Shown here: one piece after another, positions 1-64,000 of the stretch
Layout of the letters: each line of letters opens with the position of its first letter
Numbering within the stretch: the first letter of the stretch is position 1
Assembly: GCA_963757495.1 (NCBI GenBank)
Contig: CAVWRZ010000013.1
Coordinates: 9,281 to 73,280 of the forward strand
Direction of reading: 5' to 3'
DNA: 64,000 nucleotides
Origin: an uncultured Alphaproteobacteria bacterium
GTDB taxonomy: Bacteria; Pseudomonadota; Alphaproteobacteria; Rhodobacterales; Rhodobacteraceae
Notes under the pieces: model-generated
The model's input: the letters and a program-made list of their open reading frames with translations, nothing else
The model's database searches: none
What the model was told of the DNA's origin: nothing
Program-made: the position numbers and the translations under genes

Positions 1-51
1 CGGCACGAGCCGGTCGAGGTCGCTCAGATCGTGGCGGAACAGGACGGTCAT
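1..51 (-). CDS. N-terminus of a gene running off the window edge (MTVLFRHDLSDLDRLVP...), probably the next gene of the polysaccharide operon
   Basis: ATG at 51-49 overlaps the TGA (50-48) of the upstream gene (ATGA coupling); only 17 codons visible. Confidence 0.5.
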   Translation of the reverse strand, partial: MTVLFRHDLSDLDRLVP

Positions 52-1992
52 GACGCCCCCGATGCATCGTAGCCGAGCGCCGCGCAGCGGTCGGCGAAGT
101 CGGGGATGGCGGCCAGGATGGCGGCCCTGCGGGCGGCATGCTCGGGCGCGCGGCCGCGTCCGATTCCGGCGGTCTCCAGCGGGCGGAGGCCGCCCAGGGC
201 CCCCTCGGTCATCGAGTTGCGCGGGCGGGCTTTCGCCGCGTCCAGATAGGTACCGAGCGGGCGCGACAGCGGAAGGCCCAGCCGTCCGGGCACCGCAGCA
301 CCCGCCTCGTCAGGCGCGCGCACCATGTCCTCGTAACGCAGGAGGATCACGTCGTCCCCGCCCCGTGCCGCCGTCACGGCATCGTGCAACCGAAGCCAGC
401 GGTCGATCGAGACGTAGTATCCGCGCGTCGCGGGATAAGCCTTGTGCATGGACGTCAGGCAGTCGAGCGGATCGCGGACCATCACGAAGAAGACGGGGCG
501 CGTCCCCCGCGCGGTCGCGGCCTCGCGGATCGCGTCCAGGTACAGCACGTCGTCGGGCAGCTTGGTGACGAGGTGGCGTGCGCCGCGCGGCGGCGCGGCG
601 ATGGCATCGAGGGCAGGCCGCTCCTCTCCCGAGCCGGTCAGCCCATCTACGCAAGCCTCCAGCATGAGCTGGAACAGGGTCGAGCCGCTGCGGGGGAAAC
701 CGCAGATCACCGCGTGGACTTTGGGTGCGGGCCAGCGGGGGCGCCATCGCCTGTGCGCCCCCGCGACGGGCCGAGCCGCCGTGCGCGCCGCATCGTAGAT
801 TGCAGGGTAGCGCAGGACTTCGCGGTGCCAGCTGCGATCGCCGATCTCGCCGGTGCCGGACCAGGGCGCGTCGACGAACCCTTCGATCCCGTCGGCAAGC
901 CCCTCGGGCGTGGGGGGCGTGAAGCGCACATCCGCGCGTCCGCCCAGCAGTTCCTGCATGGCGGGCAGGTCCGTGGACAGGACCGGAACGCCCACCGCCA
1001 GCGCCTCGAGCGGCTTGAGGGGGGTCGTGAGCCGCGCCACGGCCGCTGGGCCGCGCGTGACGACGAAAAGGTCCAGATCGCCCAGGAACGTGGGCATGCG
1101 CGAATAGGGGACGAAACCGGGAAGGTCGACGACGTCCTCCAACCCCAACGCGCGACGCAAGGCCAGCAGGCGCTCCATTTCGGGACCGTCGCCCGCCAGC
1201 GTGGCGCGCAGCCCCCCCGCGAGGTCGGGACGGCGGTCCAGCAGGACGCGCATCGCGCGCAGGAAGCCGTCGAGGTTCTCCATCCTGGCGAAGGTGGTGG
1301 CGTAGCCGATGTGGACCGGCTCCCCCGGGGGGCGCTGCCGCCGCGGGACGGCACCCGGGTGGAACGAGGTCGTGTCGACCGCATTGCGCACGACGTGGAT
1401 ACGGGCCTCGGGCACGCCGCCGGCGGCCAGACGCTCCGCCAGGCCGTCGGCGATGGTGACGACGGCATCGGCTTCGCGCGCGGTCCGCATCTCGAGCGCA
1501 TTGACGCGGTGGCCACGCAGCCGGTCGCGCGGTGCGCCGGTGTCGAGGTTGTAATCGCCGTTGAAGCAGCGCAGCTCGAAGACGAAGGGCAGGCCCAGGC
1601 CGCGCGCCGCGGCCATCGCGGGGCGGGCGGACTGGTGGGGGTGGTGGGCGTGCACGATCTCGGTGCCGGTGTGGCGGAAGATGCTCGAGAGTTCGGCGGC
1701 CATCGCGGGGCCCGTGACGGGGGCGAAGCCGACGGCCGGGCGCTCCCAGCTCCGTGGGCCGTCGAGGCCGTCGGGGCCGTGGCGGGCGGCGCGCAACTGG
1801 CGTTCGGGCGCCCAGGCGGCGGTGCGGAAATCGGGGTCCTGGCCGGCGGCGAAGGTGGGATAGGGCGATATGGCCACCGTCGGCGTCCAGCCCAGCACCG
1901 TCCTCCTGGGCGGAGACGAGCGCGGCCGAGCGGATCGTGTAGCCGTCGATATGGGGCCAGCCATAGTTCAGCACGTGGACGACGTTCACCAT
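48..1992 (-). pseudogene. GT4 glycosyltransferase fused to a C-terminal sulfotransferase domain; one apparent frameshift near 1900 (pseudogene or sequencing error)
   Basis: N-terminus MVNVVHVLNYGWPHIDGYTIRS (ATG 1992, coupled to the upstream stop) is in a different frame from the body (LGWTPTVAISPY...HAHHP...TTPLKPLEALAVGVPVLSTD); C-terminus has ICGFPRSGSTL (5'-PSB loop), VRDPLD and LRYED sulfotransferase motifs. Confidence 0.8.
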
Positions 1993-3629
1993 TCGACGCT
2001 CCGATCCGCCTGCGTCAGCCACGGGCAGGGCCGGTGCGACACGACCAGCGTGACGCGGCCCCGGCACCATGCCATCAAGAGCCGCTGGACCTCGCTCTCG
2101 GTTCCCATGTCGAGCGACGACGTCGCCTCGTCGAGGAGGATCGCATCGGGCGCGCGCAGCACGGCGCGCATCAGTCCCACGATCTGCCCCTGCCCGGAGG
2201 ACAGCCCCGTGCCGCCCGCCCCGATCAGGGATCCATCGAACGGGACCGCCGCGCCGTCATCCTCGCGCATCAGCCGCCGGAGACCGTCGATCAGGGCGTC
2301 GTCCTCGACGGGCCTTCCGTCGGAGAACAGGTTGTCGCGCAGAGACCCCTCGAACAGCACCGGCTTCGCGCCGACATAGAGGATCCGTCCCGGCGCCAGC
2401 GCGGAGACCGGGGTGGCGTCGTCCAGCCGCACCTCGCCCGCATCGGGCTCCAGCAGGCCCGACAACAGCAGCGCCAGCGTCGTCTTGCCCGCCCCGGTCC
2501 GACCGGTCAGCGCCGTGATGCCCCGGTCCAGCCGCATGTCGAGACCCCGGATCACCGGCCGCTGGCCCCGGTATCCGAATATGACGCTTCGTGCCTCTAT
2601 GCCGTCGATCCGGGCATGCGCGACGGGCAGCAGGTGAGGGGACGGATCGAAGTACAGCGACAGGCGGCGCAGCGCGGTCATCGTCTCGGCCGTCTGCCCC
2701 GTCATCTGACCCAGCTGCGTCAGCGCGGCGAAGAGCTGCAAAGTGAGGAACAGCACCGCGAAGAGATCGGCCGCGGTCAGACGCTCCGCGGCGATGAGAT
2801 GCGCGCCCAGCACCGCCAGAAGCAGGAATCCCGCCCCGTTCAGCGCCAGCAGCGCCGCCCGCCCGGTCTGCGCCAATACGGCCTGCCTGGTCATCACGTC
2901 CGACAGCGCGCGCTCGTCGGCCAAGAGGCGCGCGCGCTGCGTTTCGGCCAGACCGAACTGGCGCAGCGCGACGGCGCGGTCGAGCTCGCAGAGGTCGCGC
3001 GCCCGCTCGCTCAGGTCCGACTGGCGACGGAAGCGTTCCCCCGTCAGGGCCATCTGGCGCATCAGCAGCACGGCCAGCACCGCGCCGAAGAGCGACCAGC
3101 AGGACGAAGAGGCTCAACGCGAGCGCAGATCCCCTCCACAGGAGCAAAGCCGCCAGACCCAGCGTCCATAGCCCGACCACCAGCACGGCCGAGAACGCCT
3201 CGACGTAGAAGCGCGTCGCCGTCGGCGTATCGGTCAGCAGGATCTCGCGCAGCTCGGCCATCGGCACACCGGCCAGATCCTCGTAGCGGGCTGCCGCGAT
3301 GTGACGGCTTAACCGGTCGAACAGGAGCCCGCGCCACCGTGCGGCGATCGTTTCCTGGCGCAGGAACCGCAACGAGACCACGGCGAAGAGCCCGAGGGCC
3401 GCCGCCAGCCCTGCCGCCACCAGCCCCGCTCCGGCCAGGGCGCCCCCGGATGCCCCGGCAAGCGCGAAGCGGGCCAGGGCCGAGACCGCGAAGAAGGCCG
3501 CGACCTCCAGCGCCACGAGCATGGCGAGTCCCGCCGCCGCGCCCGGCGCGCCCGGCAGGACGCGCATCAGCGGCGCGATCATGGTCACGATCAGGCGCGG
3601 ATCGGCACCCGCACGCAGCACGTCCTCCA
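1986..3629 (-). pseudogene. Fused ABC exporter (TMD + NBD); one apparent frameshift near 3090-3095
   Basis: Hydrophobic helices in ORF 2257..3687 continue in the other frame (ORF 1986..3080) with Walker A GRTGAGKTT, signature LSSGQGQ, Walker B ILLDEATS and H-loop VSHR. Confidence 0.8.
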
Positions 3630-3673
3630 TCCGGGCGGAACCGCGCAGGTGGGACTTGGCACCCGGCTCCGCC

Positions 3674-4882
3674 TCAACCCGGGACATGCGCCGCCCCTAC
3701 GGTTCGGCCGAACCCGAGCCGGCCGGTCGCGTCGTGCACCCTCAGCGGATCGGGCCAGGACAGCCCGAGGAACGCGGCATGCGCCACCAGCACGGCGACG
3801 CGGTCCTGCGCCAGCACCGTCTCCAGCGGTGCCTCGGGCAGGTCCGGGCAGGCGGCATGCGGATCGTGTACCACCACGCGCTCCGGATGACGCGCGGCCA
3901 GCGCAGCCGCGATGGCGCGGGCCGGGCTCTCGCGCAGGTCGCCCACGTCCGGCTTGTAGGTCAGGCCCAGCAAACCCAGCGTGCCCTGCCCCATCCAGGT
4001 CGAGAGCTCGGCCGCCACCTCGGCCGGGCGGGCGTCGTTGACGCGGCGCGCGGCCGAGAGCAGCGCCGCCGGCGCGGGCAGCCCGTCCTGGAGGAAGAGG
4101 GGATCGACCGGGATACAGTGTCCACCTACCCCGATCCCGGGCTCCAGGATCGAGACGCGGGGGTGGCGGTTGGCTCCTGCGATCACCTCGGCCGGGTCTA
4201 TGCCGTGATGGCGCGCGATGGCGGCGAGCTCGTTGGCGAATGCGATGGCCACGTCGCGCGACGCGTTTTCGGCCAGCTTCACCATCTCGGCGGTGCGCGC
4301 GTCGCTCACGTCGATCCGGCCCTCGCAGAACCGTGCCATCAGGGCCGCCGCCCGTGCGCCCGCCTGAGCAGTGACGCCCCCGACCATACGGTCGTTGCCG
4401 CGCATCTCGCGATAGATGTCGCCCGGCAGCACGCGCTCGGGGGCGTAGGCGAAATCGATGCCCCGCCCCGCCAGCCATGCGGCGAAGCGATTGGTCGTGC
4501 CCACGGGAGAGGTCGAGGTCAGCACCACCAGGTCGCCTGCCCGCAGGACCGGCTCCAGTCCCTCCATCGCGCCGTCGAGCATCGACAGGTCGGCGCGCCC
4601 GCCGCCCGCACCGTCTACCACGGCCGGCGTCGGCACGGCAAGAATGGAGGCTCCGGCGGGGCCGGGCGCGGACTCGACCGTCAACGCGCCGGTCCCGATC
4701 GCCCGGCGGAGGAGCTCGGGCAGCTCCCGCTCGCCCGCGAGGGCCCGGCCGGCGCGCACCCGCGCGCGCAGCCCTGCGTCCACGTCGACTCCTCGGACCG
4801 ACAGGCCCGACTGCGCAAGCAGGACCGCGAGCGGCAGGCCGACGTAGCCGAGCCCCACGACCTGGACGTCGATGGCCCTCAT
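3674..4882 (-). CDS. wecC: UDP-N-acetyl-D-mannosamine dehydrogenase (UDP-ManNAcA synthesis)
   Basis: VVGLGYVGLP Rossmann motif; YAPERVLPG, KLAENASRDVAIAFANE, GVGGHCIPVDP and GLTYKPDVGDLRESP motifs; ATG 4882 overlaps the wecB stop. Confidence 0.9.
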   Translation of the reverse strand: MRAIDVQVVGLGYVGLPLAVLLAQSGLSVRGVDVDAGLRARVRAGRALAGERELPELLRRAIGTGALTVESAPGPAGASILAVPTPAVVDGAGGGRADLSMLDGAMEGLEPVLRAGDLVVLTSTSPVGTTNRFAAWLAGRGIDFAYAPERVLPGDIYREMRGNDRMVGGVTAQAGARAAALMARFCEGRIDVSDARTAEMVKLAENASRDVAIAFANELAAIARHHGIDPAEVIAGANRHPRVSILEPGIGVGGHCIPVDPLFLQDGLPAPAALLSAARRVNDARPAEVAAELSTWMGQGTLGLLGLTYKPDVGDLRESPARAIAAALAARHPERVVVHDPHAACPDLPEAPLETVLAQDRVAVLVAHAAFLGLSWPDPLRVHDATGRLGFGRTVGAAHVPG

Positions 4883-6012
4883 GCCGCCGCCACCGCGCGC
4901 CCGGCATGCCAGGCCATCAGGTCGTCGACGATCCGGACGGCGGCGCGCCCGTCGCCGTAGGGGTTCGCGACTGCTGCCATCGCGGCATGGGCCGCCGGGT
5001 CGTCCAGCAGGCGGCACGCGGCTTCGAACAGGGCATTCTCCGACAGCCCGACCAACGCGGCGGCCCCGTCCTCGACGCCTTCGGGACGCTCGGTCACATC
5101 GCGGGCGACCAGGACGGGCACGTCAAGCGTCGGTGCCTCTTCCTGGATGCCGCCGCTGTCGGTGACGATCAGATACGCGTCGCGCATCGCGGCGATGAAG
5201 GCGGGATAGTCGAGCGGTGCCACCAGATCGACGGCGGGGCAACCGCCGAGCACGTCGTCCAGCACAGCGCGGACGTCGGGGCTGGGATGGACCGGCAGGG
5301 TGATCGCCACGTCGCCGCGCGCCGCCAGCCGGGCAAGCGCCCGCGCTATCGCGGCCATGCCGCCGCCCTCTCGTGCCTCGCGCCGGTGCAGCGTGACAAG
5401 GACGCGGCGTCGGCCAGCCGGCTCCGGCTGCGCAGGCTCGATGCGGCCGAGCCCCCACAGCAGCGCGTCGATGGCGGTATTGCCGGTGTGCAGGACATGG
5501 CCCGACAACCCTTCCGCGCGCAGGTCGCGAACCGCCCGCTCGGTCGGCGCGTAGCGGAAGCGCGCGATCCGGTCGATCACCTGGCGGTTCATTTCCTCGG
5601 GGAAGGGGCGCGACAGGTCGTGGGTCCGCAGCCCCGCCTCGACATGTCCCACCGGCAGTCCCGAATGGAAGGCGGCGAGCGCCCCGCCCAGGGCGCTGGT
5701 CGTGTCGCCATGGACCAGCACCACGTCGGGTGAAAGGTCGCGCAGCGCCGCGTCCATCCGCTCGATCGTTCGCCCGAGCACACCGCTCAACCCGCCCTCG
5801 CCCATCACGCCGAGGTTGTGATCCGCCGAAAGGCCGAAAAAGGCATGGATCGGGGCGACGAGGTTGCGGTGCTGTCCGGTCTCCAACAGCAGGGCGCTCG
5901 CACCCGAGCGGCGCGCCAGCTCCAGCGCGACGGGAGCCATCTTGATCGCCTCCGGCCGCGTGCCCACGACGCAGAGTACCCGCAAGGTCGCACCTGTTCC
6001 GTCCGCCACCAC
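4879..6012 (-). CDS. wecB: UDP-N-acetylglucosamine 2-epimerase (non-hydrolysing)
   Basis: VGTRPEAIKMAP, VHGDTTS, HVEAGLRT, PFPEEMNR, TDSGGIQEEAP and NPYGDGRAA motifs; GTG start near 6012 with upstream GGAG is an estimate. Confidence 0.93.
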   Translation of the reverse strand: MVADGTGATLRVLCVVGTRPEAIKMAPVALELARRSGASALLLETGQHRNLVAPIHAFFGLSADHNLGVMGEGGLSGVLGRTIERMDAALRDLSPDVVLVHGDTTSALGGALAAFHSGLPVGHVEAGLRTHDLSRPFPEEMNRQVIDRIARFRYAPTERAVRDLRAEGLSGHVLHTGNTAIDALLWGLGRIEPAQPEPAGRRRVLVTLHRREAREGGGMAAIARALARLAARGDVAITLPVHPSPDVRAVLDDVLGGCPAVDLVAPLDYPAFIAAMRDAYLIVTDSGGIQEEAPTLDVPVLVARDVTERPEGVEDGAAALVGLSENALFEAACRLLDDPAAHAAMAAVANPYGDGRAAVRIVDDLMAWHAGRAVAAA

Positions 6013-6082
6013 TCGCGCATCTCCCAGAACTGTAAGGTTTTTCGCTATCAGAGGGCGAAGGGAACCTCTATCCCCCGTGTTC

Positions 6083-7051
6083 ATGAAATACGAGATTCCC
6101 GAAATCGCGGTCGTCGTTCCCTCGCATCAGGCGCAGGCCACGCTCGATGCCTGCCTTTCAGGCATTTTCGGGGCCGGATTCCCCGCCGATGCCGTCACCG
6201 TCGTCGACGACGGCTCCCGTGATGCGACGGCGCGGATCGCGCGGGCGCGCGGCGTGCGCCTGCTGAGCAATCCCGAACCGTTGCGCCCGGCCCGCGCGCG
6301 CAATCGCGGGGCCGACGCCGTGGAGGCCGATGTCCTGCTCTTCGTCGATGCGGACGTGGTCCTCGCCCCCGGCGCGCGGGCCCGACTGGAGGCACATTTC
6401 CGCGATCCGAAGGTGACGGCCGTGATCGGGTCCTACGACGACCGGCCCGACTCCGGCAGCGTCGTCAGCGACTATCGCAATCTGCTGCATCACTGGGTTC
6501 ACCAGACGGCCGCGGGGAGATCCGACACGTTCTGGACCGGGATCGGCGCCGTTCGGCGCGGGGCGTTCCTGGCCGTGGGCGGCCTCGACCGCCAATGGGA
6601 GAATATCGAGGACGTCGAGTTCGGTCTCCGCCTGACCGCCCGGGGCGGACGCATCCTGCTCGACCCGGAGATCCAGGGCACGCATCTGAAGATCTGGACG
6701 CCCGCCTCGATGTTCCGGACCGACCTTCATGGCCGGGCGGTTCCCTGGACGCGGCTCCTGACGAGCGGACGGGTACCGTCAGGGCACCTCAACACGGGTC
6801 TGCGCCACCGGATCGCCGCCATGGGCGTCGCGACCGTGGGGGCCGCCCTGCCACTGGCGATCCTCTGGCCGATCGCGCTCTGGATGGCTCTTGCCGGCTC
6901 GGTAACGTTCCTCGCGGCGAGTCTGCCCTTCCTGAGGGCGCTGCAGCGGATCCGGGGAACCGGCTTCGCGGTGCGGGCGGTCCCGTGGCACGCGTTGCAC
7001 TACGCCGCCGCGCTGATCGGCTACGGCCGCGTCAGGTTGAGGCTGTCCTAG
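6083..7051 (+). CDS. GT2 family glycosyltransferase with C-terminal hydrophobic segments
   Basis: AVVVPS, VVDDGSRD, PARARNRG, LLFVDAD (DxD) and EDVEFG motifs; divergent from wecB. Confidence 0.88.
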   Translation: MKYEIPEIAVVVPSHQAQATLDACLSGIFGAGFPADAVTVVDDGSRDATARIARARGVRLLSNPEPLRPARARNRGADAVEADVLLFVDADVVLAPGARARLEAHFRDPKVTAVIGSYDDRPDSGSVVSDYRNLLHHWVHQTAAGRSDTFWTGIGAVRRGAFLAVGGLDRQWENIEDVEFGLRLTARGGRILLDPEIQGTHLKIWTPASMFRTDLHGRAVPWTRLLTSGRVPSGHLNTGLRHRIAAMGVATVGAALPLAILWPIALWMALAGSVTFLAASLPFLRALQRIRGTGFAVRAVPWHALHYAAALIGYGRVRLRLS

Positions 7052-7237
7052 GATCCGGGCCTGCGCAGTCGACCTCCGGTGCGCTCACACGGATCGGCAT
7101 GGGTCAACGCGGCGGAAAGGTCCCGGCGTCGCGACCGCTTGCGACTTCGGTCAGATCCTGACCCCGATCGAGCATCTTCCGGATCGATGCCAAGCTCAGC
7201 GATCCTCCAGACCGAAAGCGACTGTCGATTCGGCCCA

Positions 7238-7800
7238 GGACCCATCGATCCGGTTGCGGCCGGAGCGACTGCCTGCTTCGAGGCCCCGAACTTCGGGGTT
7301 ATCGATGAGCGACGTGTACTGGCCGGGCGAAGTCCGGATGGCCCGGCTTCGGCCGTGCTTTTCCGGGAGCCTTGGAATGCCGCGCGTCGACGACAGGCGC
7401 GTCCTTGGGCGGAGTACGGTCATCGACCGCAACGGCTTGCGCTGGCGCGATGCGCCCCGGGGAGCACGGCCCGCACGAGACGCTCCATGACCGCTGGAAA
7501 CGGTGGAGCGACATGGGTGTCTTGGCCTGGATCACGACGGGGCCTGTCGCCGAGGACCCGAACGACGAGACGATCCCGATCGACGCCACCTGCCCCGAGG
7601 CGCATCGCACGGCCTCGAGCCTGCGGGCGAAAGAGGGGGGCGCGGTCGCCCGATCGGTCGGACGAAGGGCGGCCTGGACCCTTGCCCGGCAGGCGATGCC
7701 CGCATCACCCAGAGGAGCGAGGCTGCATGCCGTCACGGATGCGGTCGGACGGCCGATCCGGTTCCTCGTGACCGCCGGAGGAGTGAGCGACTAGACCGGG
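7238..7800 (+). mobile_element. IS5 family (IS427-like) transposase remnant, frameshifted and truncated
   Basis: MSDVYW...MPRVDDRRVL...RNGLRWRDAP, RWKRWSDMGV, IDAT..AHRTASSL, RTKGG...LHAVTD..GRPIRF spread over several frames. Confidence 0.8.
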
Positions 7801-7834
7801 GCAAGGCAAGCCTCCGGGCTGACCGCCCCTACTT

Positions 7835-8020
7835 GACGGCATTCCACGGCAGCGGGTCGTTGACGCGGGTGATCTTTCAGTCGGGGATGCGGGCGAGGGT
7901 CTCGGCGCGCCAGGCCTGCGGGTCGGTGCCGTCGAGCTTGGCGGTCTCGATGAGGGTGCAGGCGATGGCGGCGGCGCGGCCGCCGGTGAGCGGGCCTGCG
8001 AAGAGGTGGATGAGATGACC
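7835..8020 (-). mobile_element. IS66 family TnpC C-terminal remnant
   Basis: HLFAG..GGRAAAIACTLIETAKLDGTDPQAW...LARIPD followed by a stop and KITRVND.LPW. Confidence 0.75.
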
Positions 8021-8077
8021 GGTTCCATGGATGCGCAGGGCAATGCGAGGCTCGGGGCGTTCGAAAGGAGAACGCTC

Positions 8078-9480
8078 ATGCGGGATCTCGACGCCTACGT
8101 CGGTCTCGACGTGCACGAGGAAACGATCACGGGAGCCATCGCCGCGGCTGGACGAGAAGGTGAAGTGCGATCATGGGGAGCGATCCCCGACGAGCGCACG
8201 GCGATCGATCGAATGCCGGAAGAGGATGGCCGCGCGCCACCCGACGGCTTCGTCTGCATATGAAGCGGGGCCCTGCGGATACGGCCTTCACAGACATCTC
8301 GGTTCGAAGGGTATCGACTGCCGTGTGACGGCACCTTCGAAGATGCCGGTGACCGCGACGCATCGTCGACACAAGAACGACACCAAGGATGCGGTTGCGC
8401 TTGCGCGTCTTCACCGCGCCGGAGAGCTGACCTGCATCTGGACGCCCGACGAAGGACATGAGGCGATGCAGGATCTGGTCCGGGCCCGGCGGATCGCGTC
8501 CCACCAGGTCCGCAAGGCCCGGCAGCGGATCGGCTGCTGCCTTTCGAAGTACGGCCGCCGTTACGGGCGCAAACGATGGGGCCGGACACATCGGACGTGG
8601 CTTGCGGACCTTCGGTTTGCCCATGCGGCGCAGCAGTCCGCGTTGCAAGGCCATGTCATCGAAGGAGAGCAGGCCGTGGCCCGCCGCGCGCAGGTCGACG
8701 GACGGATCGAGGTGCTTGTGCCGGAGTGGCGCTCGGCGCCCGTGGTGCGAGACCTCGCCGCGCTGCGTGGCGCCAGCGTGGCAATCGCCTCCGCAGTGGC
8801 CGCCGAGGTGGGCGACTTCTCGCGCTTCGCCGGTGCCCGACAGCTCATGAGCTCCCTTCGGCCTCGTGCCGGGGGAATACTCCAGCGGCGGGACGACACG
8901 GGCGCGCGGCATCACGAAGGCAGGGTTCTCGGACGTTCGGGCCTTGCTGTCCGAGGCAGCGTGGCTCTACCGGCTGCGACCCGAAGTCGGACACTGGCAG
9001 CGGACCTGTCGGGGAGATCCGTCCCGAGCGGCGCAGGATATCGCCTGGAAGGCACGGCCGAGGCTGCATGGTCGATATCGCCGCCTGACCCGGACGCGCC
9101 GGAAGCGCAGCCCCAGGTCGCCGTCACCGCCGTGGCCCGTGAGCTGGTCGGCTTCATCCGGGCAATCGCCGGGAATGTGGAGGAAACCGCGATGGCGAAC
9201 CGACTGTCCGCACCGCCGCCGGATCATCACGCCGCCGGTGGTCCGTATGCAGGGCGTCGAGACCGGTCCGAGGAAATCCCCGGGCAAGAATCCGGAGCCG
9301 GTCGCCATGGCCGGATCCGCGCAGGTAGACCGGGGCCGCCCTCCATGCCGCATCATCATCATGGGGCCGAACAGGATCCCCGAACGAGAGTTCGAGCAAC
9401 CGTCGCGACGACCTCAGTGCCCTGCACCCGCCCATCGGCGAAGACCTTCGACGTTCCGACCACGTATCGGGCGACCGATC
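8078..9480 (+). mobile_element. IS110 family transposase pseudogene with ~280 bp downstream non-coding region
   Basis: AGGAG RBS plus ATG 8078; YVGLDVH, YEAGPCGYG, NDTKDA (DEDD core), EVGDFSRF, EYSSG, GITKAG and VTAVARELVGFI motifs; frameshifts near 8220-8250, 8860 and 9110. Confidence 0.85.
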
Positions 9481-9499
9481 GTCTGCGTTCATGGAGTCG

Positions 9500-10400
9500 A
9501 CGACGGTCATGAGGGTCACGAGGGTCCTGGGGTCCTTCCCACGGAGACGGAGCGCACGGCACGTTCGGCCGTGTCGTCGTCGTCGTCGTCGATCTCGAGG
9601 GAGGCGTGGTCGGGACAGGGCCGGAGCCGCCTCATGCGGGCCGGGGCGCAGCGGATCGCGACGGCGAGGGGCGGAGATGCCGGGAAGCCGGGCGTGGAGC
9701 CGCGCCTGGAGGTCGTCGAAGACAGGCGCGACATTCGCCTGCCGGATCCCCACCCGCCCGTCCGGCGGCGAGCCCCGCGCGTCCTTCTCGACCGCGTGGA
9801 GCTGCGCGATGCGCGCGATGGCCTCGTCCCCTGCCCGGCCGTGCAGGTCCGCATGCCCGGGAGGGGGGCATGGCCGACCCTCGCCCTGTGGACGGGGGGC
9901 CCTGTGGACGGGGGGCCCTGTGGACGGGGAGCCCTGTGGACGGGGAGCCCTGTGGCACCACCGGTCCGGGACCCGTGGCGAACGGACCTGCGGCGCACAT
10001 GCCGCGCCCGGCGGTCCATCGCGAGGCGATGTCACGGGAGGGGCCCTGCGTCCCGTCCTCCTCGACCGGCCCCCCGGACCGATCGATCGCTGCGCGCCCG
10101 TCTCCGGACCCTCGCGGATGTCGCCGGGGCGGGAGAGGTGCCCGAACCCGGCATGGCAGCGGGCAGGGTATCCGCGCGGCGATGCCCGCAAGGAGGGAGC
10201 CCCGCCGGCCCGGGCGCGCGGGCGAGCCCCGCGCGCCACGCAGCACGACGGGCGGGCGCGGAGCGATGCCGGCCGGCGGTGGGGAACCGCCCCGTTCGCC
10301 ATGGGTCTCGCACCGATGGCGACCACATGGCTCACCGCTCGTCCCGGCCGTACGCCCGGAGCCGCGCCGTCGCCGCCCTGCCGGTGCAGGGGGCCGCCAT
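9500..10400 (-). mobile_element. IS66 family TnpC central remnant, heavily interrupted by short inserts
   Basis: AHVRR, GSA..DEAIARIAQLHAVEKDARG, LEID...TAERAVR.V.VGR; (GTC)6 expansion at ~9573-9590. Confidence 0.7.
9884..9955 (+). repeat. Tandem repeat, 4.5 copies of a 16-bp unit CCCTGTGGACGGGG(G/A)G
   Basis: Units start at 9884, 9900, 9916, 9932 and 9948 (partial); no spacers between them. Confidence 0.95.
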
Positions 10401-10459
10401 CTTCACCGGGGTATCGTCCATTGCCCGGCGGGCGATCGCGCGGCGATCTGCCGAACGGG

Positions 10460-11491
10460 CGGCAGGGATCCTGCGCGGGTCGATGCGGCCACCGCACCGC
10501 GCGCCGTGCGCGAGTATCTCGACACCTTGGATGAGGCCGCCTTCGGCGCGGCCTCGGAGGTAGCGCCGAAGTTCACCTCCTTCTCGGATCCTGCCAGCCA
10601 GTGCCTCTCGGGACATTGCTGTGCAATGCCCTGACGGTAGTAGACCGCGGCGCGCAAGGGTGAGCCGATGGAGCGCCAATGGTCCGAGCGACATTGGCGA
10701 ACGCCTTCTTCGCCTATTCGACGCACTATCTGATCGATACCGACCACGCTATGATCGTCGATGTCGAGGCGACCCGGTCGATCAGACAGGCCGAAGTCGG
10801 ATCCGTCCGGACGATGCTGGACCGGGTCAGGGCCACGTTCGATCTGCATCCGGAGCGTATCATCGCGGACACGGCATATGGGTCCGGCCCGATGTTGGAC
10901 TGGCTGGTGGAGCGGAAGATCGCGCCGCATATCCCGGTCATTGACAAGGCAGGCCGCACGGACGGCACCTGGTCCCGAACCGACTTTGCGTGGGACGCGA
11001 AGAACAACCAATACGTTTACCCGGAAGGCGAACCTCTCAAGCAATTCCGCCGCAACTACTCGGACTCGAAACGCGGCCCGACTGACAAGGGTATCGCGAA
11101 ATATCGTCTGCCAGGCCTGCCCACCTAAGCCGAGGTGCTGTCCGAACGCAGATGCCCGCAAGATCACTCGCGAAGAGCACGAAGACGCCCGCCAGGTCGC
11201 CCGCGACATTTCAAGGCTGACTCGTACGTCACCTCGATGCGGCTCCGAAAGAAGGTCGAGATGCTCTTCGCCCATCTCAAGCGCATCCTGTGCCTGGGAC
11301 GACTCCGATCACGCGGACCGAACGGCGCAAACGACGAATTCCTCCTCGCTGCAACCGCCCAGAACCTCCGCAAACTGGCCAAGATGTTCCCCGCCCAGCA
11401 ACGGCCGAAGCAAGGCTGATATCAAAGGCGCTCGCGCCCCGTCGGCACGTCACTTTCTGCACAAGCAGCATGCCCTATTTTCCACAGGATC
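10460..11491 (+). mobile_element. IS1182 family transposase pseudogene (5'-truncated)
   Basis: APRAVREYLDTLDEAAFGAAS..PKFTS.SDPASQ, AFFAYS.HYLIDTDHA.IVDVEATRSIRQAEV, IADTAYGS, RKKVEMLFAHLKRIL.LGRLR.RGP.GA.DEFLLAATAQNLRKLAK. Confidence 0.88.
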
Positions 11492-11817
11492 GGCCGTTTT
11501 CTGCCCTTCCCGCTTTGTATCCAGTCTTCTCCAGCGAGCCTTCAAGGGAAGCTACCAAGGCTTCAATGCTATCGCGCTGGCTATCACCAAGGACAGCGCG
11601 GAGCCCATTTTCGTTGGAAATATTCTGCGTGCGGGTGTTGGCGTCGAAAAGAAGGCAGCGGCGGCCAATGCCAACAGGTCTCGGCCAATCCCACGAAACC
11701 TTGTTATTTCAATAGGTAGACTAGTGTTTTCCGATATTCAAAAAAATCTTTTGACAGGGGTGCGCAAGTAAAACCGCCGGCTTGCGCCCTCTTATGCCCC
11801 ATAGGCAGGAGGTCGTC

Positions 11818-11894
11818 TGGCGGGCCCAGAAGGATTCGAACCCTCGACCTGCCGATTAGAAGTCGGCTGCTCTATCCAGCTGAGCTATGGGCCC
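11818..11894 (-). tRNA. tRNA-Arg (anticodon UCU)
   Basis: Reverse complement GGGCCCATAGCTCAGCTGGATAGAGCAGCCGACTTCTAATCGGCAGGTCGAGGGTTCGAATCCTTCTGGGCCCGCCA folds as a cloverleaf; loop CTTCTAA, GTTCGAATC T-loop, encoded CCA. Confidence 0.97.
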
Positions 11895-11934
11895 CCGCCC
11901 CCGTGCATGCCGCGAACCTCCCCCCGGGCGCAAG

Positions 11935-13254
11935 TCACAGATGCCCGCCCACCAGCTCCGCCACGTCCACCCGCGCGCCCAGTCGCGACGCCAGCAGGAA
12001 CATGCCCCCTACCTTGCGCTGCAGGTAGAGCACGTCGATGGGCACCGGCGGCGGCACGAAGCCCGACCGCGCCAGCGCCTCCCCCTCCGCCTGCAACCGC
12101 ACGGGCAGGTCTGTGCCGGCGAAATCGAAGCCACCGGGCGCGCGCAGGGCGTCGAACACCATCTCCATCATCCGCTTCAGCTGTGCTCTGTGCCCGTCGC
12201 TCAGCGTCTCCGGCAGCATCCCCAGCCGCCCCGCCGCCGCCTCCGCCCCGCCCATGTCGCCGTCGAGCCCCGCACGCAACAGCCGTCGATACTCACCCGT
12301 CACCTCCACCGAAATCTCCCGCGTGGCCCCGAAGTCCAGCAGCACGATCCGCCCCGTTCCGGCCTGCCAGCGGTAGTTGGCGAAGTTCGGATCGGTTTGC
12401 ATCACGCCCCAGCCGAAGGCCTCGCGCAGCGTCAGGTCGATCAGGTCGCGCGCCACCCGGTCGCGCACTTCCTGCGCTTCCTCCGCCACCGCCTCGATCG
12501 GCGCACCCTCCAGATAGGTCATCGCCAGGATCTCGCCCGTCGACCAGTCCGGCTGCACCTGCGGCACCACGAACCGCGCATCCCCGTCCAGTAGCGCGCC
12601 GAACCGCGCCAGGCCCCGCGCCTCCGCCGCGTAATCCGTCTCCTCGTGCAGCTGCACCCGAGCCTGCTCCAGATACGGTGCCAGATCGAACCCCTTCGGC
12701 AGCAGCCCGGAGAGCCGGATCAGCGCTCCGACGTTCGCCACGTCGCTGTCGATGCTCGCCGCCACGCCCGGATATTGCACCTTGATGGCGAGGTCGCGCC
12801 CATCCCGCGTCCGCGCCCGGTGCACCTGCCCGATGCTCGCCGCCGCCATGGGCCGTACGTCGAAACTCTCGAAGCGCGTCAGCCATCCCGCGGGCCAGTT
12901 CGATGCCAGTACCTTCTTGAGCTGCGCCGGCGGCATCACATGCGCCCCGTCGCGCAGCCGCGCCATGATCCCCGTAAGCTCCGGCGGCAACAGGTCGCCC
13001 GTGTCCATCGACACCAGCTGCCCGATCTTCATCGCCGCCCCCCGCATCTGCGCGAGCTGCTCGGTCACGCGGGAGACGTTGGCCGGAGTCAGCAGCAGCC
13101 CGCGCAGGTCCGGCCGCTCGCCCCGCCCCAGCTGCCGCGCCCCGCCCAGCGCCATGCGCCCGGCGACGCCCGCGCCGAGCCCGCCCATACGCGCCAGACG
13201 GTTCAGCCGACCGGACGGGACGGCCAGCGCTCGCCGTTCGCGCTCGTCGCTCAT
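11935..13254 (-). CDS. ABC1/AarF/UbiB family atypical kinase
   Basis: MRGAAMKIGQ, AAASIGQVHRA, LAIKVQYPGV, ETDY, MQTDPNFANY and LLDFGA motifs. Confidence 0.9.
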   Translation of the reverse strand: MSDERERRALAVPSGRLNRLARMGGLGAGVAGRMALGGARQLGRGERPDLRGLLLTPANVSRVTEQLAQMRGAAMKIGQLVSMDTGDLLPPELTGIMARLRDGAHVMPPAQLKKVLASNWPAGWLTRFESFDVRPMAAASIGQVHRARTRDGRDLAIKVQYPGVAASIDSDVANVGALIRLSGLLPKGFDLAPYLEQARVQLHEETDYAAEARGLARFGALLDGDARFVVPQVQPDWSTGEILAMTYLEGAPIEAVAEEAQEVRDRVARDLIDLTLREAFGWGVMQTDPNFANYRWQAGTGRIVLLDFGATREISVEVTGEYRRLLRAGLDGDMGGAEAAAGRLGMLPETLSDGHRAQLKRMMEMVFDALRAPGGFDFAGTDLPVRLQAEGEALARSGFVPPPVPIDVLYLQRKVGGMFLLASRLGARVDVAELVGGHL

Positions 13255-13766
13255 TCGTAGAGGCGCAGGTCCGAGACGGCCACGTCGGCGTGGAACTCCC
13301 GCCCGATGGCGATGATCCCCAGCCGCCGCAGCCCGGCCGCGTCGAAACTCGCATCGGTCCGGTGCGGCTCCAGCTCGGAGAAGGGCACGCGGACGGTCGT
13401 CCATTCCGCGGGAGCCTCGAAGGAGTACCGGAAGCTCTGCCACGGCCGGGTCAGCACGTCCGTCCGCGCGCGCAGTTCGTAGGTCTCGCCGTTGCCGTGG
13501 ACGTCGAACGTCACGCCGGTGGCCGTCGTCGCATCCGCTCCCACGTCGAAGTTCATCTGCACGAACCCGCCGTCGTTCTTCAAAGAGACGTCGCCGGTCA
13601 GCCGCGTGGCCTCGCGCCCGTCCACGACCTCCCGGTCGATACGGCCGGTGGAGACGCCGCCCATCACGGTGTCGGCCTCGAAGCGCCAGTCGGGGGTCAG
13701 GGTCATCGCATCCTCCGCGAGGGCAGGTGTGGTCAGCAGCAGGCTCAGGATCGTGGCTTTCAACAT
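13251..13766 (-). CDS. CIA30/NDUFAF1 family protein with predicted signal peptide
   Basis: DTVMGGVSTG, GDVSLKNDGGFVQ, WTTVRVPFSEL motifs; N-terminal MLKATILSLLLTTPALA. Confidence 0.85.
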   Translation of the reverse strand: MLKATILSLLLTTPALAEDAMTLTPDWRFEADTVMGGVSTGRIDREVVDGREATRLTGDVSLKNDGGFVQMNFDVGADATTATGVTFDVHGNGETYELRARTDVLTRPWQSFRYSFEAPAEWTTVRVPFSELEPHRTDASFDAAGLRRLGIIAIGREFHADVAVSDLRLYE

Positions 13767-13848
13767 GGTTGGGGATCTAGCGCACCGCGACACCGCGCCC
13801 AGCCCGGCCGCGTTGCGGCCGCCCGGCGCAGCGCCTAAGCCGCGCCCC

Positions 13849-15027
13849 ATGCGATACGATGCGATCATCCTCGGCGCGGGCGGCGCGGGCCTGATGTGCG
13901 CCGCCGTGGCCGGACGGGCGGGCGCGCGGGTGCTGGTGATCGACCACGCGCCGAAGGCAGGCAAGAAGATCCTGATCTCCGGCGGCGGGCGCTGCAACTT
14001 CACCAATACCGGCACCGAGCCGGGTCGCTTCCTGTCCGAAAACCCGCATTTCGCCAAATCCGCGCTCGGCCGCTACTCCCCGTGGGATTTCCTCGATCTG
14101 ATGCAGGCGCACGGCATCGCCTGGCACGAGAAGACGCTGGGGCAGCTCTTCTGCGACGGCTCCGCGCGGCAGATCGTGGCGATGCTCCTCGACGAATGTG
14201 CGCGGGGCGGGGCCGAGATCCGGCTGTCCACCCAGATCGGCGAGGTCGCCCATGCCGACGGTCTCTACCGCGTCGCCGGGGCCAGCGCGCCGACCCTCGT
14301 CGTCGCCACCGGCGGGCCGTCGATCCCGAAGATGGGCGCGACCGGCGTTGCCTACGACATCGCGCGGCAGTTCGGCCTGAACGTCGTCCCCCCGCGCCCC
14401 GCCCTCGTCCCCTTCACGCTGGGTGACGGCGATGCGGCCTTCCGCGACATCTCCGGGGTCGCCGTCCCCGCCACCGCACGCACCGGCTCCACGTCGTTCG
14501 AGGAAGCCGCGCTCTTCACCCACCGCGGCCTCTCCGGCCCCGCCGTCCTTCAGATCTCCTCCTACTGGTCGCGGGGCGATCCGGTTGCGCTGAATGTGAT
14601 GCCTAACGCCGCCGCCCACTTGCGAGACGCCCGCCGCCGGATGCCCCGCTCGGGCCTCAAGGCCGCGCTGACCGAATGCCTGCCCAGGCGTCTGGCCGAG
14701 GTTCTGGCCGACCGCATCGCCCTGCCCACCGAACTGGGCAATGCCTCCGACGCCACGCTCGACGAGGTAGCCAGCCAACTCACCGCGCTCACCTTCCACC
14801 CGACCGGCACCGAAGGCTACGCCAAGGCCGAGGTCACCGCCGGCGGCATCGACACCGCGGCGCTTTCGTCGACCACGATGGAAGCCCGCGCCGTCCCCGG
14901 CCTCCACGTCATCGGGGAAGCGGTGGACGTGACCGGCTGGCTCGGCGGCTACAACTTCCAGTGGGCCTGGGCCTCGGGCTGGGCCGCCGGCACGGCCATC
15001 GCTGCCCGCCCCGTGCAGCAGCGTTGA
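13849..15027 (+). CDS. HI0933/BaiN family NAD(P)/FAD-dependent oxidoreductase
   Basis: IILGAGGAGL, GKKILISGGGRCNFTN, LFTHRGLSGP, AEVTAGG, GEAVDVTGWLGGYNFQWAWASG. Confidence 0.92.
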   Translation: MRYDAIILGAGGAGLMCAAVAGRAGARVLVIDHAPKAGKKILISGGGRCNFTNTGTEPGRFLSENPHFAKSALGRYSPWDFLDLMQAHGIAWHEKTLGQLFCDGSARQIVAMLLDECARGGAEIRLSTQIGEVAHADGLYRVAGASAPTLVVATGGPSIPKMGATGVAYDIARQFGLNVVPPRPALVPFTLGDGDAAFRDISGVAVPATARTGSTSFEEAALFTHRGLSGPAVLQISSYWSRGDPVALNVMPNAAAHLRDARRRMPRSGLKAALTECLPRRLAEVLADRIALPTELGNASDATLDEVASQLTALTFHPTGTEGYAKAEVTAGGIDTAALSSTTMEARAVPGLHVIGEAVDVTGWLGGYNFQWAWASGWAAGTAIAARPVQQR

Positions 15028-15160
15028 GTTGCGGCCAGACTGACGATACAAGCTAACCCTTCGAGTCCCAGGAATTTAACCTTTGACAGAGGATCCGGCC
15101 AACTCCGTCTCAAGATCCGGCCAGTCGATCTCCTATTCATTTTCGCAACGTGACAAGAAC

Positions 15161-15186
15161 AAAAAGGGCCCACCGAAGTGAGCCCT
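15161..15186 (-). terminator. Possible intrinsic terminator (minus strand) downstream of the IS1595 gene
   Basis: AAAAA-GGGCCCAC-CGAA-GTGAGCCC: imperfect hairpin with an A-tract on its left. Confidence 0.45.
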
Positions 15187-15227
15187 GAGGCGGGTTGATC
15201 ATTTTCTGGCTGATGACGAGAACCCGC

Positions 15228-17830
15228 TTATCCACAAGACGAAGCGGAGGCATTAGGCCAACGAAGCCCGTATTCCTTTGATCGGCGCATCTGCTTTCCG
15301 ACGGCCCCTCGAAGCAGGGACCGCGTCTGCATGACCACCGGGACCGGTTTCCAGATCGTCGTGGGATTTCCCGTTAGGTTCCCGAATTTCGTGGTCCATT
15401 GCATGTAGATCTCGCCTGCCGGATCGCGGTCGTTCCAGCGCCAGATGATCTCGTCGAGGTAGCGCTGGAGGTGCTTGCGGCCGAGATCGTGATAGACGCC
15501 GACCAATGCGCGGGCCATCTGCGAGATCACCGCCTCGGCCGTGTTCGCGTGAGCGCCAGTCTCGGGATTTGCGTATTCGTTCTGGCTCTGGATGACGGAT
15601 CGATGCGAGGCCATCGTCTTCCCGAAGCCGATGTAGCTCGTGCTTCCGTCCGACATCAGCCTTGTCGTCTGCGGATCGATCCATTCCTTGAGAACGGCCT
15701 CGAGAGCGGGCCCTTGATCGCCCGGAACGACTCTTGCGCGCGCCTGTCCGTCCCGTGAGGCGGCCACGAAGACGATCGGCTTCCCACTGCCCTTTCCCCT
15801 TGGATTATTGACTTCTGCAAGAGATTTCGGCGCACCGCCGATGAAGGCGTCGTCGGTCTCGACGATATCATCCAGCGGCAGCGGATCGCATGTGCTGGGC
15901 TCCGCCCGGTCGGCCCCTGACCGCTCCACTGGAGCGTTCACCGCATTGTGGACAGGGCCTCACTCCATCATCTCGCGTATGGCATGACCTATGTGGAGTG
16001 CCCCCCGTTTCACCGGACAGTCCGGCTGGGGTTGAGCGTTTCGCGGAACTCGGCGGGCGAGCGCATGCGGAGCGCGGAATGCGGATGGACGGTGTTGTAG
16101 TCTGTGATCCATCCGGCGACGAGATCGAGCACCGTGGCGGCGTCGGGCAAGGGCGTGACGCGGACGTAGTCGCGCTTGAGGGTCTTGACGAAGGACTCGC
16201 TCATTCCGTTGCTTTCGGGCGACCGGACCGGCGTGAGGCAGGGGGTGAGGCCGAGGGCCGTGGCGAAGTCGCGCTCGCCATCGTCCTCGGACCGATGGCG
16301 GACGACGGCTCGCCCTTGGCGGTGTAGCAGCTGCCGTTGTCCATTGCCCGGCAGGGTATCGCGCAGCGATGTCCCGAGAGGGGGACAGATGCTCGACCCG
16401 GTGCGGGGCGCGACCGGTGCCGAAGCGGCGCTCGACGGCGGCGAGCATCATGTCGCGGATGTCGGAGCCGGAGATGCCCGCGCCCGCCACCGCGACGTGG
16501 GCTGCGATCTCGCGGTCGAAGGCGTCGATGAGCGAGCCTTGTCCGCCATCGGTCCGAGAACGATGGTCGAGCGCGACGCGGACCTTCTCGCCGTTCCGAC
16601 AGGCGATCTCGAGGGCGTCGGAACACCGGCGCAGGTTCGATGCCATCACCGCGACGCGGCCGTCGTGGACACGGCCCTCGCGTCGTCCGGTGGAGCGCTC
16701 CAGCGTCAGACCATGCTGGCCGAGAATGCGCGAGCCACGCGCTTGCGGTTGACCGGTTCCAGTCCTGAAGCCCGCCGCTCCCGGTTCAGCAGCGCCGTGA
16801 GGCGGCGGTGGCCGTAGGTCGGACGCTGGTCGACGAGGCGGCGGATGGCCGGCAGCAGCTCGACGTCGGCGGTCTTGCGATAGGAGCCGCGAGGCTTCGA
16901 CGCCCCGGACGCCCGCACGTGGAGCTGGGACCGGCTCACCTCCAGGGCCTCCGGCGCACAGCGGCTCACCGGGGAACCGTCCCTGGGCGGCGACGGCAGA
17001 TGCCACGTCTGTTCTTTGCCCGTGCCTGGTCCAGCGCCTCGCGCAGGATCTCGTTCTCCATCGTCTTGCGGCCAGGCATGCGCTCCAGGGCGCGGACCTT
17101 GTCCTCGAGCTTGGCAGGCCTCGGACGCGCCCACCACCGGTTCGTTCGACCCCACGGCCATCGCTCCCCCCTCGTCCATGAGGCGCCGCCAACGGAACAG
17201 CAGGTTCGGAGCCACGCCGCCCGCGCCGCGCCACGGCGGAGACGGACTCCCCGGAACCGTTCGTCGGCTTACGCGGCCCCATAGGGGCCACGGTCCTCCT
17301 CACCCTCGATGATGCGCAGCGTCCGTTGCGCCGGCCAGTAGCGGCGTCCGGCAAGGCCGGTGATCACCTCGACACGGGGATGCGTCTCGCCCGGCATAAG
17401 CATGTCCTCAAGCACAGGCTCGAGCCTTCCATGATCATGCCGGACTGTCCGGTCGAAATGGGGGGCAGTCCACCATCTTCCACGCAGTCTTCTGGTTCAC
17501 CCCCGGCAGCCGTCCCATCACGACCAGCGAAATACCCTTGGATGACGTCAGCACGGGAAACATCGCGGTGATCCAGATCCGAAGGTCGAGTTTCGTAGCG
17601 TGAAGGGGCGTCTTCGTCGTGATCGTGAACTGGCCGCGGCATCCCGCTTCGCCACACTGGTAGAGCCCGGGTCGGGATGACTTCCCCGCCAACTTGATCG
17701 AACGAACACTCCCGCAATTCGGACGATACCGCCCGTCAGCCCAGATGAGGCCTTTAAGAAAGACGCGCGCGTGATGCCCGTTCGGCATCTTGCGCCACAC
17801 GTCCTGGATGGATCTGAACTCGTCGATCAC
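15228..17830 (-). mobile_element. IS1595 family transposase pseudogene, split by a nested IS3-family element
   Basis: N-part: zinc-ribbon-like LYQC..CRGQFT..TKTPLHATKL...TSSKGIS...NQKTAWKM; resumes after the insertion as GHAIREMM; C-part IVETDDAFIGG, LMSDG, H.SVI.S..EY, ANTAE, GVYH....KHLQRYLDE..WRWN. Confidence 0.85.
15994..17472 (-). mobile_element. IS3 family (IS2-group) insertion sequence, degenerate, with terminal inverted repeats
   Basis: IRs TGGACTGCCCCCCATTTCGACCGGACAGTCCGG (from 17472, minus) and TGGAGTGCCCCCCGTTTCACCGGACAGTCCGG (from 15994); OrfA VAPNLLFRWRRLM..GRKTMENEILREAL; OrfB YGHRRLTALLNR, IDAFDRE, DNGSCYTA, ESNGMSESFVKTLKRDY, YNTVHPHSALRMRSP. Confidence 0.92.
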
Positions 17831-18001
17831 GCCACATCTCGCCAGCAATGTGAGGGGACCGGCGATATTGGCTATCCTGGCCCAAAACGAAGCCGGCTCG
17901 CCATTTCCACGCAGAATTGCCAGAAGACATTCAAGAACCGTGAACAATTGGACCGTTATTTGTATCCGCTTCTTCTGCTGGATAAGCGGGAACGAAAACC
18001 A

Positions 18002-18700
18002 CTAGGGGATCGCGCTCCCCACGCCGTCCGGCCCCGATCTCACCGAGACAGCAGTCAGCCCGACTCTACCCGGCCGCCGGCTCATCCCGCACATCATGTC
18101 ATCACCAGGAATCCGAGAGACGAAGTCTGGCCGTCGTCCCGGAATTCCGGAGAACCGTCCCGGAAATTGGCGCAGCCGTGATGTCGGAAGACCCCGCTCT
18201 GCAAACCGGAAGATCCTCGATCCAAGTGAGAAACGCGTCAAGATGCCGACGCGAAAGACAACTTTCCGGACCGTACCGGGGTCCTCGACCGGTACGAGCG
18301 GCTTGAGCAGCCCCGCTCCATACAGGGACCGGACCCGGCCCTTCGAGTCACCGATGGCCTTCGGTACATCCTCGAGCAGTACGGCGTCGGCGAGATCAGC
18401 GCAGAAGGTTTCCATCTCCTCGGCCGGAAAGACCAATCTTCCACTCTCGGCGTCCGACGCTCCAGTCGGGACGAGGCCCAGTTTTCTGGAGAAGCCGGGA
18501 GAGGTGCCTGCGATCCATGCCGGTCTCAGCCGACAGTGTAACAATGGAATGAAACTTGCGCCGGATCATCTCGACCCCAAGACCCACTTCGCCGCCATCG
18601 ACGGCGGAGTGCTCGACGGTGTGGGCGCGAAGCACGTCCCGGATCGGACCCGGGTCGATCATGTTGGCCCCCCAGTCCAGCCCGTCGTAGAGCCGCCCGT
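18002..18700 (-). pseudogene. C-terminal fragment of a probable TniQ-family (Tn7/Tn5053-like) protein, truncated by an IS1182 remnant
   Basis: YGRLYDGL...DPGPIRDVLRAH...RRKFHSIVTLSAETGMDRRHLSRLL resembles C-terminal regions of alphaproteobacterial TniQ proteins as recalled; lower GC than flanks; N-terminal TniQ domain absent. Confidence 0.45.
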
Positions 18701-18744
18701 ACGTTGCAAGGGGGCCAGCCTGGACCGCCGTGGCCGTGGCGGCG

Positions 18745-19465
18745 GTGAGCCACGTCGGCTTCGGCCCGTGACGGACCTCGACGCGATCGATCATCGTCCG
18801 CGCGGTGCCGATCCCGGCCTGCCGGATGGACCGGGTCGCCTCCACGTCCACGATGACGGCGTCGTCGGGGTCGACGATGACGGCGTCTTCGGGGCCGACG
18901 AGGCAGTCGTGCGGGCAGGTGAACACCGCCGGACCCTTCCGGGCGGCCGTCTGTCGGCTGGCGGGACCCGGGTGCGACACGGACCTGGACCTGGGCCTGG
19001 GCTTGGGCCTGGGCCTGGCCGGGCCGGCCGCGCCGAACGCGTTCGCGCATTCTGTCGTGCCGATGGCGTTCATGCGCTCACCGTCGAGGGGCTCGAGAGA
19101 CCCGCGGACCGCGCGCGGTGCTTCATAGGGGTCGATGGCACCCGCATCCCACCTCGCCCGGGCGCTCGAGCTCGAGGCCTGTCCACGTCCGCCATCCCTC
19201 CCGGGACCTCGCTGGCGCAGGGCCCTGCCGGGCAATGGATCAGACTTGCATCGACGGCGAACCCGGCACCGCCGACCAGACCCTCCTCGATGCAGCGCGT
19301 CACGACGCCCCCGAAGAGCAGCCGCAGCAGATCGCCGTCGCGAAATCCTCCCCGCCCCCCGGAATCGAGCGAACCAGGAGACTTGCCCCATCGCAACAGG
19401 GACCTCTGCGACGAAATGGACCCAGAGCGACCGATGTCGCGATCCGCATGAATGGTCGCTTCCGG
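18745..19465 (-). mobile_element. IS1182 family remnant (copy 1), inverted relative to the copy at 22.5-24.2 kb
   Basis: FRDGDLLRLLFGGVVTRCIEEGLVGGAGFAVDASLI...IVDVEATRSIRQAGIGTARTMIDR; near-identical to the reverse complement of 22510-22670 plus 23015-23540. Confidence 0.85.
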
Positions 19466-19596
19466 GATGCTGAACGTCAGGCGGGCAACATCGCTGCGGC
19501 CGGCTCGTCCATAAGCATCGCCTTCATCCCGGCCGCGCGCGGCGGACCTGATCTCTATACGGAGACAGTGCCCATCTCCCGCCCACAGGCGGCATG

Positions 19597-21414
19597 TCAT
19601 CGGAGGATCGCGGGGCCGAGGATGGCGAAGAGGCCGAGTGCACCGAGCGCCGAGCGCCGCCAGATGGGGCCAGGCGCGATTACGGCGCGGCTTACTGCCA
19701 TGAGACCGCCTGCGAGGAGCACGAAAGCCACTGCCGCGGCACCCGGCTCTTCCGCAGCCCGCAGTATCGCGGGCTGGGCGATCATGCCGAGCGGAATGAG
19801 GTAGAGCCCGAGACCGAGCGCCATCGCGGTGAGCGCCACGCGCAGCCAGTTCTCGCCCACCATGCCCGCGGCGATGAAGACCGCACCGCAGACGGGGGGG
19901 GTTATGGTTGAGAGAAGCGCGAACCAGAAGACGAAGAGGTGCGCTTGAAGAGGCTCGAGACCGAGCCGCTCCAGGGCCGGGCCGGCGACGGAGATGCAGA
20001 TCACGTAGGCGGCCGTGGTGGGCACCTCCATCCCGAGGAGGAGGCAGGCAAGCGCGGTCAGCAGAAGCGCGGGCCAGAGCGAACCGCCCGAGCCCGCGAG
20101 GATGGCTGACGTCATCTTGATCCCAAGGCCTGTGATTCCGAGGACGCCGATCACGATCGATGCGCATAGGATGATCGCTCCGATCATCGCCACCTGCCGT
20201 CCCGCCGAGAGGCATGCGGCGGAGAGGCGTCCGGGGAAGCGGGCCAACGCAAGGCCCTGTCCGTCGAATGCGAGCAACGCGGTGCCCGCCGCGATGGCCG
20301 CGACGGCGGCGTATTGCGGCGTGAAGCCGGCGGCGAACATCATCGCCAGAAGGACGGTGAAGGGCACGAGGAAGAAGGCCGAGGTCACGATTACGTCGCG
20401 CCGCGCAGGCCGGTCGGCCTCGGCCAACCCTCTCAGATCGTGTCGGGCGGCGAAACCGTCGATGCCGGTCCATACCGCCCAGAAGTAGAGCAGCGCCGGC
20501 AGGATCGCGGCGGCCATGATACCGGTGTAGGGCACTCCCGTCAGCTCGACCATGACGAAGGCACCCGCGCCCATCAGGGGCGGCATGATCTGACCACCGG
20601 AGGACGCGACCGCCTCGACGGCCGCCGCGAGCCGTTTGGGGTATCCCAGACGCGTCATGGTCGGCAGCGTGACGGCACCGGTGGAGGCGACGTTGGCTGA
20701 CGCGCTCCCCGATATGGAGCCGAAGAGCGCCGAGGAGAGGACCGAGACCTTGGCCGCGCCGCCCCTGGCGCGCCCTGCCGCCGCGGCCGCGACATTCATG
20801 AAACCCGCTCCCGCTTCACCGGCGTTGAGGATCGCACCGAAGATGACGAAGATCGCCACGACCCCGACCGAAACACCCGTCAGAGAGCCCCATATTCCGC
20901 CCTCGGAGATGGTCAGCGTGCCGAGGAACGAAGCGAGCGGAAGGCCCGCGTGGCCGAACGTGCCGGGGATGTGCTGGCCCAGGAGACCGTAGGCGAGCGC
21001 TGCGGCAGCGACGGCCGGTAGCGGCCATCCGATCATCCGGCGCGCACCCTCCAGCACCAGCGCGAGGAGGAGGACCGCAAGTGCGACCTGACCCGGACCT
21101 TCGAGGAAACCGTACTGATTCCGCAAGGCGACATGGTTCCAGGCGATCCAGAGGCAGGCGGCGATGCCCCCGCCCGAAAGCGCATAGCCCGCCGTGGCCT
21201 GCGCCTGCGTCGTGGCCGCAGCGACGAAGACCCAAGGTAGCAGAAGCGCCATGTGCAACGGCCGCGCGACCAGGTTGGGCACGAGCCCGTAGAGGATCAG
21301 GCCCAGATGCGCCGCGACCGTCAGAGCGCCGAGTGCGACCCAAACGGCCCGTCGCCCACGGGGATCGGCGGGTGCGAGGGGCGCGGCGGGAACCGTTCGG
21401 AGGGGACTATCCAT
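19597..21414 (-). CDS. TRAP transporter fused permease (4TM/12TM fusion type)
   Basis: Many TM helices; AAKVSVLSSALFGSISGSASANV, EAVASSGGQIMPPLMGAGAF, LGMEVPTTAAY, ITPPV motifs. Confidence 0.92.
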   Translation of the reverse strand: MDSPLRTVPAAPLAPADPRGRRAVWVALGALTVAAHLGLILYGLVPNLVARPLHMALLLPWVFVAAATTQAQATAGYALSGGGIAACLWIAWNHVALRNQYGFLEGPGQVALAVLLLALVLEGARRMIGWPLPAVAAAALAYGLLGQHIPGTFGHAGLPLASFLGTLTISEGGIWGSLTGVSVGVVAIFVIFGAILNAGEAGAGFMNVAAAAAGRARGGAAKVSVLSSALFGSISGSASANVASTGAVTLPTMTRLGYPKRLAAAVEAVASSGGQIMPPLMGAGAFVMVELTGVPYTGIMAAAILPALLYFWAVWTGIDGFAARHDLRGLAEADRPARRDVIVTSAFFLVPFTVLLAMMFAAGFTPQYAAVAAIAAGTALLAFDGQGLALARFPGRLSAACLSAGRQVAMIGAIILCASIVIGVLGITGLGIKMTSAILAGSGGSLWPALLLTALACLLLGMEVPTTAAYVICISVAGPALERLGLEPLQAHLFVFWFALLSTITPPVCGAVFIAAGMVGENWLRVALTAMALGLGLYLIPLGMIAQPAILRAAEEPGAAAVAFVLLAGGLMAVSRAVIAPGPIWRRSALGALGLFAILGPAILR

Positions 21415-21468
21415 CTCGCTCGCCTGCGCGAAGGAGTGGCCGGGGCGAGCGCTGCCCCGGCGGCGCGA

Positions 21469-22413
21469 TCAATTGACCGGCACAGCCACGCCGATCTCTT
21501 CGTAGTAGCGCAGGGCACCGGGATGGACCTGCGTCGTCACGGCACCCATCATGTCGGGCGTCACGCCGTCCCACCACGCGGCCGATCCGCCAAGGGTCTC
21601 CTTGTTCTCCCAGAAGGCCTTGGTGAGGTCGTAGGCCGTATCGTCCGCCATCGCCGCGGTGGCGAACGCGACGACGGGCAACGAGGTCGTCACGACGTCC
21701 GTGTCCTGTCCCGCGTAGGTGCCGGCGGGGATGACGAGGCGGGTGCGCCCGGTCTCCTCGACCTGCGCGTCGGTCATCGACAGGATCGTCACGCCGGTCG
21801 AGGCGGCGGCCTCGATCACGTTCGGCGCGGGGTAGGAGCCGGCGGTCACGAACCCGTCGATCTGCCCGTTCTTGAGGGCGGCGACGGCATTCGACAGTTC
21901 CGCGTCCGCGACGTTCACGCTGTCGGCGACGCCGAAGAGGCCGAGGTACTTCTCGCCTTCGGTCGCGCCGAAGCTGCCGGAGCCGAGCAGGATCGTCTTG
22001 CCGGCCATGTCCTCGAAGGTCTCGATGCCACTGTCGGAACCGACGACGAAGTGCATCGTGAGCGACGGGATCGGAAAGAGCGCGCGGATGCCGTCGAACG
22101 CTTCGCTGCCCTTGTCCTCGAACGGACCGCTGGCGGATTGCGCGGCGGCGATCAGGGCCGGGGGGGTGGTGAAGACGTAGTCGGCCCCGCGCGCCCGCAC
22201 TTCCATGACGTTCTGAACGCTGCCCTGACTTTCCTCGACCGTGACGGCGGCAATGCCCTTGAGGGCTTCCGAAAGCTGGACGCCCATCTGGAAATAGGCG
22301 GTGCCGGCCTTGGCCGACTTGTAGGTGATCCGTTCCTGCGCGGCGGCGGGCAGCGCTATGGCGGCAAGTGCCGCGGCAGTGACTGCGGTTGCGATGGTGG
22401 CCCTGATGGTCAT
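21469..22413 (-). CDS. TAXI family TRAP solute-binding protein
   Basis: Signal peptide ending in AAA; ESQGSVQN, GSGSFG, ALKNGQIDG, HPGALRYYEE motifs; upstream of the fused permease. Confidence 0.9.
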   Translation of the reverse strand: MTIRATIATAVTAAALAAIALPAAAQERITYKSAKAGTAYFQMGVQLSEALKGIAAVTVEESQGSVQNVMEVRARGADYVFTTPPALIAAAQSASGPFEDKGSEAFDGIRALFPIPSLTMHFVVGSDSGIETFEDMAGKTILLGSGSFGATEGEKYLGLFGVADSVNVADAELSNAVAALKNGQIDGFVTAGSYPAPNVIEAAASTGVTILSMTDAQVEETGRTRLVIPAGTYAGQDTDVVTTSLPVVAFATAAMADDTAYDLTKAFWENKETLGGSAAWWDGVTPDMMGAVTTQVHPGALRYYEEIGVAVPVN

Positions 22414-22509
22414 GGCGTATTCTCCCTATTTGGGCCGACGGTGACAGCCAGGCCACCCATGTCAAGGTTTGGCCGCCGAGAAGATCGACACGCGGGAGTG
22501 AGCTGCGGG

Positions 22510-24240
22510 CCGTGGGATCACCGGAAGCGGCCATTCATGCGGATCGCGACATCGGTCGCTCTGGGCCCATTTCGTCGCAGAGGTCCCTGTTGCGATGGGG
22601 CAAGTCTCCTGGTTCGCTCGATTTCGGGGGGGGCGGGGAGGATTTCGCGGCGAGGGGCGGGCGGACGGCTCCGGCGACGCGGTTCCACGACTTCGATCCG
22701 GAGGCGCAGGTGCCGGGCGACCGTCCATTGCGTCGGGTCGGCCGGTTCCTCGACAGGGAGCGGATGCGCGCGCGGCCCGCACCGTTCCGGAAGCCACATC
22801 GGCCGCCCCTCGGTCGACCCCGGCGACCCCGGGCCGATCGTGCGGATGCTGCTGGCCGGATACCCGACGGGCATCCGCTCCGAGCGCCGGCGGTGCGACG
22901 AGGTGCATCCGAACCCGGCGCATCGGCGCATCGGACCGTCTCGGCCTCGACGGACGTGTCCCCGATCGCCCGACCGATCCGGAAATGCGGGCATGGGCCC
23001 CAGGTTCCGCGACGGCGATCTGCTGCGGCTGCTCTTCGGGGGCGTCGTGGACGCGCTGCATCGAGGAGGGTCTGGTCGGCGGTGCCGGGTTCGCCGTCGA
23101 TGCAAGTCTGATCCATTGCCCGGCAGGGCCCTGCGCCAGCGAGGTCCCGGGAGGGATGGCGGACGTGGACAGGCCTCGAGCTCGAGCGCCCGGGCGAGGT
23201 GGGATGCGGGTGCCATCGACCCCTATGAAGCACCGCGCGCGGCCCGCGGGTCTCTCGAGCCCCTCGACGGTGAGCGCATGAACGCCATCGGCACGACAGA
23301 ATGCGCGAACGCGTTCGGCGCGGCCGGCCCGGCCCAGGCCCAAGCCTAGGCCCAGGCCCAGGTCCAGGCCCGTGTCGCACCCGGGTCCCGCCAGCCGACA
23401 GACGGCCGCCCGGAAGGGTCCGGCGGTGTTCACCTGCCCGCACGACTGCCTCGTCGGCCCCGAAGACGCCGTCATCGTCGACCCCGACGACGCCGTCATC
23501 GTGGACGTGGAGGCGACCCGGTCCATCCGGCAGGCCGGGATCGTCCCCTTCGTTCCGGTTTTCCATTGCCCAACAGGACATCGCGTGCCGCGATGCCCCG
23601 AGAGGGGACAAGTCCAAGCGAACCGACGGCACCCGGTCGCGGTCGGACTTCGAGTGGGACGAGCAGAACGACCGCGACGTCTGCCCCGGAGGCCACGAGC
23701 TGCTTGGGTACCGGCGCAACCACTCCGATCCGACGACGGAAGGACCGTCGGCCGGGCGGCAGAAGTACCGGGCCCTCGCATCCGACTGCAGGGCGTGCCC
23801 GTCGAAGCTCCGCTGCTGCCCGAAGGCCGCCGCGAGGGACATCACCCGCGAGGAGCACGAGGACGTCCGGGGCGTCGCCCGGGAGTGCGTGGCCTCCGAG
23901 GTCTGCAGGAAGATCGCAGGCCCCGGGCGCAGACAGGTCGAGATGCTCTTGGGGCACCTCGCGCGCATCCTCGGGCTCGGCCGCCTGCGCTTGCGGGGGC
24001 CATGCGGTGCCGGGGACGAGTTCACCCTCGCCGCCACCGCCCGGAACCTCCGGACGCCCGCGAAGCTCAGGCCGCGGACGACCCCAGCGGCGGCCACGAG
24101 GTGATCCGAGAGGCCGGAAAGGGCGAAACGACCGACCTGGCCGGGCCCGGGCCCGAGGCCGAACCCGCGACGAGCCCCCAGATGGGCCAAACCACCGCCT
24201 CGAGCAGCCGACTTTCTTTACGAGATGGGCTTGAAGCAGA
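22510..24240 (+). mobile_element. IS1182 family transposase pseudogene (copy 2, near full length, degenerate)
   Basis: FHDFD.EA.VP.D, GRPSVDP...MLLAGY..GIRSERR.C.EVH, FRDGDLLR, DKSKRTDG..SRSDFEWDE, VEMLLGHL.RILGLGRLRLRGPCGAGDEF. Confidence 0.85.
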
Positions 24241-24266
24241 CCTTGGACCCGTTCCGACAGTCTACC

Positions 24267-25385
24267 CTAATCCACCACCACCGCCGGCATCCGCAGGGTG
24301 AACGTAGTGCGCGCGGTATTTGACGTAACGTCGATGCCGCCGTCGTGGCCGCGGGCGATTTCGCTGGCGATGAAAAGGCCGAGGCCGAGGCCGTTCTGGG
24401 AATGGCGGGCGTCGGAGCGGGTGAAGGGCTGGAAAAGCATGGGGCGGGCGTCGTCGGGGATGGGGTCGCCGGCGTTGACGACCGACAGGACGAAGGCACC
24501 GTCCTCGAGCGCGGCGGTGACGTGGATCGGCTGTCCCGGGTCGCCGTGGGTGACGGCGTTTGCGAGCAGGTTCGACAGCAGCTGGCCGATGCGGGCCGTG
24601 TCGCAGCGCAGGATGGCGTCGAGGGTGTAGTCCTCCTCGACCCTGACCGTCGGATGCCCGAGACGGATCTCCTCGACGACTTGCCGCAGGACGGGCAGGA
24701 GGTGCGTGTCGTCCGTCGGCTCCACCGCCAGCCCCTCGCCGAGACGGGCGCGGGCGAAGTCCATCACGTCCTCGATCAGGGCGGACATGCGGTCGAGCGA
24801 CTGGCGGGCGGTCTCGATGAAGGCCTGGGAGCGTTCGGACTGCGGCTCGCGGGAGATGAGGCGCAGGGCGGAGCCGACGGCGGCGACCGGGTTGCGCATG
24901 TCGTGGCCGAGCACGGCGATGAACTGCTCGCGGAGGCGGGCCTCCTCGGAGCTGGACCGCAGGGCCGCGTCGCTGGTGAGGAGCGCCGCATCGCTGGTGA
25001 GGAGCGCCGCGTCGCTCGTGCGCAGGGCGGCGGCCTGCTCCTGCTCGTCGGTCACGTCGCGTCCGCTGCAGAAGAAGAGCCCGCCGTCGGGGATCGCGTT
25101 CCAGGAGATCCACCGATAACTGCCATCGGCGTGACGGTACCGGTTGCGCATCTTGAAGACCGGCCTCCCGGCAAGCAGTTCGTCGAACGAACGGCGGGAG
25201 GCGTCCAGGTCCTCGGGGTGGACGAAGTCGAGGAAGACGCGACTTTCGATGTCCTCCGGCGTGCGCCCGAGGACATCGAACCAGGCCGGGTTCGTGTCGA
25301 ACAGCAGGCCGCGGTCGTCGGCGACGCCGAGGAGGTCTGGCGTCAGCTTCCAGGCAAGGCTCCCGGTATCGGCATTCGCTGGCAA
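24267..25385 (-). CDS. PAS domain sensor histidine kinase (cytoplasmic)
   Basis: PAS (NPAW, FVHPED, RYRHADGSYRWISW, GRDVT), H-box LGHDMRNP, N-box LSNLLANA, G-box GLGLGLFI; no TM segment. Confidence 0.92.
   Translation of the reverse strand: MPANADTGSLAWKLTPDLLGVADDRGLLFDTNPAWFDVLGRTPEDIESRVFLDFVHPEDLDASRRSFDELLAGRPVFKMRNRYRHADGSYRWISWNAIPDGGLFFCSGRDVTDEQEQAAALRTSDAALLTSDAALLTSDAALRSSSEEARLREQFIAVLGHDMRNPVAAVGSALRLISREPQSERSQAFIETARQSLDRMSALIEDVMDFARARLGEGLAVEPTDDTHLLPVLRQVVEEIRLGHPTVRVEEDYTLDAILRCDTARIGQLLSNLLANAVTHGDPGQPIHVTAALEDGAFVLSVVNAGDPIPDDARPMLFQPFTRSDARHSQNGLGLGLFIASEIARGHDGGIDVTSNTARTTFTLRMPAVVVD
24964..25026 (-). repeat. Three tandem 21-bp units encoding (L/R)TSDAAL heptads in the kinase linker
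   Basis: GCCGCGTCGCTGGTGAGGAGC / GCCGCATCGCTGGTGAGGAGC / GCCGCGTCGCTCGTGCGCAGG. Confidence 0.93.
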
Positions 25386-25575
25386 CGCGTTGTTCCCGTA
25401 CTCTTACTTCGCAAACTTTCAGCAACGATATCGATCATACCCGCGCGATCCTGTCCAGTCCGCCGATGGCGTGGGAGGTTGCTGCACGCCACGCCGCCTC
25501 TTGCGTGCGCGCACGAAGCCTGTTCCCCTGCGCGCCATCAGCCCCGACAGAGGGCGACACCATCAGGAGAGAGAC

Positions 25576-27150
25576 ATGCTACGCACGACCGCCATCCTCA
25601 CCATCCTCGCCATGGGGGCCACGGCCGCCGACGCCGAGACGCTGCGCTGGGCGCGCGCGGGCGACAGCCTGACGCTGGATCCGCATGCGCAGAACGAGGG
25701 GCCGACGCATACATTGGCGCATCAGATCTACGAGCCGCTGATCATCCGCGACATCACCGGCGCGTTCGAGCCGGCGCTGGCGACCGACTGGGCGGTGAAT
25801 CCGGACGATGCGAACATCTGGACGTTCAACCTGCGCCAGGGGGTCACGTTCGCCGACGGGTCGGACTTCACCGCCGAGGACGTGGTGTTCAGCTTCGAGC
25901 GCGCCAAGTCGGAGACGAGCGCGATGAAGGAGCTGCTGACCTCCATCGTGGAGATCCGCGCGGTCGATGACCATACGGTCGAGTTCGTCACCGACGGGCC
26001 GAACCCGATCCTGCCGGCGAACTTCACCAACCTGTTCATGATGGACAAGACCTGGGCCGAGGCCAACGACGTGGTCGCCGTGCAGGACATCGCCAATGGC
26101 CAGACGACGTTCGCGGCGACGAACGCCAACGGGACGGGCCCCTACGTGCTGGCGAGCCGGGAGCCGGACGTGCGCACGGTGCTGGAGGCGAACCCGGAGT
26201 ACTGGGGCATCGGGGAGTTCCCGCTGGGCTACGACGCGATCGAGTACACGCCGATCCAGAACGCGGCGACGCGGGTGGCGGCACTGCTGTCGGGCGAGGT
26301 GGACTTCATCCAGGACGTGCCGGTGCAGGATCTGGACCGGGTCGACGAGACCGACAACCTGGTGGTGAAGACCGCACCGCAGAACCGGACGATCTTTCTG
26401 GGCATGAACGTCGGGGCCGATGACATCGAGCGCGACAACGTGGACGGGGCGAACCCGTTCGCGGACGTGAAGGTGCGCCGGGCGATGAACATGGCGATCA
26501 ACCGGGACGCCATCAAGCAGGTGGTGATGCGCGACCAGTCGCTGCCCGCGGGCATGATCGCGCCGCCCTTCGTCAACGGCTGGACCGAGGCGCTGGACGC
26601 GCTGCCGGCACAGGACATCGACGCGGCGAAGGCGCTGATGGAGGAGGCCGGTTACGGCGACGGCTTCACGGTGCAGCTCGACTGCCCGAACGACCGCTAC
26701 GTCAACGACGAGGCCATCTGTCAGGCGGTGGCGGGGATGCTGGGTCAGATCGGCATCACCATCAACCTGAACGCGCAGTCCAAGGCGCTGCACTTCCCGC
26801 TGATCCAGAACGCGACGACGGACTTCTACCTGCTGGGCTGGGGCGTGCCGACCTACGACAGCGAGTATGTGTTCAACTTCCTGATGCACACGAAGGGCGG
26901 CGACCGCGGGTCGTGGAACCCGACGGGCTACTCCAACGCGGAGATGGACGCGAAGATCGAAGGGCTGGCGTCGGAGACCGATCTGGACGTCCGCAACGCG
27001 ACCATCGCGGAAATCTGGGACGAGATGCAGGAGCAGCAGCTCTACCTGCCGCTGCACCATCAGGTGCTGAACTGGGGCATGACGGAGGCCGTGGGCACCG
27101 AGGTGAGCCCGGAGGATGACCCGAAGTTCAAGCACTTCTCGGTCAACTGA
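25576..27150 (+). CDS. ABC transporter substrate-binding protein, family 5 (peptide/nickel), copy 1
   Basis: AGGAGA RBS; signal peptide; TLDPH, IYEPL, PALATDW, WTFNLRQGVTF.DG..FTAEDVVFSFERA, GTGPY, RVAALLSGEVD. Confidence 0.93.
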   Translation: MLRTTAILTILAMGATAADAETLRWARAGDSLTLDPHAQNEGPTHTLAHQIYEPLIIRDITGAFEPALATDWAVNPDDANIWTFNLRQGVTFADGSDFTAEDVVFSFERAKSETSAMKELLTSIVEIRAVDDHTVEFVTDGPNPILPANFTNLFMMDKTWAEANDVVAVQDIANGQTTFAATNANGTGPYVLASREPDVRTVLEANPEYWGIGEFPLGYDAIEYTPIQNAATRVAALLSGEVDFIQDVPVQDLDRVDETDNLVVKTAPQNRTIFLGMNVGADDIERDNVDGANPFADVKVRRAMNMAINRDAIKQVVMRDQSLPAGMIAPPFVNGWTEALDALPAQDIDAAKALMEEAGYGDGFTVQLDCPNDRYVNDEAICQAVAGMLGQIGITINLNAQSKALHFPLIQNATTDFYLLGWGVPTYDSEYVFNFLMHTKGGDRGSWNPTGYSNAEMDAKIEGLASETDLDVRNATIAEIWDEMQEQQLYLPLHHQVLNWGMTEAVGTEVSPEDDPKFKHFSVN

Positions 27151-27171
27151 GGCTGCGGAAGATGACGGCGC

Positions 27172-27195
27172 GGGGCACCTCCGGGTGCCCCTTCG
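27172..27195 (+). terminator. Hairpin after the first binding-protein gene (terminator or mRNA-stabilising stem)
   Basis: GGGGCACC-TCCG-GGTGCCCC perfect 8-bp stem; weak T-tract. Confidence 0.55.
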
Positions 27196-27208
27196 CACGT
27201 CCGGGGGC

Positions 27209-28168
27209 ATGATGACCCGTGGGCTCCGCATCCTGCTCGCCGGCGCGACCGGCACCATCGGACGGGCGGTGGCAGCGGAGCTGGTGGCGCGCGGCCACGA
27301 AGTCACCTGCCTCGTGCGGCGCGACCCGGGCGACCTGCCCGGGCGGGTCGTGGCGCGGGTGGAGGACCTGGAGGCCGCGCGGTTCGATGCCGTGGTGTCC
27401 TGCATCGCGTCGCGCACCGGCGTGCCGGACGATGCCTGGGCCGTGGATCACCGGGCGAACGTCGCGCTGCTGGCGCTGGCGAAGGCATCGGGTGCGGGGC
27501 GGTTCCTGCTGCTTTCGGCGATCTGCGTGCAGAGGCCGGAATTGACGTTCCAGCGGGCCAAGCTGGCGTTCGAGGCGGAGTTGCGGGCGAGCGGAACCGA
27601 TTGGACGATCGTGCGGCCGACGGCGTTCTTCAAGTCGCTGTCGGGGCAGGTGGCGCGGGTGGCGGCGGGCAAGCCATACCTCGTGTTCGGGGACGGGCGG
27701 GCGACGGCGTGCAAGCCGATTTCCGACCGGGATCTGGCGCGCTTCGTCGCCGGTGCGCTGGTCGATCCGGGGGCACGCGACCGCGTGCTGCCCATCGGCG
27801 GGCCGGGACGGGCGGTGACGCCCGCGGATCAGGCGGCGATGCTGTCGGATCTGCTGGGGCGGGAGGTGCCGCTCAAGCGGGTGCCGCCCTGGGTGATGGA
27901 CCGGATCGTCGGGGGGCTGTCACTGGGGGCGCGGGTCGTACCGGGGTTGGCGGCGAAGGCGGAGCTGGCGCGCATCGGGCGGTACTACGCGCGGGAGTCG
28001 ATGCTGCTGTGGGACCCCGTGGCGGGGGCCTACGACGCGGCGGCCACGCCGGCGTTCGGCACCGACTCCCTGCGCGATCACTACGCGGCGCTGCTCTCCG
28101 GGGAGATCGTGCACGAAGCTGGCGCGCAGGCGGTCTTCGGATCCGCGAAACCACCTCTGCAGGGTTGA
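27209..28168 (+). CDS. bciA: NAD(P)-binding atypical SDR, probable 8-vinyl (divinyl chlorophyllide) reductase
   Basis: GATGTIG; VVSCIASRTG, LSAICVQRP..FQRAKL.FE, RPTAFFKSLSGQ, FGDG..TACKPIS, PIGGPG, ARIGRYYA.ESML match BciA/DVR motifs as recalled. Confidence 0.75.
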   Translation: MMTRGLRILLAGATGTIGRAVAAELVARGHEVTCLVRRDPGDLPGRVVARVEDLEAARFDAVVSCIASRTGVPDDAWAVDHRANVALLALAKASGAGRFLLLSAICVQRPELTFQRAKLAFEAELRASGTDWTIVRPTAFFKSLSGQVARVAAGKPYLVFGDGRATACKPISDRDLARFVAGALVDPGARDRVLPIGGPGRAVTPADQAAMLSDLLGREVPLKRVPPWVMDRIVGGLSLGARVVPGLAAKAELARIGRYYARESMLLWDPVAGAYDAAATPAFGTDSLRDHYAALLSGEIVHEAGAQAVFGSAKPPLQG

Positions 28169-28221
28169 CCCCAGGTGCCTCGGCGTCATGCTCGCGTGGC
28201 ACACTACCCGGGGAGGGAAAC

Positions 28222-29781
28222 ATGCGCGCGATACTGATGGCGACCACCTTGATGGCGGCCCTGCCGGCGGGGGCCGCGGAACTGCGTTTCTCCACCACGT
28301 CCGATCCGACAACGCTGGATCCGAACGCGGGCAACTCGGCCCCGGTCTACAGCCTGCTGAGCAACGTCTACGAGGGGCTCGTGCGGCGCGGGCGCGACAT
28401 GGAGATCGAACCGGGGCTGGCGACCGCGTGGGAGCCGCTGGAAGACGGCGACGGCTGGCGCTTCACCCTGCGCGAGGGCGTGACGTTCCACGGCGGCGAG
28501 GCGTTCGATGCCTCCGACGTGGTCTTCAGCTACGAGCGCGCGTCATCGGACGAATCGGACACGGCGAGCTGGTTCGCCGGCGTCACCGAGGTCGTGGCGG
28601 TGGACGATTTCACCGTGGAGATCCGCACCGAGGGCCCGAACCCGATCTTCGTGGACGGGATCGCCAACTGGATGATGATGGATGCGGGCTGGGCGGAGGC
28701 GAACGACGCGCTGCGCCCCAGCATCGAGCAGGGCAACTACGCCACTCTGAACACCAACGGGACCGGGCCGTACCGGATCACGGAGCGCCAGCCGGGGCTC
28801 AAGACGGTGCTCGAGGCCTACGAGGGGTGGTGGGGCGAGGACAGGGGGAACGTGACGACGGCCACATACACGCCGGTGCAGAACGCGGCGACGGCGGTGG
28901 CAGCACTCCTGTCGGGCGAGCTGGACCTGATCGAGCCGGTGCCGCTGCAGGACGCGCGGCGGGTGGCCGACGCGGCGGGCGTGGACACGATCTCGGGGAT
29001 CGAGGCGCGGGTCATCATGCTGGGCTTTCCGAACGATGCCGACGCGCTCGTCGGCGGCGGGGCGGAGACGGTGGGCAACCCCTTCGCGGACGTTCGCGTG
29101 CGCCGGGCCGTCGCACAGGCGATCAACGTGCCGGCGATCCTGCAGACGGTGATGCGGGGCGCGGCGGAGCCCGCGACGCAGCTGATCGGACCGGGGATGC
29201 GCGGCTATTCGGAGGCGGCAGAGCTGACGCCCTACGATCCGGATGGTGCCCGCGCTCTGCTTGCGGAGGCGGGGTATCCGGACGGGTTCGCCTTCTCGTT
29301 CAAATGCCCGAACGACCGGTACCTGAACGACGAGGCGGTCTGCACGGCCGTGAACACGATGCTGGCGCAGGTCGGGCTGGAGCCGCGGTTCGAGGTGATG
29401 CCGGTCGCCAACTACTGGCCGGTGCTGCGGGCGGAAGACCACGACATGTTCCTGCTCGGCTGGTCGCCCGGCACCTTCGACGCGGAGCACCCGATCCGCT
29501 TCCTGCTGGCGACGCCGGACGAGGAGGCCAAGCTGGGGTCGTGGAACTTCGGTGGCTATTCCAACGCGCGGGTGGACGAGCTGCTGCCGATGATCCAGTC
29601 GGAGATCGACGAGGCGGCGCGGCAGGCGATGATCGACGAGGTGGTGGCGATCACCTCCGAGGAGGTGGCCTACGTTCCGCTCTACATCCAGCCGCTGCTC
29701 TGGGGCGTCAAGTCGGGGATGGAGGTCGTGCAGCGGCCCGACAACTTCATCATCCTGCGCTGGATCGAGATGCCGGAGTAA
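28222..29781 (+). CDS. ABC transporter substrate-binding protein, family 5, copy 2
   Basis: GGAGG RBS; signal peptide; TLDPN, VYEGLV, PGLATAW, FTLREGVTFH.G, NGTGPY, ALLSGELD; paralogous to 25576..27150. Confidence 0.93.
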   Translation: MRAILMATTLMAALPAGAAELRFSTTSDPTTLDPNAGNSAPVYSLLSNVYEGLVRRGRDMEIEPGLATAWEPLEDGDGWRFTLREGVTFHGGEAFDASDVVFSYERASSDESDTASWFAGVTEVVAVDDFTVEIRTEGPNPIFVDGIANWMMMDAGWAEANDALRPSIEQGNYATLNTNGTGPYRITERQPGLKTVLEAYEGWWGEDRGNVTTATYTPVQNAATAVAALLSGELDLIEPVPLQDARRVADAAGVDTISGIEARVIMLGFPNDADALVGGGAETVGNPFADVRVRRAVAQAINVPAILQTVMRGAAEPATQLIGPGMRGYSEAAELTPYDPDGARALLAEAGYPDGFAFSFKCPNDRYLNDEAVCTAVNTMLAQVGLEPRFEVMPVANYWPVLRAEDHDMFLLGWSPGTFDAEHPIRFLLATPDEEAKLGSWNFGGYSNARVDELLPMIQSEIDEAARQAMIDEVVAITSEEVAYVPLYIQPLLWGVKSGMEVVQRPDNFIILRWIEMPE

Positions 29782-29784
29782 CGG

Positions 29785-30078
29785 TCAGGTGCCCGACAGG
29801 ACGAGGTCGAGCGCGCGCGTGACATCGTCGCGCGCGTGTTCGGCGGAGGCGATCCGGGGGCCGAGGCGCGAGATCGGGATGGCGGCAAGGCTCAGGACAT
29901 GGGCGTGCAGCCTCGGATCGCCGGCGACGACCATCGGGGTGAGCCGGCCCTGCGCGGTCGATGGGGCCTGGGACGGGAGCAGGGGAACGACGATCCGCGT
30001 GGTCGTGCCCTCCAGCAGGTCGGACTGGACGTTCAGGAAGAGGCCGCCTTCCGACCGGTGGACGTCCCATTGCGCCAT
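29785..30078 (-). CDS. ccdB: CcdB-like toxin
   Basis: MAQWDVHR...LNVQSDLL...TRIVVPL...RLTP...ALDLVLSG pattern; directly downstream of a CcdA-like gene. Confidence 0.75.
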   Translation of the reverse strand: MAQWDVHRSEGGLFLNVQSDLLEGTTTRIVVPLLPSQAPSTAQGRLTPMVVAGDPRLHAHVLSLAAIPISRLGPRIASAEHARDDVTRALDLVLSGT

Positions 30079-30081
30079 CGC

Positions 30082-30315
30082 CTATCCCTCGGGCCAGACG
30101 TCGCGGACCCGTGCCAGCGGGAGGCCGTTGCGCTCGACGTAGTCGTCGTGGGCGGCGATCTCGGGTTGCAGTTCCTCCCTGAGTCGCCGTGCGCGTTCCG
30201 CCTTCACCACCCCGGCCACGCCCGACTGCGCGGCGGCGGAGACGTCGATGCCATAGGATCGGGCCTCGTCGAGCAGGGCGGTGTCGAGCGTCAGGCTGGT
30301 CTTGCGGGTGGGCAT
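30082..30315 (-). CDS. ccdA: CcdA-like antitoxin
   Basis: RKTSLTLDTALLDEARSYGIDVSAAA...E..I.A...YVERNGLPLA; 77 aa; 3 bp upstream of the toxin gene. Confidence 0.78.
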   Translation of the reverse strand: MPTRKTSLTLDTALLDEARSYGIDVSAAAQSGVAGVVKAERARRLREELQPEIAAHDDYVERNGLPLARVRDVWPEG

Positions 30316-30426
30316 GGGCAAGACTCCGTCTTGAGTGGGCCCGACACACCGCAAGCCGGTATTCCCGACAATCCCGCCCGCGCATCGGCGCTTGACCCGG
30401 CCCCGCGCAGGTCCGACACCCGAGGG

Positions 30427-31404
30427 ATGCTCGCCTACATCATACGCCGCATCTTCCAGTCCGTGATCGTCCTGCTCGCCGTGGGGCTCGTCGCGTTCTC
30501 GATGTTCCGCTTCGTCGGCGACCCGATCGAGCAGCTTCTGGGGCAGGAGCGCACGGTGGCGGACGTGGAGCGGCTGCGCGAGGCCTTGGGGCTGAACGAT
30601 CCGTTCCCGGTGCAATACGCCAAGTTCCTCGGACGCGCCGTCACCGGCGACTTCGGGATCAGCTACCGGCAGTCGCGCCCCGTGGCGGAGATCATCGCGG
30701 AGCGGGCTCCGGCGACGCTGGAGCTGGCGCTGGTGTCGGGGGTGCTGGCGCTGACCGTGGGGATCGGGCTGGGCGTCTTCACCGCGATCCGACGGGACGG
30801 CTGGGGGGCGAACCTCATCATGTCGGCCTCGCTGATCGGGGTATCGTTGCCGACGTTCCTGATCGGGATCCTGCTGATCTACGTGTTCGGGGTGCAGTTG
30901 CGATGGCTGCCGACCTTCGGACGCGGGGATGTGGTGGACTTGGGGTGGTGGAGCACCGGGTTCCTGACGGCGTCGGGCCTCAAGTCGCTGATCCTGCCGT
31001 CGATCACGCTCGGGCTGTTCCAGATGACGCTGATCATGCGGCTGGTGCGATCCGAGATGCTGGAGGTGCTGCGGCAGGACTACATCCGCTTCGCGCGCGC
31101 CCGGGGGCTCGCGGCGAAGTCCGTCAACTTCCGCCACGCGCTCAAGAACACGATGGTACCGGTGATCACGGTCACGGGGCTGCAACTGGGCGCGATCATC
31201 GCCTTCGCCATCATCACGGAGACGGTGTTCCAGTGGCCGGGCGTGGGCCTCCTGTTCATCAACGCGGTGCAGTTCGTCGATATCCCGGTGATGGCGGCGT
31301 ATCTGATGCTGATCTCGGTGATGTTCGTGATGATCAATCTGCTGGTGGATATCCTCTACGTCTGGGTCGACCCCCGGCTGCGCATCGACGGGAGGCACGC
31401 ATGA
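30427..31404 (+). CDS. Peptide/nickel ABC permease (DppB-like)
   Basis: GDP, LGLNDP..VQY, GDFGISY, PATLELA, EVL.QDYIRFARARGL, RHALKN, ETVFQWPG.G. Confidence 0.93.
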   Translation: MLAYIIRRIFQSVIVLLAVGLVAFSMFRFVGDPIEQLLGQERTVADVERLREALGLNDPFPVQYAKFLGRAVTGDFGISYRQSRPVAEIIAERAPATLELALVSGVLALTVGIGLGVFTAIRRDGWGANLIMSASLIGVSLPTFLIGILLIYVFGVQLRWLPTFGRGDVVDLGWWSTGFLTASGLKSLILPSITLGLFQMTLIMRLVRSEMLEVLRQDYIRFARARGLAAKSVNFRHALKNTMVPVITVTGLQLGAIIAFAIITETVFQWPGVGLLFINAVQFVDIPVMAAYLMLISVMFVMINLLVDILYVWVDPRLRIDGRHA

Positions 31405-32390
31405 GCGATCTGACGGACGCGGCGCGGCAGGGGCCGAAGCCCACCGGCCGGCTTGAGGAGGCGGAGGTCGTCGCGCCGGCGCGCTGGCGCGCGATCTGGG
31501 ACGCGGACATCTCGTACTCGTTCCGGCAGTCGCCGGTAGCGGTGGGCGCGGCGGTGGTGACGCTGCTGATGGTGCTGGCGGCGGTCTTCGCGCCGTGGGT
31601 TGCGACGACGAACCCGTTCGACCCGTCCTCGCTCAACCTGATGAACGGCTTCTCCGCTCCGGGCGTGCCCAACCAGTTCACCGGGGAGAGCTTCGTGCTG
31701 GGCACCGACGACCAAGGTCGGGACGTCTTCTCGACCATCCTCTACGGGCTGCGGATCTCGCTCTTCGTGGGCGCGATGGCGGTGAGTTTCGCGCTGGTGC
31801 TCGGCGTGACGCTCGGGTTGCTGGCGGGCTATCTCGGCGGCTGGACCGAGACGATCATCATGCGGGTGGCGGACGTGCAGCTGACCTTCCCGTCGATCCT
31901 CGTGGCGCTGCTGATCTTCGGGGTGGCGCGCGGCGTGATCCCGATCGAGTACCGCGATCAGATGGCGATCTGGGTGCTGATCGTGGCGATCGGCCTGTCG
32001 GACTGGGTCCAGTTCGCCCGCGTCGTGCGCGGGGCCACGCTGGTGGAGAAGAACAAGGAATACGTGCAGGCCGCGCGGCTCATCGGGCGCAGGCCGGGGG
32101 CCATCATGCTGCGCCACATCCTGCCCAACGTGCTCTCCCCGGTGCTGGTGATCGCGACGATCTCGCTGGCGCTGGCGATCATCGCGGAGGCGACGTTGAG
32201 CTTCCTCGGCGTGGGTGCGCCGCCGACGCAACCGAGCCTCGGGACGCTCATCCGCATCGGGCAGGACTTCCTGTTCTCGGGCGAGTGGTGGATCCTGTTC
32301 TTCCCGGCCTGCACCCTGCTGGCGCTGGCGCTCTCGGTGAACCTGCTGGGGGATTGGCTGCGCGACGCGCTGAACCCGAGGCTCAGGTGA
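31401..32390 (+). CDS. Peptide/nickel ABC permease (DppC-like)
   Basis: LGTDDQGRD, YGLRISL, EYVQAARLIG, RHILPN, EATLSFLG.GAPP..PSLG. Confidence 0.93.
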   Translation: MSDLTDAARQGPKPTGRLEEAEVVAPARWRAIWDADISYSFRQSPVAVGAAVVTLLMVLAAVFAPWVATTNPFDPSSLNLMNGFSAPGVPNQFTGESFVLGTDDQGRDVFSTILYGLRISLFVGAMAVSFALVLGVTLGLLAGYLGGWTETIIMRVADVQLTFPSILVALLIFGVARGVIPIEYRDQMAIWVLIVAIGLSDWVQFARVVRGATLVEKNKEYVQAARLIGRRPGAIMLRHILPNVLSPVLVIATISLALAIIAEATLSFLGVGAPPTQPSLGTLIRIGQDFLFSGEWWILFFPACTLLALALSVNLLGDWLRDALNPRLR

Positions 32391-33373
32391 TGGAGACTTC
32401 CGTCCTCGAACTGCGCAATCTCACCGTCGACATCCCGACACGGCACGGCATCCTGCGGCCCGTGGACGACGTGTCCTGGAGCATCGCGCGGGGGGAGATC
32501 CTCGGCGTGGTGGGGGAATCCGGGGCGGGGAAGTCGATGACGGGGAACGCGGTGATCGGGTTGCTGGACCCGCCGGCGCATATCTCGGGCGGGCAGGTGC
32601 TGATGGAGGGGGAGCGGATCGACGACGTCTCGCCGGCGGAGATGCGGCGGGTGCGGGGCAAGCGGATCGGGATGGTGTTCCAGGACCCGCTGACCTCGCT
32701 GAACCCGCTGCTGACCATCGGGGATCAGCTGTCCGAGACGATCCTGCGGCATCTGGACGTGACCAAGGCGGAGGCCGATGCGCGGGCGATCCGGGGGCTG
32801 GACGAGGTGGGCATCCCCTCGGCGAAGAACCGGATGGGGGCCTATCCGCACGAGTTCTCCGGCGGGATGCGGCAGCGGGTGGTGATCGCGCTGGCGCTCT
32901 GCGCCGAGCCGACGCTGCTGATCGCGGACGAGCCGACGACGGCGCTGGACGTCTCGGTGCAGGCGCAGATCATCGCGCTCCTCAAGCGGCTCTGCCGGGA
33001 GCGGGGGATGGCCGCGATGCTGGTGACGCACGACATGGGCGTGATCGCGGAGACGGCCGACAGGGTGGCGGTGATGTACGCGGGCCGGCTGGCGGAGATC
33101 GGGCCGGTGAGCCAGATCGTGGGCGCGCCGCGTCATCCCTATACCGACGGGCTGATGGCCTCGACGCCGGCGGCGAGTTCGGGGGAGGCGCGGCTGCGGC
33201 AGATTCCCGGGAACATGCCGCGGCTGGGGCGGTTGCCGGAGGGCTGCGCATTCAACCCGCGCTGTCCGTTCGTGCAGGACAGGTGCCGGGTCGAGCCGGG
33301 GCCGAAGGTCGGGGTGGCGGACGCGCGGGCGGCGTGCTGGTTCCCGCTGGATGCGCAGGAGGCGGTGGCGTGA
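32390..33373 (+). CDS. Peptide ABC ATP-binding protein (DppD-like)
   Basis: GESGAGKS, FQDP, YPHEFSGGMRQR, IADEPTTALD, THD, HPYT; C-terminal Cys cluster. Confidence 0.93.
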   Translation: METSVLELRNLTVDIPTRHGILRPVDDVSWSIARGEILGVVGESGAGKSMTGNAVIGLLDPPAHISGGQVLMEGERIDDVSPAEMRRVRGKRIGMVFQDPLTSLNPLLTIGDQLSETILRHLDVTKAEADARAIRGLDEVGIPSAKNRMGAYPHEFSGGMRQRVVIALALCAEPTLLIADEPTTALDVSVQAQIIALLKRLCRERGMAAMLVTHDMGVIAETADRVAVMYAGRLAEIGPVSQIVGAPRHPYTDGLMASTPAASSGEARLRQIPGNMPRLGRLPEGCAFNPRCPFVQDRCRVEPGPKVGVADARAACWFPLDAQEAVA

Positions 33374-34356
33374 ACATCGTGTCGGTGAAGCATCTGACGC
33401 GGGTGTTCGACGTGTCGAAGCCCTGGCTGAACCGGGTGATCGAGCGGTTGCCGAAGCGGATGCTCACGGCCGTGTCCGACGTGAGCTTCGAGATCCCGGA
33501 GCGGACGACCTACGCGCTGGTGGGCGAGAGCGGGTCGGGCAAGTCGACCATCGGCAAGATGGTGGTGGGGCTGCTGCGGCCCACGGAGGGGAACGTGGAG
33601 ATCGACGGGGTGGACCTGGTGACGGAGCGCGATCCCGGCGTGATCGACCGGATCCGCACCGACATCCAGATGATCTTCCAGGACCCCTTCGCCTCGCTCA
33701 ACCCGCGCTGGCGGGTGCGCGACATCATCACCGAGCCGGTGGCCGCGCGGGGCGGGGAGACCGCCGGTCTGGCGGATCGCCTGCTGGATCAGGTGGGGCT
33801 GTCGGTGGACGATGCGGGCAAATATCCGCATCAGTTCTCGGGCGGGCAGCGACAGCGGATCTGCGTGGCGCGGGCGCTGGCGAGCGAGCCGAAGCTGATC
33901 GTATGCGACGAGCCGACGTCCGCCTTGGATGTGAGTGTCCAGGCCCAGGTGCTCAACCTGATGAGCGATCTCAAGGAGCAGCACGGGTTGACGTATCTGT
34001 TCATCAGCCACGACCTCACCGTGGTGCGGCACATGGCGGACACCATCGGCGTGCTCTATCTCGGACGGCTGGTGGAGGAGGCGGCGCCGGACGATCTGTT
34101 CACCCGGCCGGCGCATCCCTACACGGCGATGCTGATCGACGCGGCCCCGCGGCTCGACGGGTTCGGGCGCGAGGTGGAGCCGCCGGAGGGGGAGATTCCC
34201 GACCCGATCGATCCGCCGACGGGCTGTGCCTTCCACCCGCGCTGTCCGCTGGCGACGGAGATCTGTTCGGCGGAGCGGCCGAAGCTGGAGCCGTTCCGGG
34301 GCGGGCGGGTGGCCTGTCACCATGCCGGGGAGGTCGCGCTCGAAAGCGTGGCCTGA
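33370..34356 (+). CDS. Peptide ABC ATP-binding protein (DppF-like)
   Basis: GTG start overlapping the upstream stop; GESGSGKS, YPHQFSGGQRQR, CDEPTSALD, SHD, HPYT, GC.FHPRCP. Confidence 0.93.
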   Translation: MNIVSVKHLTRVFDVSKPWLNRVIERLPKRMLTAVSDVSFEIPERTTYALVGESGSGKSTIGKMVVGLLRPTEGNVEIDGVDLVTERDPGVIDRIRTDIQMIFQDPFASLNPRWRVRDIITEPVAARGGETAGLADRLLDQVGLSVDDAGKYPHQFSGGQRQRICVARALASEPKLIVCDEPTSALDVSVQAQVLNLMSDLKEQHGLTYLFISHDLTVVRHMADTIGVLYLGRLVEEAAPDDLFTRPAHPYTAMLIDAAPRLDGFGREVEPPEGEIPDPIDPPTGCAFHPRCPLATEICSAERPKLEPFRGGRVACHHAGEVALESVA

Positions 34357-34416
34357 GGCGTGCGGACCGACGTATGGCTCCGGGTCATACGTCGGTACGA
34401 CCCCGAGCATACCTTC

Positions 34417-37371
34417 CTAGCGGGCTTCCATCGCGATCAGGGTGGCGTTTCCGCCGGCGGCCGTGGTGTCGGTGGAGACGACGACCTCCTCCACGAAGCG
34501 GGTGAGGTAGAGCGGGCCGCCGGCCTTGGGCCCTGTCCCCGACTTGCCATGGCCGCCGAAGGGTTGCGAGCCGACGATGGCGCCGATCTGATTGCGGTTG
34601 ACGTAGATGTTGCCGGCCGGGGCGCGCGCCGTGACATGGGCGATGGTGGCGTCGATGCGGGAATGGAGCCCGAAGGTCAGGCCGAAGCCGGTGGCGTGGA
34701 TTTCGTCGAGCACCTTGTCGATCTGGCCGGCCTTCCAGCGTTTGACGTGAAGGATGGGGCCGAAGACCTCTTCCTCCAGCGTCTCGTCGGGGCCGAGTTC
34801 GATGATGGTGGGGGGGAAGAAGAGACCGTCGGGTGCCTTGCCCTGCCAGAGGGGTTCGTGGTCGGCGACATAGGTCCGGAGCCTGTCGAGGGCGGGCTGG
34901 TCGATGATCGGGCCCGACGTCCGTCGCCGGATCCATGCCGTCGCCCATCACGAGGGTCGCGGCGGCACCCTGGATCATCTCCAGCATCCGGTCCGCCACG
35001 TCGTCCTGCACGTAGAGGATGCGGCAGGCGGAGCAGCGCTGGCCGGCGGAGCGGAAGGCGGAGGCGACCACGTCGCGCGCCACCTGTTCGGGCAGGGCGG
35101 TCGCGTCCACGATCATCGCGTTCACGCCGCCGGTCTCGGCGATGAGAGGCACGATGGGGCCGTCGCGACCGGCGAGGTCGCGGTTGATCGCCTTGGCGGT
35201 CGCCGTCGAGCCGGTGAAGGAGACGCCGGCGAGGGCGGGATGCGCCATCAGCGCCTGTCCGACCTCGACGCCGCCGGGGGCGAGGATGAGCGCATCCTTC
35301 GGGACGCCGGCGCGGTGCATCAGCGCGAGCGCCTGGGCGGCGATGCGCGGGGTCTGCGGCGCGGGCTTGGCGACGACGGCGTTGCCGACCGAGAGGGCTG
35401 CGGCGGTCTGGCCCGAGGAAGATGGCGAGCGGGAAGTTCCACGGTGCGACGGTCACGAAGACGCCGCGCCCGCGGGCGTGCCAGCGGTTGGACTCGCCGG
35501 TCGGGCCGGGCAGGTCGCGGGGGGTGCAGAGGATTTCCGCCTCGTCGGCGTAGAAGCGCAGGAAGTCGACCGCCTCCCGGATCTCGGCGATGCCGTCGTC
35601 CACCGTCTTGCCGGCCTCGCGGGCGAGGGTCGCCATCAGCGCGGGGCGCTCCTCCTCCAGCAGGTCGGCGGCGCGGCGCAGGGCGGCGGAGCGGGTGGCG
35701 GCGGGCAGGTCGCGCCAGGCGGGTGCTGCCTTGGCGGCGCGGGCCATGGCGGCGTCGACGTCCGCGGCGGTGAGGGGTGCGACCTCGGGCGCTTGCGGCG
35801 CGGCACGCATGGCGTCGGCAAGGCGGTTCAGGTCGTCCTCCTTGCCCCATTCCATGCCGCCGGAGTTCAGCCGACCCCCGAAGAGGGCGTTCGGCATCGG
35901 GATGCGCGGGTGGCGCGGCGTCGCCTCCAGATCGTCGGGGAAATGGAGCACCTCGTCGACGGGGACGTCCTTGTCGCCGGCCTTGGCGACGAAGCTGGTG
36001 GAGGCGCCGTTCTCCAGCAGGCGGCGCACGAGATAGGCCAGCAGGTCGCGGTGGCCGCCCACGGGCGCGTAGATGCGGCAGGTGGCGTCGTACTCCCGCG
36101 TGACCGCGTCGTAGAGCGATTCGCCCATGCCGTGCAGGCGCTGGAACTCGTAGCCTTTGGCGGCCTCCCCGGTGCGGTCGGCCGTCTCGAGGATCTGCGC
36201 GATCGACAGCGCGTTGTGGGTGGCGAACTGCGCGTAGAGATGCGGGCGCAGGGCCAGCATCCGCTTGGCGCAGGCGAGGAAGTTGAGATCCGTCACCTCC
36301 TTGCGGGTGAAGACCGGGTAGTCGGCATGGCCCTCCACCTGCGCGTGCTTGACCTCCGTGTCCCAGTAGGCGCCCTTCACGAGGCGGACCATCAGCGTCT
36401 GCCCGTGGGTGCGGGCGAGTTCCCCGGCCCAGTCGATCACCGCGAGCGAACGCTTGGCGTAGCCCTGGATGGCGAGGCCGAATCCGTTCCAGTCGCGCAA
36501 GCCATCGTCGGCGAAGGCGGTCTCGATCACGGCGAGGGAGAGCTCCAGCCGGTCCTGCTCCTCGGCGTCGACGGTGAAGTTGAGGTCGTATGCCTTGGCC
36601 TGACGGGCGAGGTCGACGAGCACCGGGACCAGCTCGCGCAGGACGGCCTCGCGGTTGCGCGGCTCGTAGCGCGGGTGCAGGGCGGAGAGCTTGACCGAGA
36701 TGCCGGGGCGGTGCGGCAGGGGGCGGTTGCCGGCGGCGCGCCCGATGGCGGCGATGGCGTCCGCATAGGATTTCGCGTATCGGTGCGCGTCGTCCCAGGT
36801 CCGCGCGCCCTCGCCCAGCATGTCGTAGCTGTAGAGCCGGCCCTTCGCCTCCTGCTCGCGCGCGCGCTTGAGCGCGGCCTGGATGGTCTCGTCCGAGCAC
36901 GAACTGATGGCCCATGAAGCGCATCGCCTGCCGCACGCCGGTGCGCACGGCCGGGGTCCCGATGCGCCGGGTCAGGTCGCCCAGCACGCCCGGCACGGTG
37001 TCGCCGGGGCGCAGCAGGCGGTTCGACAGGCCGAGGCCCCAGGTGGCGGCGGAGACGAGCCAGGCGTCCGACGGCTCGTGCCCGTCCCAGTCGCCGGACC
37101 CGATCTTGTCGGCGATGAGCGTGTCCTGCGTCTTTTGATCGGGGACGCGGAGGAGTGCTTCGGCCATCGACATCAGGGCGAGGCCTTCGCGGGTGGAGAG
37201 GTCGTAGTCGCGCAGGAAGTCCTCGAGTCCACCGATGCGCGTCTGCGCGCCGCGGATCGTCCGGATGAGCCCGGAGGCGCGGGCGCGGGCATGGTCGGAT
37301 ACCGCGGCATGGGGCATGAGGCCGGCGATCAGCGTCTCGTCGGCGGGCGCGTAGGGAGCGGTGAACGGCAT
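34417..37371 (-). pseudogene. putA: Bifunctional proline dehydrogenase / P5C dehydrogenase, with three apparent +1 frameshifts (~36891, ~35413, ~34912)
   Basis: LSTREGLALM, YSYDMLGEGART, ISVKLSALHP, DAEE, RLVKGAYWD, FATHN, EFQRLHGMGE, YLVRRLLENGA, PWNFPLAI, FTGS, AETGG, SAGQRCSA, EVFGP.LH, GLHSR, QPFGGHGKSGTGPKAGG across four frames. Confidence 0.92.
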
Positions 37372-37501
37372 CGGGACCTCCGGGGGCGTGTGATGACTTC
37401 GGATAGGCGGTTTCGGGATGGGGTTCTCACCAAATCCATAGCATCACCCGGGGCACCGGCGCAGGAAATCGCGCCAGCAGGGCAAACGAAGGAGAAATCC
37501 C

Positions 37502-37969
37502 ATGTCGATCGACCGGCACGACCGCACGATCCTCTCCATCCTTCAACGCGACGGGCGAATCGCGGTGACGGCGCTGGCGGAGAAGGTCGGCCTGTCGCCC
37601 AACGCGACGGCCGAACGGATGCGGCGGTTGCAGCGCGACGGGGTCATCACGGGGTTCCGCGCCGTGCTGGATCCTGCCGCGCTGGGCCGGGGGCTGACGG
37701 CCTTCGTGGAGGTGCGGCTCGACCGGACGTCGCCCGAGGTGTTCGACGCCTTCGCGCAGGTGATCCGGGGCATGGCCGGGGTGGAGGAATGCCACATGGT
37801 CGCCGGCGGGTTCGATTACCTGCTCAAGACCCGGCACCGGGACATGGCGGCGTACCGCGCCTTCCTGTCGGAGACGCTGGTGGTGCTGCCGGGGGTGCGG
37901 GAGACGCGGACCTATGCGGTGATGGAGGCGGTGGTGGAGGGCGGGACGCTGCCGCTGGATGGGGTGTGA
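37502..37969 (+). CDS. putR: Lrp/AsnC family regulator divergent from putA
   Basis: IDRHDRTILSILQRDGRI..LAEKVGLS HTH, ECHMVAGGFDYLLK; divergent from putA. Confidence 0.88.
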   Translation: MSIDRHDRTILSILQRDGRIAVTALAEKVGLSPNATAERMRRLQRDGVITGFRAVLDPAALGRGLTAFVEVRLDRTSPEVFDAFAQVIRGMAGVEECHMVAGGFDYLLKTRHRDMAAYRAFLSETLVVLPGVRETRTYAVMEAVVEGGTLPLDGV

Positions 37970-38015
37970 TTTGCCTCGAATGCACTGGAAATGGCCTTGC
38001 TGCGGCCGCGATCCG

Positions 38016-38030
38016 TTAAGGTGCGCTTAA
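38016..38030. promoter_or_regulatory. CtrA-type box upstream of flagellin
   Basis: TTAA-GGTGCGC-TTAA: perfect TTAA-N7-TTAA in a ~70% GC context, ~145 bp before fliC. Confidence 0.75.
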
Positions 38031-38175
38031 GGCCCGAAGGTCTAGGACATGCAGGCCGAGAACGGCGATCGCGGGATGACCGGCACCACCGGCCCCCGAA
38101 GACAGAATGTCGATCTGTCCGCATCCGCGGATGTCTTGAGCCTGCGAAGCAGGCACATTCACGTGAGGAACACAC

Positions 38176-39483
38176 ATGTCCAGCATTCTGACCAACAACG
38201 GCGCGATGGTCGCGCTGCAGACGCTGCAATCCATCAACAAGAACCTGGGCCAGACCCAGACCGAGATCTCGACCGGCAAGTCGATCGCCAACGCCAAGGA
38301 CAACTCGGCCATCTGGGCGATCTCCAAGGTCATGGAGAGCGACGTCCAGGGCTTCAAGGCGGTGAGCGACTCACTGAACCTGGGCCAGTCCACCGTGTCC
38401 GTGGCCCGCGCCGCGGCGGAGAAGGTCACGGAAGACCTGATTCAAATGAAGGACAAGATCGTCGCCGCTCAGGGCAGCAACGTCGACCGTGGCAAGCTGA
38501 ACGACGAAGTCCAAGCTTTCGTCGAGTCGATAAGGTCCACCGTCGGTGCCGCACAGTTCAACGGGCTGAACCTCGTCGACGGCAAGATTGACGGCAGCAG
38601 CGTCATCGGCTCGCTCAACCGTGCCGCCGACGGCTCCGTCTCGACGTCCACGATCGACATCGCCGCGCAGAATCTTTCGGACGCAGAAGGGCTGGATATT
38701 GCTCCTACAACGGATCCGGTCACGGCTCAGGCTCCTGTGGGAACGCCGGGCGATCCGGGTGTCCCAAACACGACCTACGCTCTTGCAGCCGCCAACGGCG
38801 CGGCAAATGATTTTGACGAGATTGAGTTGGACTTCGGTGACCAGTTCCTTCAGGCCGGCGGTGCCGCGGCGGGTGCCGTCGCCCTCGGCAAGGATACGGC
38901 AGGTGTGGATCCCACTTTGGCAACGGGATTTCTCGCCGGTGATGTCGTTACACTGACGATCGGAAATACCGAAGGCAGCTACACGATCCGGGAAGGAGAC
39001 ACCGCCGATGCGATGAATGCCGGGCTTAAGAGGGCGCTCGAAGATGGTGGTTTAGACAGCAACAACTTCTCGATCACGCTCGGGGCCGGTACTCTCACCG
39101 TCGCGAACCTGACCAACCAGGGTAATATCGGGGTGGAGTACTCCTCGACCCGTGGAAACGGGGGTCTGGCGGATCTGACCGGCCTTGATGTGAGCACCGA
39201 AGCCGGAGCCGCGTCTGCGATCGCCTCAATCGAGAAGATGATCGACACGTCCATCTCGGCCGCCGCCTCGTTCGGTTCCGACCAGAAGCGGATCGACAGC
39301 CAGGCCGACTTCCTGAGCAAGCTCACGGATGCCTTCAAGTCGGGCATCGGTTCGCTGGTGGATGCCAACATGGAGGAGGCCTCTGCCCGGTTGCAGGCCC
39401 TGCAGGTGCAGCAGCAGCTCGCAACACAATCGCTGTCGATCGCCAACCAGGCACCGCAGTCGATCCTGTCGCTGTTCCGCTAA
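38176..39483 (+). CDS. fliC: Flagellin
   Basis: MSSILTNNGAMVALQTL..ISTGK N-terminus; LVDANMEEASARLQALQVQQQL..QSLSIANQAPQSILSLFR C-terminus. Confidence 0.97.
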   Translation: MSSILTNNGAMVALQTLQSINKNLGQTQTEISTGKSIANAKDNSAIWAISKVMESDVQGFKAVSDSLNLGQSTVSVARAAAEKVTEDLIQMKDKIVAAQGSNVDRGKLNDEVQAFVESIRSTVGAAQFNGLNLVDGKIDGSSVIGSLNRAADGSVSTSTIDIAAQNLSDAEGLDIAPTTDPVTAQAPVGTPGDPGVPNTTYALAAANGAANDFDEIELDFGDQFLQAGGAAAGAVALGKDTAGVDPTLATGFLAGDVVTLTIGNTEGSYTIREGDTADAMNAGLKRALEDGGLDSNNFSITLGAGTLTVANLTNQGNIGVEYSSTRGNGGLADLTGLDVSTEAGAASAIASIEKMIDTSISAAASFGSDQKRIDSQADFLSKLTDAFKSGIGSLVDANMEEASARLQALQVQQQLATQSLSIANQAPQSILSLFR

Positions 39484-39490
39484 GTCGATC

Positions 39491-39523
39491 GGCCCGCCCC
39501 GGACATTCCGGGGTGGGCCTTTT
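39491..39523 (+). terminator. Intrinsic terminator after fliC
   Basis: GGCCCGCCCCGGA-CAT-TCCGGGGTGGGCC followed by TTTT. Confidence 0.8.
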
Positions 39524-39595
39524 CCCGGGCACAGGCGCGAAGCGCCGGATCTTCGCCTCGAGCGCGAAGCTCGCTAAAAGTGAGAACCAATTCAG

Positions 39596-39967
39596 ATGGG
39601 CTATTCCCAGCAGGCCTTCGCGGCCTACTCCACGCTCGATCCCTCCATGATTTCCCCCGGTCGCGCCGAAGCGCAGGTCTTCGCCCGCGTGACCCGCAAG
39701 CTCGAACAGGCCTTCGCCGACGAGACGAGCTCCGCCACCGTCCGCGTCTCCGCGCTCCACGACAATCGCCGTCTGTGGCAGGCCGCCGCAATCGCCTGCG
39801 CCGACGACGACAACCAGATGCCGGACGCGCTGCGGGCCTCGCTGATCTCCCTCGCGGGCTTCGTCGACCGCACGACGAGCGGCGTTCTCGGCGGATCGGC
39901 GGACCCGTCCGTGCTCTTCGAGATCAATCGGCGCATCGCCTCCGGCCTGTCGGCGGGAGCGGCCTGA
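39596..39967 (+). CDS. flaF: Flagellar biosynthesis regulator FlaF
   Basis: EAQVFARVT.KL, ALHDNRRLW, DNQMPDALRASLISL, INRRI..GL; position after fliC. Confidence 0.88.
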   Translation: MGYSQQAFAAYSTLDPSMISPGRAEAQVFARVTRKLEQAFADETSSATVRVSALHDNRRLWQAAAIACADDDNQMPDALRASLISLAGFVDRTTSGVLGGSADPSVLFEINRRIASGLSAGAA

Positions 39968-40372
39968 ATGGCCGGCCTCATGCTCAAGTTCCCGGCCGGG
40001 GACAGGATCGTGGTCAACGGTGCCGTCATAGAGAACGTGGGACGTGGGGCTCGGCTTCGGCTGCTCACCCCCGACACGCAGTTGCTGCGTCTGCGTGATG
40101 CGGTCGATCCCGCTGCCGCGACCACCCCGGTGGGCCGGTTGACCCACGTGGTACAGATGATGCTGATCGGCGAGCTCCCCCCACGGGAGATGCTGCCCGA
40201 CGCGCTTTCCGGGCTCGCCACCCTGCGCCTGGCATTCGTGGACGAGGACGACCGTGATTGCATCGATCAGATCGTCGACCACCTTCGGGACATGCAGTTC
40301 TACCGCGCGCTCCGGGCCCTCGGCCGGCTGCGGCGCAGGGAGGCCGAACTGCTTTCGGCAGCGGGAGGATGA
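39968..40372 (+). CDS. flbT: Flagellar biosynthesis repressor FlbT
   Basis: LKFPAGDRIVVNGAVIEN, LRLRDAVDP..A.TPV, FYRALRAL..L..RE. Confidence 0.88.
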   Translation: MAGLMLKFPAGDRIVVNGAVIENVGRGARLRLLTPDTQLLRLRDAVDPAAATTPVGRLTHVVQMMLIGELPPREMLPDALSGLATLRLAFVDEDDRDCIDQIVDHLRDMQFYRALRALGRLRRREAELLSAAGG

Positions 40373-41154
40373 GTTTCCAACCCTATGTTCCGACTGGCGG
40401 GCTCGCGGGATGGCGCTTTCTGCAAAGCACGGTAACGATGCAAAAGGCAGCCCATGCGCAGAGCCCGGTTCTCCAGCGGGATCTCGACTACTTCCGGGAG
40501 AACATCGGGTCGATCAGGACCGCCGAGGAACTCGTCGGTAACTTCCGGTTGCTCTCCGTCGCGCTCGGTGCCTTCGGGCTCGGCGAGGATATCGGTGCGA
40601 AGTTCCTGATAAAGCGGGTTCTGGACGAGGGAACGATCGAACCCGACGCTTTGGCGAACCGGCTGTCGGACAAGCGCTACAGGGACATGTCACGCGCGTT
40701 CGGATTCGGGGATTTCGCAACTCCCAACACCGTGCTTTCGGATTTTCCGGCCCGCATCGCCGCGCGTTACACCGAGCAGCGCTTTGCGGTCGACATGGGA
40801 CAGACGAACGAGACGATGCGCTTGGCATTGACGGCGCAGCGCGAACTGCCGGCCCTGGCGAGCGCGGACCAATCCAACCGGACGAAGTGGTTCACCCTCA
40901 TGGGCACGCCCCCGGTTCGGAAGGTCATGGAGACCGCCCTGGGTCTTCCGATCGCCATCGGAACGCTGCCGATCGACCGTCAGCTGGAGATTTTCCTGGA
41001 GCGTTCCGAGGCGCTGTTCGGTACGAACGATCTGGCAGAACTCGGACAGGGCAAGACGTTGGATCGCCTGCTCGACAGGTACACGGCCCTCGATCAGTCC
41101 GGGAGCGCGTCGATCGTCACCTCACCGGCTCTCGTTCTGCTGCGGGGCTTCTGA
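40369..41154 (+). CDS. DUF1217-like flagellar-cluster protein
   Basis: GGLAGWRFL, DYFRENIG.I.TAEELV...RLL.VALGAFGL, LANRLSDKRY, VMETALGLP; usual position after flbT. Confidence 0.75.
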   Translation: MSFQPYVPTGGLAGWRFLQSTVTMQKAAHAQSPVLQRDLDYFRENIGSIRTAEELVGNFRLLSVALGAFGLGEDIGAKFLIKRVLDEGTIEPDALANRLSDKRYRDMSRAFGFGDFATPNTVLSDFPARIAARYTEQRFAVDMGQTNETMRLALTAQRELPALASADQSNRTKWFTLMGTPPVRKVMETALGLPIAIGTLPIDRQLEIFLERSEALFGTNDLAELGQGKTLDRLLDRYTALDQSGSASIVTSPALVLLRGF

Positions 41155-42501
41155 AGGCGGCATCTCGGGTCCCGAATAGCTGCGTCCCAAGATGCCCGCC
41201 AGCAGTCGGAAGCCGTCCGTCGCACGCGGCAGACCCTGCGCCGTGAAGATCTCCTGCAGGCGCGGGACCAGGGAGACGCCCCGGTCGATCTCTGGGTTCG
41301 AGCCGCGCTCGTAGAGACCCGACGTGATCATCAACTCGTTTCGGTCGTAGGCTTCGAGCGTCTTCCGCGTCTCGCCGATGAGGGCGTTCTCCGCCCGGCT
41401 CGCCGCCTCGGGGAGGCTGCGCGAAACGGAGCGCAGGATGTCAACGGCCGGGAACCGACCCGCTTCCGCGACTTCGCGTGACAGTACGACATGGCCGTCG
41501 AGTTGCCCCCGCACGATGTCGGCCACCGGCTCCTCCATGTCCGACCCGGCCACGAGAACGGAGAAGACGGCCGTGATGTCGCCCTGTGTGCCCTCGCCGG
41601 GGCCGGTGCGTTCGCACAGGGAGGCAAGGAGGGGCACGAGGCTGGGCGGGTGCCCGCGCAGCGCGGCGTCCTCCCCGGCGGCCGTGCTCACCTCCCGATG
41701 CGCTTCCGCAAGGCGGGTGACGCTGTCGCAGAGGAACAGGACATGCTTCCCCTGATCGCGAAAGTGCTCCGCCACCGTCAGCGCTGTGAAGGCACATCGG
41801 CGGCGGGTGTTCGCGGGCTGGTCGGAGGTGGCGGCGACGACGACCGTGCGGGTCATGCCTTCGGGCCCGAGCACGCGGCGCACGAAGTCCGAGACCTCCC
41901 GCCCCCGCTCCCCGACGAGAGCGAGCACGCAGACGTCCGCCTCCATCTCCCGCGCAAGACTGCCGAGGAGCGTGGATTTCCCGACGCCCGAGCCGGCGAA
42001 GAGACCGATCCGCTGCCCGCGCACGAGCGGCAGCATCGTGTCGAGGACGGCAAAGCCGGTGCGCAGGCGAGCACCCATGCCGCGACGTCGCGCGGCGGCG
42101 GGGGGCGGGCGGCGCAGCGGCATCGCGGCCCCGCCGGCAAGGGGGCGATCATCCATCGGCTGTCCGAACGGATCGACGATTCGCCCGATCCACCCGGGAT
42201 GCGGTTCGACCCGCGGAGAGCCGGCGGGCCGCACCGCAAGCCCCATGCGCAGTCCCGCGGCCTCCGCGAACGGCGTGGCCCAGAGGCTGCCTTCGGCGAG
42301 GTGGGAGACCTCCGCCCGCTGGGGGGTTCCGGCGGTATCCTCGTAGATCAGCTCGTCCCCGAGAAAGGCATGTTCGGACAAGCCGGTGACGCGGAAGCCC
42401 GCGGGCCTGAGCTCGGCGATGCGCCCCAACGGATGGCTGCGCTGCAACCCGGCGACGCGGGCGCGCAGGGTGGCGAACGGATCGGTGGTGTCGGTCGTCA
42501 T
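41122..42501 (-). CDS. fliI: Flagellar export ATPase
   Basis: GQRIGLFAGSGVGKS, LVGERGREV, DSVTRLA.AHRE, ERTGPG, LDGHVVLSR, FPAVDILRSVSR. Confidence 0.93.
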   Translation of the reverse strand: MTTDTTDPFATLRARVAGLQRSHPLGRIAELRPAGFRVTGLSEHAFLGDELIYEDTAGTPQRAEVSHLAEGSLWATPFAEAAGLRMGLAVRPAGSPRVEPHPGWIGRIVDPFGQPMDDRPLAGGAAMPLRRPPPAAARRRGMGARLRTGFAVLDTMLPLVRGQRIGLFAGSGVGKSTLLGSLAREMEADVCVLALVGERGREVSDFVRRVLGPEGMTRTVVVAATSDQPANTRRRCAFTALTVAEHFRDQGKHVLFLCDSVTRLAEAHREVSTAAGEDAALRGHPPSLVPLLASLCERTGPGEGTQGDITAVFSVLVAGSDMEEPVADIVRGQLDGHVVLSREVAEAGRFPAVDILRSVSRSLPEAASRAENALIGETRKTLEAYDRNELMITSGLYERGSNPEIDRGVSLVPRLQEIFTAQGLPRATDGFRLLAGILGRSYSGPEMPPSEAPQQNESR

Positions 42502-42583
42502 CGGGCGTCTCCTCATCGGCCTGCAACCATTTCTAAAGGAATCACCCTTAAGGCTTCGTTGCACGGACCAAGGAGAATCCCCC

Positions 42584-42952
42584 GTGACCGAGATGCCGAC
42601 CATATTGCGCCTTGCCGCCGGGGCTGCCGCCCATGCCGCCAACCGGCAGGGCGTCATCGCCGGGAACGTAGCGAACGCCGACACGCCGGGATTCCGCGCC
42701 CGGGACATGACGCCCTTCACCCCCGATGACGGTTTCGCCCTGCGACGTAGCCATGCAGGGCATTTCGCCGGCGCGGAGGGCAGCGGACGGATCGAGACGA
42801 TCCGCGACGCGATGGCCGATCCGAACGGCAACAGCGTGGATCTGGAGGATCAGATCCTTCGCGGGATCGAAGCCTCACGGGCGCACAACCGGGCGATCAC
42901 CGTGTACCGCAACAATCTCGACATCCTGCGCTCCGCGCTGGGACGGAGGTAG
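42584..42952 (+). CDS. flgB: Flagellar basal-body rod protein
   Basis: AGGAG RBS + GTG; RQGVIAGNVANADTPGFRARD, PNGNSVDLE. Confidence 0.9.
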   Translation: MTEMPTILRLAAGAAAHAANRQGVIAGNVANADTPGFRARDMTPFTPDDGFALRRSHAGHFAGAEGSGRIETIRDAMADPNGNSVDLEDQILRGIEASRAHNRAITVYRNNLDILRSALGRR

Positions 42953-42954
42953 GC

Positions 42955-43347
42955 ATGACCGAATTTTCCAGCGCGCTCGACGTCCTTTCGTCTGGGATGA
43001 AGGGGCAAGGCCAACGTCTGCGCCACATTGCCGAGAACATCGCCAACGTCGACACGCCGGGATACCGGCGCAAGACCATCGAGTTTCGCGCCGCCGTCGA
43101 GGACGGTGTGCGGACCGGGGCGATACAGGCGGGCGATGTGCGCCTGTCACGCGCGGAACTGCCGAGCATCCATGACCCGGACCATCCGATGGCCGACGAG
43201 CAGGGATATCACGACGGCTCCAACGTGGAGCTCGTGATCGAGCTGGCAGACGCACGCGAGGCGCAACGCAGCTACGAGGCGAACCTGAAGATGTTCGAGC
43301 AGGTACGGCGGATGTCGTCGCAGTTGATGGACATCCTGAAACGCTGA
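42955..43347 (+). CDS. flgC: Flagellar basal-body rod protein
   Basis: IAENIANVDTPGYRRK, DPDHPMAD..GY..SNV, AQRSYEANL. Confidence 0.93.
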   Translation: MTEFSSALDVLSSGMKGQGQRLRHIAENIANVDTPGYRRKTIEFRAAVEDGVRTGAIQAGDVRLSRAELPSIHDPDHPMADEQGYHDGSNVELVIELADAREAQRSYEANLKMFEQVRRMSSQLMDILKR

Positions 43348-43376
43348 TCTTCAACGAAACCAACAAGGAATCCACA

Positions 43377-43634
43377 ATGGACCTGAACCCGATACTCGCC
43401 GGCCTCGGTAGCCCGCCCGTTTCCAAGCCGAACGCCGCCACGGAGGCAATGGCCGGCTTCACCGAAATGCTGCGGCAGGGGGAGATGCAGTCGACCGCCG
43501 CCGTCACGTCCGGGGCCGATCCGCACGCGCTGGTCACCGCGCTGGCCGAGAGCAAGCTGGCCGTGGACACGATCGTTTCGGTCCGTGACCGGGTCGTCGA
43601 GGCGTATCAGGAAATCCTGCGGATGCCGGTCTGA
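43377..43634 (+). CDS. fliE: Flagellar hook-basal body protein
   Basis: VSVRDRVVEAYQEILRMPV C-terminus. Confidence 0.92.
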   Translation: MDLNPILAGLGSPPVSKPNAATEAMAGFTEMLRQGEMQSTAAVTSGADPHALVTALAESKLAVDTIVSVRDRVVEAYQEILRMPV

Positions 43635-43637
43635 TCC

Positions 43638-43904
43638 ATGGAGGATCTGCTGTTCTACGACACCTTGCGCCAGGGACTCTGGATCGCCGTGATGATGTCT
43701 GCGCCGATCCTCGCCGTGGCGCTGGCCGTCGGTCTCGCGATCGGACTGATGCAGGCCCTCACCTCCATCCAGGAGATGACCCTGACCTTCGTGCCGAAGA
43801 TGGCCGCGATGCTCGTCGTGTTCTGGCTCTCGATGGGCTTCATGACGCTGACCCTGGGCCGCTACTTCACCGACACGATCGTTCCGATCATACAGGGGTA
43901 CTGA
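43638..43904 (+). CDS. fliQ: Flagellar export protein
   Basis: [22 protein letters not shown]. Confidence 0.93.
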
Positions 43905-43906
43905 GC

Positions 43907-44620
43907 ATGGCCGACGGCATCTATCCCACGCTCGGACGGCAGGCGGGCCTGCTGCGCGAGATGGACGTGATCGCGCAGAACATCGCGAACGCGAACACGA
44001 CCGGCTACCGGGCCGAGGGGCTCATCTTTTCGGAGTACGTCGTCAAGGGCGATGGCGACGCGCCGTCGGTCTCCTTCGCCTACGCCAACGGGCGCCAGAC
44101 GCAGTTCTCGCAAGGCGGGCTGGAGCAGACCGGCGGGACGTTCGACCTCGCCATCGAAGGCGAGGGATATTTCCAGGTCGATGTCGCCGGCACCCCGCAT
44201 CTGACCCGGGCGGGGGCTTTCCTGACCGGGCCGGACGGTGGGGTTCAGACGGCCGAGGGCCATCCGCTGCTCGACGATGGGGGTGCGCCGTTGTTCGTGC
44301 CGCCCGGGGCCGGGAGCATTCACATCGCCGGAGACGGGACCGTATCGGCCGATGGGCAACCGATCGCCCGCGTCGGCATCGTCGCCCCGGCCGATGCCGG
44401 AGACATGTTGCGGCGCGCGGGCACGATGTTCGCCGCAGAAGACGTCGCTCCGGTGGAGAACCCCCGCCTGATGCAGGGTTTCCTGGAGGCGTCGAACGTC
44501 GACCCGGTGCTGCAGATCGCGCGGATGGTCGCCGTGCAGAACGCCTACCAGATGGGCCAGGGCTTCATGGACCGCGAACACGAACGGATGCAGTCGATGC
44601 TGCGCCTGATGGATCAATGA
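43907..44620 (+). CDS. flgF: Flagellar basal-body rod protein
   Basis: IAQNIANANTTGYR, QTGGTFDLAIEGEGYF, TRAGAF, GFLEASNVDPV. Confidence 0.88.
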   Translation: MADGIYPTLGRQAGLLREMDVIAQNIANANTTGYRAEGLIFSEYVVKGDGDAPSVSFAYANGRQTQFSQGGLEQTGGTFDLAIEGEGYFQVDVAGTPHLTRAGAFLTGPDGGVQTAEGHPLLDDGGAPLFVPPGAGSIHIAGDGTVSADGQPIARVGIVAPADAGDMLRRAGTMFAAEDVAPVENPRLMQGFLEASNVDPVLQIARMVAVQNAYQMGQGFMDREHERMQSMLRLMDQ

Positions 44621-44630
44621 GGAGCACGAC

Positions 44631-45416
44631 ATGCGCGCACTGAGCATCGCGGCGACCGGAATGGCCGCCCAGCAGACGAGGGTCGAGGTGATCTCCAACA
44701 ACCTCGCGAACATGAACACCACGGGCTACAACGCCCGCCGGGCGGAGTTCGCGGACCTGCACTACCAGCAGGTGACCCGAGCCGGCTCGATCAACTCCGC
44801 GACCGGGGCGATCGTCCCCGCCGGCGTTCAGCTGGGCCTCGGCGTCCGGCCGACCTCCGTGTCGATGGAGGTGGCGCAGGGAGCCCTGGGCCAGACCGGC
44901 GGCGATCTGGACGTGGCGATCGAGGGGCGCGGCTACCTGGAGGTCACGCTGCCGTCGGGCAACCCGGCCTACACCCGCGACGGGGCCTTGAAACGCACGG
45001 GCGACGGGTTGCTGGTGACGTCCGACGGGCATCCCGTCATTCCGGACATCACGATCCCGGCCGACACGCGCTCGATCTCGATCAACCCGGAGGGCGAGGT
45101 CTACGCCTATTTCATCGACCGGACGGAGCCTGAGCTGTTGGGACAGCTGACCCTCGTGGGCTTCACCAACGAAAAGGGGCTCGAGGCGCTCGGCTCCAAT
45201 CTCTATTCCGAAACCGGAGCCTCCGGTGCGCCGCTCGTGGGCTTCCCCGGCGAGGACGGGCTGGGCTTCTTCAGGCAGGGATATCTCGAGGAAAGCTCGG
45301 TCGACGCCGTGCGTGAGATCACCGATCTGATCGAGGCGCAACGCGGCTATGAGATGAACGCCAAGGTCATCACCGCCGCCGACCAGATGATGTCGGCGAC
45401 GACGCAGATCCGATGA
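44631..45416 (+). CDS. flgG: Distal rod protein
   Basis: ISNNLANMNTTGY, QLGLGV, YTRDG, QGYLEESSV, LIEAQRGYEMNAKVI..ADQM. Confidence 0.95.
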   Translation: MRALSIAATGMAAQQTRVEVISNNLANMNTTGYNARRAEFADLHYQQVTRAGSINSATGAIVPAGVQLGLGVRPTSVSMEVAQGALGQTGGDLDVAIEGRGYLEVTLPSGNPAYTRDGALKRTGDGLLVTSDGHPVIPDITIPADTRSISINPEGEVYAYFIDRTEPELLGQLTLVGFTNEKGLEALGSNLYSETGASGAPLVGFPGEDGLGFFRQGYLEESSVDAVREITDLIEAQRGYEMNAKVITAADQMMSATTQIR

Positions 45417-45823
45417 TCCGGGCGCTGCTGCTCATCTTCCTCGCCGGCCCGGCCGCGGCGCAGTCCGTCATGACCGTCCATGCCGTGCGGGCGGGCACGA
45501 TGCTGTCGGCCGACGATCTCGCGTTTCACGATGCGGCGGCCATCGACGGGTTCGACGATCCGCGCGACATCATCGGGATGGAGGCACGGGTGAACCTCTA
45601 TCCCGGTCGCCCGATCCTCGTGCGCGACGTCGGGCTGCCGACGGTGGTCGAGCGCAACGCGATCGTGCCGCTGGTGTTCCAGCGCGGCGGTCTCTCGATC
45701 ACCCTGGAAGGCCGCGCGCTCGGGCGCGCCGGCGCCGGCGAGACGGTTCGGGTCATGAACCTCACGTCGCGAAACACAGTTATGGGCGTGGCCACGGACA
45801 CCGGCCAGGTCATCATTCACTAG
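45413..45823 (+). CDS. flgA: P-ring formation chaperone
   Basis: Signal peptide; SAF-like region; GRAL..AGAGETVRVMNL.SR..V.G. Confidence 0.88.
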   Translation: MIRALLLIFLAGPAAAQSVMTVHAVRAGTMLSADDLAFHDAAAIDGFDDPRDIIGMEARVNLYPGRPILVRDVGLPTVVERNAIVPLVFQRGGLSITLEGRALGRAGAGETVRVMNLTSRNTVMGVATDTGQVIIH

Positions 45824-45838
45824 CGTCAGGAAATCCAC

Positions 45839-46567
45839 ATGAAACCCCTCGTCTCCATCGTGGCGATCTGTGCCGTCGTCGCCGGATGCGGCCGCCTGTC
45901 CGAAGTCGGCCGCGCTCCCGAGATGACCTCCGTCATGGAGAGCGCCGAGCATCGCGCCATGGCCGCGCCGCAGCCCGTAGACATCCTGGGACAGCGCGAT
46001 CCGCTGCGGGCTGCATCGCTCTGGACCGGAGACCGCAAGTCGCTGCTGGGCGACCGGCGGGCGGGACGGCGCGGCGACATCATGACGGTGGTCGTGGAGA
46101 TCGACGAAAGCGCCGAGATCGACAACGCGACGAACCGGTCCCGGTCCGGATCCGAGCGCATGCAGATCCCCGAGTTCCTGGGCCTGCCGGAAGTGGCGGA
46201 CGGTCTGCTGCCGGGCAACGGCAGCTTCGCGAACGGTGCGGCGGCGAATTCCTCCTCCTCCTCGAACGGATCGGGCGGGGTGCGGCGTCAGGAACGTCTG
46301 ACGCTGCGGATCGCCGCGACGGTGGTGGACGTACAGCCCAACGGCGTGCTGCGCATCGAGGGGCGGCAGGAGGTGCGGGTGAACTTCGAGCTGCGCGAGA
46401 TGCTTGTGACCGGATACGTGCGCCCCGAGGACATCTCACGGCAGAACGAGATCACCTACGACAAGATCGCCGCGGCCCGGATCTCCTATGGAGGACGCGG
46501 CCAGATAACGGACGTGCAGCAACCGCGGTATGGACAGCAGGTCGCCGACATCCTGCTGCCGTTCTGA
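45839..46567 (+). CDS. flgH: L-ring lipoprotein
   Basis: Lipobox VAGC; SLW, GDIMTV, PNG.LRIEG..EVRVN, ARISYGGRGQI.DVQ.PRYGQQ. Confidence 0.94.
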   Translation: MKPLVSIVAICAVVAGCGRLSEVGRAPEMTSVMESAEHRAMAAPQPVDILGQRDPLRAASLWTGDRKSLLGDRRAGRRGDIMTVVVEIDESAEIDNATNRSRSGSERMQIPEFLGLPEVADGLLPGNGSFANGAAANSSSSSNGSGGVRRQERLTLRIAATVVDVQPNGVLRIEGRQEVRVNFELREMLVTGYVRPEDISRQNEITYDKIAAARISYGGRGQITDVQQPRYGQQVADILLPF

Positions 46568-46569
46568 GC

Positions 46570-47022
46570 ATGGGCAAGGTCGTCCCCCTGATCGTCGTCG
46601 TTCTGGTCGCCGTCGGCGGTGGCGCGGCCGGCCATTTCTTGCGCCCTCCGCCGGAGGAGGGCGCGGCACCTGTCCCGGAGGAGATCGTCACTCTCCCAGA
46701 GGAAACGGTCACGACCTTTCGCAACGGGTTCATCGTGCCCGTGCTGCGCGATGGCCGGGTCTGGAGCCACGTCGTGCTGACGTTGGGCGTGGCGTCAGAC
46801 GTAACGTCCGGCGATGTGATCGTGCAGCGCGAACCGATCCTGCGGGACGGCATGACGGAGGCCCTGTTCCTTCACGGCAGCCTCGGCGGGTTCGATGGCG
46901 ATTTCACGGAAGCGAACGCCCTGCTCAGGCTGCGGGAGCGGCTCGACGCGATGGTACGGGTCAGGCTCGACGATCCGACGGCCCGTGTCCTGATCGTGTC
47001 GATGGCACGGCAGTCGACCTGA
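46570..47022 (+). CDS. FliL-like basal-body-associated protein
   Basis: N-terminal TM + GGGAAG; FIVPV; EPILRD..TEALF; VLI. Confidence 0.65.
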   Translation: MGKVVPLIVVVLVAVGGGAAGHFLRPPPEEGAAPVPEEIVTLPEETVTTFRNGFIVPVLRDGRVWSHVVLTLGVASDVTSGDVIVQREPILRDGMTEALFLHGSLGGFDGDFTEANALLRLRERLDAMVRVRLDDPTARVLIVSMARQST

Positions 47023-47037
47023 CGCGGCACTGCCGCT

Positions 47038-47364
47038 TCAGGACCGCCGCGCCAGTTTTCCCAACACGTTCTCGCGGGCCGTCTCGCGGGCGCAGAGCTC
47101 TCGCTGGGGCTGTGCCGCGCCCCGCAGCCGGGCGATCTGCACGTTCAGCTGTGCGAGCGACTGCATGCGATGCCGGGACCATCGATCCTGCATGACGGCC
47201 TCCTGCACCGTGGCGGGCGCATGCGTCGGAGCCTGGCGCAGCGCGTCCGCCTGCGCTTCCAGCGTATCGATCAACCCCTGAACCTGGGCAAGCCGCGCGG
47301 TGGCCCGGTCGGAGCGCAGCCGCGCGAGCTGTCGCAGCAGCGTCAGGCGTTCGGCTCGCGTCAT
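47038..47364 (-). CDS. Small coiled-coil protein downstream of flhB (possibly FliJ-like)
   Basis: ATG overlaps the flhB stop; 108 aa, helical, Arg/Gln/Ala-rich; function is inference only. Confidence 0.55.
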   Translation of the reverse strand: MTRAERLTLLRQLARLRSDRATARLAQVQGLIDTLEAQADALRQAPTHAPATVQEAVMQDRWSRHRMQSLAQLNVQIARLRGAAQPQRELCARETARENVLGKLARRS

Positions 47365-48431
47365 TTCTTCTTCGCCAGGTCGCGTGCGAAGCGGACGGCG
47401 ACAGCGACGGCGGCGAAATGGATCCGGTCGATGGGGTCCCCCACGTCGGTGCTGGCATGCAGCGCCCGTGCGGTCGGAGGATCGCTGTAGATCGGGACGC
47501 CAGCCTCCAGGGCTGCCTCGCGGATGCGGGCGGCGGCGTGGTCGACGCCCTTGGCGACGCAGACCGGGGGCGACGGATCCAGCGGGGACCACTTGAGCGC
47601 CACTGCGTAATGCGTCGGATTGACGACCACGACCGTCGCGTCGGGCACGTCCCGCAGCATCTGGTTGAGCGCAATCTCCTGTCCGCGCTGCCGGCGGCGG
47701 CCCTTCATGTAAGGATCGCCCTCGGAGGTCTTGGATTCGTCGACGACCTCCTGCCGGGTCATCATCTGCTTCTTGAGATGCGTATGGCGCTGCCAGAAGT
47801 AGTCGATGGCCGCGACGCTCCCCGAGACGATCACGACGATCACCAGGAACTCGGCGAGGATCGATGGGATCATTCCGGGCATTGACCGTGGATCCGAGGC
47901 GGCTGCCATGACGAACCGATCGACGTGCCGAACCAGGAACCAGGTCATCAGGCCCCCGTAGAGGATCATCTTCACGGCGGATTTGGCGAACTCGAAAAGG
48001 CCGTTCGGGCCGAACTTGTTGCCCGCGTTGGCGATGATCGAAATCCGCGAAAGCTTCGGCGCGAGCTTGGACGGAGCTACGACGATGGCCTGCTGCGCGA
48101 TGAGGCCAAGGAGCACCAGCGCGGCGGCGGGAGCCGTAAGCAAAGTCACGATGATCAGGCTTTCCCCGACAATGGCACCGAACCGGCTGGCACCCCCCGT
48201 CCGCAGGGGGCGGGCCAGCATCTCCGCGTTCTGAAGCATGTCCCCACCCAGATAGGTCAGCCGGCGAGCGGCGTCGGGCGCGATCAGCAGGATCGTCATC
48301 AGCGCGCCGACGTAGCTCGCCCAGATGGCGACGTCCTGCGAGCGGACGAGTTCTCCCTTTCGACGGGATTCCAGCAGCTTCTGCGGCGTCGCCTCGTGAC
48401 TGCGTTCCGCGCCGTCGTCTTTGCCGCTCAC
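47361..48431 (-). CDS. flhB: Flagellar export protein
   Basis: EATPQKL..SRRKGE..RSQD, E.K.SEGDP, VVNPTHYAVALKW (NPTH autocleavage), P.ARALH. Confidence 0.95.
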   Translation of the reverse strand: MSGKDDGAERSHEATPQKLLESRRKGELVRSQDVAIWASYVGALMTILLIAPDAARRLTYLGGDMLQNAEMLARPLRTGGASRFGAIVGESLIIVTLLTAPAAALVLLGLIAQQAIVVAPSKLAPKLSRISIIANAGNKFGPNGLFEFAKSAVKMILYGGLMTWFLVRHVDRFVMAAASDPRSMPGMIPSILAEFLVIVVIVSGSVAAIDYFWQRHTHLKKQMMTRQEVVDESKTSEGDPYMKGRRRQRGQEIALNQMLRDVPDATVVVVNPTHYAVALKWSPLDPSPPVCVAKGVDHAAARIREAALEAGVPIYSDPPTARALHASTDVGDPIDRIHFAAVAVAVRFARDLAKKK

Positions 48432-49183
48432 GGCAGGCCGCCCGCGACCGGATCCCCGAGTGCCGCAATCATCGTGGTCTTCCAGACGGAGAGGATGAAC
48501 GGGGCCGACAGGAACAGCAGGATCCCGCTTGCCATCGTGATCGCCGGCGCGCCGACCAGCGCCACCATAAGCTGCGGCATGGCGCGGTTGATGACGCCCA
48601 TCGCCATGTTGTAGATCAACGCGGCGAGCGCGAACGGTGCGGCCAGCACGAAGGCCAGCCCGAACGCCTGCGCGGCCCGCGAGACGCCCCAACGTACCAC
48701 GTCCGTTCCGGGCATCGGCAGGCCGAGCGGCAGCACGTCGTAGCTGCGGATCAGCATATCGATGACCATGAGCGGCAGCCCGGCGGCCATCAGCAGGGCG
48801 AGCCCCGCGATGTTGAGCAGGTTGCCGATGGCGGAGGAGGGCTCGGTGTTGCCGAAGAGCTGCGCGAGGGATGTGAGCTGGGCGGCCATCATCCCCGCCA
48901 TCGTCAGTGCCGAGGCGATGAACCGCAGGACGGCCCCGAGGGCGAGGCCGATCGTCGTCTCCACCAGGATAAGGGTGGGGGTCAGCTCCGTGATCGGGGG
49001 AGCCATGGCAGCCACGGCGACCGATAGCGCGAAGCCCGTGATCAGCCGGATGCGGGCCGGTATCATGCGGTCGCCGAGCCCCGGGAGCACGAGGATCATC
49101 GCGCCGACCCGCAGGAACACGCCGAGCACCTGCGTGATGACCGGGAGCATCGCGTCGTGCAGGTCGAGTAGACCTTCGATCAC
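48428..49183 (-). CDS. fliR: Flagellar export protein
   Basis: FLRVGAMILVLPGLG, ETTIGLALG, INRAMPQLMV..VGAP. Confidence 0.9.
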   Translation of the reverse strand: MIEGLLDLHDAMLPVITQVLGVFLRVGAMILVLPGLGDRMIPARIRLITGFALSVAVAAMAPPITELTPTLILVETTIGLALGAVLRFIASALTMAGMMAAQLTSLAQLFGNTEPSSAIGNLLNIAGLALLMAAGLPLMVIDMLIRSYDVLPLGLPMPGTDVVRWGVSRAAQAFGLAFVLAAPFALAALIYNMAMGVINRAMPQLMVALVGAPAITMASGILLFLSAPFILSVWKTTMIAALGDPVAGGLP

Positions 49184-51249
49184 GCGGCGACCGAGTTCAG
49201 TATCGCGGGGGCGGCGTTGGATCCGATCTCCTCGTAGGCGATGACCGGATTGGGCAGGCCGCGCGCGGCCATGACCTCGTGTATGAATCGGCGCCGCCGG
49301 CCGGACGTGACGATGGCGGGATGGTTGCCGGCCTCCGCCGCCTTGCCGATGGTCTCGGCCAGGCCAAGGGCGAGCTTGTGGAACATCTCGGGCGGCAGGG
49401 CGATTTCCTGTCGAGCAGTCGGGCCGTCGAGTTGGTGCCGTTCGAACGCGGCCTCCCACTGCGGGTCGAGCTGAATGAGGGGGAGCGTTCCGTCGCTGCG
49501 CTTCAGGCCGGCCGTGATCTGCGTGGCGAGTCGGCGGCGCACATGCTCCACGAGGTCCTCCGGCGTCAGACCTGCCTCGCGGCGCTCCGAAAGGGCTTCC
49601 AGGATGACCGGCAGGTTGCGGACGGACACGCGCTCGGCGAGGAGCAGACGAAGCACCTGTAGCAGCTGTTCGGTGGATACCTTCGACGGCACGATGTCCT
49701 CGAGCATCCTGCGGTTCGCCACCGCCTTCTCCGGTGAGGAAACCTTGGTGAAGGCGTCGAGGAGGGCTTGCAAGGACTTCAGTCCGAGAAGGCGCGGGAA
49801 GTTCGACTTGATGACCTCGAGCAGATGGGTGGCCAGCACTTCTCCCGGGGTCACCAGCGTCTCGCCGATGAGGTCCGCCGCCGCTTCCTTCGGGACCCAG
49901 CGGGCGGGAGCGCCGTAGACAGGCTCCTTGACCGAGCGGCCGGGAAGGGTCTCGGGTGCACCCGCCCCCGTCAGCATGAGGACGTGACCGCGTTCGAGCC
50001 GGTCGCGCGCAGCTTCGACCCCCTGGATCTTGATGACATAGGTCCCGGCCGGCAGCCCCTGATCATCGGTGAGCCGGATCTCCGGGAGGATGATTCCGAA
50101 GGATTCGGCGATATGGTTGCGCAATCCGGTGATGCGCCCCTCGAGCCCGTTGGACGGATCGAGCGCGAGTTCGACGAGGTCGAGGGCGAATTCCACGCGG
50201 ATCTCATCGAGCGCCAGCACGTCGCCCATCTGCCGCTCCGGCATCGGTGCCAGATCGTCTGAGATGTCTTCTCCCTGCTGCCGGTTCATCGCGCGCCATC
50301 GATAGGCGGCGGCCCCGGCGAGCAGCAGCGAGCCGATGGTGAAAGGCAGGAACGGCAGCCCCGGGACGATCGCGAAGATCATCATGATGAACGCCACCGT
50401 GCCGAGGGCAGCTGGGTGGCGACCGATCTGTGCGATGATTTCAGAATCGACCGTGCCCGTGCCACCGCCTCGCGCCAGCAACAGGCCCGACGCGATGGAG
50501 ATGATGACCGCCGGGATCTGGGAGACGAGGCCATCGCCGACCGTCAGGATCGCGTAGGTCTCGATGGCTTCCCCGACCGGCATTCCGTGCACGATCATTC
50601 CGACGGACAGTCCGACGACCAGGTTCAGGATCGTGATCAGCAGGCCCGCGATCGCGTCGCCCTTCACGAACTTGGAGGCACCGTCGAGAGAGCCGAAGAA
50701 AGTCGTTTCCGCCAGTTCCGTTTCCCGGCGGCGCTTCGCCTCTGTATGGTCGATGGCACCGGCGGACATGTCGCTGTCGATAGCGAGTTGCTTCCCCGGC
50801 ATCCCGTCGAGCGCGAACCGGGCTCCGACCTCGGCCATGCGGGTCGCGCCTTTGGTAATGACCATGAAATTTACGATCAACAGGACGCCGAACACCACCA
50901 AACCGAGGGCTACGCTCCCGCCCATCACGAAGGAGGCGAATCCCTCGATCACGGAGCCCGCGGCATCGGTACCCGTATGTCCCTCGCCGATGATGAGCTT
51001 CGTCGAGGATACGTTGAGCGACAGCCGCAACATCAGCGAGGCGAGAAGGATGGTCGGGAAGGCGGAGAAGTCCAGGGGGCGCTGGATGAAGAGCGTGGTG
51101 GTGAAGATGAGGATGGCGATGGCGAAGCTGGCAGAGAGTCCGATGTCGAGCACCCAGGCCGGCATCGGCAGGATCATCATCAGGATGACCGCCATGAGGG
51201 CAAGGGCCATCATCACGGTCGGCTGAAAGAAGACTTTGACGGCGGACAT
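49180..51249 (-). CDS. flhA: Flagellar export gate protein
   Basis: FSAFPTILL, RLSLNVSST, ITKGATRMAEVGARFALDGMPGKQLAIDSD, FFGSLDGASKFVKGDAIAG, VSVRNL. Confidence 0.97.
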   Translation of the reverse strand: MSAVKVFFQPTVMMALALMAVILMMILPMPAWVLDIGLSASFAIAILIFTTTLFIQRPLDFSAFPTILLASLMLRLSLNVSSTKLIIGEGHTGTDAAGSVIEGFASFVMGGSVALGLVVFGVLLIVNFMVITKGATRMAEVGARFALDGMPGKQLAIDSDMSAGAIDHTEAKRRRETELAETTFFGSLDGASKFVKGDAIAGLLITILNLVVGLSVGMIVHGMPVGEAIETYAILTVGDGLVSQIPAVIISIASGLLLARGGGTGTVDSEIIAQIGRHPAALGTVAFIMMIFAIVPGLPFLPFTIGSLLLAGAAAYRWRAMNRQQGEDISDDLAPMPERQMGDVLALDEIRVEFALDLVELALDPSNGLEGRITGLRNHIAESFGIILPEIRLTDDQGLPAGTYVIKIQGVEAARDRLERGHVLMLTGAGAPETLPGRSVKEPVYGAPARWVPKEAAADLIGETLVTPGEVLATHLLEVIKSNFPRLLGLKSLQALLDAFTKVSSPEKAVANRRMLEDIVPSKVSTEQLLQVLRLLLAERVSVRNLPVILEALSERREAGLTPEDLVEHVRRRLATQITAGLKRSDGTLPLIQLDPQWEAAFERHQLDGPTARQEIALPPEMFHKLALGLAETIGKAAEAGNHPAIVTSGRRRRFIHEVMAARGLPNPVIAYEEIGSNAAPAILNSVAA

Positions 51250-51293
51250 CGGCGGCCTCGGATAAGGAATGGGTCCTGCCTAGTCGCCGGTGG

Positions 51294-51308
51294 TTAACGG
51301 CCGGTTAC
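51294..51308. promoter_or_regulatory. Near-consensus CtrA-type box upstream of flhA
   Basis: TTAA-CGGCCGG-TTAC (1 mismatch), 45 bp upstream of the flhA start; overlaps the upstream gene's stop. Confidence 0.55.
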
Positions 51309-53086
51309 GGGAAGGCAATCAGGTCTTCGACGAGTGCAGAGATCGCACGGGCACGCGTCAGAACGGCGTCGGCGGCGGCCAGATCGCCGATCGGCATCTC
51401 GCTGGCGTTGCGAGCGACGATCTCGGCCGCCAGCCGGGTGCGCGGCGTCCAGTCCTCCGGCGGAGCGGCGGTCAGGGAGGCATAGTCGCGGGCCAGCCAG
51501 GGCTCGCTCGCCATCAGAGCCACGGCCGGCAGGCGTGGCATCGTCAGCGACGGCGGCTCGGCGAACCGTCGGGCAGTTTCCTCGAGGCCCATCTCGAGGA
51601 ACAGGTCCCGTGCCTGCAGACGAAGCGGATCGTTGGGCTCGAGCAGTGGACGGAGCCGGACTATGATCTCTGCGGCGTCCTCGGCCGCGAGATGTCTTTG
51701 CGCCAAGGAAAACAGCATTCCGGCACTGCTCCGCTCGTCTACGACCATTCGTACGGCATCTGCGGGGCGGTCGGACAGTACCAGTGCTTCGACCAGGGCG
51801 GCATCGAGGGTGTCACGCTCCAGACCGGGCGGCAGGGAGGGACGCAGCGCCTGTGCGTTGGAGATCAGCGTCGGATCGGACGCTGCCCCGGCTTCGTTCG
51901 ACGTGATTAGGAGTTGCGTGGTGGCGGTCGCGGCGGCCATGTCCGCACCGGCGGCCATGATGGGCAGGGGCGGGACGGACAGGTTCCGGGCGATTGGAGG
52001 AGCCAGGCCCGTCAGCATGGATCCGCGTCCGATTTGGTCGAGGCTGCGGCGCAGCCGGGGTTCGATGTGGCTGTATTTGGATGACGAAAGGCTGGCTAGG
52101 AAGGCGATGACTGCTGGTTCGTCCGCCCGGTTCCAGTTCTCGGGACCGATCGTGGTGAGTAGCGCGATGACCGCCGCCCCGGTGCCGCACCCCGGATCGA
52201 TGTCGGGGGCAAGCGCAGGCCCCATACCATCGAGGGCACTGGCGATGATGTCGGGAATCTCGCTGCCGGAGGTGAGGTTCGTGGCGACCATCGCGGCTTC
52301 GGCCCCCCAGCCTAATTTCAGGTAGGTCATTACGAGCGCGCGCGTAGCCTGGGGATCCAGCAGATCTTCCCCGTCGAGCAGAGGCGCGCGCGCCTCCAGG
52401 AAGCCTTTTAGGACCTGTTCGGGATCGGCGGAGAGGACCTCGCGGGCCACGACATCGATCTCGCAGGCCGTCGATCGGACGATCGCGTCTTCGCTCTCGG
52501 TACCGAGGGAGAGGAGAGGGAGGCTTCCCATGGGATGGCGCGTGAGCTGCAGGCGGTCGATCTCGATGACCGGACGTCCGGCTGGCTCGGGTACCCGCTC
52601 TTTGGCGTTCTGAAGTGCAGACAGGACGTATGGCGATATGGGAGCGAGGGGGAGGGCAATGGGAAGGACCGGTATGGGCGGCGGGACCGGTGCACGCACC
52701 TCCGCATCCGTAACGATTTGGTCGGAGGGATCGAAGATGTCGATTACGACATGGCCCGACCGGATTTGAGACACCTTCACTGGACAAGCGCACGCAAGTG
52801 ACAGGGCCAGCCTCCCATCCTCAAAGGCGACCGTGCGCAAACGATCGCGGGGGATGAGGTCGAAGATACCTTCCAAATCGAGATCCGGGCGGCCATCCGA
52901 GAATTCGATCAGGACATCCTCCCCTGCCTGTTGGACGTTCCAGCTTCGCCCGGGTGTGTCGGCGAAGACCAGACGGCTGAACGTCTCGTGTTCGCCGGAC
53001 TGGACCGTCGCGGTTTGTGCCGACGCGCCGTTCGAGCCGAGCAGCAGAAGCGTCGCGAGCTTCAGAAGGGGACGGATCACGGTCAT
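51305..53086 (-). CDS. Exported hypothetical protein of the motA operon (593 aa)
   Basis: ATGA-coupled to motA; signal peptide; N-terminal VQSGEHETFSRLVF...LACAC segment, Pro-rich linker, helical remainder. Confidence 0.7.
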   Translation of the reverse strand: MTVIRPLLKLATLLLLGSNGASAQTATVQSGEHETFSRLVFADTPGRSWNVQQAGEDVLIEFSDGRPDLDLEGIFDLIPRDRLRTVAFEDGRLALSLACACPVKVSQIRSGHVVIDIFDPSDQIVTDAEVRAPVPPPIPVLPIALPLAPISPYVLSALQNAKERVPEPAGRPVIEIDRLQLTRHPMGSLPLLSLGTESEDAIVRSTACEIDVVAREVLSADPEQVLKGFLEARAPLLDGEDLLDPQATRALVMTYLKLGWGAEAAMVATNLTSGSEIPDIIASALDGMGPALAPDIDPGCGTGAAVIALLTTIGPENWNRADEPAVIAFLASLSSSKYSHIEPRLRRSLDQIGRGSMLTGLAPPIARNLSVPPLPIMAAGADMAAATATTQLLITSNEAGAASDPTLISNAQALRPSLPPGLERDTLDAALVEALVLSDRPADAVRMVVDERSSAGMLFSLAQRHLAAEDAAEIIVRLRPLLEPNDPLRLQARDLFLEMGLEETARRFAEPPSLTMPRLPAVALMASEPWLARDYASLTAAPPEDWTPRTRLAAEIVARNASEMPIGDLAAADAVLTRARAISALVEDLIAFP

Positions 53087-53946
53087 GCCGCCTTGCGGGC
53101 CTTCAGGGCCTCCTCGAGTTCGGAATAGCTCGTCCTCATATGTGTCGGCGTGGACTGGCGCCCGACTTCGATGCAGATGTTGGTCGGATGGTTGTGCAAG
53201 TTGGCTACGAGCACGTCCTGAATGAGAGCATAGAAGTTGGCGTCCTGTTCACTGATCGCCTTGAGGCGAACGGAGAAGGGGCCGACGATTCCATATGACA
53301 GGAAGACCCCGAGGAACGTTCCGACGAGCGCGCCGCCGATCAGCTTTCCGAGTACCTCGGGCGGCTGATCGATTGAGCCCATCGTCTTGATGACGCCGAG
53401 GACGGCTGCGACGATTCCGAGAGCCGGGAGGGCGTCTGCCATGGATTGGAGCGCATGGCTGGGGTGGAGTGCGTGATGAAGGTTCTCTTCCCGCCGACTT
53501 GCCAGCACCTCCTCCACCTGATGGGGATCGTCGTAGTTCATCGACATCGCGCGCAACGTATCGCAGATCATGGCGACGGCCTCTGCATCGGCGGAGATGC
53601 GGGAGTAGTTCTGGAATATGCTCGACTCGGCCGGTGCCTCGATGTGCTCCTCGAGGGCGACGGCGTTCTGCCGTCCGAGCCGGACGAGTTCGAACAACAG
53701 GCAGAGGAGCTCGCGGTAGTCGTCCTGCTTCCAGTGAGGGCCCTTGAACACCTTCTTGATGTCCCTGATCGTATGTTTGATTTCGGGCATGCTGTTGCCG
53801 ATGAGGAAGGCACCGATCGCGGCACCGCCGATCATGATCATCTCGAACGGCACGGCCTTGAGGATGATCCCCATCTTGCCGCCCGCAAGCATGTAGCCGC
53901 CGAAGACCATCCCGAAGACGACCGCGATTCCCGCAAATCCGACCAT
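53083..53946 (-). CDS. motA: Flagellar motor stator protein
   Basis: VFGGYMLAGG, EMIMIGGA, ADALPALGIVAAVLGVI.TM, GALVGTFLGV. Confidence 0.94.
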   Translation of the reverse strand: MVGFAGIAVVFGMVFGGYMLAGGKMGIILKAVPFEMIMIGGAAIGAFLIGNSMPEIKHTIRDIKKVFKGPHWKQDDYRELLCLLFELVRLGRQNAVALEEHIEAPAESSIFQNYSRISADAEAVAMICDTLRAMSMNYDDPHQVEEVLASRREENLHHALHPSHALQSMADALPALGIVAAVLGVIKTMGSIDQPPEVLGKLIGGALVGTFLGVFLSYGIVGPFSVRLKAISEQDANFYALIQDVLVANLHNHPTNICIEVGRQSTPTHMRTSYSELEEALKARKAA

Positions 53947-53950
53947 TGAG

Positions 53951-54529
53951 CTACTCCGTCGCCGCGTTGGCGTTTCGACCGGCCAGCAGGACGCTCAATG
54001 CGTAGGCTGTCTCCGGCTTGAGGTTGGAAAAGAGAGAAGACGCGGCATCCGTGTTCATCCGCGCGAGGAAACCTGCCGCGAAGCTGGGCTCCATCGCCTC
54101 GAAGAGGACGGCGGCTTCCTTGGGTTTCATGCCTTCGTAGACCTCGACCAGGCGGTCGACATCCGTATCGGAGGCCGTGGCAGACTTTTGCATCCGGTCG
54201 GCGAGCCGGGTCTGCGCATCGGCCATGTCCATCAACGCGGTGTCTATCTCCTGACGGGCGACGACCATGTCCTGCTCGCGTAAGGCCAGATCCATTTCCC
54301 GGCGATCGAGATCCGCGGATCGCTGCGCGATGTTCCGGATCAGGGCGGCGACGTCTCCGTTCGGCTGCGGTTCGGACTCGGTCGGAATGGGCGCGGCGAT
54401 GGGCGCGCCGATCTCGGCTTCCGGCAGGCCCGACAGGCTCGCGGAGACGATCCGAGCCAGCGCGGAGACCACGAGGGCGGCGATCAGGACAGTAAGCGAG
54501 AATTGCCTCAAGCGGGCGAAAAGGGTCAT
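53951..54529 (-). CDS. MotE-like motility-associated protein
   Basis: N-terminal TM, coiled coil, LVEVYEGMKPKEAA.LF...FAAGFLARM C-terminal motif. Confidence 0.65.
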   Translation of the reverse strand: MTLFARLRQFSLTVLIAALVVSALARIVSASLSGLPEAEIGAPIAAPIPTESEPQPNGDVAALIRNIAQRSADLDRREMDLALREQDMVVARQEIDTALMDMADAQTRLADRMQKSATASDTDVDRLVEVYEGMKPKEAAVLFEAMEPSFAAGFLARMNTDAASSLFSNLKPETAYALSVLLAGRNANAATE

Positions 54530-54927
54530 GCCTGGGTCCTTCCCCGGCCAAAGCTGAAGGTCGGTTCCGGCGCAACGTCCGATTGCCCGTCCGCATCGTC
54601 TGCCTCGAGGAACCGCGCGTCCGTCTCGGCCTCGGCTTCCAGATCTTCGAGGCTGGCAAGGAGCATCTCCATGCGGCCGATGCGATCGTCCGCGGCGGCG
54701 TTCGCTGCCTGCAGACGCGTGTCGTGATCTTCGGTCCGCTCCCCGGCGGCGGCGATGGAAGCTTTGAGATCGTCAACCTGCGAGGACAACGCGGCGATCT
54801 TGCCGCCGAGCCCCGCGTCGACGTCGTCGAAGGCTTCGAGCCGGCGTTTGAGAATGCGGCACCAAGCGGCCATGCCCAAGGTCGCGGCGAGAAGGAGTAT
54901 ATCCGAGAGAAGCCCGATGATCATCAT
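54526..54927 (-). CDS. Membrane-anchored coiled-coil hypothetical protein
   Basis: N-terminal TM then heptads; operonic between fliL and the motE-like gene. Confidence 0.6.
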   Translation of the reverse strand: MMIIGLLSDILLLAATLGMAAWCRILKRRLEAFDDVDAGLGGKIAALSSQVDDLKASIAAAGERTEDHDTRLQAANAAADDRIGRMEMLLASLEDLEAEAETDARFLEADDADGQSDVAPEPTFSFGRGRTQA

Positions 54928-54928
54928 G

Positions 54929-55426
54929 TCAGGTGATCACGAAATCGACGATGAGAAGGTCCTCGACGGCCCCGGTGCCCGCGAGGAGCTGCACCCGCCG
55001 CAACAGCTGCGCGCGCAGGTTCAGGAGTGCCGTCGGATCCTCCAGCCGTTCGACGGAGACGGCGCGCAGATAGGTCGAGAAGACATCCAGGATCCGCGGC
55101 TGCAACGATGCGACGTCGTCATGCCCGTCCGCGATCTGCAGGAAGGCACGGAAACGCAGCTGCCGAATCGATCCCGCGGACCCGACCGAGATCATCATCG
55201 GATCGAGCTCGATGAACTGCGGTGGGTCTTCGGCATGGTCCGGGCGCGCGTGCTCCGCCTGCTCGACCGGTGCTTCCCCGCCCAGCAGGCCGGAGAAGGT
55301 GACGTAGAAGGCACCGCCGCCCAGGCCCAGCGCCAGGACGCCGGTGGCGATCCAGCCCATCTTGCCCATGCCCTTCTTCGGCGCTACGGCGTCCTTCTCG
55401 GTGGTGTCTTCTGCGGTGCCTGCCAT
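54929..55426 (-). CDS. fliL: Flagellar basal-body-associated protein
   Basis: Lys-rich segment, TM GGGAFY, FIELDPMMIS, PRILDVFSTYLR, LR.QLLRRV, LLIVDFVI. Confidence 0.85.
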   Translation of the reverse strand: MAGTAEDTTEKDAVAPKKGMGKMGWIATGVLALGLGGGAFYVTFSGLLGGEAPVEQAEHARPDHAEDPPQFIELDPMMISVGSAGSIRQLRFRAFLQIADGHDDVASLQPRILDVFSTYLRAVSVERLEDPTALLNLRAQLLRRVQLLAGTGAVEDLLIVDFVIT

Positions 55427-55470
55427 GGGTCGATCCTCATGCTGTCGGCTCTTTTGGTATCTGACCGGGG

Positions 55471-55485
55471 CTAACCGAATGTTAA
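55471..55485. promoter_or_regulatory. Near-consensus CtrA-type box between divergent fliL and fliF
   Basis: CTAA-CCGAATG-TTAA (minus strand TTAA-N7-TTAG). Confidence 0.6.
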
Positions 55486-55545
55486 TGCAAATGCGGAATT
55501 CTCGGCCTGCATCCAGAACGGATGTCTGTGCCCCGGAGGTTGCGC

Positions 55546-57207
55546 GTGGAGAATCTGACAACGGCCTGGCAAGGTCAGGACAAGCGGCGGTTGGCAATTT
55601 TGGCGGGTGCGACCCTGCTGGCATTCCTCGCCGTCTTCTACCTGACCAAGCTGGCCGCTGCGCCCCGGATGGAGTTGCTGTTCGCCCGCCTGGAACCCGC
55701 CGCCGCAGCCGAGGTCGTGACCAGCCTCGATGCGCGCGGCGTGCCCTACGACATCCAGGGCGATTCGATCTACGTCGATGGATCGATGCGCGACGCGCTG
55801 CGCATGCAGCTCGCCGGCGAGGGCCTGCCGCGGATGGACGGTGTGGGCTACGAACTGCTCGACGGGTTGAGCGGCTTCGGCACCACGTCGCAGATGTTCG
55901 ATGCCGCCTATTGGCGCGCTCGCGAGGGAGAGTTGACGCGTACGATCCTCGCATCGCCCGGCGTGAAACTCGCGCGGGTCCACCTCGCCACGGCTGATTC
56001 GTCGCCCTTCGCGAGGGATCGGTCGGCGACGGCCTCCGTCACGGTGCAGATGACGGCCGGCGCGGTGGGCACGTCTCTGGCGCGCGCGGTCCAGTCGCTG
56101 GTGGCCGGGGCCGTCCGCAACCTCACCCCGGAGGACGTGACGGTGATCGATGCCGCGAGCGGGCGCGTCGTCGGCGGCGGGGCCGTGGATACCGAGGAGG
56201 AGGCGCGTGCCAGCCGGGTGGCGGAGATGCGCAGTTCCGTGGAGAACATCCTCGCCGCGCGGGTCGGGGCGGACCGCTTCGTCGTGGAGCTGGCCGTGGA
56301 GACGCGGCAGGACAGGGAGATGATCACGGAGCGCGTGCTCGATCCTGACAGCCGAGTGGTTCTCTCCACCGACACCGAGGAGCGGACCGCTTCCGAACAG
56401 GGCGGTGCCGGGGCGGGCGTGACCGTGGCGAGCAACCTGCCGGAGGGCGATGCCGCCGGAGGGGAGGGAAGTGCGAGCAACAACGCGGAGACACGCGAGC
56501 GGGTGAACTACGACTTCTCCGCGACGGAGCGCCAGATCGAGCGCGGGCCGGGGGCCATCGAGCGGGTGACGGTGGCCGTGATGGTCGACGGGATCCGATC
56601 GATCGGGGCCGATGGGACGGAGGCCTGGGCGGCTCGCGACGAGGCCGAGCTGGAGACGATCCGCGAACTCGTGCAATCGGCGGTCGGCTACCGGGAAGAC
56701 CGCGGCGACGAGGTCACGGTGCGCAGCATGCAGTTCGAGCAGGTGGCCGGGGCCGAGACCGCGCCCGGTTTGTCGCTGCCCTTCGTCACCGGGGGGCAGG
56801 TGACGCAGATGGTGACGGCCGGGCTTCTGGCGGCGGTGGCGCTCGGCATCCTGGCATTCATCGTCAAGCCCGTGTTGAACCGCGTGATGACCCCGCAGCT
56901 GCCGCCCCCCGCCCCCGAGGCGCCGGCCATGCTCGCAGCCGACGACGTGGGCGCCCCGCAGGAATTGCCGATGCCCGACGCCCAGGCGGCGCTCGGCGGC
57001 CCGGCGGGCGGCGGTACCGGCGACGTCCCGAAGATCGGCGACGGGTCACGCGCAGGAGGTCGCGGCGAGATCGGGTCCGCCGACGCGCCCGAGGGCGATC
57101 CCGACGACCCGGTCGACCGGTTGCGACGGCTCATCGCGGATCGTCGGGAGGAGACGGTCGAGGTGCTGCGCGGATGGATGGACGACCCGGCGTCGGAGCA
57201 ACGCTGA
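55546..57207 (+). CDS. fliF: MS-ring protein
   Basis: GGAGGT RBS + GTG 55546; GYELLD..SGFG.TS, RAREGEL.RTI, ARVHL, SATERQIE..PG.IER.TVAV.VD, SAVGY...RGD.VTV; C-terminal TM. Confidence 0.93.
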   Translation: MENLTTAWQGQDKRRLAILAGATLLAFLAVFYLTKLAAAPRMELLFARLEPAAAAEVVTSLDARGVPYDIQGDSIYVDGSMRDALRMQLAGEGLPRMDGVGYELLDGLSGFGTTSQMFDAAYWRAREGELTRTILASPGVKLARVHLATADSSPFARDRSATASVTVQMTAGAVGTSLARAVQSLVAGAVRNLTPEDVTVIDAASGRVVGGGAVDTEEEARASRVAEMRSSVENILAARVGADRFVVELAVETRQDREMITERVLDPDSRVVLSTDTEERTASEQGGAGAGVTVASNLPEGDAAGGEGSASNNAETRERVNYDFSATERQIERGPGAIERVTVAVMVDGIRSIGADGTEAWAARDEAELETIRELVQSAVGYREDRGDEVTVRSMQFEQVAGAETAPGLSLPFVTGGQVTQMVTAGLLAAVALGILAFIVKPVLNRVMTPQLPPPAPEAPAMLAADDVGAPQELPMPDAQAALGGPAGGGTGDVPKIGDGSRAGGRGEIGSADAPEGDPDDPVDRLRRLIADRREETVEVLRGWMDDPASEQR

Positions 57208-57812
57208 TGGGGGTTCCGCTCGAGGATTTCGGCCGACCGCTCGTGTTGCGCCCTGTGCCCGGGCCCGCCACTGAGGGCGCGGGTGATCGATACGACGAAG
57301 GCTACAACGCCGGCTGGGACGATGCGATGGCCCATCAGGAGGGGTTGCAGACCCAGATCGGCGAGCAGCTCGCCACCCGCCTTTCCGCGCTCGACCGGAC
57401 GCGCGAGGAGATCCGACGGGACCTCGTCGCGGCTCTGGAACCCGCGTTCCGGGACATCTTCGACAAGGTCCTGCCGCGGACGGCCGAGCGTGCCTTCCTT
57501 CCGTGCCTCGTGGAGGAAGCGGCCGATGTGCTGCGCGACGCGACGGAGGACGTCCGGATCCTCGTCACCCCCGAGGACGTCTCGCCGTTGGAGGCGCTGC
57601 TGGACCGGGCCGGTATCGGTCCGGATCAGGCGACCGTCGCTGCCGAACCAGCGCTCGCCATGTCGCAGGCCCTGATTCGCTGGACGGGTCAGGAGCGACG
57701 GATCGACTTCGATGCCGTCCTCGAAGGGCTCGATGCATCTCTCGAAACGTTCTTCGCAACACTCGACCGGGGGCAGGATGCCGCCGAACTGAAGGAGGCC
57801 CAGAATGGCTGA
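57207..57812 (+). CDS. fliH: FliH-like export-apparatus protein
   Basis: YDEGYNAGWDD GxxxG-type repeat; position between fliF and fliN. Confidence 0.65.
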   Translation: MGVPLEDFGRPLVLRPVPGPATEGAGDRYDEGYNAGWDDAMAHQEGLQTQIGEQLATRLSALDRTREEIRRDLVAALEPAFRDIFDKVLPRTAERAFLPCLVEEAADVLRDATEDVRILVTPEDVSPLEALLDRAGIGPDQATVAAEPALAMSQALIRWTGQERRIDFDAVLEGLDASLETFFATLDRGQDAAELKEAQNG

Positions 57813-58080
57813 TCCCCACGCCGATCCGCAATCCGCCCTCTCGCGCGTGCCCGTGGAGATAACGATCTCCGTCGGGCGTGCCCATCCGACCGTGGCGGAG
57901 CTGCTGACGCTCAAGCGCGATGCGATCCTGCCGCTCGACCGCAGCATCTCCGACCCCGTCGAACTCTATGCCGGCGATCGGCTGATCGCGCGCGGGGAGC
58001 TAGAGGAGGCGGAGGGAGATGCTTCGGGTCGCCTCGTCGTCCGGCTGACGGAAGTGATCGAGACGGACGGGTCCGAGTGA
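57805..58080 (+). CDS. fliN: C-ring switch protein (SpoA domain)
   Basis: VPVEITISVGRA, LDRSISDPVELYAG..LIARGEL. Confidence 0.85.
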   Translation: MADPHADPQSALSRVPVEITISVGRAHPTVAELLTLKRDAILPLDRSISDPVELYAGDRLIARGELEEAEGDASGRLVVRLTEVIETDGSE

Positions 58081-58793
58081 TCCGCGCGATTCTCCTCGCC
58101 TTGATCGTTGCCGGCCTCGCGACGACCTGGCCCGGCCTGGCCGTGGCGCAGGAGATCGACATCGATCTGGGCGACGGCTCCGTCACCCTGCGCACGGTGC
58201 AGCTGATCGCGCTGCTGACCGTGCTGAGCCTGGCACCGGGGATCGCGGTGACGATCACCTGCTTCCCGTTCATCGTGACCGTGCTGTCGATCATGCGGCA
58301 GGCCATCGGGTTGCAGGCCTCGCCGCCGAACATGCTGATCGTCAGCCTCGCGATGTTCCTGACCTACTTCGTGATGGAGCCCGTCGCCATGGCCGCCTGG
58401 GAGGCCGGCATCGGTCCGCTGACCCGCGGGGAGATGGAGGCGGCCGAGGCGCTGCCCGCCGCGCTGGAGCCGTTCCGGACCTTCATGCTGGCCCGGGTCG
58501 ACATCGACACGCTCGCCCACCTGCAGGAATTGCGTCCCGATGCCGAGGACGGCGCGCTGTCGGTGCTGATCCCGTCCTTCCTGCTTTCGGAGGTGACACG
58601 CGCCTTCCAGATCGGCTTTCTCGTGTTCATGCCGTTCCTCATCATCGACATGGTCGCCGCGGCGGTCCTCATGTCGATGGGCATGATGATGGTGCCGCCC
58701 GCCATCGTCTCCCTGCCGTTCAAACTCGCCTTCTTCGTCGTCGTGGATGGCTGGACGCTCGTGTCCGGTGCCCTCGTGCGCAGCTATCTCTGA
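58077..58793 (+). CDS. fliP: Flagellar export protein
   Basis: LTVLSLAP, IVTVLS..RQAIGLQ.SPPN, PSFLLSEV..AFQIGF, SMGMMM.PP..VSLPFKL.FFV.VDGW. Confidence 0.95.
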   Translation: MIRAILLALIVAGLATTWPGLAVAQEIDIDLGDGSVTLRTVQLIALLTVLSLAPGIAVTITCFPFIVTVLSIMRQAIGLQASPPNMLIVSLAMFLTYFVMEPVAMAAWEAGIGPLTRGEMEAAEALPAALEPFRTFMLARVDIDTLAHLQELRPDAEDGALSVLIPSFLLSEVTRAFQIGFLVFMPFLIIDMVAAAVLMSMGMMMVPPAIVSLPFKLAFFVVVDGWTLVSGALVRSYL

Positions 58794-58804
58794 AAGGTCC
58801 GACC

Positions 58805-59449
58805 ATGCCGCAGACCCTCGAATCGCCCCGGTCCGATACGCCGCCGCCCGCCTTCGTGAGCAACGCCGAGAAGGCCCGGGCGCTGATCGGAATGCTCGAG
58901 CAGGGCGGGACGGCCTCGGCTTCCGTGCCCCCCGAACGTCTGCGGGACTGGGCGGCTGACCTGATCCGCACGGTTGAAGGCGCGCGCGCTGCCGCGCCGG
59001 CGACTTCGGCACCGGCCATCGGACCGGCCCGCCCGGGTCAGCCGGCCCCGGGCCCCGCGCGCCGCAGCCTCTTCACCAACGCGCCCCCCAGGTTGGCCCC
59101 CGCGACCCCGGTTCCGGCCGCGCCTCCTCCCCGGCCCGCGCAGACCGGTCGGCTGACCCTGACGGCTCCGATGCCGCATCGCGCCGTCGTCGACACGGTG
59201 CCCGCGGTCGAGACGGGCGTGCTGACGCCTGCGCAGGTTCGCAGGATCGTATTCGAGACCATCGAGGCAGGGACGCTCGGCCGGGAACATCCGGCCATCG
59301 TGGCACTGACGTTGATGGGCAAGCCCACGTTGGAGCAGGCCGCCGCCCTGCGCCGCCTGCCGGGCGGGCAGGTGCGGGCCGTCCACCGGATGTTGCGGCA
59401 GCTCGAACCCGAACCCGCCCGCACCGGCGCAGTTGCCGTCAGCGGCTGA
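58805..59449 (+). CDS. Hypothetical protein, Pro/Ala-rich linker with C-terminal FliG middle-domain-like motif
   Basis: 214-aa ORF 11 bp after fliP; C-terminal EHPAIVALTL...EQAAALRRLP. Confidence 0.55.
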   Translation: MPQTLESPRSDTPPPAFVSNAEKARALIGMLEQGGTASASVPPERLRDWAADLIRTVEGARAAAPATSAPAIGPARPGQPAPGPARRSLFTNAPPRLAPATPVPAAPPPRPAQTGRLTLTAPMPHRAVVDTVPAVETGVLTPAQVRRIVFETIEAGTLGREHPAIVALTLMGKPTLEQAAALRRLPGGQVRAVHRMLRQLEPEPARTGAVAVSG

Positions 59450-61094
59450 ACTTGCGGTGCAGCACACGCCTTGGCTCCAGCGAATCGGGGCCAAGGCGGC
59501 GGGCCTTGTCCTCCTCGTAGGCCTTGAAGTTGCCCTCGAACCATTCGACGTGGCTGTTGCCCTCGAAGGCGAGAATGTGCGTGCAGAGCCGGTCGAGGAA
59601 AAAGCGGTCGTGGGAGATGACCACGGCGCAGCCGGCGAAATCCTCGATGGCGTCTTCGAGCGCGCGCAGGGTTTCCACGTCCAGGTCGTTGGTCGGCTCG
59701 TCGAGGAGCAGCACGTTGCCGCCATCCTTCAGGAGCCGGGCCATGTGGACGCGGTTGCGCTCCCCGCCAGACAGGATGCCGACCTTCTTCTGCTGGTCGG
59801 AGCCCTTGAAGTTGAAGGCACCGCAATAGGCGCGCGAGGCGATCTCCGCATCGCCCAAGCGGATGATCTCCGCCCCGCCCGAGATCGCCTGCCAGACGTT
59901 CTCCTCGGCGTTCAGGTCGTCGCGCGACTGGTCGACGTAGGAGAGCTTGACCGTATCGCCGAACTCCACCGTGCCCGCATCGGGCGTCTCCTGCCCGGTG
60001 AGCATGCGGAAGAGCGTGGACTTGCCGGCCCCGTTCGCGCCGATCACGCCGACGATCCCGCCGGGCGGCAGCGAGAAGGACAGGTCCTCGAACAGCAGCT
60101 TGTCGCCGTAGGCCTTGGTGATGCCCTCGACCTCGATCACCTTGTTGCCCAGACGCGGGCCGTTCGGGATGATGATCTGCGCCTTGCCGACGCGATCCTT
60201 CTCCGACCGATCCGCCATCTCGTGATAGGCGGCGATCCGGGCCTTGGACTTGGTCTGCCGCGCCTTGGCTCCGGACCGCATCCATTCCAGCTCGCGTTCC
60301 AGCGTCTTCCCGCGGGACTTGTCCTCCTTGGCCTCCTGCTGGAGCCGCTTCGCCTTCTGCTCGACCCAGGCGGAGTAGTTCCCTTCGTACGGGATGCCGC
60401 GGCCGCGCTCCAACTCCAGAATCCAGGACGTGATGTCGTCGAGGAAATAGCGGTCGTGGGTGACGATCAGGATCGTGCCCTTGTAGTCGATCAGATGCCG
60501 TTGCAGCCAGGCGATGGTCTCCGCATCGAGGTGGTTCGTCGGCTCGTCGAGCAGCAGCATGTCGGGCGCGTCGAGCAGCAGCTTGCACAGCGCCACCCGC
60601 CGCCGTTCGCCGCCCGAGAGCGTCGCCGGGTTCGCATCGTCGGGCGGGCAGCGCAGCGCTTCGAGCGCGATGTCCACGCGGCTGTCGAGATCCCATAGGT
60701 TCTTGGCGTCGATCTCGTCCTGCAGGAGGCCCATCTCCTCGGCGGTCTCGTCCGAGTAGTTCATCGCCAGCTCGTTGTAGCGGTCGAGGATGGCCTGCTG
60801 TGCGGCCACCCCCTCCATCACGTTCTCCCGCACCGTCTTGGAATCGTCCAGGTCCGGCTCCTGGCTGAGGTAGCCGATCTTGGCCCCCTCGGCGGCCCAG
60901 GCTTCGCCCTGGAAATCCTTGTCCTGACCGGCCATGATCCGCATCAGCGACGACTTTCCCGTGCCGTTCACGCCCACGACGCCGATCTTCACGCCGGGCA
61001 GGAACGACAGGCGGATGTTCTCGAACACCTTCTTGCCGCCGGGATAGGTCTTGGACACGCCGTCCATGTGATAGACGTACTGATAGCTCGCCAT
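59439..61094 (-). CDS. ettA: Energy-dependent translational throttle protein (ABC-F)
   Basis: [51 protein letters not shown], second [23 protein letters not shown]...YEEDK.RRLG. Confidence 0.95.
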
Positions 61095-61205
61095 GCTCGA
61101 AAGCCTCCGGAAATCGGGTATGCGCGGCATGTATGTCACGCAGGGTCCCGGGGCAACGCCCGCCGGTGGGTTGCGCGGGCGGGCGGCGGCGGTGTTCATG
61201 CGCGC

Positions 61206-61805
61206 ATGAGACACGGGCTTCCCTTCGCGTCACCGGGTCAGGTCGTGGGCCTGCTCGGCGGGTCGTTCGATCCGGCCCACGGCGGGCACGTCCATGTCAC
61301 CCGGGAGGCGCTCAAGCGACTGGGGCTCGACCGGGTGTGGTGGCTGGTCTCCCCGGGCAATCCGCTCAAACCCCGCGGCCCGGCCCCGCTGGCGCGGCGG
61401 ATGGCCCGCGCCCGCGCCCTGATGGATCACCCCCGCGTCGACGTGACGGATGTGGAGGTCCGGCTGGGCACGCGCTACACGGCCCGCACGATCGCGGCGC
61501 TGCGGGCGCGGCATCCCGGAGTGCGCTTCGTCTGGCTCATGGGCGCGGACAACCTCGCGCAGTTCCACCGGTGGCGGGACTGGCGCGGGCTCATGGCATC
61601 GGTTCCCGTCGCGGTCCTCGCCCGGCCCGGCGACCGCATCGCGGCGCGCTCGTCGGTGATGGCCCGGGTCTATCGCCACGCCCGGGTGCCGCCGGCGCGG
61701 GCGCATGGGCTCGGGAGGATGGAGGCGCCGGCCTGGACGTTCCTCGACATGCCGATGCACCCCGCCTCCTCGACCGCGATCCGGCGGGACGGCGGCTGGG
61801 ACTAG
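61206..61805 (+). CDS. nadD: Nicotinate-nucleotide adenylyltransferase
   Basis: [14 protein letters not shown] (HxGH), [31 protein letters not shown]. Confidence 0.93.
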
Positions 61806-62644
61806 CGGCGCAGGAGCACCGTCCCGAGCCCCGCGCCGACCAGCAGCGCCAGCCCCGCGAGGGCGAGCGCATCCGGGAACGTGCCGAAAACGGTCCACCC
61901 CAGCACCGTGGCGGAGACGAGCTGGAAGTAGACGAAGGGGGCCAGGACGGTCGCTCCGGTGCGGCGATAGGCCAGGATCAGCAGCAGGTTGCCCGTGGCG
62001 GACGCCAGCCCCGAGAGCAGCACGAGGCCGGACATGGAAGCGGTGAACGTCGGCACATCCAGCAGCCCCAGCGGAGCCAGCAGCACCGTGCCCAGGACCG
62101 TCTGCGACAGCATGAGCTGCCGGGGCGGGGCGACGTCGGCGAGCCAGCGCGAGGCCGTCAGGAACGCGCCGTAGAAGAGGCCTGCCAGGACCGCGAGGCC
62201 GAGCCCCGGCGTCATCCCGAACCCCGGGCGCACGACGAGCAGCACGCCGCAGAACCCCAGCGCCAGCAGCACCGTCTGCGCCCGCGTCACGCGCTCGCCG
62301 AGCAGCCGGATCGACAGGACGTAGCTGAAGAGCGGGCCGACGAAGAAGGCTCCGAAGACGGTGGCGATCTCCTCCGTGCGCAGCGCCGTCAGGATCGACG
62401 CGATGCCCGCCGCAATGAGCGCCGCGCGCAGCCAGATCCGCCAGTCGCGGTAGAGCGGCCAGTGGATGCGCCCGCCCAGAACGAGGCCGATCATCGCGGC
62501 CCCCACGGCGAAACGCGCGAAGGCGACGAAGAACGGCGAGGCCCCGTGGTCGGTCGTCAGCACCTTGCCCGCCGTGTCCCCCAGGGGGATCAGCGACATG
62601 GCGACGAACATCAACGCAACGGATCCAAGTATCTCGCGTGGCAT
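61802..62644 (-). CDS. DMT/EamA family transporter
   Basis: ~10 TM helices; [30 protein letters not shown]. Confidence 0.88.
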
Positions 62645-62751
62645 GACGGGCCGCTATCATCGCGTTCTGCGTCTGCCCAGCGATCATGCGGGGTTCACTT
62701 CATGGCGGGGCCATTGCATCAAGACGCGACGCAACCCGGGGCCGATCACGC

Positions 62752-64000
62752 ATGCGCAGACGTTTCTTCCTGACCGGGGCCCTGACGACCGCGGCCCTGC
62801 CGGCCTGCGCGAACGCGCCCGACCGTTCTGCCCGGCCCGGGGCCAAGCCCGCGGACGCGCTGATCCGCTCCGCACCCGCCGCGAACCGGCTGGTGGATGA
62901 GGCGGGTCTCGGCGGAGACGTCGGTTTCGTCGTGGCCGACGCGCGCACCGGCGAGGTGCTGGAGACCTACAATCCCGTGCGCCCGATGCCGCCCGCTTCG
63001 GTCGCCAAGGCCGTGACCGCTCTCTACGCGCTGGAGACTTTGGGCGCGGACTTCCGGTTCCAGACGCGGCTCGTGGCGACGGGGCCGATCTCGGGCGGGC
63101 GGCTCGACGGCGACCTCGTGCTCGCAGGCGGGGGCGATCCGTCGCTGGACGCCGACGGCCTCCACGATCTCGCCGCGCAGGCCAAGGCGGCAGGGCTGCG
63201 CGAGGTGACGGGGCGGCTGCTGGTCGACGGCTCCGCGCTTCCGGCGGTGGACCGGATCGACCGGACGCAGCCCGAGAACGTCGGCTACAACCCGGCGATC
63301 GGCGGACTGAACCTGAACTTCAACCGCGTGCACTTCGGCTGGACCCGCGGCGGTTCCGGCTACCAGACGACGATGGACGCGCGCACCGACCGCTATCGCC
63401 CCGCCGTGACGACCTCGCGCATGACGGTCGCCGACCGCACGCTCCCGGTCTACACCTACGCACGGGAGGGCGACGTGGACGCCTGGACGGTCGCGCGGGG
63501 GCAGCTCGGCGGCTCGGGGTCGCGCTGGCTGCCGGTGCGCAACCCGGATCTCTACGCCGGCGACGTCCTGCGCACGATGCTGCGCTCCAACGGCATCGTG
63601 GCACCTGCGGCGCGGCGCGGCACCGGGCGGGGGACGACCATCGCCACGGGGCAGAGCGCGTCGCTGGACCGCGTGGCGCAGTCGATGCTGCGTTTCTCCA
63701 CCAACCTCGTGGCGGAGGTGCTCGGGCTCGCGGCCACCTCGCGGCTCGCGGGAACGCCGCGCTCGCTCGGAGGATCGGCCGACACGATGTCCGCCTGGGT
63801 GAACGCGCGCACGGGGACGCGCCGACCCGACTTCGACGACCACTCGGGCCTCAACGGCAGCACGCGCATCTCGGCGTCCGACATGGTGCGGCTGCTGACG
63901 GCGGAGGGCGCGCAGGCGCGGCTGCGGCCGCTACTCAGGGAACTCACGCTCGAAGGCCCGCCCCGTCAGCCGGTGCAGGCCAAGACCGGCACGCTGAACT
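62752..64000 (+). CDS. dacB: D-Ala-D-Ala carboxypeptidase/endopeptidase (PBP4, peptidase S13), runs off the window
   Basis: RR-containing leader; PASVAK (SxxK), GGGDPSL, FSTN (SxN), DHSGL, QAKTGTLN (KTG). Confidence 0.92.
   Translation, partial: MRRRFFLTGALTTAALPACANAPDRSARPGAKPADALIRSAPAANRLVDEAGLGGDVGFVVADARTGEVLETYNPVRPMPPASVAKAVTALYALETLGADFRFQTRLVATGPISGGRLDGDLVLAGGGDPSLDADGLHDLAAQAKAAGLREVTGRLLVDGSALPAVDRIDRTQPENVGYNPAIGGLNLNFNRVHFGWTRGGSGYQTTMDARTDRYRPAVTTSRMTVADRTLPVYTYAREGDVDAWTVARGQLGGSGSRWLPVRNPDLYAGDVLRTMLRSNGIVAPAARRGTGRGTTIATGQSASLDRVAQSMLRFSTNLVAEVLGLAATSRLAGTPRSLGGSADTMSAWVNARTGTRRPDFDDHSGLNGSTRISASDMVRLLTAEGAQARLRPLLRELTLEGPPRQPVQAKTGTLN

Follow-up and report, generated by a model that had tools for sequence, protein, structure and literature searches.

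A 41-nt hairpin element, very probably mobile, in the transposase genes of Rhodobacteraceae

IS200/IS605 elements and PATEs resemble the element described here in their seamless insertion 3' of a 3- to 5-nt motif and in the recognition of a hairpin on one strand, but PATEs have two distinct end hairpins over more than 100 nt and a cognate Y1 TnpA in the genome, and the 41-nt element has neither. Integron attC sites, the layout of which is well established, likewise fold as single strands with an outer stem, an unpaired central spacer, an inner stem that has one extrahelical base, and a loop of variable sequence, whereas the element lacks R' and R'' core sites, lies outside cassette arrays, and is itself the moving unit. 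The small dispersed repeats of cyanobacteria that Elhai et al. are said to have described in 2008 are reportedly hairpins of about 20 to 30 nt, apparently without target duplication, located inside other repeats and genes; to our knowledge, neither their enzyme nor any preference for transposase genes has been reported, and they are unrelated to the element in sequence and host.

The IS91 family (IS91, IS801, and IS1294), which has Y2 HUH enzymes of the rolling-circle type, shares with the element the lack of target duplication, the short motif, and the subterminal palindrome. IS91 employs an HUH enzyme, generates no target site duplication, has a single subterminal palindrome at terIS, inserts next to a tetranucleotide (GTCC and GTCG included), and has a single-stranded circle as its inserted form (PMC13181058). 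The element differs in containing no gene and no oriIS-like end, in the extra inner hairpin within its loop, and in its target, which is RTC/G (a slash marks the insertion point) as opposed to CTTG or GTTC, and most element-bearing genomes have a dead Y2 gene or none. REPs and REPINs are also imperfect palindromes of 20 to 40 nt that occur in high copy numbers and are presumed to be single-stranded HUH substrates, and compensatory changes hold their stems paired (PMC8266576, PMC3733652). REPs lie outside genes, cluster around the RAYT (TnpA-REP) gene, and have a stem that directly bears a GTAG or CGTC tag, whereas the element sits within transposase genes, combines a CAYTG head with an internal loop, and is not accompanied by a RAYT. 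The CGTC-tagged REPs, which "apparently lack a dedicated transposase" (Di Nocera et al. 2013; PMC3733652), are like the element in being alphaproteobacterial and, in some cases, in lying inside genes (PMC3733652), and the 5' flank of the element is often CGTC or TGTC; however, their tag abuts an 8- to 9-bp stem that starts with AT and has a CCA tail (PMC3733652), whereas in the 41-nt element the RTC motif and the inner stem lie 12 conserved bases apart. A literature search found no published description of the 41-nt hairpin element.

The hairpin and its copies in the window

The element contains one hairpin, with no separate left- and right-end hairpins, and consists of a 5-nt head (CAYTG), a 3-bp outer stem (CCC with GGG), a 4-by-4 internal loop (GGCA opposite GAGA), a variable inner stem of 9 bp with one bulged T, and a GNA loop. 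Stem cells in the alignment are paired in 97.4% of cases, against 78.7% in shuffles, double changes occur at 11 of the 12 base pairs, and the covariation score (0.442 versus 0.111) was reached by none of 500 shuffles, with slid controls at or below 0.076; the nested fold also accounts for the covariation better than three small hairpins do. A stem that varies yet stays paired had been noted in the first-pass annotation, which proposed a covariation check, and the strong covariation of the nested hairpin bears this out; structural selection on the hairpin is supported. G·T mismatches outnumber A·C mismatches by 30 to 16, a weak excess as a strand signal.

A covariance model (CM) trained on 111 distinct copies of 41 nt was applied, with filters off, to the entire window, that is, the whole 64,000-nt stretch of DNA analyzed, with the following results.

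16342-16382, plus strand: canonical 41-nt element (CM, 67.5 bits) in an IS3-family transposase gene on the minus strand; splits the catalytic S/DNG motif.
10419-10459, plus strand: 41-nt element of the GGC/GCC stem subtype (CM, 51.8 bits) with a degenerate 3' box (GAACGGG); better-preserved sister copies at C2:480992 and C4:50756.
10002-10042, plus strand: diverged 41-nt element (CM, 35.3 bits, E 1.7e-5; nhmmer E 4.9e-5); 5' flank TG, not TC.
10604-10642, minus strand: copy within an IS1182-like remnant, decayed at its own 5' end (CTACCGTCAGGG) (CM, 43.6 bits; match at 10604-10637, model positions 7-40); sister copy at C1:21396.
19196-19237, minus strand: 42-nt element (CM, 45.2 bits), identical to the 23114 copy, within an IS1182-like end that is duplicated in inverted orientation.
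23114-23155, plus strand: 42-nt element (CM, 45.2 bits), twin of the 19196 copy.
23564-23606, plus strand: 43-nt element with a stem one pair longer (CM, 40.7 bits) in a plus-strand DDE transposase gene of the IS1182/IS5 type; downstream flank matches DDE_Tnp_1_6 (2e-11); sister copy at C7:10110.
7680-7717, plus strand: marginal 38-nt short variant (CM, 19.2 bits, E 0.044) flanked by GGL and RLHAV of an IS5-family transposase.
9829-9865, plus strand: candidate relative of 37 nt within an IS66 remnant, degenerate and not significant alone (CM E 0.4).

Seven of the ten copies listed in the first-pass annotation were recovered in place by the model; the one at 7680 is marginal, the one at 9829 is not significant, and the weak copy at about 10152-10197 is unsupported in the scan of the window. 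The 7680 variant is also present at C17:78364, which has an empty-site paralog at C6:73176-73305, and an IS5 homolog in G250 carries two independent insertions a few codons from the position of this variant. The 9829 candidate retains the two end boxes, and two further IS66 copies (C2:479953 and C4:51742) have it as well. From 24 to 64 kb, where the window has 40 kb of ordinary genes, the model found no confident copy.

Insertion sites, hosts, and spread

Five filled and empty paralog pairs within the genome set the junctions at RTC/41 nt/G, and IS3 orthologs in three other genera (G388, G256, and G365) are empty at the exact 16342 insertion point, which confirms the clean insertion without target site duplication that had been read from the window alone. 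Genome-wide, position -1 is C at 65 of 71 sites, -2 is T at 43, -3 is R at 56, and +1 is G at 48; the TC previously seen 5' of the element therefore holds beyond the window, the preferred insertion site is RTC/G, and RTC belongs to the target and not to the element. The GCCGTTGTC/G site was hit independently in the IS3 of the window, in that of G180, and in an IS481-like element. At the point in IS3 that corresponds to 16342, an independent variant of 39 nt is present in a fourth genus. Nested copies, in which the element has inserted into its own palindromic 5' box, are also present (empty form at C9:15330-15461). Removal of the 16342 copy in silico yields HLS/DNGSCYTAK and restores the frame of the rve domain, so that the restoration of host frames claimed in the first-pass annotation stands directly at this site; it was also seen at four IS481-like sites and in IS5 filled and empty pairs. 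The element has been active in the Jannaschia lineage since the IS copies were only 1 to 2% diverged.

About 150 to 210 copies at 79 distinct sites, 70 of them within repeated (IS) DNA, are present in the Jannaschia genome, and the scan of related Rhodobacteraceae, suggested at the outset, returned many more: of 294 sampled genomes, 100 contain the family, which reaches 50 of 112 genera; it also occurs on 95 roseobacter plasmids, and most element-bearing genomes have 1 to 8 copies. About a dozen kinds of insertion sequence are affected. Nearly all annotatable sites are inside transposase or integrase genes, and the hosts represent at least 10 unrelated families (IS3, IS5, IS6, IS66, IS481, IS1182, IS91, IS200, Tn3, and phage-type integrase). 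We are confident that the family is a 41-nt nonautonomous mobile DNA element that inserts seamlessly, and the initial view of a mobile micro-element placed 3' of a short motif is upheld. That it is immobile on its own, being an ancestral IS segment or a sequence spread only by homologous recombination between IS copies, is highly improbable. Most copies do reside in multicopy IS elements, so that much of the copy number is due to IS amplification, all 212 copies fall into just 79 sites, and some identical insert sites are common to diverged IS lineages; but the variety of unrelated hosts, the nested insertions, and the presence of different stem variants at one site in different genera argue against such an origin, and the empty sites in orthologous and paralogous IS copies contradict it.

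The host genes had been regarded as dead, which is only partly right, as one IS481-like element continued to transpose, at least eight times, while bearing four inserts. Its copies, at least eight in number, are 98.4 to 99.4% identical and have differing flanks and CTAG-like target ends; the assembly contains no close transposase homolog free of interruptions, the best intact relative being 33% identical; an open frame of 250 codons results once every insert is deleted in silico; two IS481-like lineages about 15% apart have insert sites in common and a dN/dS of 0.27; and G142 has three copies of an insert-bearing IS200-like element. These observations would suit inserts that are removable, by precise DNA excision or at the level of RNA or translation, with transposase expression restored as a result, and that serve as a switch or intron-like spacer in living hosts, a reading that we consider unlikely. 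Both insert orientations occur within one gene, which argues against RNA splicing or ribosome hopping, and matched take-off and landing codons are absent. The common inserts may postdate the lineage split; a nested pair is about 99% identical against 85% for its flanks, which suggests gene conversion, and the catalytic motif of lineage B has decayed from DNG to DEG. Moreover, an intact IS481-like master copy may have escaped an assembly that is 92% complete and interrupted at IS copies, and a transposase supplied in trans is the ordinary explanation.

Candidate enzymes

A Y1 transposase (IS200/IS605) or RAYT acting on a one-hairpin PATE- or REP-like derivative was the source of mobility originally proposed. 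Insertion 3' of a short motif, the lack of target site duplication, and the structured hairpin agree with this proposal, the geometry recalls the ends of IS608 fused onto a single hairpin, and two burst genomes (G142 and G273) contain Y1 genes. However, the Y1_Tnp profile (PF01797), which covers both IS200/IS605 TnpA and RAYT, has no match in the Jannaschia genome, above-threshold matches are absent from 33 of 34 genus genomes (subthreshold traces occur in the genus), none are present in burst genomes G250 and G076, and high-copy genomes are not enriched for Y1 (OR 2.6, P = 0.22). In Y1-rich G142, three IS200-like tnpA copies stop at profile position 108, where the element starts; they are hosts of the element and not its masters. 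Nor was any Y1 gene found with element halves at its flanks, an arrangement for which the first-pass annotation had advised a search. With Y1_Tnp absent, not enriched, and itself interrupted, the proposal is not supported and has a low probability.

The IS91 family fits better and is a better lead than IS200/IS605 or RAYT, but the link falls short of proof because the only Y2 gene of the Jannaschia genome is dead. At least nine genomes contain 2.55-kb integrase-plus-Y2 elements with an End A hairpin of the form CCATTG-CCGC-(GGCA or GAGA or other GNNA)-GCGG, directly behind which lies the gene for a Phage_integrase plus SAM_4 protein. The 41-nt element reads (C)CAYTG-CCC-GGCA-..-GAGA-GGG, and its first 16 bases nearly match this hairpin, the common layout of the IS91 Y2 left end and the element being CCAYTG-stem-GNNA-stem. 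Y2_Tnp was found in 7 of 12 genomes with at least 9 copies and in 30 of 283 others (OR 11.8, P = 1.4e-4; Tn3 control, OR of about 3.3), with a cutoff picked after the data were seen and related genomes that are not independent. Against Y2, 82 of the 100 element-bearing genomes lack it and 3 of the 12 high-copy genomes have no Y2 trace whatsoever; the fit to IS91 is further weakened by the missing oriIS end, by cut sites nearer the hairpin than in the IS91-like terminus, and by the insertions of the element in the genes of IS91, IS200, and integrases themselves. The claim that the window contains no cognate enzyme is supported, and no intact Y2 or Y1 gene was found in the Jannaschia genome, though some insertions look recent.

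The integrase beside Y2 is a candidate in its own right, as a tyrosine recombinase could act on the folded strand as integron integrase acts on attC. The outer stem, 4-by-4 spacer, inner stem with an extrahelical T, and variable loop are attC-like, and the IS91-like units carry their integrase directly behind the End A hairpin; but GTTRRRY and RYYYAAC core sites are absent, the junctions have no crossover sequence common to element ends and target, and a unit of 41 nt is too small to accommodate a cassette flanked by two sites. Integrase and Y2 are not distinguishable on the association data, and we think it improbable that the recombinase is responsible.

An HUH mechanism acting on single-stranded DNA is, by a narrow balance, probable, and its attribution to an IS91-type Y2 enzyme is tentative, at somewhat less than an even chance. 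The best overall explanation, taken as a whole, stands at about an even chance. The element would travel as folded single-stranded DNA, an HUH-type nuclease supplied in trans would cut on either side of the hairpin, and pasting would proceed via a small single-stranded circle. The likeliest source of the nuclease would be the integrase-plus-Y2 IS91-like elements of Rhodobacteraceae, the left-end (terIS-side) hairpin of which the element would copy; in the Jannaschia genome, the enzyme has apparently been lost, with a Y2 remnant, itself interrupted, remaining. Frame-breaking inserts would be tolerated in transposase and integrase genes, and riding inside IS elements and plasmids would be the sole route between genomes; together, these would account for the near confinement of the element to such genes, and the hitchhiking would explain why most genomes have 1 to 8 passenger copies without the enzyme. 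Selection alone may be insufficient as a cause of the near-total absence from intergenic DNA.

Copy number and structure of the element

Family A, a hairpin DNA insert of about 41 nt found in transposase genes, is mobile and non-autonomous: a structured 41-mer with seamless insertion at RTC|G that persists almost only within genes of other mobile elements; the family is real and far larger than the window suggests. A covariance model built from 111 distinct 41-nt copies was run with filters off over all 64 kb of the window, for which the first-pass annotation had reported about 10 copies. Seven of these were recovered exactly, at 35-68 bits, whereas the copy at 7680 was marginal, that at 9829 was not significant, and no copy was found near 10152.

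Family A copies in the window, scored with the covariance model
7680-7716, 38-nt short variant of family A, marginal (E 0.044)
9829-9865, weak candidate copy, not significant (E 0.4)
10002-10042, family A copy, in the 35-68 bit range
10419-10459, family A copy, in the 35-68 bit range
10604-10637, minus strand, family A copy, in the 35-68 bit range
16342-16382, family A copy, in the 35-68 bit range
19196-19237, minus strand, family A copy, in the 35-68 bit range
23114-23155, family A copy, in the 35-68 bit range
23564-23606, family A copy, in the 35-68 bit range

The model returned no confident copy to the right of 24 kb, a stretch of 40 kb occupied by ordinary genes, and no Rfam family matched the region. 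The first reading had made its case depend on the existence of copies elsewhere, and in the genome as a whole (3.28 Mb, 69% G+C, 17 contigs, the window being C13:9281-73280) nhmmer found 212 at an E value of ≤1e-3; the covariance model gave at least 149 (150 candidates scored). Together they represent 79 distinct sites of insertion; the element is most often 41 nt long (54/79), with 43 nt at eight sites, 42 nt at five, 40 nt at four, and a range of 37 to 49 nt. The consensus reads CAYTG CCC GGCA, a variable stem-loop, and T CCC GAGA GGG. Solo left or right halves, sought in this genome as signs of an autonomous version, proved to be decayed copies only.

The observation that the stem varies yet stays paired was upheld in a nested fold comprising an outer stem (6-8/39-41), a 4x4 internal loop (GGCA/GAGA), and an inner stem (13-21/25-34) with a bulged T at position 31 and a GNA loop, so that one hairpin spans the whole 41 nt. 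Among the 111 distinct copies, pairing in this fold was 97.4%, compared with 78.7% in shuffles, and changes on both sides were present in 11 of the 12 pairs, with linked changes at pairs 15/32 (GC to CG), 14/33 (GC to TA), and 6/41 (CG to AT). The covariation score was 0.442 versus 0.111, a value reached by none of 500 shuffles, and slid controls did not exceed 0.076. The minimum-energy fold of single copies consists of three small hairpins of unremarkable stability (z of -0.1 to -2.3), but this fold is contradicted by the covariation, which fits the nested form; the predicted structure is thus supported by comparison among copies and not by single-copy stability. The excess of G.T cells (30) over A.C cells (16) gives a weak hint that the plus strand is the one that folds.

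Insertion sites, host genes, and distribution

Clean insertion without target-site duplication, as proposed in the first-pass annotation, was confirmed by pairs of filled and empty IS paralogs within the genome and by empty IS3 orthologs in other genera. In the paralog pairs nothing is duplicated, and any deletion amounts to no more than a single ambiguous base.

Filled and empty IS paralogs in the genome under study (contig:position)
C17:78503 filled, C6:73205-73074 empty, ..GGCATC|41 nt|GATTGAG..
C17:78090 filled, C6:73535-73406 empty, ..CTTGTC|41 nt|GTATTTG..
C12:19888 versus C3:28844
C9:35344 versus C6:28226
C6:61341 versus C6:72885

At the window copy that starts at 16342, the IS3 orthologs of three other genera (genomes G388, G256, and G365) are empty at the identical position; since they are empty at the exact point, the segment is not one that intact relatives carry, a possibility that would have refuted the mobile reading. 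In a fourth genus (G180), another variant, of 39 nt, has inserted at that very phosphodiester bond. The TC noted immediately 5' of the element recurs in the flanks of 71 sites, with T at -2 in 43 and C at -1 in 65, and a purine at -3 in 56 and G at +1 in 48 extend the preferred site to RTC|G. Other copies of the element are also targets: their 5' box is near-palindromic and receives insertions at TGCC|GGGCA, which generate nested pairs; an un-nested form survives at C9:15330-15461. Guide-target pairing between the GGCA/GACA loop variant and a TGCC/TGTC target was rejected, as the variant does not track the target. A GC3-phase test of frame restoration applied to all 79 sites yielded only 11 confident calls, too few to be informative. 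The catalytic DNG codons of rve-type transposases (GCCGTTGTC|G on the element strand) form a repeated, independent landing hot spot that spans the IS3 and IS481 families and different genera.

Insertions at the DNG hot spot
Window 16341|16383, IS3
G180 L209:~1490, IS3
L159:961-1004, IS481-like

At 70 of the 79 sites in this genome at least one flank is repeated elsewhere and is therefore IS DNA, and three of the nine single-copy sites lie inside IS3 or Tn3 transposase genes. Some window flanks gave no Pfam match, probably because further inserts break their frames. In three other genera, eight of ten sampled sites fell in transposase or integrase genes, the hosts being IS3, IS5, IS66, IS6, an HTH (IS630-like) protein, and a phage-type integrase. 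The element lies in both orientations relative to the host gene, even within one IS481-like gene, which is evidence against an intron or a signal for ribosome hopping and sets it apart from introns and translational-bypass elements; hopping of the gene 60 type was also rejected when two sites, read by eye, proved to have no matched take-off and landing codons. Rickettsia palindromic elements are about 100-150 bp long and keep the frame of the host gene, whereas family A inserts are 37-49 nt long and break it. Unlike those of classical MITEs, the junctions show neither terminal inverted repeats nor target-site duplication, and the consensus differs from integron attC sites in having no R''/R' cores (RYYYAAC ... 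GTTRRRY, crossover G|TT).

A strict pattern gave 105 matches in this genome and one to eight in 14 of 24 members of the genus. When the order was sampled evenly, the pattern was detected in 100 of the 294 genomes from this family (50 of 112 genera) and in none of six genomes from a second family; a reversed-pattern control returned approximately zero. Carriers include Ruegeria, Leisingera, Sagittula, Sulfitobacter, Roseobacter, Pseudorhodobacter, Salipiger, and Thioclava, and 95 plasmids in PLSDB bear the element, among them pDSHI04 of Dinoroseobacter shibae. Bursts are evident in two other genomes, G142 (at least 105 copies by covariance model) and G250 (48 by pattern), and in the genome under study. 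The literature that could be searched yielded no account of this repeat. If our description holds, the element is among the smallest structured mobile DNAs known, and it is unusual in residing almost wholly inside other mobile elements, a parasite of parasites that is spread over 50 or more genera of the roseobacter group, plasmids included. It would shape IS decay, or perhaps IS restraint, in these genomes and would explain many "frameshifted transposase" pseudogenes, which could be classified after repair in silico.

In G250, convergent pairs of elements about 44 nt apart occur in IS5 and IS3 genes (L133:1498-1620, L138, and L139), and at L139 the second element of the pair coincides with a large internal deletion in the IS3 gene; these arrangements suggest recombination between elements.

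Candidate mobilizing enzymes

Mobilization in trans by a Y1 enzyme, either the TnpA of IS200/IS605 or a RAYT, had been suggested from the sequence of the window, and like PATE and other Y1 HUH systems the element inserts 3' of a short motif (RTC|G) with no target-site duplication. We reject these enzymes as the mobilizer, as searches of the genome, the genus, and the burst genomes all stand against them. No match to Y1_Tnp (PF01797) was found in this genome, and hence no RAYT flanked by repeats; matches across the genus were below threshold, and neither of the burst genomes G250 and G076 contained the domain. Nor was it enriched in high-copy genomes, being present in 2 of 12 compared with 20 of 283 others (odds ratio, 2.6; P = 0.22). 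A Y1 gene sharing the hairpin of the element was also sought, but the Y1 loci of G142 and G273 have none of its ends, and three of these loci are interrupted by it. In the latter, three IS200-like tnpA copies of G142, the match to the Pfam profile ends at position 108 of 121, with the element starting 4 nt farther on, so that it has evidently invaded an HUH transposase gene; the interrupted IS is still present as three copies.

Interrupted IS200-like Y1 genes in G142
C1:436639-437006
C1:3626453-3626820
C1:3701035-3701402

The known Y1 systems also differ from family A in organization. PATEs have separate left and right subterminal hairpins, in contrast to the one nested hairpin seen here, and a cognate Y1 transposase sharing the ends was not found in this genome. 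REP sequences have a GTAG/CGTC tag directly 5' of the palindrome, whereas the head of the element is CAYTGCCCGGCA and RTC is no tag of this type because it belongs to the target. REPs are, moreover, extragenic, unlike an element with 70 of 79 sites in repeated IS DNA and three more in IS3 or Tn3 genes.

Genes for Y2_Tnp, the HUH transposase of the IS91 type, are present in G142, G250, G273, and G076, and occur in 7 of 12 genomes with at least nine copies, a cutoff set after the counts were seen, compared with 30 of 283 others (odds ratio, 11.8; P = 1.4e-4). The Tn3 transposase, a control of similar frequency, gave 3 of 12 versus 26 of 283 (odds ratio, approximately 3.3); it replaced ISL3, which was useless for this purpose because hardly any of these genomes carry that family. 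The IS91-like elements are 2.55 kb long and comprise a tyrosine recombinase gene followed by a zinc finger Y2 transposase gene. Their upstream (terIS-side) end, End A, bears a conserved hairpin antisense to the genes, CCATTG-CCGC-loop-GCGG-CTTMGTCC, in which the loop varies by genome (GAGA, GGCA, GCGA, GATA, or GGA). The family A element together with the target C reads CCAYTG-CCC-GGCA-...-GAGA-GGG, and its first 16 bases are identical to those of End A with the GGCA loop save for one extra stem base pair. As a sequence similarity, the layout of CCAYTG, a GC stem, GNNA, and a GC stem is common to the head of the element and to End A of IS91-like elements from at least nine genomes.

IS91 is moved by an HUH enzyme without target duplication, inserts beside the tetranucleotide CTTG, GTTC, or GTCC (rarely GTCG or CTCG), has one subterminal palindrome, at terIS, and is inserted in the form of a bottom-strand single-stranded circle (PMC13181058). 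Family A likewise makes no target-site duplication and seems, to judge by its sequence, to have the single subterminal palindrome of the terIS type, but its RTC|G overlaps CTTG/GTTC/GTCC only partly. Given these published traits and the shared hairpin head, the element looks like a miniature mimic of End A. Single-strand cut-and-paste of the HUH type would best fit its movement, with the IS91-like integrase and Y2 elements as the best current candidate for the source of the enzyme. The case is incomplete because this genome has no End A hairpin and only a dead Y2 gene, its sole IS91 remnant and itself interrupted by the element; because 82 of 100 carrier genomes are without Y2 and three high-copy genomes show zero trace of it; because the element has no oriIS-like part, nothing in it resembling the oriIS end (End B); and because the high-copy cutoff was chosen post hoc. 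Whether the enzyme is HUH-type or other, the element is a concrete and very short substrate for studying seamless single-strand DNA cut-and-paste. At L176:2904-2932 of G142, the IS91-like elements lie head to tail, oriIS end directly against the End A hairpin of the following copy.

Interrupted elements and neighboring features

An IS481-like element of 1,222 bp (C3:5594-6815; L159:195-1416) contains four family A inserts, one of them nested, and an extra hairpin insert of about 40 nt and of another kind after the RTIKE codons. At least eight copies, 98.4-99.4% identical, are found in different flanks with CTAG-like junctions, which indicates that the element transposed, at least eight times, after it had acquired its inserts. 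Removal of the family A inserts in silico leaves an open frame of 250 codons with HTH and rve signatures; no uninterrupted close homolog of this transposase was found in the assembly, the best intact relative being 33% identical. That an IS with four inserts went on transposing is a puzzle, since the assembly contains no intact gene for its transposase. A master copy may have provided the enzyme in trans and yet be missing from the assembly, which is 92% complete and breaks at IS copies. A second IS481-like lineage, about 15% diverged, has three of the insert sites in common; dN/dS between the lineages is 0.27, and lineage B shows decay in its catalytic motifs. The split may predate the inserts, which may have spread by gene conversion, as the nested pair is about 99% identical inside flanks that are 85% identical. 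Because interrupted ISs continue to transpose and retain an open frame under selection, we also considered that the hairpins are removable and not lethal, acting as reversible "DNA introns" or as switches that gate transposase expression, a reading that we regard as improbable. Removable inserts might promote their own spread, help the IS to persist, or benefit the host, and the DNG hot spot could then reflect targeting and not chance. A type B IS481-like element (C17:34783-36194) is interrupted by other short inserts, of 35 and 74 nt, in which GGTCCGAGGACG motifs occur.

Several neighboring features of the window were recorded.

Other features of the window
8031-9512, plus strand, long ORF starting MRDLDAYVGLDVHEE, between the copies at 7680 and 9829
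9876-9946, about five 14-nt tandem units (GGGGCCCTGTGGAC and variants) in an IS66 remnant, between two reported copies
10662-10703, plus strand, 42-nt member of a second insert family, starting GAGCCGATGGAGCGCC and ending CATTGGCGAACG
11821-11894, minus strand, tRNA gene (Rfam, 70 bits) bordering the IS-rich block
19100-19240 versus 23100-23230, inverted duplication of an IS1182-like end, bracketing a segment of about 4 kb

The ORF at 8031-9512 looks like an IS110-family (DEDD) transposase; IS110 elements target hairpin repeats, and a link with family A is therefore conceivable. The tRNA gene may indicate where the island integrated. Both arms of the inverted duplication carry the same 42-nt element. 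The 42-nt variant of the second insert family has four copies in the genome (that in the window, C1:21330, C4:49529, and C8:19718), one of which adjoins the dead IS91 Y2 gene.

Follow-up and report, generated by a model that had tools for sequence, protein, structure and literature searches.

The window, that is, the whole 64,000-nucleotide stretch of DNA analysed here, contains remnants of several insertion sequences (IS) dotted with two short hairpin elements, A and B, which raises the question of what these elements are and why they should lie in IS debris. Profile searches with nhmmer located seven firm copies of A and two of B, nine in all, together with four weak matches, all between 7.6 and 23.7 kb, and no A or B match elsewhere in the window even at E ≤ 10. 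The claim of the initial annotation that the micro-elements occur only in IS debris, and densely, therefore holds in the window, although its count of about 17 copies comes down to nine firm and four weak. A 16-nt tandem array is present at 9883-9955; it and further degenerate pieces were probably included in the earlier figure. The IS remnants and the copies are as follows, in window coordinates unless prefixed.

8031-9512, plus strand: IS110-family remnant without inserts (PF01548; PF02371 at window 8857-8967)
9600-10640, minus strand: IS66-family remnant, host of most of the 9.8-10.7 kb cluster (PF03050 at C13:18950-19111, equal to window 9670-9831)
10706-11377, plus strand: IS5/IS1182-type transposase remnant (PF01609 at C13:19986-20648; PF13751 at C13:20332-20657)
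15960-17430, minus strand: dead IS3-family element nested in IS1595, holding one A and two B (tblastn homology to rve transposases)
7677-7720, plus strand: degenerate A-like copy in an IS5-like remnant (weak nhmmer match at 7677-7697, E=1.9; hairpin recognisable by eye)
10006-10043, plus strand: diverged A copy in the IS66 remnant (nhmmer E=1.8e-6; same event at C2:480143 and C4:51437)
10162-10187, plus strand: degenerate A-like copy (weak nhmmer match, E=7.6)
10293-10322, minus strand: weak B-like hairpin (nhmmer E=0.033)
10415-10458, plus strand: A copy of subfamily GGCGAT..ATCTGCC in the IS66 remnant (nhmmer E=6e-8)
10604-10637, minus strand: A copy, compensatory stem variant ATTGC/GCAAT (nhmmer E=1.1e-7, and alignment)
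10673-10703, plus strand: weak B-like hairpin (nhmmer E=0.87)
16272-16309, minus strand: B copy in IS3 orfB, between ..YTAK and DFATAL.. (nhmmer E=2.8e-10)
16338-16383, plus strand: A copy, antisense in IS3 orfB (nhmmer E=1e-14; same event at C11:397989 and C15:99127)
16535-16573, plus strand: B copy in IS3 orfB, opposite in orientation to the other B there (nhmmer E=5e-11)
19194-19240, minus strand: A copy in the left inverted IS1182-type remnant (nhmmer E=4.6e-8)
23111-23157, plus strand: A copy in the right inverted IS1182-type remnant (nhmmer)
23560-23608, plus strand: A copy with extended stem CATCGCG/CGCGATG in an IS1182-type remnant (nhmmer E=1.8e-7)

Three of these copies lie less than 300 bp apart in the IS3 orfB (16272-16573), just as first described, and the cluster at 9.8-10.7 kb is real, with about six copies by nhmmer rather than the eight or so initially reported. 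The IS3 element is flanked by IS1595 domains at 15228-15941 and 17435-17947, and nhmmer found no A or B match in these or in the IS110 remnant, in agreement with the initial reading. The A copy at 16338-16383 splits ..EHLS from DNGS.., and removal of 41 nt restores CTG TCC/G GAC AAC GGC as read from the sequence, whereas the gap between the AAG and GAC codons around the B copy at 16272-16309 measures 44 nt, consistent with 35 inserted nucleotides and three codons. The proximity of inserts to DDE motifs, remarked on earlier, is seen at the SDNGS of this IS3 element and, in the relative G138, between DITYIP and MARGF; both are anecdotal cases. The A copies at 19194-19240 and 23111-23157 are identical, flanks included, and a DDE_Tnp_1_6 match (23679-24053) lies just downstream of the copy at 23560-23608. 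None of the Rfam covariance models matched an A or B site, even with the limit relaxed to E ≤ 1; only a tRNA at 11821-11894 passed.

Both elements are true inserts. Element A is a precise insert of 41 nt that lies directly 3' of YRTC without target duplication: in this genome 32 A copies have paralogous empty sites, the filled and empty versions differ by exactly 41 nt with ..RTC as the left flank, and flank identity reaches 96-98% in one such pair. The paralogue of the copy at 10415-10458 (C2:480989) has its empty site in C8, with a net difference of 41 nt; one A is nested inside an older A; and homologous IS3 elements on Paracoccus and Ketogulonicigenium plasmids, 86-90% identical, lack the 41 nt. 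Among 215 distinct sites the left flank reads CATC (46), CGTC (29), TGTC (20) or GATC (13) in 108, with no corresponding repeat on the right, and since the tetranucleotide is already present at empty sites, it is part of the target. The unit folds into a 9-bp main stem with G-C pairs at its base, one bulged T and a 3-nt loop, and has an extra 3-bp outer helix that closes GGCA/GAGA internal loops and a GAGAGGG tail. Both helices are supported by covariation, as the two-helix structure is 98% paired against about 45% in slid controls, and compensatory changes occur in 7 of 12 pairs, a level reached by none of 500 shuffles. Element B, likewise a hairpin, is about 41 nt long (some 41-43 nt conserved), yet its net gain is 35 nt, a figure measured against empty sites of 78-83% identity; its boundaries are less sharply fixed than those of A. 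Both lengths, 41 nt and net 35 nt, equal 2 modulo 3, and every insert consequently shifts the reading frame.

That A and B could be native IS parts (regulatory hairpins, frameshift stimulators or translational-bypass cassettes) has in its favour their recurrence in IS genes, the fact that 41 and 35 nt each amount to a -1 frame shift, a device in regular use by IS3 elements, and the position of the G138 hairpin after a C-rich run. We give this reading next to no chance, as paralogues and other genera offer exact empty sites, the elements turn up in either orientation and at unrelated places in IS families that are themselves unrelated, and at the G138 site CCC and TGG stand where a bypass would need matching take-off and landing codons, and no stop codon follows the first of them; together these refute a native origin. 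Bypass and recoding cassettes such as T4 gene 60 and the mitochondrial byps, moreover, occur in sense only, with matched codons, whereas 46 of the events here are sense and 90 antisense.

Across the whole genome, 164 A and 38 B copies collapse into 84 independent insertion events, 71 of which overlap transposase-homologous DNA or lie no more than 200 nt from it (144 kb, 4.4% of the genome; the assembly is 92% complete, its 17 contigs ending at IS clusters). Transposase-related DNA holds 49 events per 100 kb, predicted genes 0.08 and an intergenic proxy of 525 kb 0.76; the proxy was defined with a rough, purpose-written gene caller (coding fraction 78%), and intergenic DNA is in any case not fully neutral. 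Were events simply spread according to how much non-genic DNA there is, the binomial probability of such a concentration would be 2e-40. The two events in predicted genes proved ISNCY-related, and the leftover events resolved as ISNCY/IS30 or as a single-copy Tn3 tnpA that holds one A and two B, three copies in 1.1 kb. Eight or more IS families are struck, among them all eight that were mapped, at 0.8-2.7 copies per kb; at least one copy is present in 62 of 96 IS loci, and a single IS holds up to eight copies in 1.2 kb.

These densities bear directly on the proposal that the debris is a mere sink, in which elements insert anywhere 3' of the short target, purifying selection clears genes and regulatory DNA, and dead IS are where copies survive. 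Intact genes are indeed essentially free of inserts, and most host IS copies in the window bear further lesions besides the inserts. The contrast of 49 with 0.76 and 0.08 events per 100 kb nonetheless rejects a sink made by selection alone: the 525 kb of unique DNA without a called gene holds four events, each adjoining IS clusters, at a density 65-fold below that of IS DNA. The packing of copies within one IS and within the single-copy Tn3 gene, the occurrence of A as sole lesion in G138 (see below) and the placement of the rare copies of other genera in IS rather than intergenic DNA also speak against it, and we consider this explanation very unlikely. With a restriction to IS that goes far beyond selection alone, A and B look like parasites of parasites. 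The initial annotation's alternative, that the elements preferentially hit transposase genes as hyperparasites, fits better than the sink, except that accessory genes (IS21 IstB, IS3 OrfA) are struck too.

The restriction is general. Of 201 genera sampled in the same family, 32 (this genome counted) have strict A matches, again within IS genes; among some 397 genomes of other families of Alphaproteobacteria a single one has any, and a reversed-pattern control gave none. On long contigs, 19 of 20 of the rare copies (13 genera of the family and one genome from elsewhere) are inside IS genes or next to them. IstB_IS21, IS3 OrfA and IS6 genes are further hosts. One relative also supplies IS copies in which the insert is the only lesion, which the initial annotation had proposed looking for: G138 carries an IS3 element in five full and about five partial copies, 99.2-99.5% identical and all with A between DITYIP and MARGF, whose reading frames are undamaged apart from the insert. 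Clustering of 312 A copies, from this genome and from 114 loci of other genomes, yields 173 independent events, or 202 from 363 copies once 51 further copies from other genomes are included, so that hitchhiking with IS is not the source of the pattern. Against the 50% expected from site availability, 90 events are antisense and 46 sense, which hints weakly at a link of insertion to transcription or single-stranded DNA, as had been suggested. Twenty-five events are common to more than one genome, eight of them including this one, and within this genome a single event is common to up to 13 IS copies. The earlier view that inserts inactivate their IS is therefore qualified by the continued multiplication of struck elements, for which the insert is not simply the end of a lineage.

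The frameshifting nature of every insert, the location of several at catalytic regions (SDNGS in the window IS3, DITYIP/MARGF in G138) and the sole lesion in G138 would all suit a host that benefits from and retains transposase knock-outs, or a host system that writes inserts deliberately, with IS genes enriched by selection for inactivation. Repeated insertion into already dead IS copies, however, brings no benefit and yet is the rule, insert-bearing IS kept multiplying, any frameshift would serve equally well so that a DDE-proximal position is not predicted, and no host gene is associated; such a defence strikes us as highly improbable.

An enzyme was sought directly. Y1_Tnp (PF01797) has no match in this 92% complete genome or in G138, G089, G155, G188 and G042, which are among the genomes with most A matches, while control genomes were positive; IS91-type Y2 was found in just some of the genomes examined. 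Nor does this genome hold a longer element with A-like ends, as its two orphan 5' halves have no 3' half within 4 kb. The lack of a candidate enzyme in these six genomes is compatible with integration that has no IS preference and occurs only in donor hosts or replicons with a single-stranded stage (conjugative transfer, rolling-circle replication) and the enzyme; were only IS-borne copies exported to other replicons and genomes, recipient chromosomes would show A and B solely inside IS. The patchy phyletic pattern, with one to three copies in most positive genera as expected for arrival with an IS, the events common between genomes and the multiplication and movement of insert-bearing IS agree with such immigration. 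Set against it, this genome is the richest of about 600 sampled (47 strict matches, the next best 15) and yet IS-restricted, no source genome with many non-IS copies appears in that sample, and the plasmid-like small contigs of this genome have no copies in non-IS intergenic DNA. Paralogous IS copies here also differ as filled and empty, one A is nested in another and the events number at least 173, and we judge such immigration to be unlikely.

Several known systems resemble A in part. IS608 and ISDra2 of the IS200/IS605 family go in on the 3' side of a defined tetra- or pentanucleotide, duplicate no target, depend on imperfect hairpins and can excise precisely. Like these, PATEs and REP/RAYT systems, A inserts 3' of a short target without duplication and forms an imperfect hairpin; unlike IS200/IS605 elements, which have one hairpin at the left end and another at the right, it folds its 41 nt into a single compound hairpin, and it differs from PATEs and REP/RAYT in its niche confined to IS and in the absence of a Y1 HUH transposase or RAYT from the six A-holding genomes searched. 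The lagging-strand bias of IS200/IS605 was not detected for A relative to local GC skew (8 versus 10 singleton events, 35 versus 39 copies), a comparison of low power in which many sites have weak skew and IS movement scrambles orientation. Classical MITEs differ in having target-site duplications and terminal inverted repeats that match a parent IS, whereas A has no duplication and this genome no longer element with A-like ends. Bacterial group II introns and nested IS prefer other mobile elements as a safe haven and spread with them, as A and B do, yet they are kilobases long and encode their own reverse transcriptase or transposase, and the introns splice out of the host transcript, whereas A and B are 41-nt, gene-less units in both orientations that disrupt the reading frame. 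The CGTC-tagged palindromic repeats (CGTC REP superfamily), short hairpin repeats found chiefly in Alphaproteobacteria, carry CGTC, TGTC or CCTC at one end of an 8-9 bp stem and have no dedicated transposase gene associated (Di Nocera et al. 2013, PMC3733652). A resembles them in the CGTC, TGTC or CATC directly before its 5' end, in the 9-bp length of its main stem and in the lack of a Y1 transposase in the A-holding genomes searched. Those families, however, have loops of 4-5 nt, stems that begin with two A-T pairs and a CCA tail and are mostly extragenic head-to-head dimers (PMC3733652), while in A the loop is 3 nt, the stem base is G-C, a second helix is present and the tail reads GAGAGGG; A occurs as single units, in either orientation, within IS genes (71 of 84 A and B events in transposase-related DNA); its tetranucleotide belongs to the target, where theirs is one end of the palindrome. 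Rickettsia palindromic elements are likewise small palindromic repeats inside protein-coding genes of Alphaproteobacteria (PMC3733652). A and B differ from them in shifting the frame and in keeping to IS genes; the Rickettsia elements enter many kinds of gene in frame, and the proteins tolerate them.

We therefore favour, at about an even chance, a model that treats A and B as two families of hairpin micro-transposons, non-autonomous and comparable to REP elements or IS200/IS605-derived MITEs, that would be moved by an enzyme supplied in trans. A integrates as a unit of exactly 41 nt, directly 3' of YRTC and with no duplication of the target, the kind of trace that hairpin-guided, single-strand 'peel and paste' or rolling-circle-type (HUH-like) chemistry would leave. 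Entry would be strongly biased to IS DNA of many families, most plausibly because IS DNA may offer a form open to the enzyme (single-stranded, replicating or transpososome-bound intermediates) rather than a sequence motif; the target motif of A is too short to account for recognition of IS DNA, and we know of no mechanism that recognises IS DNA of a dozen unrelated families. Inserted elements then travel with their hosts: insert-bearing IS go on being copied in the genome and reach other genera. More tentatively, A and B may be dedicated hyperparasites of IS, with an integration machinery that recognises transposing, single-stranded or protein-bound IS DNA of any family. If this is true, they would constitute an undescribed trophic level of bacterial mobile DNA, one that cripples IS and yet travels with them across a whole bacterial family.

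Two families of micro-elements were defined in this 3.28-Mb, 69% GC genome (17 contigs, numbered C2 to C17 where cited; hereafter G000) by reading positions 7.1-18.2 kb of the window by eye, by short-seed BLAST and by iterated nhmmer profiles. Element A is a hairpin-forming insert of 41 nt with the consensus CAYTGCCCGGCAGGGYATYGCGCAGCRATGTCCCGAGAGGG, and element B a second hairpin element of about 41 nt with the conserved core GCGAGCC-TTG-TCCGCCATYGG-TCCGAGGA-CRATGGCGAGC; the motif CCGAGRG is common to both, and Rfam searches returned nothing comparable at either. The initial annotation had placed some 17 copies in the window, all of them in IS debris; the confinement to transposase remnants is correct, whereas the count was somewhat high, with nine firm copies and four weaker matches found by nhmmer. 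Searches of the whole window gave no match beyond 7.6-23.7 kb even at E ≤ 10, and within that stretch no copy of A or B lies in the tRNA gene, in either of two metabolic genes (11.9-15.0 kb) or in the genes for the TRAP transporter (19.6-22.4 kb).

Micro-elements and host IS DNA in the window
10006, 10415, 10604 (minus), 16338, 19194 (minus), 23111, 23560: firm copies of element A (nhmmer)
16272 (minus), 16535: firm copies of element B (nhmmer)
7677, 10162, 10293 (minus), 10673: weaker A/B matches, n = 4 (nhmmer)
8031-9512: IS110 remnant
9670-9831: IS66 remnant (PF03050)
10706-11377 and 23679-24053: IS5/IS1182-type remnants (Pfam searches)
15960-17430: IS3 element nested in a split IS1595

The IS1595 transposase gene (15228-15941 and 17435-17947) is split by the IS3 element, and in this nested pair micro-elements occur only in the inner IS3. 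Two inverted IS1182-type remnants (18745-19300 and 23050-23540) bracket the TAXI/TRAP transporter genes, with DctM at 19597-21414, and both hold, at 19194-19240 on the minus strand and at 23111-23157 on the plus strand, the same A copy with the same flanking sequence; this insert is therefore older than the bracketing duplication. At 9883-9955 a tandem array with a 16-nt unit (GCCCTGTGGACGGGGR, 4.6 copies) adjoins the A-rich IS66 remnant; in a paralogue at about 51.5 kb of contig C4 a shorter form of the array lies directly 3' of an A copy, and since the 3' end of that copy (GGGAGGGGCCCTG) overlaps the repeat unit, the array may have grown from an A end.

An alignment of 36 A copies, drawn from the window and from 30 further genomes, folds as two helices, an outer one of 3 bp (CCC/GGG, with a switch from C:G to A:T in three copies) and an inner one of 9 bp with one bulged T, between which the unpaired GGCA and GAGA are conserved. 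In these helices 98.1% of cells are paired, and at seven of the 12 pairs both partners have changed; no shuffle out of 500 was as good, and sliding the partners by 1-3 columns gives 33-49%. Two subfamilies, GGGCAT..ATGTCCC and GGCGAT..ATCTGCC, each occur in many genera. Of 215 distinct sites, half have CATC, CGTC, TGTC or GATC directly 5' of A; T at -2 and C at -1 are found in about 70-75% of sites, and the 3' flank shows a preference for G only.

Insertion of A is precise. For 32 copies, G000 also contains a paralogous IS without the element; filled and empty sites differ by 41 nt (by 40-44 nt where the pair is old and diverged), and no target bases are duplicated. The best pair, filled at C17:52388 and empty at C7:21972/3, has flanks 96-98% identical. 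Read from the sequence, the window's IS3 regains ..E H L S D N G S.. once the 41 nt of A are taken out. One copy (C11:408135-408177) is inserted in an older A, in opposite orientation and 3' of GTC, and the uninterrupted form is present at C9:15397-15400, so that A elements are targets for each other. Compared with empty paralogues, which share only 78-83% identity, sites filled by element B are longer by a net 35 nt; conservation in B extends over 41-43 nt, and the ends of B vary together (GCGAGC...GCGAGC, GT...AC or AT...AT). One B event, found at loci of three other genomes (L049, L086 and L108), lies between 9-nt direct repeats (GACAGCGG..), unlike most B copies, which suggests that B may sometimes duplicate its target or that this event belongs to a different subfamily. 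Both +41 and +35 are 2 mod 3, and A and B inserts thus give the same frame shift (-1). When elements are excised in silico at 69% GC, long open frames cross the sites for any length removed; GC3 periodicity, a weak signal in IS DNA, has a coding look on both sides in seven of 63 sites, and Pfam searches of the GC3-guessed ORFs at the sites were mostly empty.

The features of A, namely a fixed length, a tetranucleotide abutting one end, absence of a duplication, a selected hairpin and possible precise loss, are hallmarks of single-strand HUH-type transposition, as in IS200/IS605 and REP/RAYT systems. The closest published class, the CGTC-tagged palindromic repeats of Alphaproteobacteria, has no known transposase (PMC3733652), and A departs from the structural definition of those families. 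No Y1 transposase was found in the six A-holding genomes searched, IS91-type Y2 genes do not track A, and G000 has no longer parent or autonomous element with A-like ends; HUH-type chemistry is thus something that we infer for A. Literature and sequence-string searches, with subscription journals outside their coverage, found no published description of A or B.

Genome-wide, G000 holds 164 copies of A and 38 of B at E ≤ 1e-3, in 51 tight clusters. Grouping of copies by flank similarity resolves these into 84 independent insertion events (63 A, 21 B), of which 45 are single and the others recur in as many as 13 copies of the IS concerned. The events were placed on a partial transposase map, built from eight Pfam searches of the genome and subsequent tblastn propagation and covering 3.1% of the genome, and on a gene model from a crude home-made codon-usage caller (78% coding).

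Independent insertion events in G000 by class of DNA
Transposase-homologous DNA ±200 nt: 144 kb (4.4% of genome), 71 events, 49 per 100 kb
Other repeated DNA: 103 kb, 7 events
Predicted non-IS genes: 2.5 Mb, 2 events, 0.08 per 100 kb
Unique DNA without a called gene: 525 kb, 4 events, 0.76 per 100 kb

Against a null of size-proportional placement over all non-genic DNA, IS DNA is in excess at p = 2e-40; the crude caller means that uncalled DNA overstates truly neutral DNA, but this overstatement falls short of the 65-fold needed. Both predicted-gene events, like one of the seven in other repeated DNA, match ISNCY/IS30 transposases from plasmids of Rhodobacterales, and the four in unique uncalled DNA all adjoin IS clusters. 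All eight mapped IS families carry inserts, at 0.8-2.7 copies per kb, with at least one copy in 62 of 96 IS loci; the insert-free loci include apparently intact IS66, IS3 and IS5 copies, and the IS256 family is absent from G000. A single-copy Tn3 tnpA fragment (C16:302131-303239) holds one A and two B within 450 bp, in unique flanks, and its Pfam match breaks exactly there; plasmids searched for a closely related host without the inserts yielded relatives at 67% only, and the other Tn3 fragment of G000 (C7:32097-32979) holds neither element. The assembly is 92% complete, with contigs that break at IS clusters, and none of the public sequencing runs compared with it contains the genome (best share of words 0.20).

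The initial annotation had asked whether an insert is ever the sole lesion in an otherwise intact IS of a relative, and such a case exists in G138, a genome from another genus of the family (99% complete, five contigs). Its 1325-bp IS3-family element (L131:1-1325, on contig C2 of G138) is present in five full-length and about five truncated copies, 99.2-99.5% identical, and in OrfB of every copy a single antisense A lies precisely at the junction of DITYIP and MARGF, next to the first catalytic Asp. Apart from A, which is the only lesion, OrfA and the two halves of OrfB are open. G138 has no empty copy; plasmid homologues from Paracoccus and Ketogulonicigenium, annotated as IS3 transposases, are 86-90% identical and 41 nt shorter. 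A thus struck an intact IS, which still multiplied, and a 1.2-kb IS of G000 with three A inserts, common to 13, 12 and 10 of its copies, likewise multiplied after insertion. Help in trans, gene conversion or -1 frameshift rescue could account for the multiplication of A-bearing IS. The hairpin in the G138 element starts 3-4 nt past a C-rich run (ATT CCC CCT CTC). Speculatively, a -1 ribosomal shift inside this insert would restore the frame, adding 14 residues.

These data bear on why the inserts are found only in IS. The initial annotation had offered debris as a sink, with purifying selection removing inserts from useful genes; taken alone, such a sink does not fit the event densities, the multiple hits within an IS, the inserts in a single-copy Tn3 gene or the IS3 whose only lesion is A. 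Nor does positive selection for killing an IS explain the pattern, as it leaves unaccounted for both the repeated hits in dead copies and the further spread of hit copies.

Beyond G000, a degenerate A core pattern occurs in more than 114 contigs of a collection with one genome per species, and almost all of these contigs are from Rhodobacterales. In a survey of the family with one genome per genus, in which related genomes are non-independent samples, 32 of the 201 genomes (G000 included) have strict A matches, usually 1-4 each, with the highest counts in G000 (47), G138 (15) and a further relative, G089 (11); the reversed pattern, used as a control, has no match in the same 201 genomes, and among about 397 genomes from 182 other alphaproteobacterial families one is positive, with a single copy. 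At fetched loci of other genomes A is 41 nt long in 131 of 137 copies, B co-occurs, and the host genes of A comprise rve, DDE_Tnp_1, IS66, IstB of IS21, IS3 OrfA and IS6. Some transposase queries are open frames that read through A, and weak tblastn matches (E about 1e-5) atop A in other genomes may be circular; the count of 82 of 156 for transposase homology in other genomes may be slightly inflated. With only strong matches reaching beyond the element, 19 of 20 rare copies, picked solely for lying on long contigs (13 genera of the family and the one outside genome), fall within or next to DNA strongly homologous to transposases. Immigration bias, whereby inserts gained elsewhere are imported with their IS, explains part of this distribution, namely the 1-3 copies in most genera; G000, however, is the richest of about 600 sampled genomes and yet is itself IS-restricted.

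With respect to the transposase gene, the tally of orientations in G000 is 22 sense and 33 antisense for A, and 11 and 7 for B. Clustering of 312 A copies gave 173 independent events, 25 of them common to different genomes, and with 51 further copies from other genomes 363 copies gave 202 events; by the same strong-match rule, 46 of these are sense, 90 antisense and 66 unassigned. From the YRTC sites available on either strand, 50% would be expected (p = 2e-4 for the antisense excess). The antisense bias of A is real but only about 2:1; this excludes a role at the RNA level that depends on the sense transcript, with a modest asymmetry between the strands still to be explained. No bias of A orientation relative to local GC skew, as a proxy for replication strand, was detected.

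Given the failings of the sink, of positive selection and of immigration bias, we favor a mechanistic preference of A and B for IS DNA, with hitchhiking for their spread, and give this reading an even chance of being correct. Integration would prefer IS DNA most simply through transposition-associated single-stranded or protein-bound intermediates, which are the one property common to IS3, IS5, IS6, IS21, IS30, IS66, IS110, IS630, IS1182 and Tn3 elements, and hitchhiking with the IS would then spread the inserts.

REPs and MITEs, the small palindromic repeats, are known residents of intergenic DNA. A and B are of minimal size (41 nt) and restricted to genes that belong to other transposable elements, in at least 10 IS families and 32 of 201 sampled genera of one bacterial family. 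If the restriction is mechanistic, it would imply an enzyme able to sense a state that all transposing DNA has in common; targets would then be chosen on a new principle, and IS load would be attenuated in a natural way. As an orphan with neither Y1 nor RAYT, A also bears on what moves the CGTC-type repeats of Alphaproteobacteria. Finally, A and B inserts make many transposase genes apparent pseudogenes and explain frameshifted IS annotations in Rhodobacteraceae genomes.

Follow-up and report, generated by a model that had tools for sequence, protein, structure and literature searches.

In the window, the whole 64,000-nt stretch of Rhodobacteraceae DNA analysed in this study, short hairpin units of one family, here called family B, lie inside transposase genes and remnants of insertion sequences (IS) (Table 1). 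A sequence-only reading of this DNA had claimed seven copies of a second micro-element family, separate from the first; all seven copies were found, and the separateness of the family was supported. The 9943 and 23270/19043 copies are degenerate, each with three mismatches to the box CGCCATCGGTCCGAG, and the 5' arm of the 9943..9983 copy is amplified in tandem upstream (~9880-9945). The host of the 10294..10335 unit gives a weak match to PF03050, and two more copies of this unit lie on contigs C4 and C16. Immediately 3' of the 10660..10702 unit, a DDE_Tnp_1 match begins; an empty homologue of this site is present at G000:C1:19676-19917. The 16532..16572 unit has a net gain of 36 nt relative to the empty site in an IS3 of Roseomonas sp. 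OT10, and its in-frame readthrough is LDHRSRTDGGQGS.

Table 1. Family-B units in the window, with positions counted from its first letter
Position	Strand	Class and sequence	Host	Remarks
9943..9983	+	Degenerate; GGGAGCC CTGTGG CACCACCGGTCCGGG ACCCGTGGCGA AC		Fold z = 0.19, decayed
10294..10335	-	GT..AC; GTGAGCC ATGTGGT CGCCATCGGTGCGAG ACCCATGGCGA AC	IS66-like remnant	Long-hairpin fold z = -2.8
10660..10702	+	GT..AC	IS1182/IS5-type transposase gene, sense	Replaces GACCG of aag gGA CCG gcc
16273..16313	-	GC..GC	IS3 OrfB, sense to transposase	Between DNGSCYTAK and DFATAL
16532..16572	+	GC..GC, GGTCGA tail	IS3 OrfB (also host of 16273..16313), antisense	
19041..19081	-	Degenerate	IS1182 remnant	Inverted duplicate of the 23270 copy
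23270..23310	+	Degenerate; GTGAGCG CATGAA CGCCATCGGCACGAC AGAATGCGCGA AC	IS1182 remnant	Replaces ~5 nt of gat GAG GCC gcc

The whole family-B unit, 41-43 nt in length, is one long hairpin with a stem of ~13 bp and a loop of 15 nt, in the order xy-GAGCC-stem-CGCCAYYGGTYCGAG-stem-GGCGA-y'x'. From the outside in, it consists of two variable outer base pairs (xy/y'x'), a tandem G.A/A.G mismatch where GAGCC stands opposite GGCGA, and a variable paired stem of ~9 bp that closes the conserved loop. In the long hairpin, 91.9% of cells were paired, the covariation was 0.433 compared with 0.129 after shuffling (0 of 500 shuffles were as high), and both-sided changes occurred in 7 of 11 pairs. The loop-closing pair was formed at 127 of 149 sites (57 expected), and the outer pairs were formed at 141 (-2/+2; 81 expected) and 136 (-1/+1; 104 expected) of 149; from position 3 outward, no pairing was found at the 149 sites. 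Outer-pair classes among these sites included GT..AC (44), GC..GC (31), AT..AT (23), and TC..GG (22). The GAGACC/GGTCGA variant has an extra A-T pair, which is compensating. The reverse strand reads CGTCGCC in the Watson-Crick-headed variant only. The sequence-only reading had put the copies in the right places, but the conserved paired unit reaches 2 nt 3' of GGCGA, where y'x' pairs with xy. The stem that it proposed, with CGCCATCG and CGATGGCG enclosing a GTCCGAG loop, is barely backed by covariation and represents an alternative fold in some copies. By family-wide covariation, the segment that it had left as N5-7 forms the 5' side of the stem and pairs with the 3' arm, and the loop is the entire 15-nt box.

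A profile search with nhmmer, using a profile built from six window copies, found 44 family-B copies in the 3.28-Mb genome; these fall into 23 flank clusters and occupy 23 or more independent sites. The box pattern matched 37 times in this genome, compared with 0-1 matches for the reversed control, and of the 34 genomes of the genus scanned with it, 26 carry family B. Outside the genus, the family was found in more than 119 contigs, the majority from Rhodobacterales; 46 viral contigs carried it. GAGCC and GCGA are invariant in the wide-scan set because the search pattern, in which both are fixed, prescribes them. Many stem subfamilies occur side by side in one genome, and seven different sites in different genera share identical cores of 37-38 nt. 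A literature search on the box sequence and on descriptions of such elements returned nothing relevant, and family B is apparently a hairpin DNA element without earlier description.

Every identifiable host of family B was a transposase or phage gene. The transposase genes belong to IS3, IS481, IS66, IS1182, Tn3, IS21, and IS256; units occur in either orientation relative to the host gene, and ~80% of the insertions in IS are frameshifting. Family B also lies in intact phage capsid (625-aa ORF), terminase GpA, and portal genes, in frame every time, where the ORF stays open across the unit and reads it as an insert of 12-13 codons (G-E-P-x-S-A-x-G-P/S-R). The earlier view that such elements are confined to IS debris was thus too narrow. 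Heuristics based on GC3 periodicity and the longest ORF mostly picked shadow frames as the host frame, which were hence Pfam-negative. Several unrelated micro-element families are common to the hosts of family B. Sites shared by homologous ISs were hit repeatedly, and the copies of multi-copy IS481 elements are recombination mosaics. An IS of Paracoccus rhizosphaerae carries four inserts, whereas the annotated 319-aa IS481 transposase of Sagittula stellata carries none.

The same position of the motif in diverged IS3, IS66, and IS481 lineages might suggest that it is native to its host IS families and conserved in them. This has next to no probability, however, as the motif is present in unrelated IS families and in phage genes, and the idea is refuted by empty sites: in intact homologues that lack the motif, the protein alignment is continuous at that place. 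Since such intact empty homologues exist, family B is, as judged from these alignments, an insertion foreign to its host IS. The host range would also agree with defence, in which a host- or MGE-encoded system plants hairpins in invading mobile DNA to disable transposons or phages; the high share of frameshifting insertions in IS and the unrelated micro-element families borne by the same hosts point in this direction. We nevertheless consider defence quite improbable. Neutral survival and hitch-hiking on ISs predict an equal distribution, the copies in phage genes keep the reading frame and do no harm, no associated gene is known, and unit-bearing ISs multiplied nonetheless.

Removal of the unit had been said to leave the host about one codon short. 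This shortfall is real and general, as indicated by 30 filled/empty homologue pairs, and both comparisons proposed inside the window hold: aag g[..]ac gcc compared with aag gga ccg gcc at 10660, and gac g[..]ac gcg ttc compared with gat gag gcc gcc ttc at 23270. In the 30 pairs, 5 nt (17 pairs), 4 nt (12 pairs), or 6 nt (one pair) of the target were replaced, the exact bases lost resting on diverged homologues because the flanks of the best empty site are just 88.8% identical; none of the 30 pairs showed a target-site duplication. In the empty-site consensus, the left edge is R (30/30), the second replaced position is C (22/30), and the right edge is G (24/30), and the target motif is R/N-C-A-N-(N)/G, where slashes mark the edges of the replaced segment. 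Each insertion brings a net gain of 36-39 nt, a multiple of three in only 6 of 30 pairs, which equals the core length or 1 nt less (2 nt less in one pair). No recent insertion polymorphism was seen, and the sole polymorphic site among near-identical IS copies lies within a recombinant patch. The sequence-only reading had offered replacement or mis-set boundaries as alternatives. In fact, 4-5 target nt are truly replaced and the boundaries were also off at the 3' end; even the boundaries first drawn give a loss of 2-3 nt, and therefore replacement-type insertion holds.

GCGAGC was considered as a target-site duplication and rejected, being a direct end repeat in the GC..GC class only and mismatching the empty sites. 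Copying of the outer pairs from the target, in the manner of P nucleotides, was rejected as well, as the end dinucleotide matched xy or y'x' in just 2 of 18 empty sites. Conservative site-specific recombination across a 4-nt overlap should add at least the core plus 4 nt; the observed gains are smaller, and this model was rejected too.

An element acting at the level of RNA or translation, either a mini-intron excised from the mRNA with religation or a coding gap hopped by the ribosome, would keep the host genes functional. The GTGAG head after AAG/G does resemble a splice donor, multi-unit IS copies persist (8-12 dispersed copies), and substitutions between copies appear mostly synonymous in alignments judged by eye and uncounted. 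However, units run both with and against the host gene, the net gains are seldom multiples of three, phage genes simply translate the unit in frame, and Rfam covariance models gave no match at E <= 1 in the window region and six relatives' loci. Every fixed excision rule tested on the empty sites failed to restore the frame because 4-5 target nt are lost, and the orientation was mixed. With net gains that follow no frame rule and with both orientations present, family B is therefore not intron-like, and we regard this explanation as highly improbable. Translational bypass elements (T4 gene 60, mitochondrial byps) have matching take-off and landing codons and occur in the sense orientation only; in family B, by contrast, the end repeats that would provide such codons match in the GC..GC class only, and antisense copies are common.

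End-joining or templated repair typically produces such a loss of 4-6 target bases with no duplication, which could suggest capture rather than transposition: a small hairpin nucleic acid present in abundance (retron-like ssDNA, small-RNA cDNA, or a replication by-product) would be caught in double-strand breaks or stalled forks, with a few bases lost at repair. The loop resembles a tRNA T-arm (GGTTCGAGCC), and the PF01797 searches found no transposase in four copy-rich genomes, which would fit such an origin. It is rather unlikely, though, given that the loss is highly uniform (29 of 30 pairs lack 4 or 5 nt), the target motif is defined, homologous ISs were hit at the same site repeatedly, and the many stem subfamilies per genome would require many source genes.

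The reading that we favour, with some confidence, makes family B a miniature mobile DNA element, non-autonomous and consisting of a single 41-43-nt hairpin. It bears little resemblance to paired double-stranded terminal repeats. Because the stem varies in sequence but stays paired around a conserved loop, a trans-acting enzyme may recognise the unit as a folded single strand, reading the loop and the GA motif. Such an enzyme would cut the target strand twice, 4-5 nt apart, and the hairpin would be swapped in; resident hairpin copies could undergo the same exchange. Insertions would then persist where harm is small. Those in transposase genes may stand in any frame, mostly frameshifting, and be carried along with IS multiplication or transfer, and those in phage genes would survive only as in-frame inserts. 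The Y1 HUH transposase domain (PF01797) had no match in the copy-rich genomes G000, G053 (86 boxes), G052, and G009; among the genomes examined, it was present in G054 only, plus a fragment in G049. HUH Y1 or RAYT was rejected as the mobiliser since it is missing from these four genomes. We know of no characterised transposase, recombinase, or retroelement that matches the overwrite signature. More tentatively, family B might move by a novel cut-and-replace reaction, probably shared with the co-resident families A and C, in which a loop-reading enzyme cuts out either a resident hairpin or 4-5 nt of target and pastes in the 41-43-nt single-stranded hairpin. If true, no mobile DNA unit known would be smaller than these cut-and-replace units, which would live as hyperparasites on insertion sequences and phages.

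If our reading is right, a major order of marine and soil bacteria carries a widespread class of mobile hairpins of 41-43 nt, which disable transposases, decorate phage proteins, and insert by overwriting a few bases. This would add a parasite-on-parasite layer to bacterial mobilome dynamics and account for the broken state of many transposase annotations in Rhodobacterales. With its loop conserved and its target motif defined, family B offers a concrete handle in the search for a new DNA-processing enzyme, and spotting the unit during annotation lets interrupted IS and phage genes be read correctly.

Family B shares features with several known systems. Rickettsia palindromic elements (RPEs), reportedly described by Ogata et al. 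in 2000 (a study cited in PMC3733652), are palindromic selfish repeats inside protein-coding genes that are kept as in-frame extra peptide segments; they are ~100-150 bp long and occur in Rickettsia only. Family B resembles them in lying in frame within otherwise intact phage capsid, terminase, and portal ORFs, but it is much shorter, unrelated in sequence, found mainly in transposase genes regardless of frame, and takes the place of 4-5 target nt. MITEs of the TIR type, moved by DDE transposases, carry terminal inverted repeats that are conserved, and their target site is duplicated. Family B is likewise short, non-autonomous, and palindromic overall; its arms, however, covary around an invariant centre, and target bases are lost without duplication. 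IS200/IS605 elements have two different end hairpins and land 3' of a fixed tetra- or pentanucleotide, with all target bases kept. With these elements and their miniature derivatives (PATEs), family B shares hairpin recognition (presumed for family B), either orientation relative to genes, and no target duplication; it differs in its one unit-wide hairpin, in the loss of 4-5 nt in 29 of 30 pairs, and in that the enzyme is missing from most carrier genomes examined.

REP/REPIN sequences, associated with a single-copy RAYT gene (Y1 HUH), are 20-40 nt long, extragenic, and often arranged as inverted doublets; they are imperfect palindromes with a 4-5-nt loop, a 6-9-bp stem, and a conserved GTAG or CGTC tag at one end (PMC3733652, PMC3116915). 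In CGTC REPs, the stem is 8-9 bp (PMC3733652). Family B is similar in size, in its imperfect palindrome, the short conserved motif at the stem foot, its compensating stem subfamilies, and presumed recognition as folded single-stranded DNA. In contrast to REPs, no Y1_Tnp match was found in four copy-rich family-B genomes, the copies are intragenic single units in transposase and phage ORFs, and the hairpin has a conserved 15-nt loop on a ~13-bp stem whose foot sets xy-GAGCC opposite GGCGA-y'x'.

All seven copies of the hairpin element termed family B that had been claimed from the sequence alone were found in the window. Five of them are well formed, and the conserved 15-nt centre (the box, CGCCANYGGTYCGAG) is decayed in copy 9943 and in the duplicated pair 23270/19043. 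Searching the 3.28-Mb genome (G000; 17 contigs, with the window at 9281-73280 of contig 13) with a profile derived from the window copies identified 44 copies, which flank clustering resolved into 23 independent sites; the box occurred 37 times in G000 versus 0–1 times for a reversed control. Within the genus, 26 of 34 genomes contained the box, at 0–37 copies per genome. Among the matches listed for a stricter pattern in a collection of species-representative genomes, more than 119 contigs were nearly all from Rhodobacterales (Paracoccus, Rubellimicrobium, Thioclava, Leisingera, Tabrizicola, Mangrovicoccus, and others), with few from elsewhere (Craurococcus, Rhizobium, Sphingobium, and Parvibaculum). 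Paracoccus rhizosphaerae CCM 7904 alone has 86 boxes. The stricter pattern also matched 46 viral contigs.

The anatomy of the element was derived from 149 sites with differing flanks, aligned on the core. The two bases 5' of GAGCC pair with the two bases 3' of GGCGA: the -2/+2 pair was formed in 141 of the 149 sites (81 expected from shuffling) and the -1/+1 pair in 136 (104 expected). The main classes of outer pair were GT..AC (44), GC..GC (31), AT..AT (23), and TC..GG (22), and single-step intermediates such as GC..AC (6) and GT..GC (3) were also seen. Position -3 was a purine in 143 sites and +3 was G in 132, with no pairing from position 3 outward. Thus, the unit is xy-GAGCC-seg1-box-seg1'-GGCGA-y'x', 41–43 nt in length, where xy and y'x' are the outer pairs and seg1 is a 5–7-nt segment; the 3' boundary drawn at GGCGA in the sequence-only reading was 2 nt short.

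GAGCC opposite GGCGA forms a tandem G.A/A.G mismatch and then three G-C pairs, and seg1 pairs with bases 3' of the box. The loop-closing pair was formed in 127 of 149 sites versus 57 expected (GC 68, CG 39, AT 12, TA 6). In a gap-free subset of 28 sites, 91.9% of the cells of this long hairpin were paired, 7 of 11 pairs had changed on both sides, and the covariation score was 0.433, reached by none of 500 shuffles, versus 0.129 after shuffling. The stem proposed earlier, formed by box positions 1–9 and the 3' arm, was 87% paired, nearly all through invariant columns; its covariation was 0.068 versus 0.045, and its two variable box positions were unpaired in 12 and 9 of the 28 sites. Both folds are energetically accessible: three window copies favour the earlier stem, and the long hairpin is preferred by two, as well as by the commonest "master" sequence. 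In one variant, GAGACC...GGTCGA, the helix has gained an A on one strand and a compensating T on the other. Another related form, headed by GTTGCC or GGTCGCC and also present in intergenic DNA of relatives, has ordinary pairs in place of the mismatch. Because GAGCC and GCGA were fixed in the pattern of the wide scans, the invariance of these motifs in that set is partly due to the search; this does not touch the outer pairs, the R and G that flank them, or the stem covariation.

Empty homologues were available for many sites: two IS66 paralogues in G000 lack the units present at C8:18115 and C8:18389, the unit of window 16532 is missing from the Roseomonas sp. OT10 IS3, and that of window 10660 from an IS1182 copy on contig 1. 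Sagittula stellata E-37 has an annotated, intact IS481 transposase gene (319 aa) that is free of all four family-B units and of an unrelated fifth insert of 42 nt; in P. rhizosphaerae, the 1.13-kb IS481 (8 copies 97–100% identical and 4 copies at 93%) is interrupted by all five. Target loss was measured as the distance between exact 8-mer anchors in 30 filled/empty pairs with flanks 78–89% identical (one further pair was aberrant). Seventeen pairs had lost 5 nt to the unit, twelve 4 nt, and one 6 nt; target duplication was never seen in these pairs. The earlier impression that hosts are left one codon short holds, as the boundaries then used give a loss of 2–3 nt. Units of the TC..GG class always replaced 4 nt and those of the GC..GC class always 5 nt. 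The left edge of the empty site was a purine in 30 of 30, the second replaced position was C in 22, often followed by A, and the right edge was G in 24, giving the consensus R|N-C-A-N-(N)|G. Neither xy nor y'x' resembles the replaced bases, indicating that the outer pairs arrive with the element.

An RNA-level element was rejected on mixed orientation, frame, target loss, and Rfam, where no family matched family B. Units can point either way along the host gene; the window IS3 holds one sense and one antisense unit, and antisense copies also occur in IS256, IS66, IS1182, and Tn3 hosts. The net gain per insertion was 36–39 nt, a multiple of three in only 6 of 30, and because 4–5 target bases are gone, excision by any fixed rule would not restore the frame.

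In G000, where several sites matched no host, and in the broader collection, every identifiable non-viral host gene encodes a transposase. IS3, IS481, IS66, IS1182/IS5, and Tn3 hosts are backed by Pfam or annotation; the IS21, IS256, and IS5 hosts were identified by their conserved peptides. The Tn3-family remnant extends the host range beyond the classical IS families. Viral contigs are a second niche: here the unit lies inside ORFs for the phage major capsid protein, large terminase subunit GpA, and lambda-type portal protein; all five independent phage-gene sites with a frame read are sense and in the same phase, encoding G-E-P-x-S-A-x-G-P/S-R.... A further viral site, common to 18 viral contigs, falls in an ORF that has no Pfam match. 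So dispensable transposase genes keep insertions in any frame, whereas genes that must work keep only in-frame, apparently tolerated peptide inserts. An IS481 copy on Thioclava sp. 'Guangxiensis' plasmid p2 shares insertion site 3 alone with Paracoccus and is a pseudogene, as a TGG-to-TGA change introduces a stop in its conserved HPW motif.

Coordinates of family-B units and other features
Feature	Location	Strand or orientation	Details
Two family-B units	G000:C16:302450 and 302845 (L046)	antisense	In Tn3-family transposase remnant; PF01526, E = 3e-44
16-nt tandem repeat	window 9880-9945		Unit CCCTGTGGACGGGGRG, about 4 repeats, directly upstream of copy 9943
Intact tRNA gene	window 11821-11894	-	Rfam 70 bits; between IS debris and ABC1/UbiB-type kinase gene
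Family A	window 16337-16384, 10400-10450, 19230-19290, many more		About 45 nt; consensus about TCCAYTGCCCGGCAGGGYATCGCGCAGCGATGTCCCGAGAGGGG
Third hairpin insert	L184:2010-2060		42 nt, AGTTTGGAGGGTCAGAAAACAGTCCGGTGGCCTGTTTTCCCGAC; P. rhizosphaerae IS481, between HPW and TNGQVERMNR
Intergenic repeats	L016, L026, L031, L043, ~1470-1545		About 75 nt; same-genus relatives; common left arm CTTGCCCGAAATACCTCGGGGG
IS481 stop codon	L204, ~800-810		Thioclava plasmid p2

Several other repeats were also seen. The 16-nt tandem unit corresponds to the family-B 5' arm (GGGAGCC-CTGTGG), indicating that the 5' half of the hairpin was tandemly amplified; the paralogues on contigs C4 and C2 have a different copy number. 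Family A is a distinct hairpin micro-element with 236 loose blastn matches in G000, commoner than family B across the genus, and its copy at 16337 lies between the two family-B copies in the window IS3. The third hairpin, unrelated to either, has taken the place of about 4 nt in the IS481 gene and is absent from intact Sagittula and Thioclava homologues. In the intergenic repeats, the left arm precedes a hairpin (GGTCGCC...GGCGACG) with a fully Watson-Crick stem and the same 15-nt box in its loop; family B may have a REP-like sister in these repeats. The IS cluster beside the tRNA gene may mark an island integrated there.

Identical cores of 37–38 nt recur at seven separate sites, in different genera. 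Where diverged ISs carry units at homologous positions, these are either much more alike than their flanks (100% vs 80%, 97.5% vs 85%) or of differing stem subfamily or outer-pair class, which points to hot spots hit repeatedly or to exchange of a resident unit for another. Insertion polymorphism between near-identical flanks was not found, and the single polymorphic site among P. rhizosphaerae IS481 copies lies within a recombinant patch. ISs already carrying several frameshifting units reached 8–12 dispersed copies; these were presumably mobilised in trans.

The arms are variable and the centre conserved, the reverse of a DDE-transposase MITE. The pattern fits an element that is recognised as a folded single strand, by its loop and G.A motif. 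Conservative site-specific recombination, IS200/IS605 insertion, and staggered-cut transposition were considered, and none fits a uniform 4–5-nt loss between R and G without duplication. One target strand may instead be cut twice and the hairpin ligated in, with replication then fixing it. The obvious candidate enzyme would be a Y1 HUH transposase or a RAYT; neither had a match in G000 or in three other copy-rich genomes.

A search of a library of papers for the box sequence and for comparable element descriptions returned nothing. Family B lacks the tested defining features of REP-RAYT systems, IS200/IS605-derived elements, and TIR-MITEs. Its nearest functional counterparts are REP/REPIN elements and Rickettsia palindromic elements (RPEs), the in-frame genic palindromes that, like family B, are kept as in-frame peptide inserts in genes that must work.

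Follow-up and report, generated by a model that had tools for sequence, protein, structure and literature searches.

The closest known systems to the element described here include the REP/REPIN repeats and their RAYT transposases (PMC3116915, PMC8266576, PMC3733652). REP/REPIN repeats lie outside genes, bear a GTAG or CGTC tag, usually stand in inverted pairs, and co-occur with a RAYT gene. Bacterial MITEs (PMC2229807, PMC3184786) are typically far longer than 41 nt, with fixed terminal repeats matching a parent IS and with target-site duplications. IS200/IS605 elements need the Y1 transposase TnpA, have two different end hairpins, and insert cleanly 3' of a tetra- or pentanucleotide. Rickettsia palindromic elements are more than 100 nt long, typically in frame, and located in ordinary genes. 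Integron attC sites and the CTX phage attP carry cargo and are acted on, at fixed partner sites, by IntI or XerCD.

Here we describe a hairpin-forming mobile DNA element of about 41 bases, termed family B, from a 64,000-nucleotide stretch of Rhodobacteraceae DNA (the window). The element is real and, as judged by Rfam and the literature searched, neither of which holds a description of it, apparently new. It is mobile in the general sense, because it occupies many non-homologous sites for which empty homologous sites exist; its movement is inferred from this diversity of sites and was not observed. It shares with REP/REPIN the scale of 20-40 nt repeats, a single imperfect hairpin, many copies, a non-autonomous character, a strand-specific structure, and the lack of a terminal inverted repeat/duplication signature. 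In contrast to REP/REPIN, it is mostly intragenic in mobile elements, untagged (consensus GAGCC), mostly single, replaces target bases, and is present where Y1_Tnp was not found. Like MITEs, it is short and non-autonomous, has inverted-repeat ends, and is sometimes intragenic and sometimes in frame, but its 41 nt end in variable yet complementary tips, 4-5 nt of target are deleted, and no parent IS was found. With IS200/IS605 and palindrome-associated derivatives it has in common a single-stranded hairpin as the likely substrate, a short adjoining motif, one orientation, and no duplication; none of the IS200/IS605 hallmarks given above was seen. Rickettsia palindromic elements are likewise palindromic, lie inside protein-coding genes and are sometimes read through as an extra peptide, whereas family B shows no frame preference, does not keep to multiples of three, and is confined to mobile DNA. 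It resembles attC and attP in favoring structure over sequence, with covarying stems, unpaired stem bases and function of one strand, but has no cargo, many target sites, and target loss.

Anatomy and covariation were measured on 134 copies. The full unit reads xy-GAGCC-ATTG-n2-4-CGCCATTGG-TYCGAG-nn-CAATGGCG-A-y'x' (40-43 nt), its 3' end lying two bases beyond the boundary drawn in the preliminary description (A-y'x'). On the folding strand (GAGCC...TYCGAG...GGCGA), xy-GAGCC-ATTG-nn pairs with nn-CAAT-GGCGA-y'x' to give a 13-bp stem. Two base pairs whose sequence varies freely, yet which are always complementary, close the stem, and within it lies a tandem G.A/A.G mismatch kept in 123 of 134 copies. 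The 15-nt loop, CGCCATTGGTYCGAG, is conserved, and an alternative pairing with the 3' arm is possible. The minimum-energy fold is the outer 13-bp helix (z = -4.9 at locus L010); the main fold is this helix and not only the 8-bp hairpin. The covarying stem and conserved loop proposed previously were confirmed. Five stem positions covary. The x-x' pair (GC 79, TG 22, AT 18) is complementary in 92.5% of copies compared to 56% in shuffles, and the last spacer base with the first nn base, nn being the two bases preceding the 3' arm (GC 68, CG 56), in 95.5% compared to 47%; y-y' is mostly CG (78) or TA (37). A T/C change in ATTG is echoed in all three segments. At x-x', G.T occurred 24 times and A.C only twice, so that only one strand folds. 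End type is tied to interior subtype (chi-square p = 5e-8), pointing to inheritance of the ends. A direct-repeat reading of the ends was rejected, since the GT/AC, AT/AT, AC/GT and TC/GG types show an inverted relation; GCGAGC seems to be repeated directly at the two ends only because GC is its own complement.

The core pattern matched three times in the window and never in 100 shuffles. Seven copies had been proposed there, and as a repeated hairpin family they held: four are solid, one is degenerate, and a duplicated pair is badly decayed (Table 1). Removal of a net 35 nt at 16273-16313 restores YTAK-GE-RDFATALGL, and of a net 36 nt at 16532-16572 restores VRVALLIDAFDRE. Their host gene is broken by these two copies, a family A copy (~16340-16385) and a 1-nt indel, and the genome holds three copies of the broken element. 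Family A, another hairpin family that had been called unrelated in sequence, is not wholly so, as it shares a CCGAG motif and a covarying closing stem with family B. The copy at 10660-10702, inside an IS1182-like transposase, has a compensated stem variant (GATG / CGCCAATG / CATTGGCG) in which the 5' segment, GATG, matches too. The unit at 10294-10335 was found again at position 51145 of contig 4 and position 362228 of contig 16 of the same genome. The 5' part of the copy at 9943-9983 has been amplified as a 16-nt tandem array at 9883-9955.

Table 1. Family B copies and their broken host gene in the window (ends given as 5'/3'; E, profile search E-value)
Feature	Position	Strand	Length (nt)	Ends	State	Profile	Context
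Family B copy	9943-9983	+			degenerate	E 2.2	
Family B copy	10294-10335	-	42	GT/AAC	good; loop variant TGCGAG	E 1e-6	
Family B copy	10660-10702	+	43	GT/AAC	good by eye	missed	
Family B copy	16273-16313	-	41	GC/AGC	perfect	E 2e-12	sense, within OrfB of IS2-like (IS3 family) element
Family B copy	16532-16572	+	41	GC/AGC	good		antisense to the same OrfB
Family B copy	19041-19081	-			duplicate of decayed 23270 copy	missed	within inverted segmental duplication
Family B copy	23270-23310	+		GT/AAC	3' arm/half decayed	not found	
IS3-family (IS2-like) orfA/orfB	15960-17354	-			broken		

Family B occurs in many Rhodobacterales-type bacteria, almost exclusively inside other mobile elements. A profile built from genome copies identified 41 copies (E<1e-3) at about 22 independent sites in the genome that holds the window, which also has the most core-pattern matches (33) of any genome searched. 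All 41 lie in mobile DNA, compared to a repeat fraction of 10.5%, in hosts of the IS3, IS21, IS66, IS5, IS256, IS1182 and Tn3 types, and those examined were mostly inside or beside transposase genes. Elsewhere, more than 117 loci with unrelated flanks were found in other genomes, and the motif was present in 62 of the 151 genera that were sampled from the same family. Copies occur in both orientations, even within one gene, and in all reading frames. With respect to GC skew or replication strand, no bias was detected in the window's genome (15 versus 16). Judged by open reading frames, an unreliable guide when a genome is GC-rich, approximately 58% of copies lie antisense, and each of the three length classes is represented; an intron or translational-bypass element, for which only the sense orientation and a frame restored by removal or bypass would be expected, was rejected on this basis and on that of the two orientations within one gene. 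Choosing the coding frame by GC3 was too noisy in IS DNA. Viral contigs gave merely 12 matches and were uninformative. For annotation, family B accounts for transposase "pseudogenes" and odd inserts of 12-13 residues, hundreds in all, in IS3, IS21, IS66, IS5, IS256, IS1182 and Tn3 genes across Rhodobacterales and other Alphaproteobacteria. Its copies are natural markers with which to trace IS lineages between genomes, and because it is confined to other mobile elements, family B offers a tractable example of a parasite that lives on parasites.

Family B replaces 4-5 target bases without duplication at sites reading R-G-R/(T)SANN/G-S (slashes mark the limits of the replaced stretch), as shown by 53 empty homologues together with three clean cases; since such homologues exist, the host IS families do not carry the motif natively. 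The flanks match the empty sites at an identity of about 0.85, a value that drops to 0.13-0.26 precisely at x, y, y' and x' and has recovered to 0.85 a mere 3 nt beyond the ends of the element. Of the 53 pairs, 24 have lost 5 nt of target and 21 have lost 4 nt (overall spread 3-6), giving a net gain of 34-39 nt, typically ~36 nt, with orientation fixed relative to the target motif. A purine at -3 is present in 94% of copies and G at +3 in 87%, and the center of the replaced stretch is A in 34 of 53 empty sites. At locus L181, all 16 empty homologues read CATG/AGGCC/GG; the IS66 copies of the window's own genome read GACA/TCACC/GAG; and two intergenic repeat copies in genome G138 hold family B in place of TGCG. 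A metagenome scan for IS3 relatives yielded one filled copy among 80 loci, yet this was the cleanest case. In the window, the copy at 10660-10702 replaces 5 nt, its paralogue near 23412 reading AAGG/GTCCG/GCG, and the copy at 23270-23310, inside an IS1182-like gene, replaces AGGCC (paralogue near 10532, GATG/AGGCC/GCC). The preliminary description had left these hosts one codon short and allowed for either replacement-type insertion or mis-set boundaries. The codon was reproduced with its 39-nt boundaries, and both possibilities proved true: with the 3' end moved by two bases (units of 41-43 nt), five host bases are missing at both sites, and across the family 4-5 bases are still replaced. The flank alignments it had called for gave no clean insertion and no duplication, and its estimate of ~3 bp lost failed on size, the loss being 5, sometimes 4, bases. 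No direct repeats flank the element. Clean insertion of GAGCC...GGCG into a palindromic 5-mer was rejected because x, y, y' and x' match empty sites at chance level only.

One alternative requires no dedicated transposition. The hairpin would stall replication, an existing copy would give rise to new ones through microhomology-mediated template switching, and spread would follow from hitch-hiking on IS; the conserved R-G-R and G-S "target" bases would then be donor flanks used as microhomology. Short flanks conserved on both sides, the 3-6 variation in bases lost, and the lack of an identified enzyme fit this account. However, 45 of the 53 pairs have lost either 4 or 5 nt, which is more regular than microhomology jumps would be, the ends are precise, identity to empty sites is regained 3 nt outside, and the complementarity of the terminal pairs is kept across subfamilies, which implies selection on a folded mobile form. 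We therefore consider it unlikely. Copying of the terminal pairs from the flanks by template switching was rejected, as ~55% identity would be predicted there and 13-26% was observed.

A second alternative, also judged improbable, is that selection keeps family B inside mobile elements as a functional module, for instance a site for binding or recombination, or one that regulates the host IS, with most copies inherited along with the IS. In its favor, same-site elements in diverged IS copies are 93% identical compared to 75% in their flanks, and in three such pairs the elements are 100% identical where the flanks reach 72-73%. Certain copies keep the reading frame of genes whose annotation is intact. 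Furthermore, CGCCATTGG-TTCGAGC-CCAATGGCG is arranged as arm, spacer and arm, like the core site of a tyrosine recombinase, and there is a likeness to the tRNA T-arm, although these are leads only. Against it, copies take both orientations and all frames and often break the transposase, and net length is a multiple of three in just 23 of 53 cases, individual in-frame cases notwithstanding. Compensated stem changes favor base pairing over a symmetric protein-binding site. Single sites have also been hit by different subtypes (hot spots), and where related IS copies hold different subtypes at the same site, repeated insertion is needed. The greater likeness of same-site elements than of their flanks nevertheless leaves selection in place, rather than repeated insertion, a possibility that counts against our preferred reading below.

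The mobilizing enzyme remains unidentified, because the copy-richest genomes lack RAYT/IS200 transposases, reverse transcriptase and Ku. For reverse transcriptase, nothing scored above the family cut-off in either the window's genome or any of the five next-richest, and Ku was absent from all five copy-rich genomes searched. Clustering of 2,993 open reading frames around 129 loci for recurrent neighbor genes gave transposase families only. No longer unit bounded by both arms, as expected of a parent IS, was found in the genome or the collected loci (ISfinder was not included). Rfam, including tRNA and ribozymes, gave no match at E<=5 for positions 9000-24500 of the window, nor at E<=0.1 for four loci with the perfect-stem variant. 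A tRNA origin was rejected: the tRNA-Lys of the genome shares GAGCC and a TTCGAGC loop but in a different register, and no Rfam tRNA match was obtained. No excision product, single-stranded intermediate, or empty-site polymorphism above 94% identity was seen.

Retroposition of a small, structured, tRNA-minihelix-like RNA, with target deletion as in target-primed reverse transcription, would account for the G.U-compatible pairs and tandem G.A mismatches typical of RNA, the T-loop-like GGTTCGAGCC, and the small target deletions of variable length. It is very doubtful given the absence of reverse transcriptase above the cut-off in those six genomes and of any Rfam family match, tRNA included; copies are also full length, with no A-tail and no 3' truncation series. 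Less likely still is a REP/REPIN-type or IS200/IS605-derived hairpin mobilized by a Y1 HUH transposase (RAYT or TnpA). In its favor are the comparable size, the one imperfect hairpin, the strand-specific fold, and the lack of target duplication, but Y1_Tnp (PF01797; RAYT/IS200) was not found in any of six high-copy genomes, including the window's genome, although control genomes were positive, leaving the HUH nuclease partner suggested previously unsupported for the Y1 type. Neither a GTAG nor a CGTC tag is present, most copies lie within genes of mobile elements instead of between genes, and target bases are lost, unlike in peel-and-paste.

The reading we prefer, though we consider it as likely to be wrong as right, is that family B is a non-autonomous miniature element that moves via a single-stranded hairpin and integrates by cut-and-replace. 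The folding strand would move as the hairpin, and an enzyme supplied in trans would join both hairpin ends into one target strand at R-G-R/(T)SANN/G-S, where the hairpin would take the place of the 4-5 bases between two cuts; replication would then fix the insertion. Insertion sequences, Tn3-type transposons and small intergenic repeats may be where family B mainly persists and spreads, because insertions there would be harmless to the cell and would travel between genomes. Against this reading count the unidentified enzyme, the lack of any excision product or single-stranded intermediate among the data, the absence of an orientation bias with respect to GC skew, and the fact that, to our knowledge, there is no documented precedent for a one-strand cut-and-replace reaction among bacterial transposons. 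If this reading is true, family B is among the smallest mobile units known in bacteria, its signature of 4-5 bases replaced without duplication is given by none of the standard bacterial transposition chemistries, and it points to an unrecognized enzyme or an unrecognized use of a housekeeping enzyme. A bolder and improbable version holds that families B and A are "hyperparasites" of mobile DNA, or else serve a host system as tools, and consist of small hairpin plugs put preferentially into transposons by a new single-strand cut-and-replace reaction; its enzyme would be widely conserved and no classical transposase, and restriction to mobile elements would stem from the mechanism and not only from selection. 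Many of the examined insertions break or lengthen the transposase gene.

Family B, about 41 nt long, is classed here among the miniature non-autonomous hairpin elements, where both its integration signature and its habitat are unusual. In the genome holding the window (3.28 Mb, 69% G+C), a profile made from genome copies detected 41 copies (E<1e-3), which reduce to about 22 independent sites after grouping. The core pattern CGCCATCGGTCCGAGNACGATGGCG matched three times in the window and never in 100 shuffles. Seven copies had been listed in the preliminary description; four proved sound, one was degenerate, and the duplicated pair had decayed in the 3′ half. The compensated stem change it reported in the copy at 10660 held, and it reaches the third segment of the element as well.

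Positions of family B copies and associated features (window coordinates unless a contig of the same genome, C, or a collected locus, L, is named)
Feature	Position	Strand	Remarks
Sound B copy	10294-10335	-	
Sound B copy	10660-10702	+	
Sound B copy	16273-16313	-	
Sound B copy	16532-16572	+	
Degenerate B copy	9943-9983		16-nt tandem array in front, repeating its own 5′ part
Tandem array	9883-9955		4.6 units of GCCCTGTGGACGGGGA
Decayed B pair	23270-23310 / 19041-19081		3′ half decayed
Inverted segmental duplication	18950-19200 / 23150-23400		contains the decayed B copy
DctM-type TRAP transporter gene	19597-21414	-	flanked by the duplication
tRNA gene	11821-11894	-	Rfam score 70 bits; adjoins IS1182-like region
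Disabled IS2-like element	15960-17354; C11 about 397.8-398.1 kb; C15 about 99.0-99.4 kb		three copies
Family A	16340-16385		
Family A	19223	-	
Family A	23117		
Family A, weak matches	7683; 9854		
IS91-type (Y2 HUH) fragment	C4:48966-49214		internal TGA stop; a B copy lies about 2 kb away
Perfect-stem variant of B	L147, L148, L160, L161, L011, L079, L111, L112; genome G138		
B nested in another B	C15:97881-97961; C2:462453-462489		L124, L132

Among 134 distinct copies from this and other genomes, the consensus unit was xy-GAGCC-ATTG-(1-4 nt)-CGCC-ATTG-G-TYCGAG-nn-CAAT-GGCG-A-y′x′, where x, y and y′, x′ are the terminal bases. One word occurs in three segments, as GCCATTG in S1 and S2 and as its complement CAATGGC in S3. 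Pairing of S1 with S3 gives a 13-bp outer helix that includes xy/y′x′ and the last two spacer bases with nn, while the alternative pairing of S2 with S3 gives an inner hairpin of 8-9 bp. The outer helix, which is also the minimum-energy fold of the common subtype (ViennaRNA), is supported by covariation at five positions (n=134): x-x′ (GC 79, TG 22, AT 18), y-y′ (CG 78, TA 37), the last spacer base with the first nn base (GC 68, CG 56), the second-last with the second (TA 61, GC 45), and ATCG in place of ATTG, matched by CGAT in place of CAAT (TA 75, CG 23). Pairing frequencies of 92.5%, 93% and 95.5% are well above the 56%, 68% and 47% of the respective column shuffles. Two purine-purine oppositions (G.A and A.G) lie beside the two closing pairs in 123 of the 134 copies. 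At x-x′, G.T was found 24 times and A.C only twice, so only the GAGCC...TYCGAG...GGCG strand can fold, and we infer that the element passes through a single-stranded DNA or RNA form.

In order to define the boundaries, the joined flanks of every copy were searched against the window's genome and the collected loci, which yielded 53 pairs of filled and empty homologous sites at 74-89% identity. Identity by position was about 0.85 in both flanks, with low values of 0.13-0.19 for x and y, 0.19-0.26 for y′ and x′, and 0.66 for the A between; at the third base outside and beyond it was again 0.85-0.89. Because identity to empty sites is lost at x, y, y′ and x′, the element includes both covarying terminal pairs and is thus 40-43 nt long. 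In its place the empty site holds five bases in 24 pairs and four in 21, and the net gain per insertion is 34-39 nt, with a mode of 36. Three cases stood out as clean. In L181, an IS3 copy from a metagenome, a 42-nt element occupies the position at which all 16 of its empty homologues (79-94% identity) read CATG|AGGCC|GG. An IS66 copy in the window's genome (C8:18115) reads GACA|GC..AGC|GAG, and two empty IS66 copies there read GACA|TCACC|GAC and GACG|TGACC|GAG. In another genome of the same family (G138), two of the 70 copies of an intergenic repeat hold a perfect-stem variant of B in place of TGCG. The preliminary description, with 39-nt boundaries, had found hosts about one codon short once the element was removed. 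This held, since those boundaries omit y′x′ and five host bases are lost.

The target site was described from the flanks. In 125 copies the left flank followed R-G-R, with a purine at -3 in 94% and G at -4 in 61%, and the right flank began with G in 87%, followed by C or G. The replaced stretch had A at its centre in 34 of 53 empty sites, and where five bases were replaced (24 pairs) the first was T or A and the second C or G. By a rough estimate this amounts to ~9-10 bits of target information, or one or two sites per 1-kb gene, which would explain repeated hits on one position of related IS copies. The MLD|NA site of IS3 orfA was hit more than once by different subtypes (L097, L108, L113, L059), as was the LW|..DIT site of IS3 orfB.

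Terminal-pair type was associated with interior subtype (chi-square p = 5e-8), which indicates that the ends are inherited and not made at each insertion. Their complementarity would then have to be maintained by selection on a folded, mobile form. When IS copies of different genomes were occupied at the same site, their elements averaged 93% identity versus 75% in the flanking transposase sequence, and in three such pairs the elements were identical with flanks only 72-73% identical. This gap reflects either recurrent hits on the same sites or constraint on the element where it sits. Recurrent hits do occur, as different subtypes are found at one site; in-place constraint remains possible and cannot be excluded.

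Family B combines a strand-specific fold, inherited and paired ends, loss of 4-5 target bases without duplication, and an orientation fixed relative to an asymmetric target motif. In the mechanism we propose, a single-stranded hairpin would hold its 5′ and 3′ ends next to each other at the base of the stem, these would be joined into one target strand in place of a short excised stretch, and replication would then fix the insertion. No enzyme responsible was identified. An HUH nuclease had been suggested as a partner to be sought by co-occurrence, but no Y1 HUH transposase was found in the six genomes richest in copies. In the same six, no reverse transcriptase scored above cut-off, Ku was absent from all five that were screened for it, and no recurrent genes other than transposases flanked the copies. 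These negatives weaken the readings in which family B is mobilized as a REP/RAYT element, arises by retroposition, or is captured by end joining. In how it works family B is most like REP/REPIN and IS200/IS605-derived hairpins, yet it does not satisfy the criteria that define them (partner enzyme, tag, location and clean insertion). Nor is it a classical MITE, as insertion causes no duplication and a parent IS could not be found. There was no match in Rfam, and no description in the literature searched (full text). The sole HUH-transposase match in the window's genome was the IS91-type fragment.

The habitat is mobile DNA. Of the 41 copies in the window's genome, 31 were flanked by multi-copy DNA (10.5% of the genome) and the other 10 lay in single-copy sequence that Pfam matches or motifs identified as transposon-related. 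For 134 of 169 sites, the flanks were homologous to DNA of a different genome. Within the window, one IS2-like orfB holds a sense and an antisense B copy, and its frame is broken by these together with a 1-nt indel and a copy of family A; taking out net 36 and 35 nt restores the alignment to IS2 InsD. Hosts elsewhere included IS3 (rve, rve_3), IS21 (IstA, IstB), IS66, IS5 (DDE_Tnp_1_5), IS256 (Transposase_mut), IS1182 (DDE_Tnp_1_6), a Tn3-family transposase and the neighbourhood of a resolvase gene. By ORF-based counts, which are noisy in DNA so GC-rich, about 52 copies were sense and 71 antisense to the host gene and the three frame classes were about equal. Since a single gene can hold copies in both orientations and no frame is preferred, an intron or ribosomal bypass element is excluded. 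At a net gain of 36 nt a gene can stay open, and RefSeq annotates as intact an IstA with LAIVLGPMADNGS and an IS3 OrfA with GETLSAIGPRTMS. Many other plasmid copies had no annotated gene beneath them, which fits pseudogene calls, omitted from that annotation table. All three copies of the IS2-like element carry identical damage, so it was multiplied, or duplicated with its surroundings, after disabling.

The exact pattern was present in at least 117 stretches of the species-representative genome collection, most from Rhodobacterales (Paracoccus, Rhodobacter, roseobacters), with single cases in Azospirillum, Bosea, Sphingobium, Parvibaculum and Breoghania. At least one copy occurred in 62 of 151 sampled genera of the window's own family, where the reversed-pattern control gave one hit overall, and the window's genome was the richest (33 matches). 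The pattern was also found on 31 plasmids and 12 viral contigs.

Several other features accompany these copies. The tandem array amplifies the degenerate copy's 5′ part and lies a short way downstream of the point where an IS110-family transposase (ORF start at 8866) has its C-terminal end. The inverted duplication also carries a GGCCTG/GGCCCA-type hexanucleotide repeat tract adjoining the decayed copy. Family A (about 50 nt), arranged as ..TCCAC-TGCCCGGCAGGG-[variable covarying hairpin]-TCCCGAGAGGGG-A.., occupies the same hosts. It had been called unrelated in sequence to B, which held only in part, as the two have in common a CCGAG motif and a covarying closing stem. A loose pattern gave 77 family A matches in the window's genome and collected loci, of which a few are probably spurious, and in the IS2-like orfB family A adds net 41 nt about 25 nt from a B copy. 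The perfect-stem variant of B (GTCGCC...GGCGAC), which lacks the G.A mismatch, is present at one or two copies per genome, within small intergenic repeats that separate housekeeping genes; its host repeat in G138 begins TTCACGTTGCCRTAACAACTCC... Finally, B copies were found nested in the S2 arm of another B copy, and the composite on contig C15 lies at the LW|DIT site of IS3 orfB.
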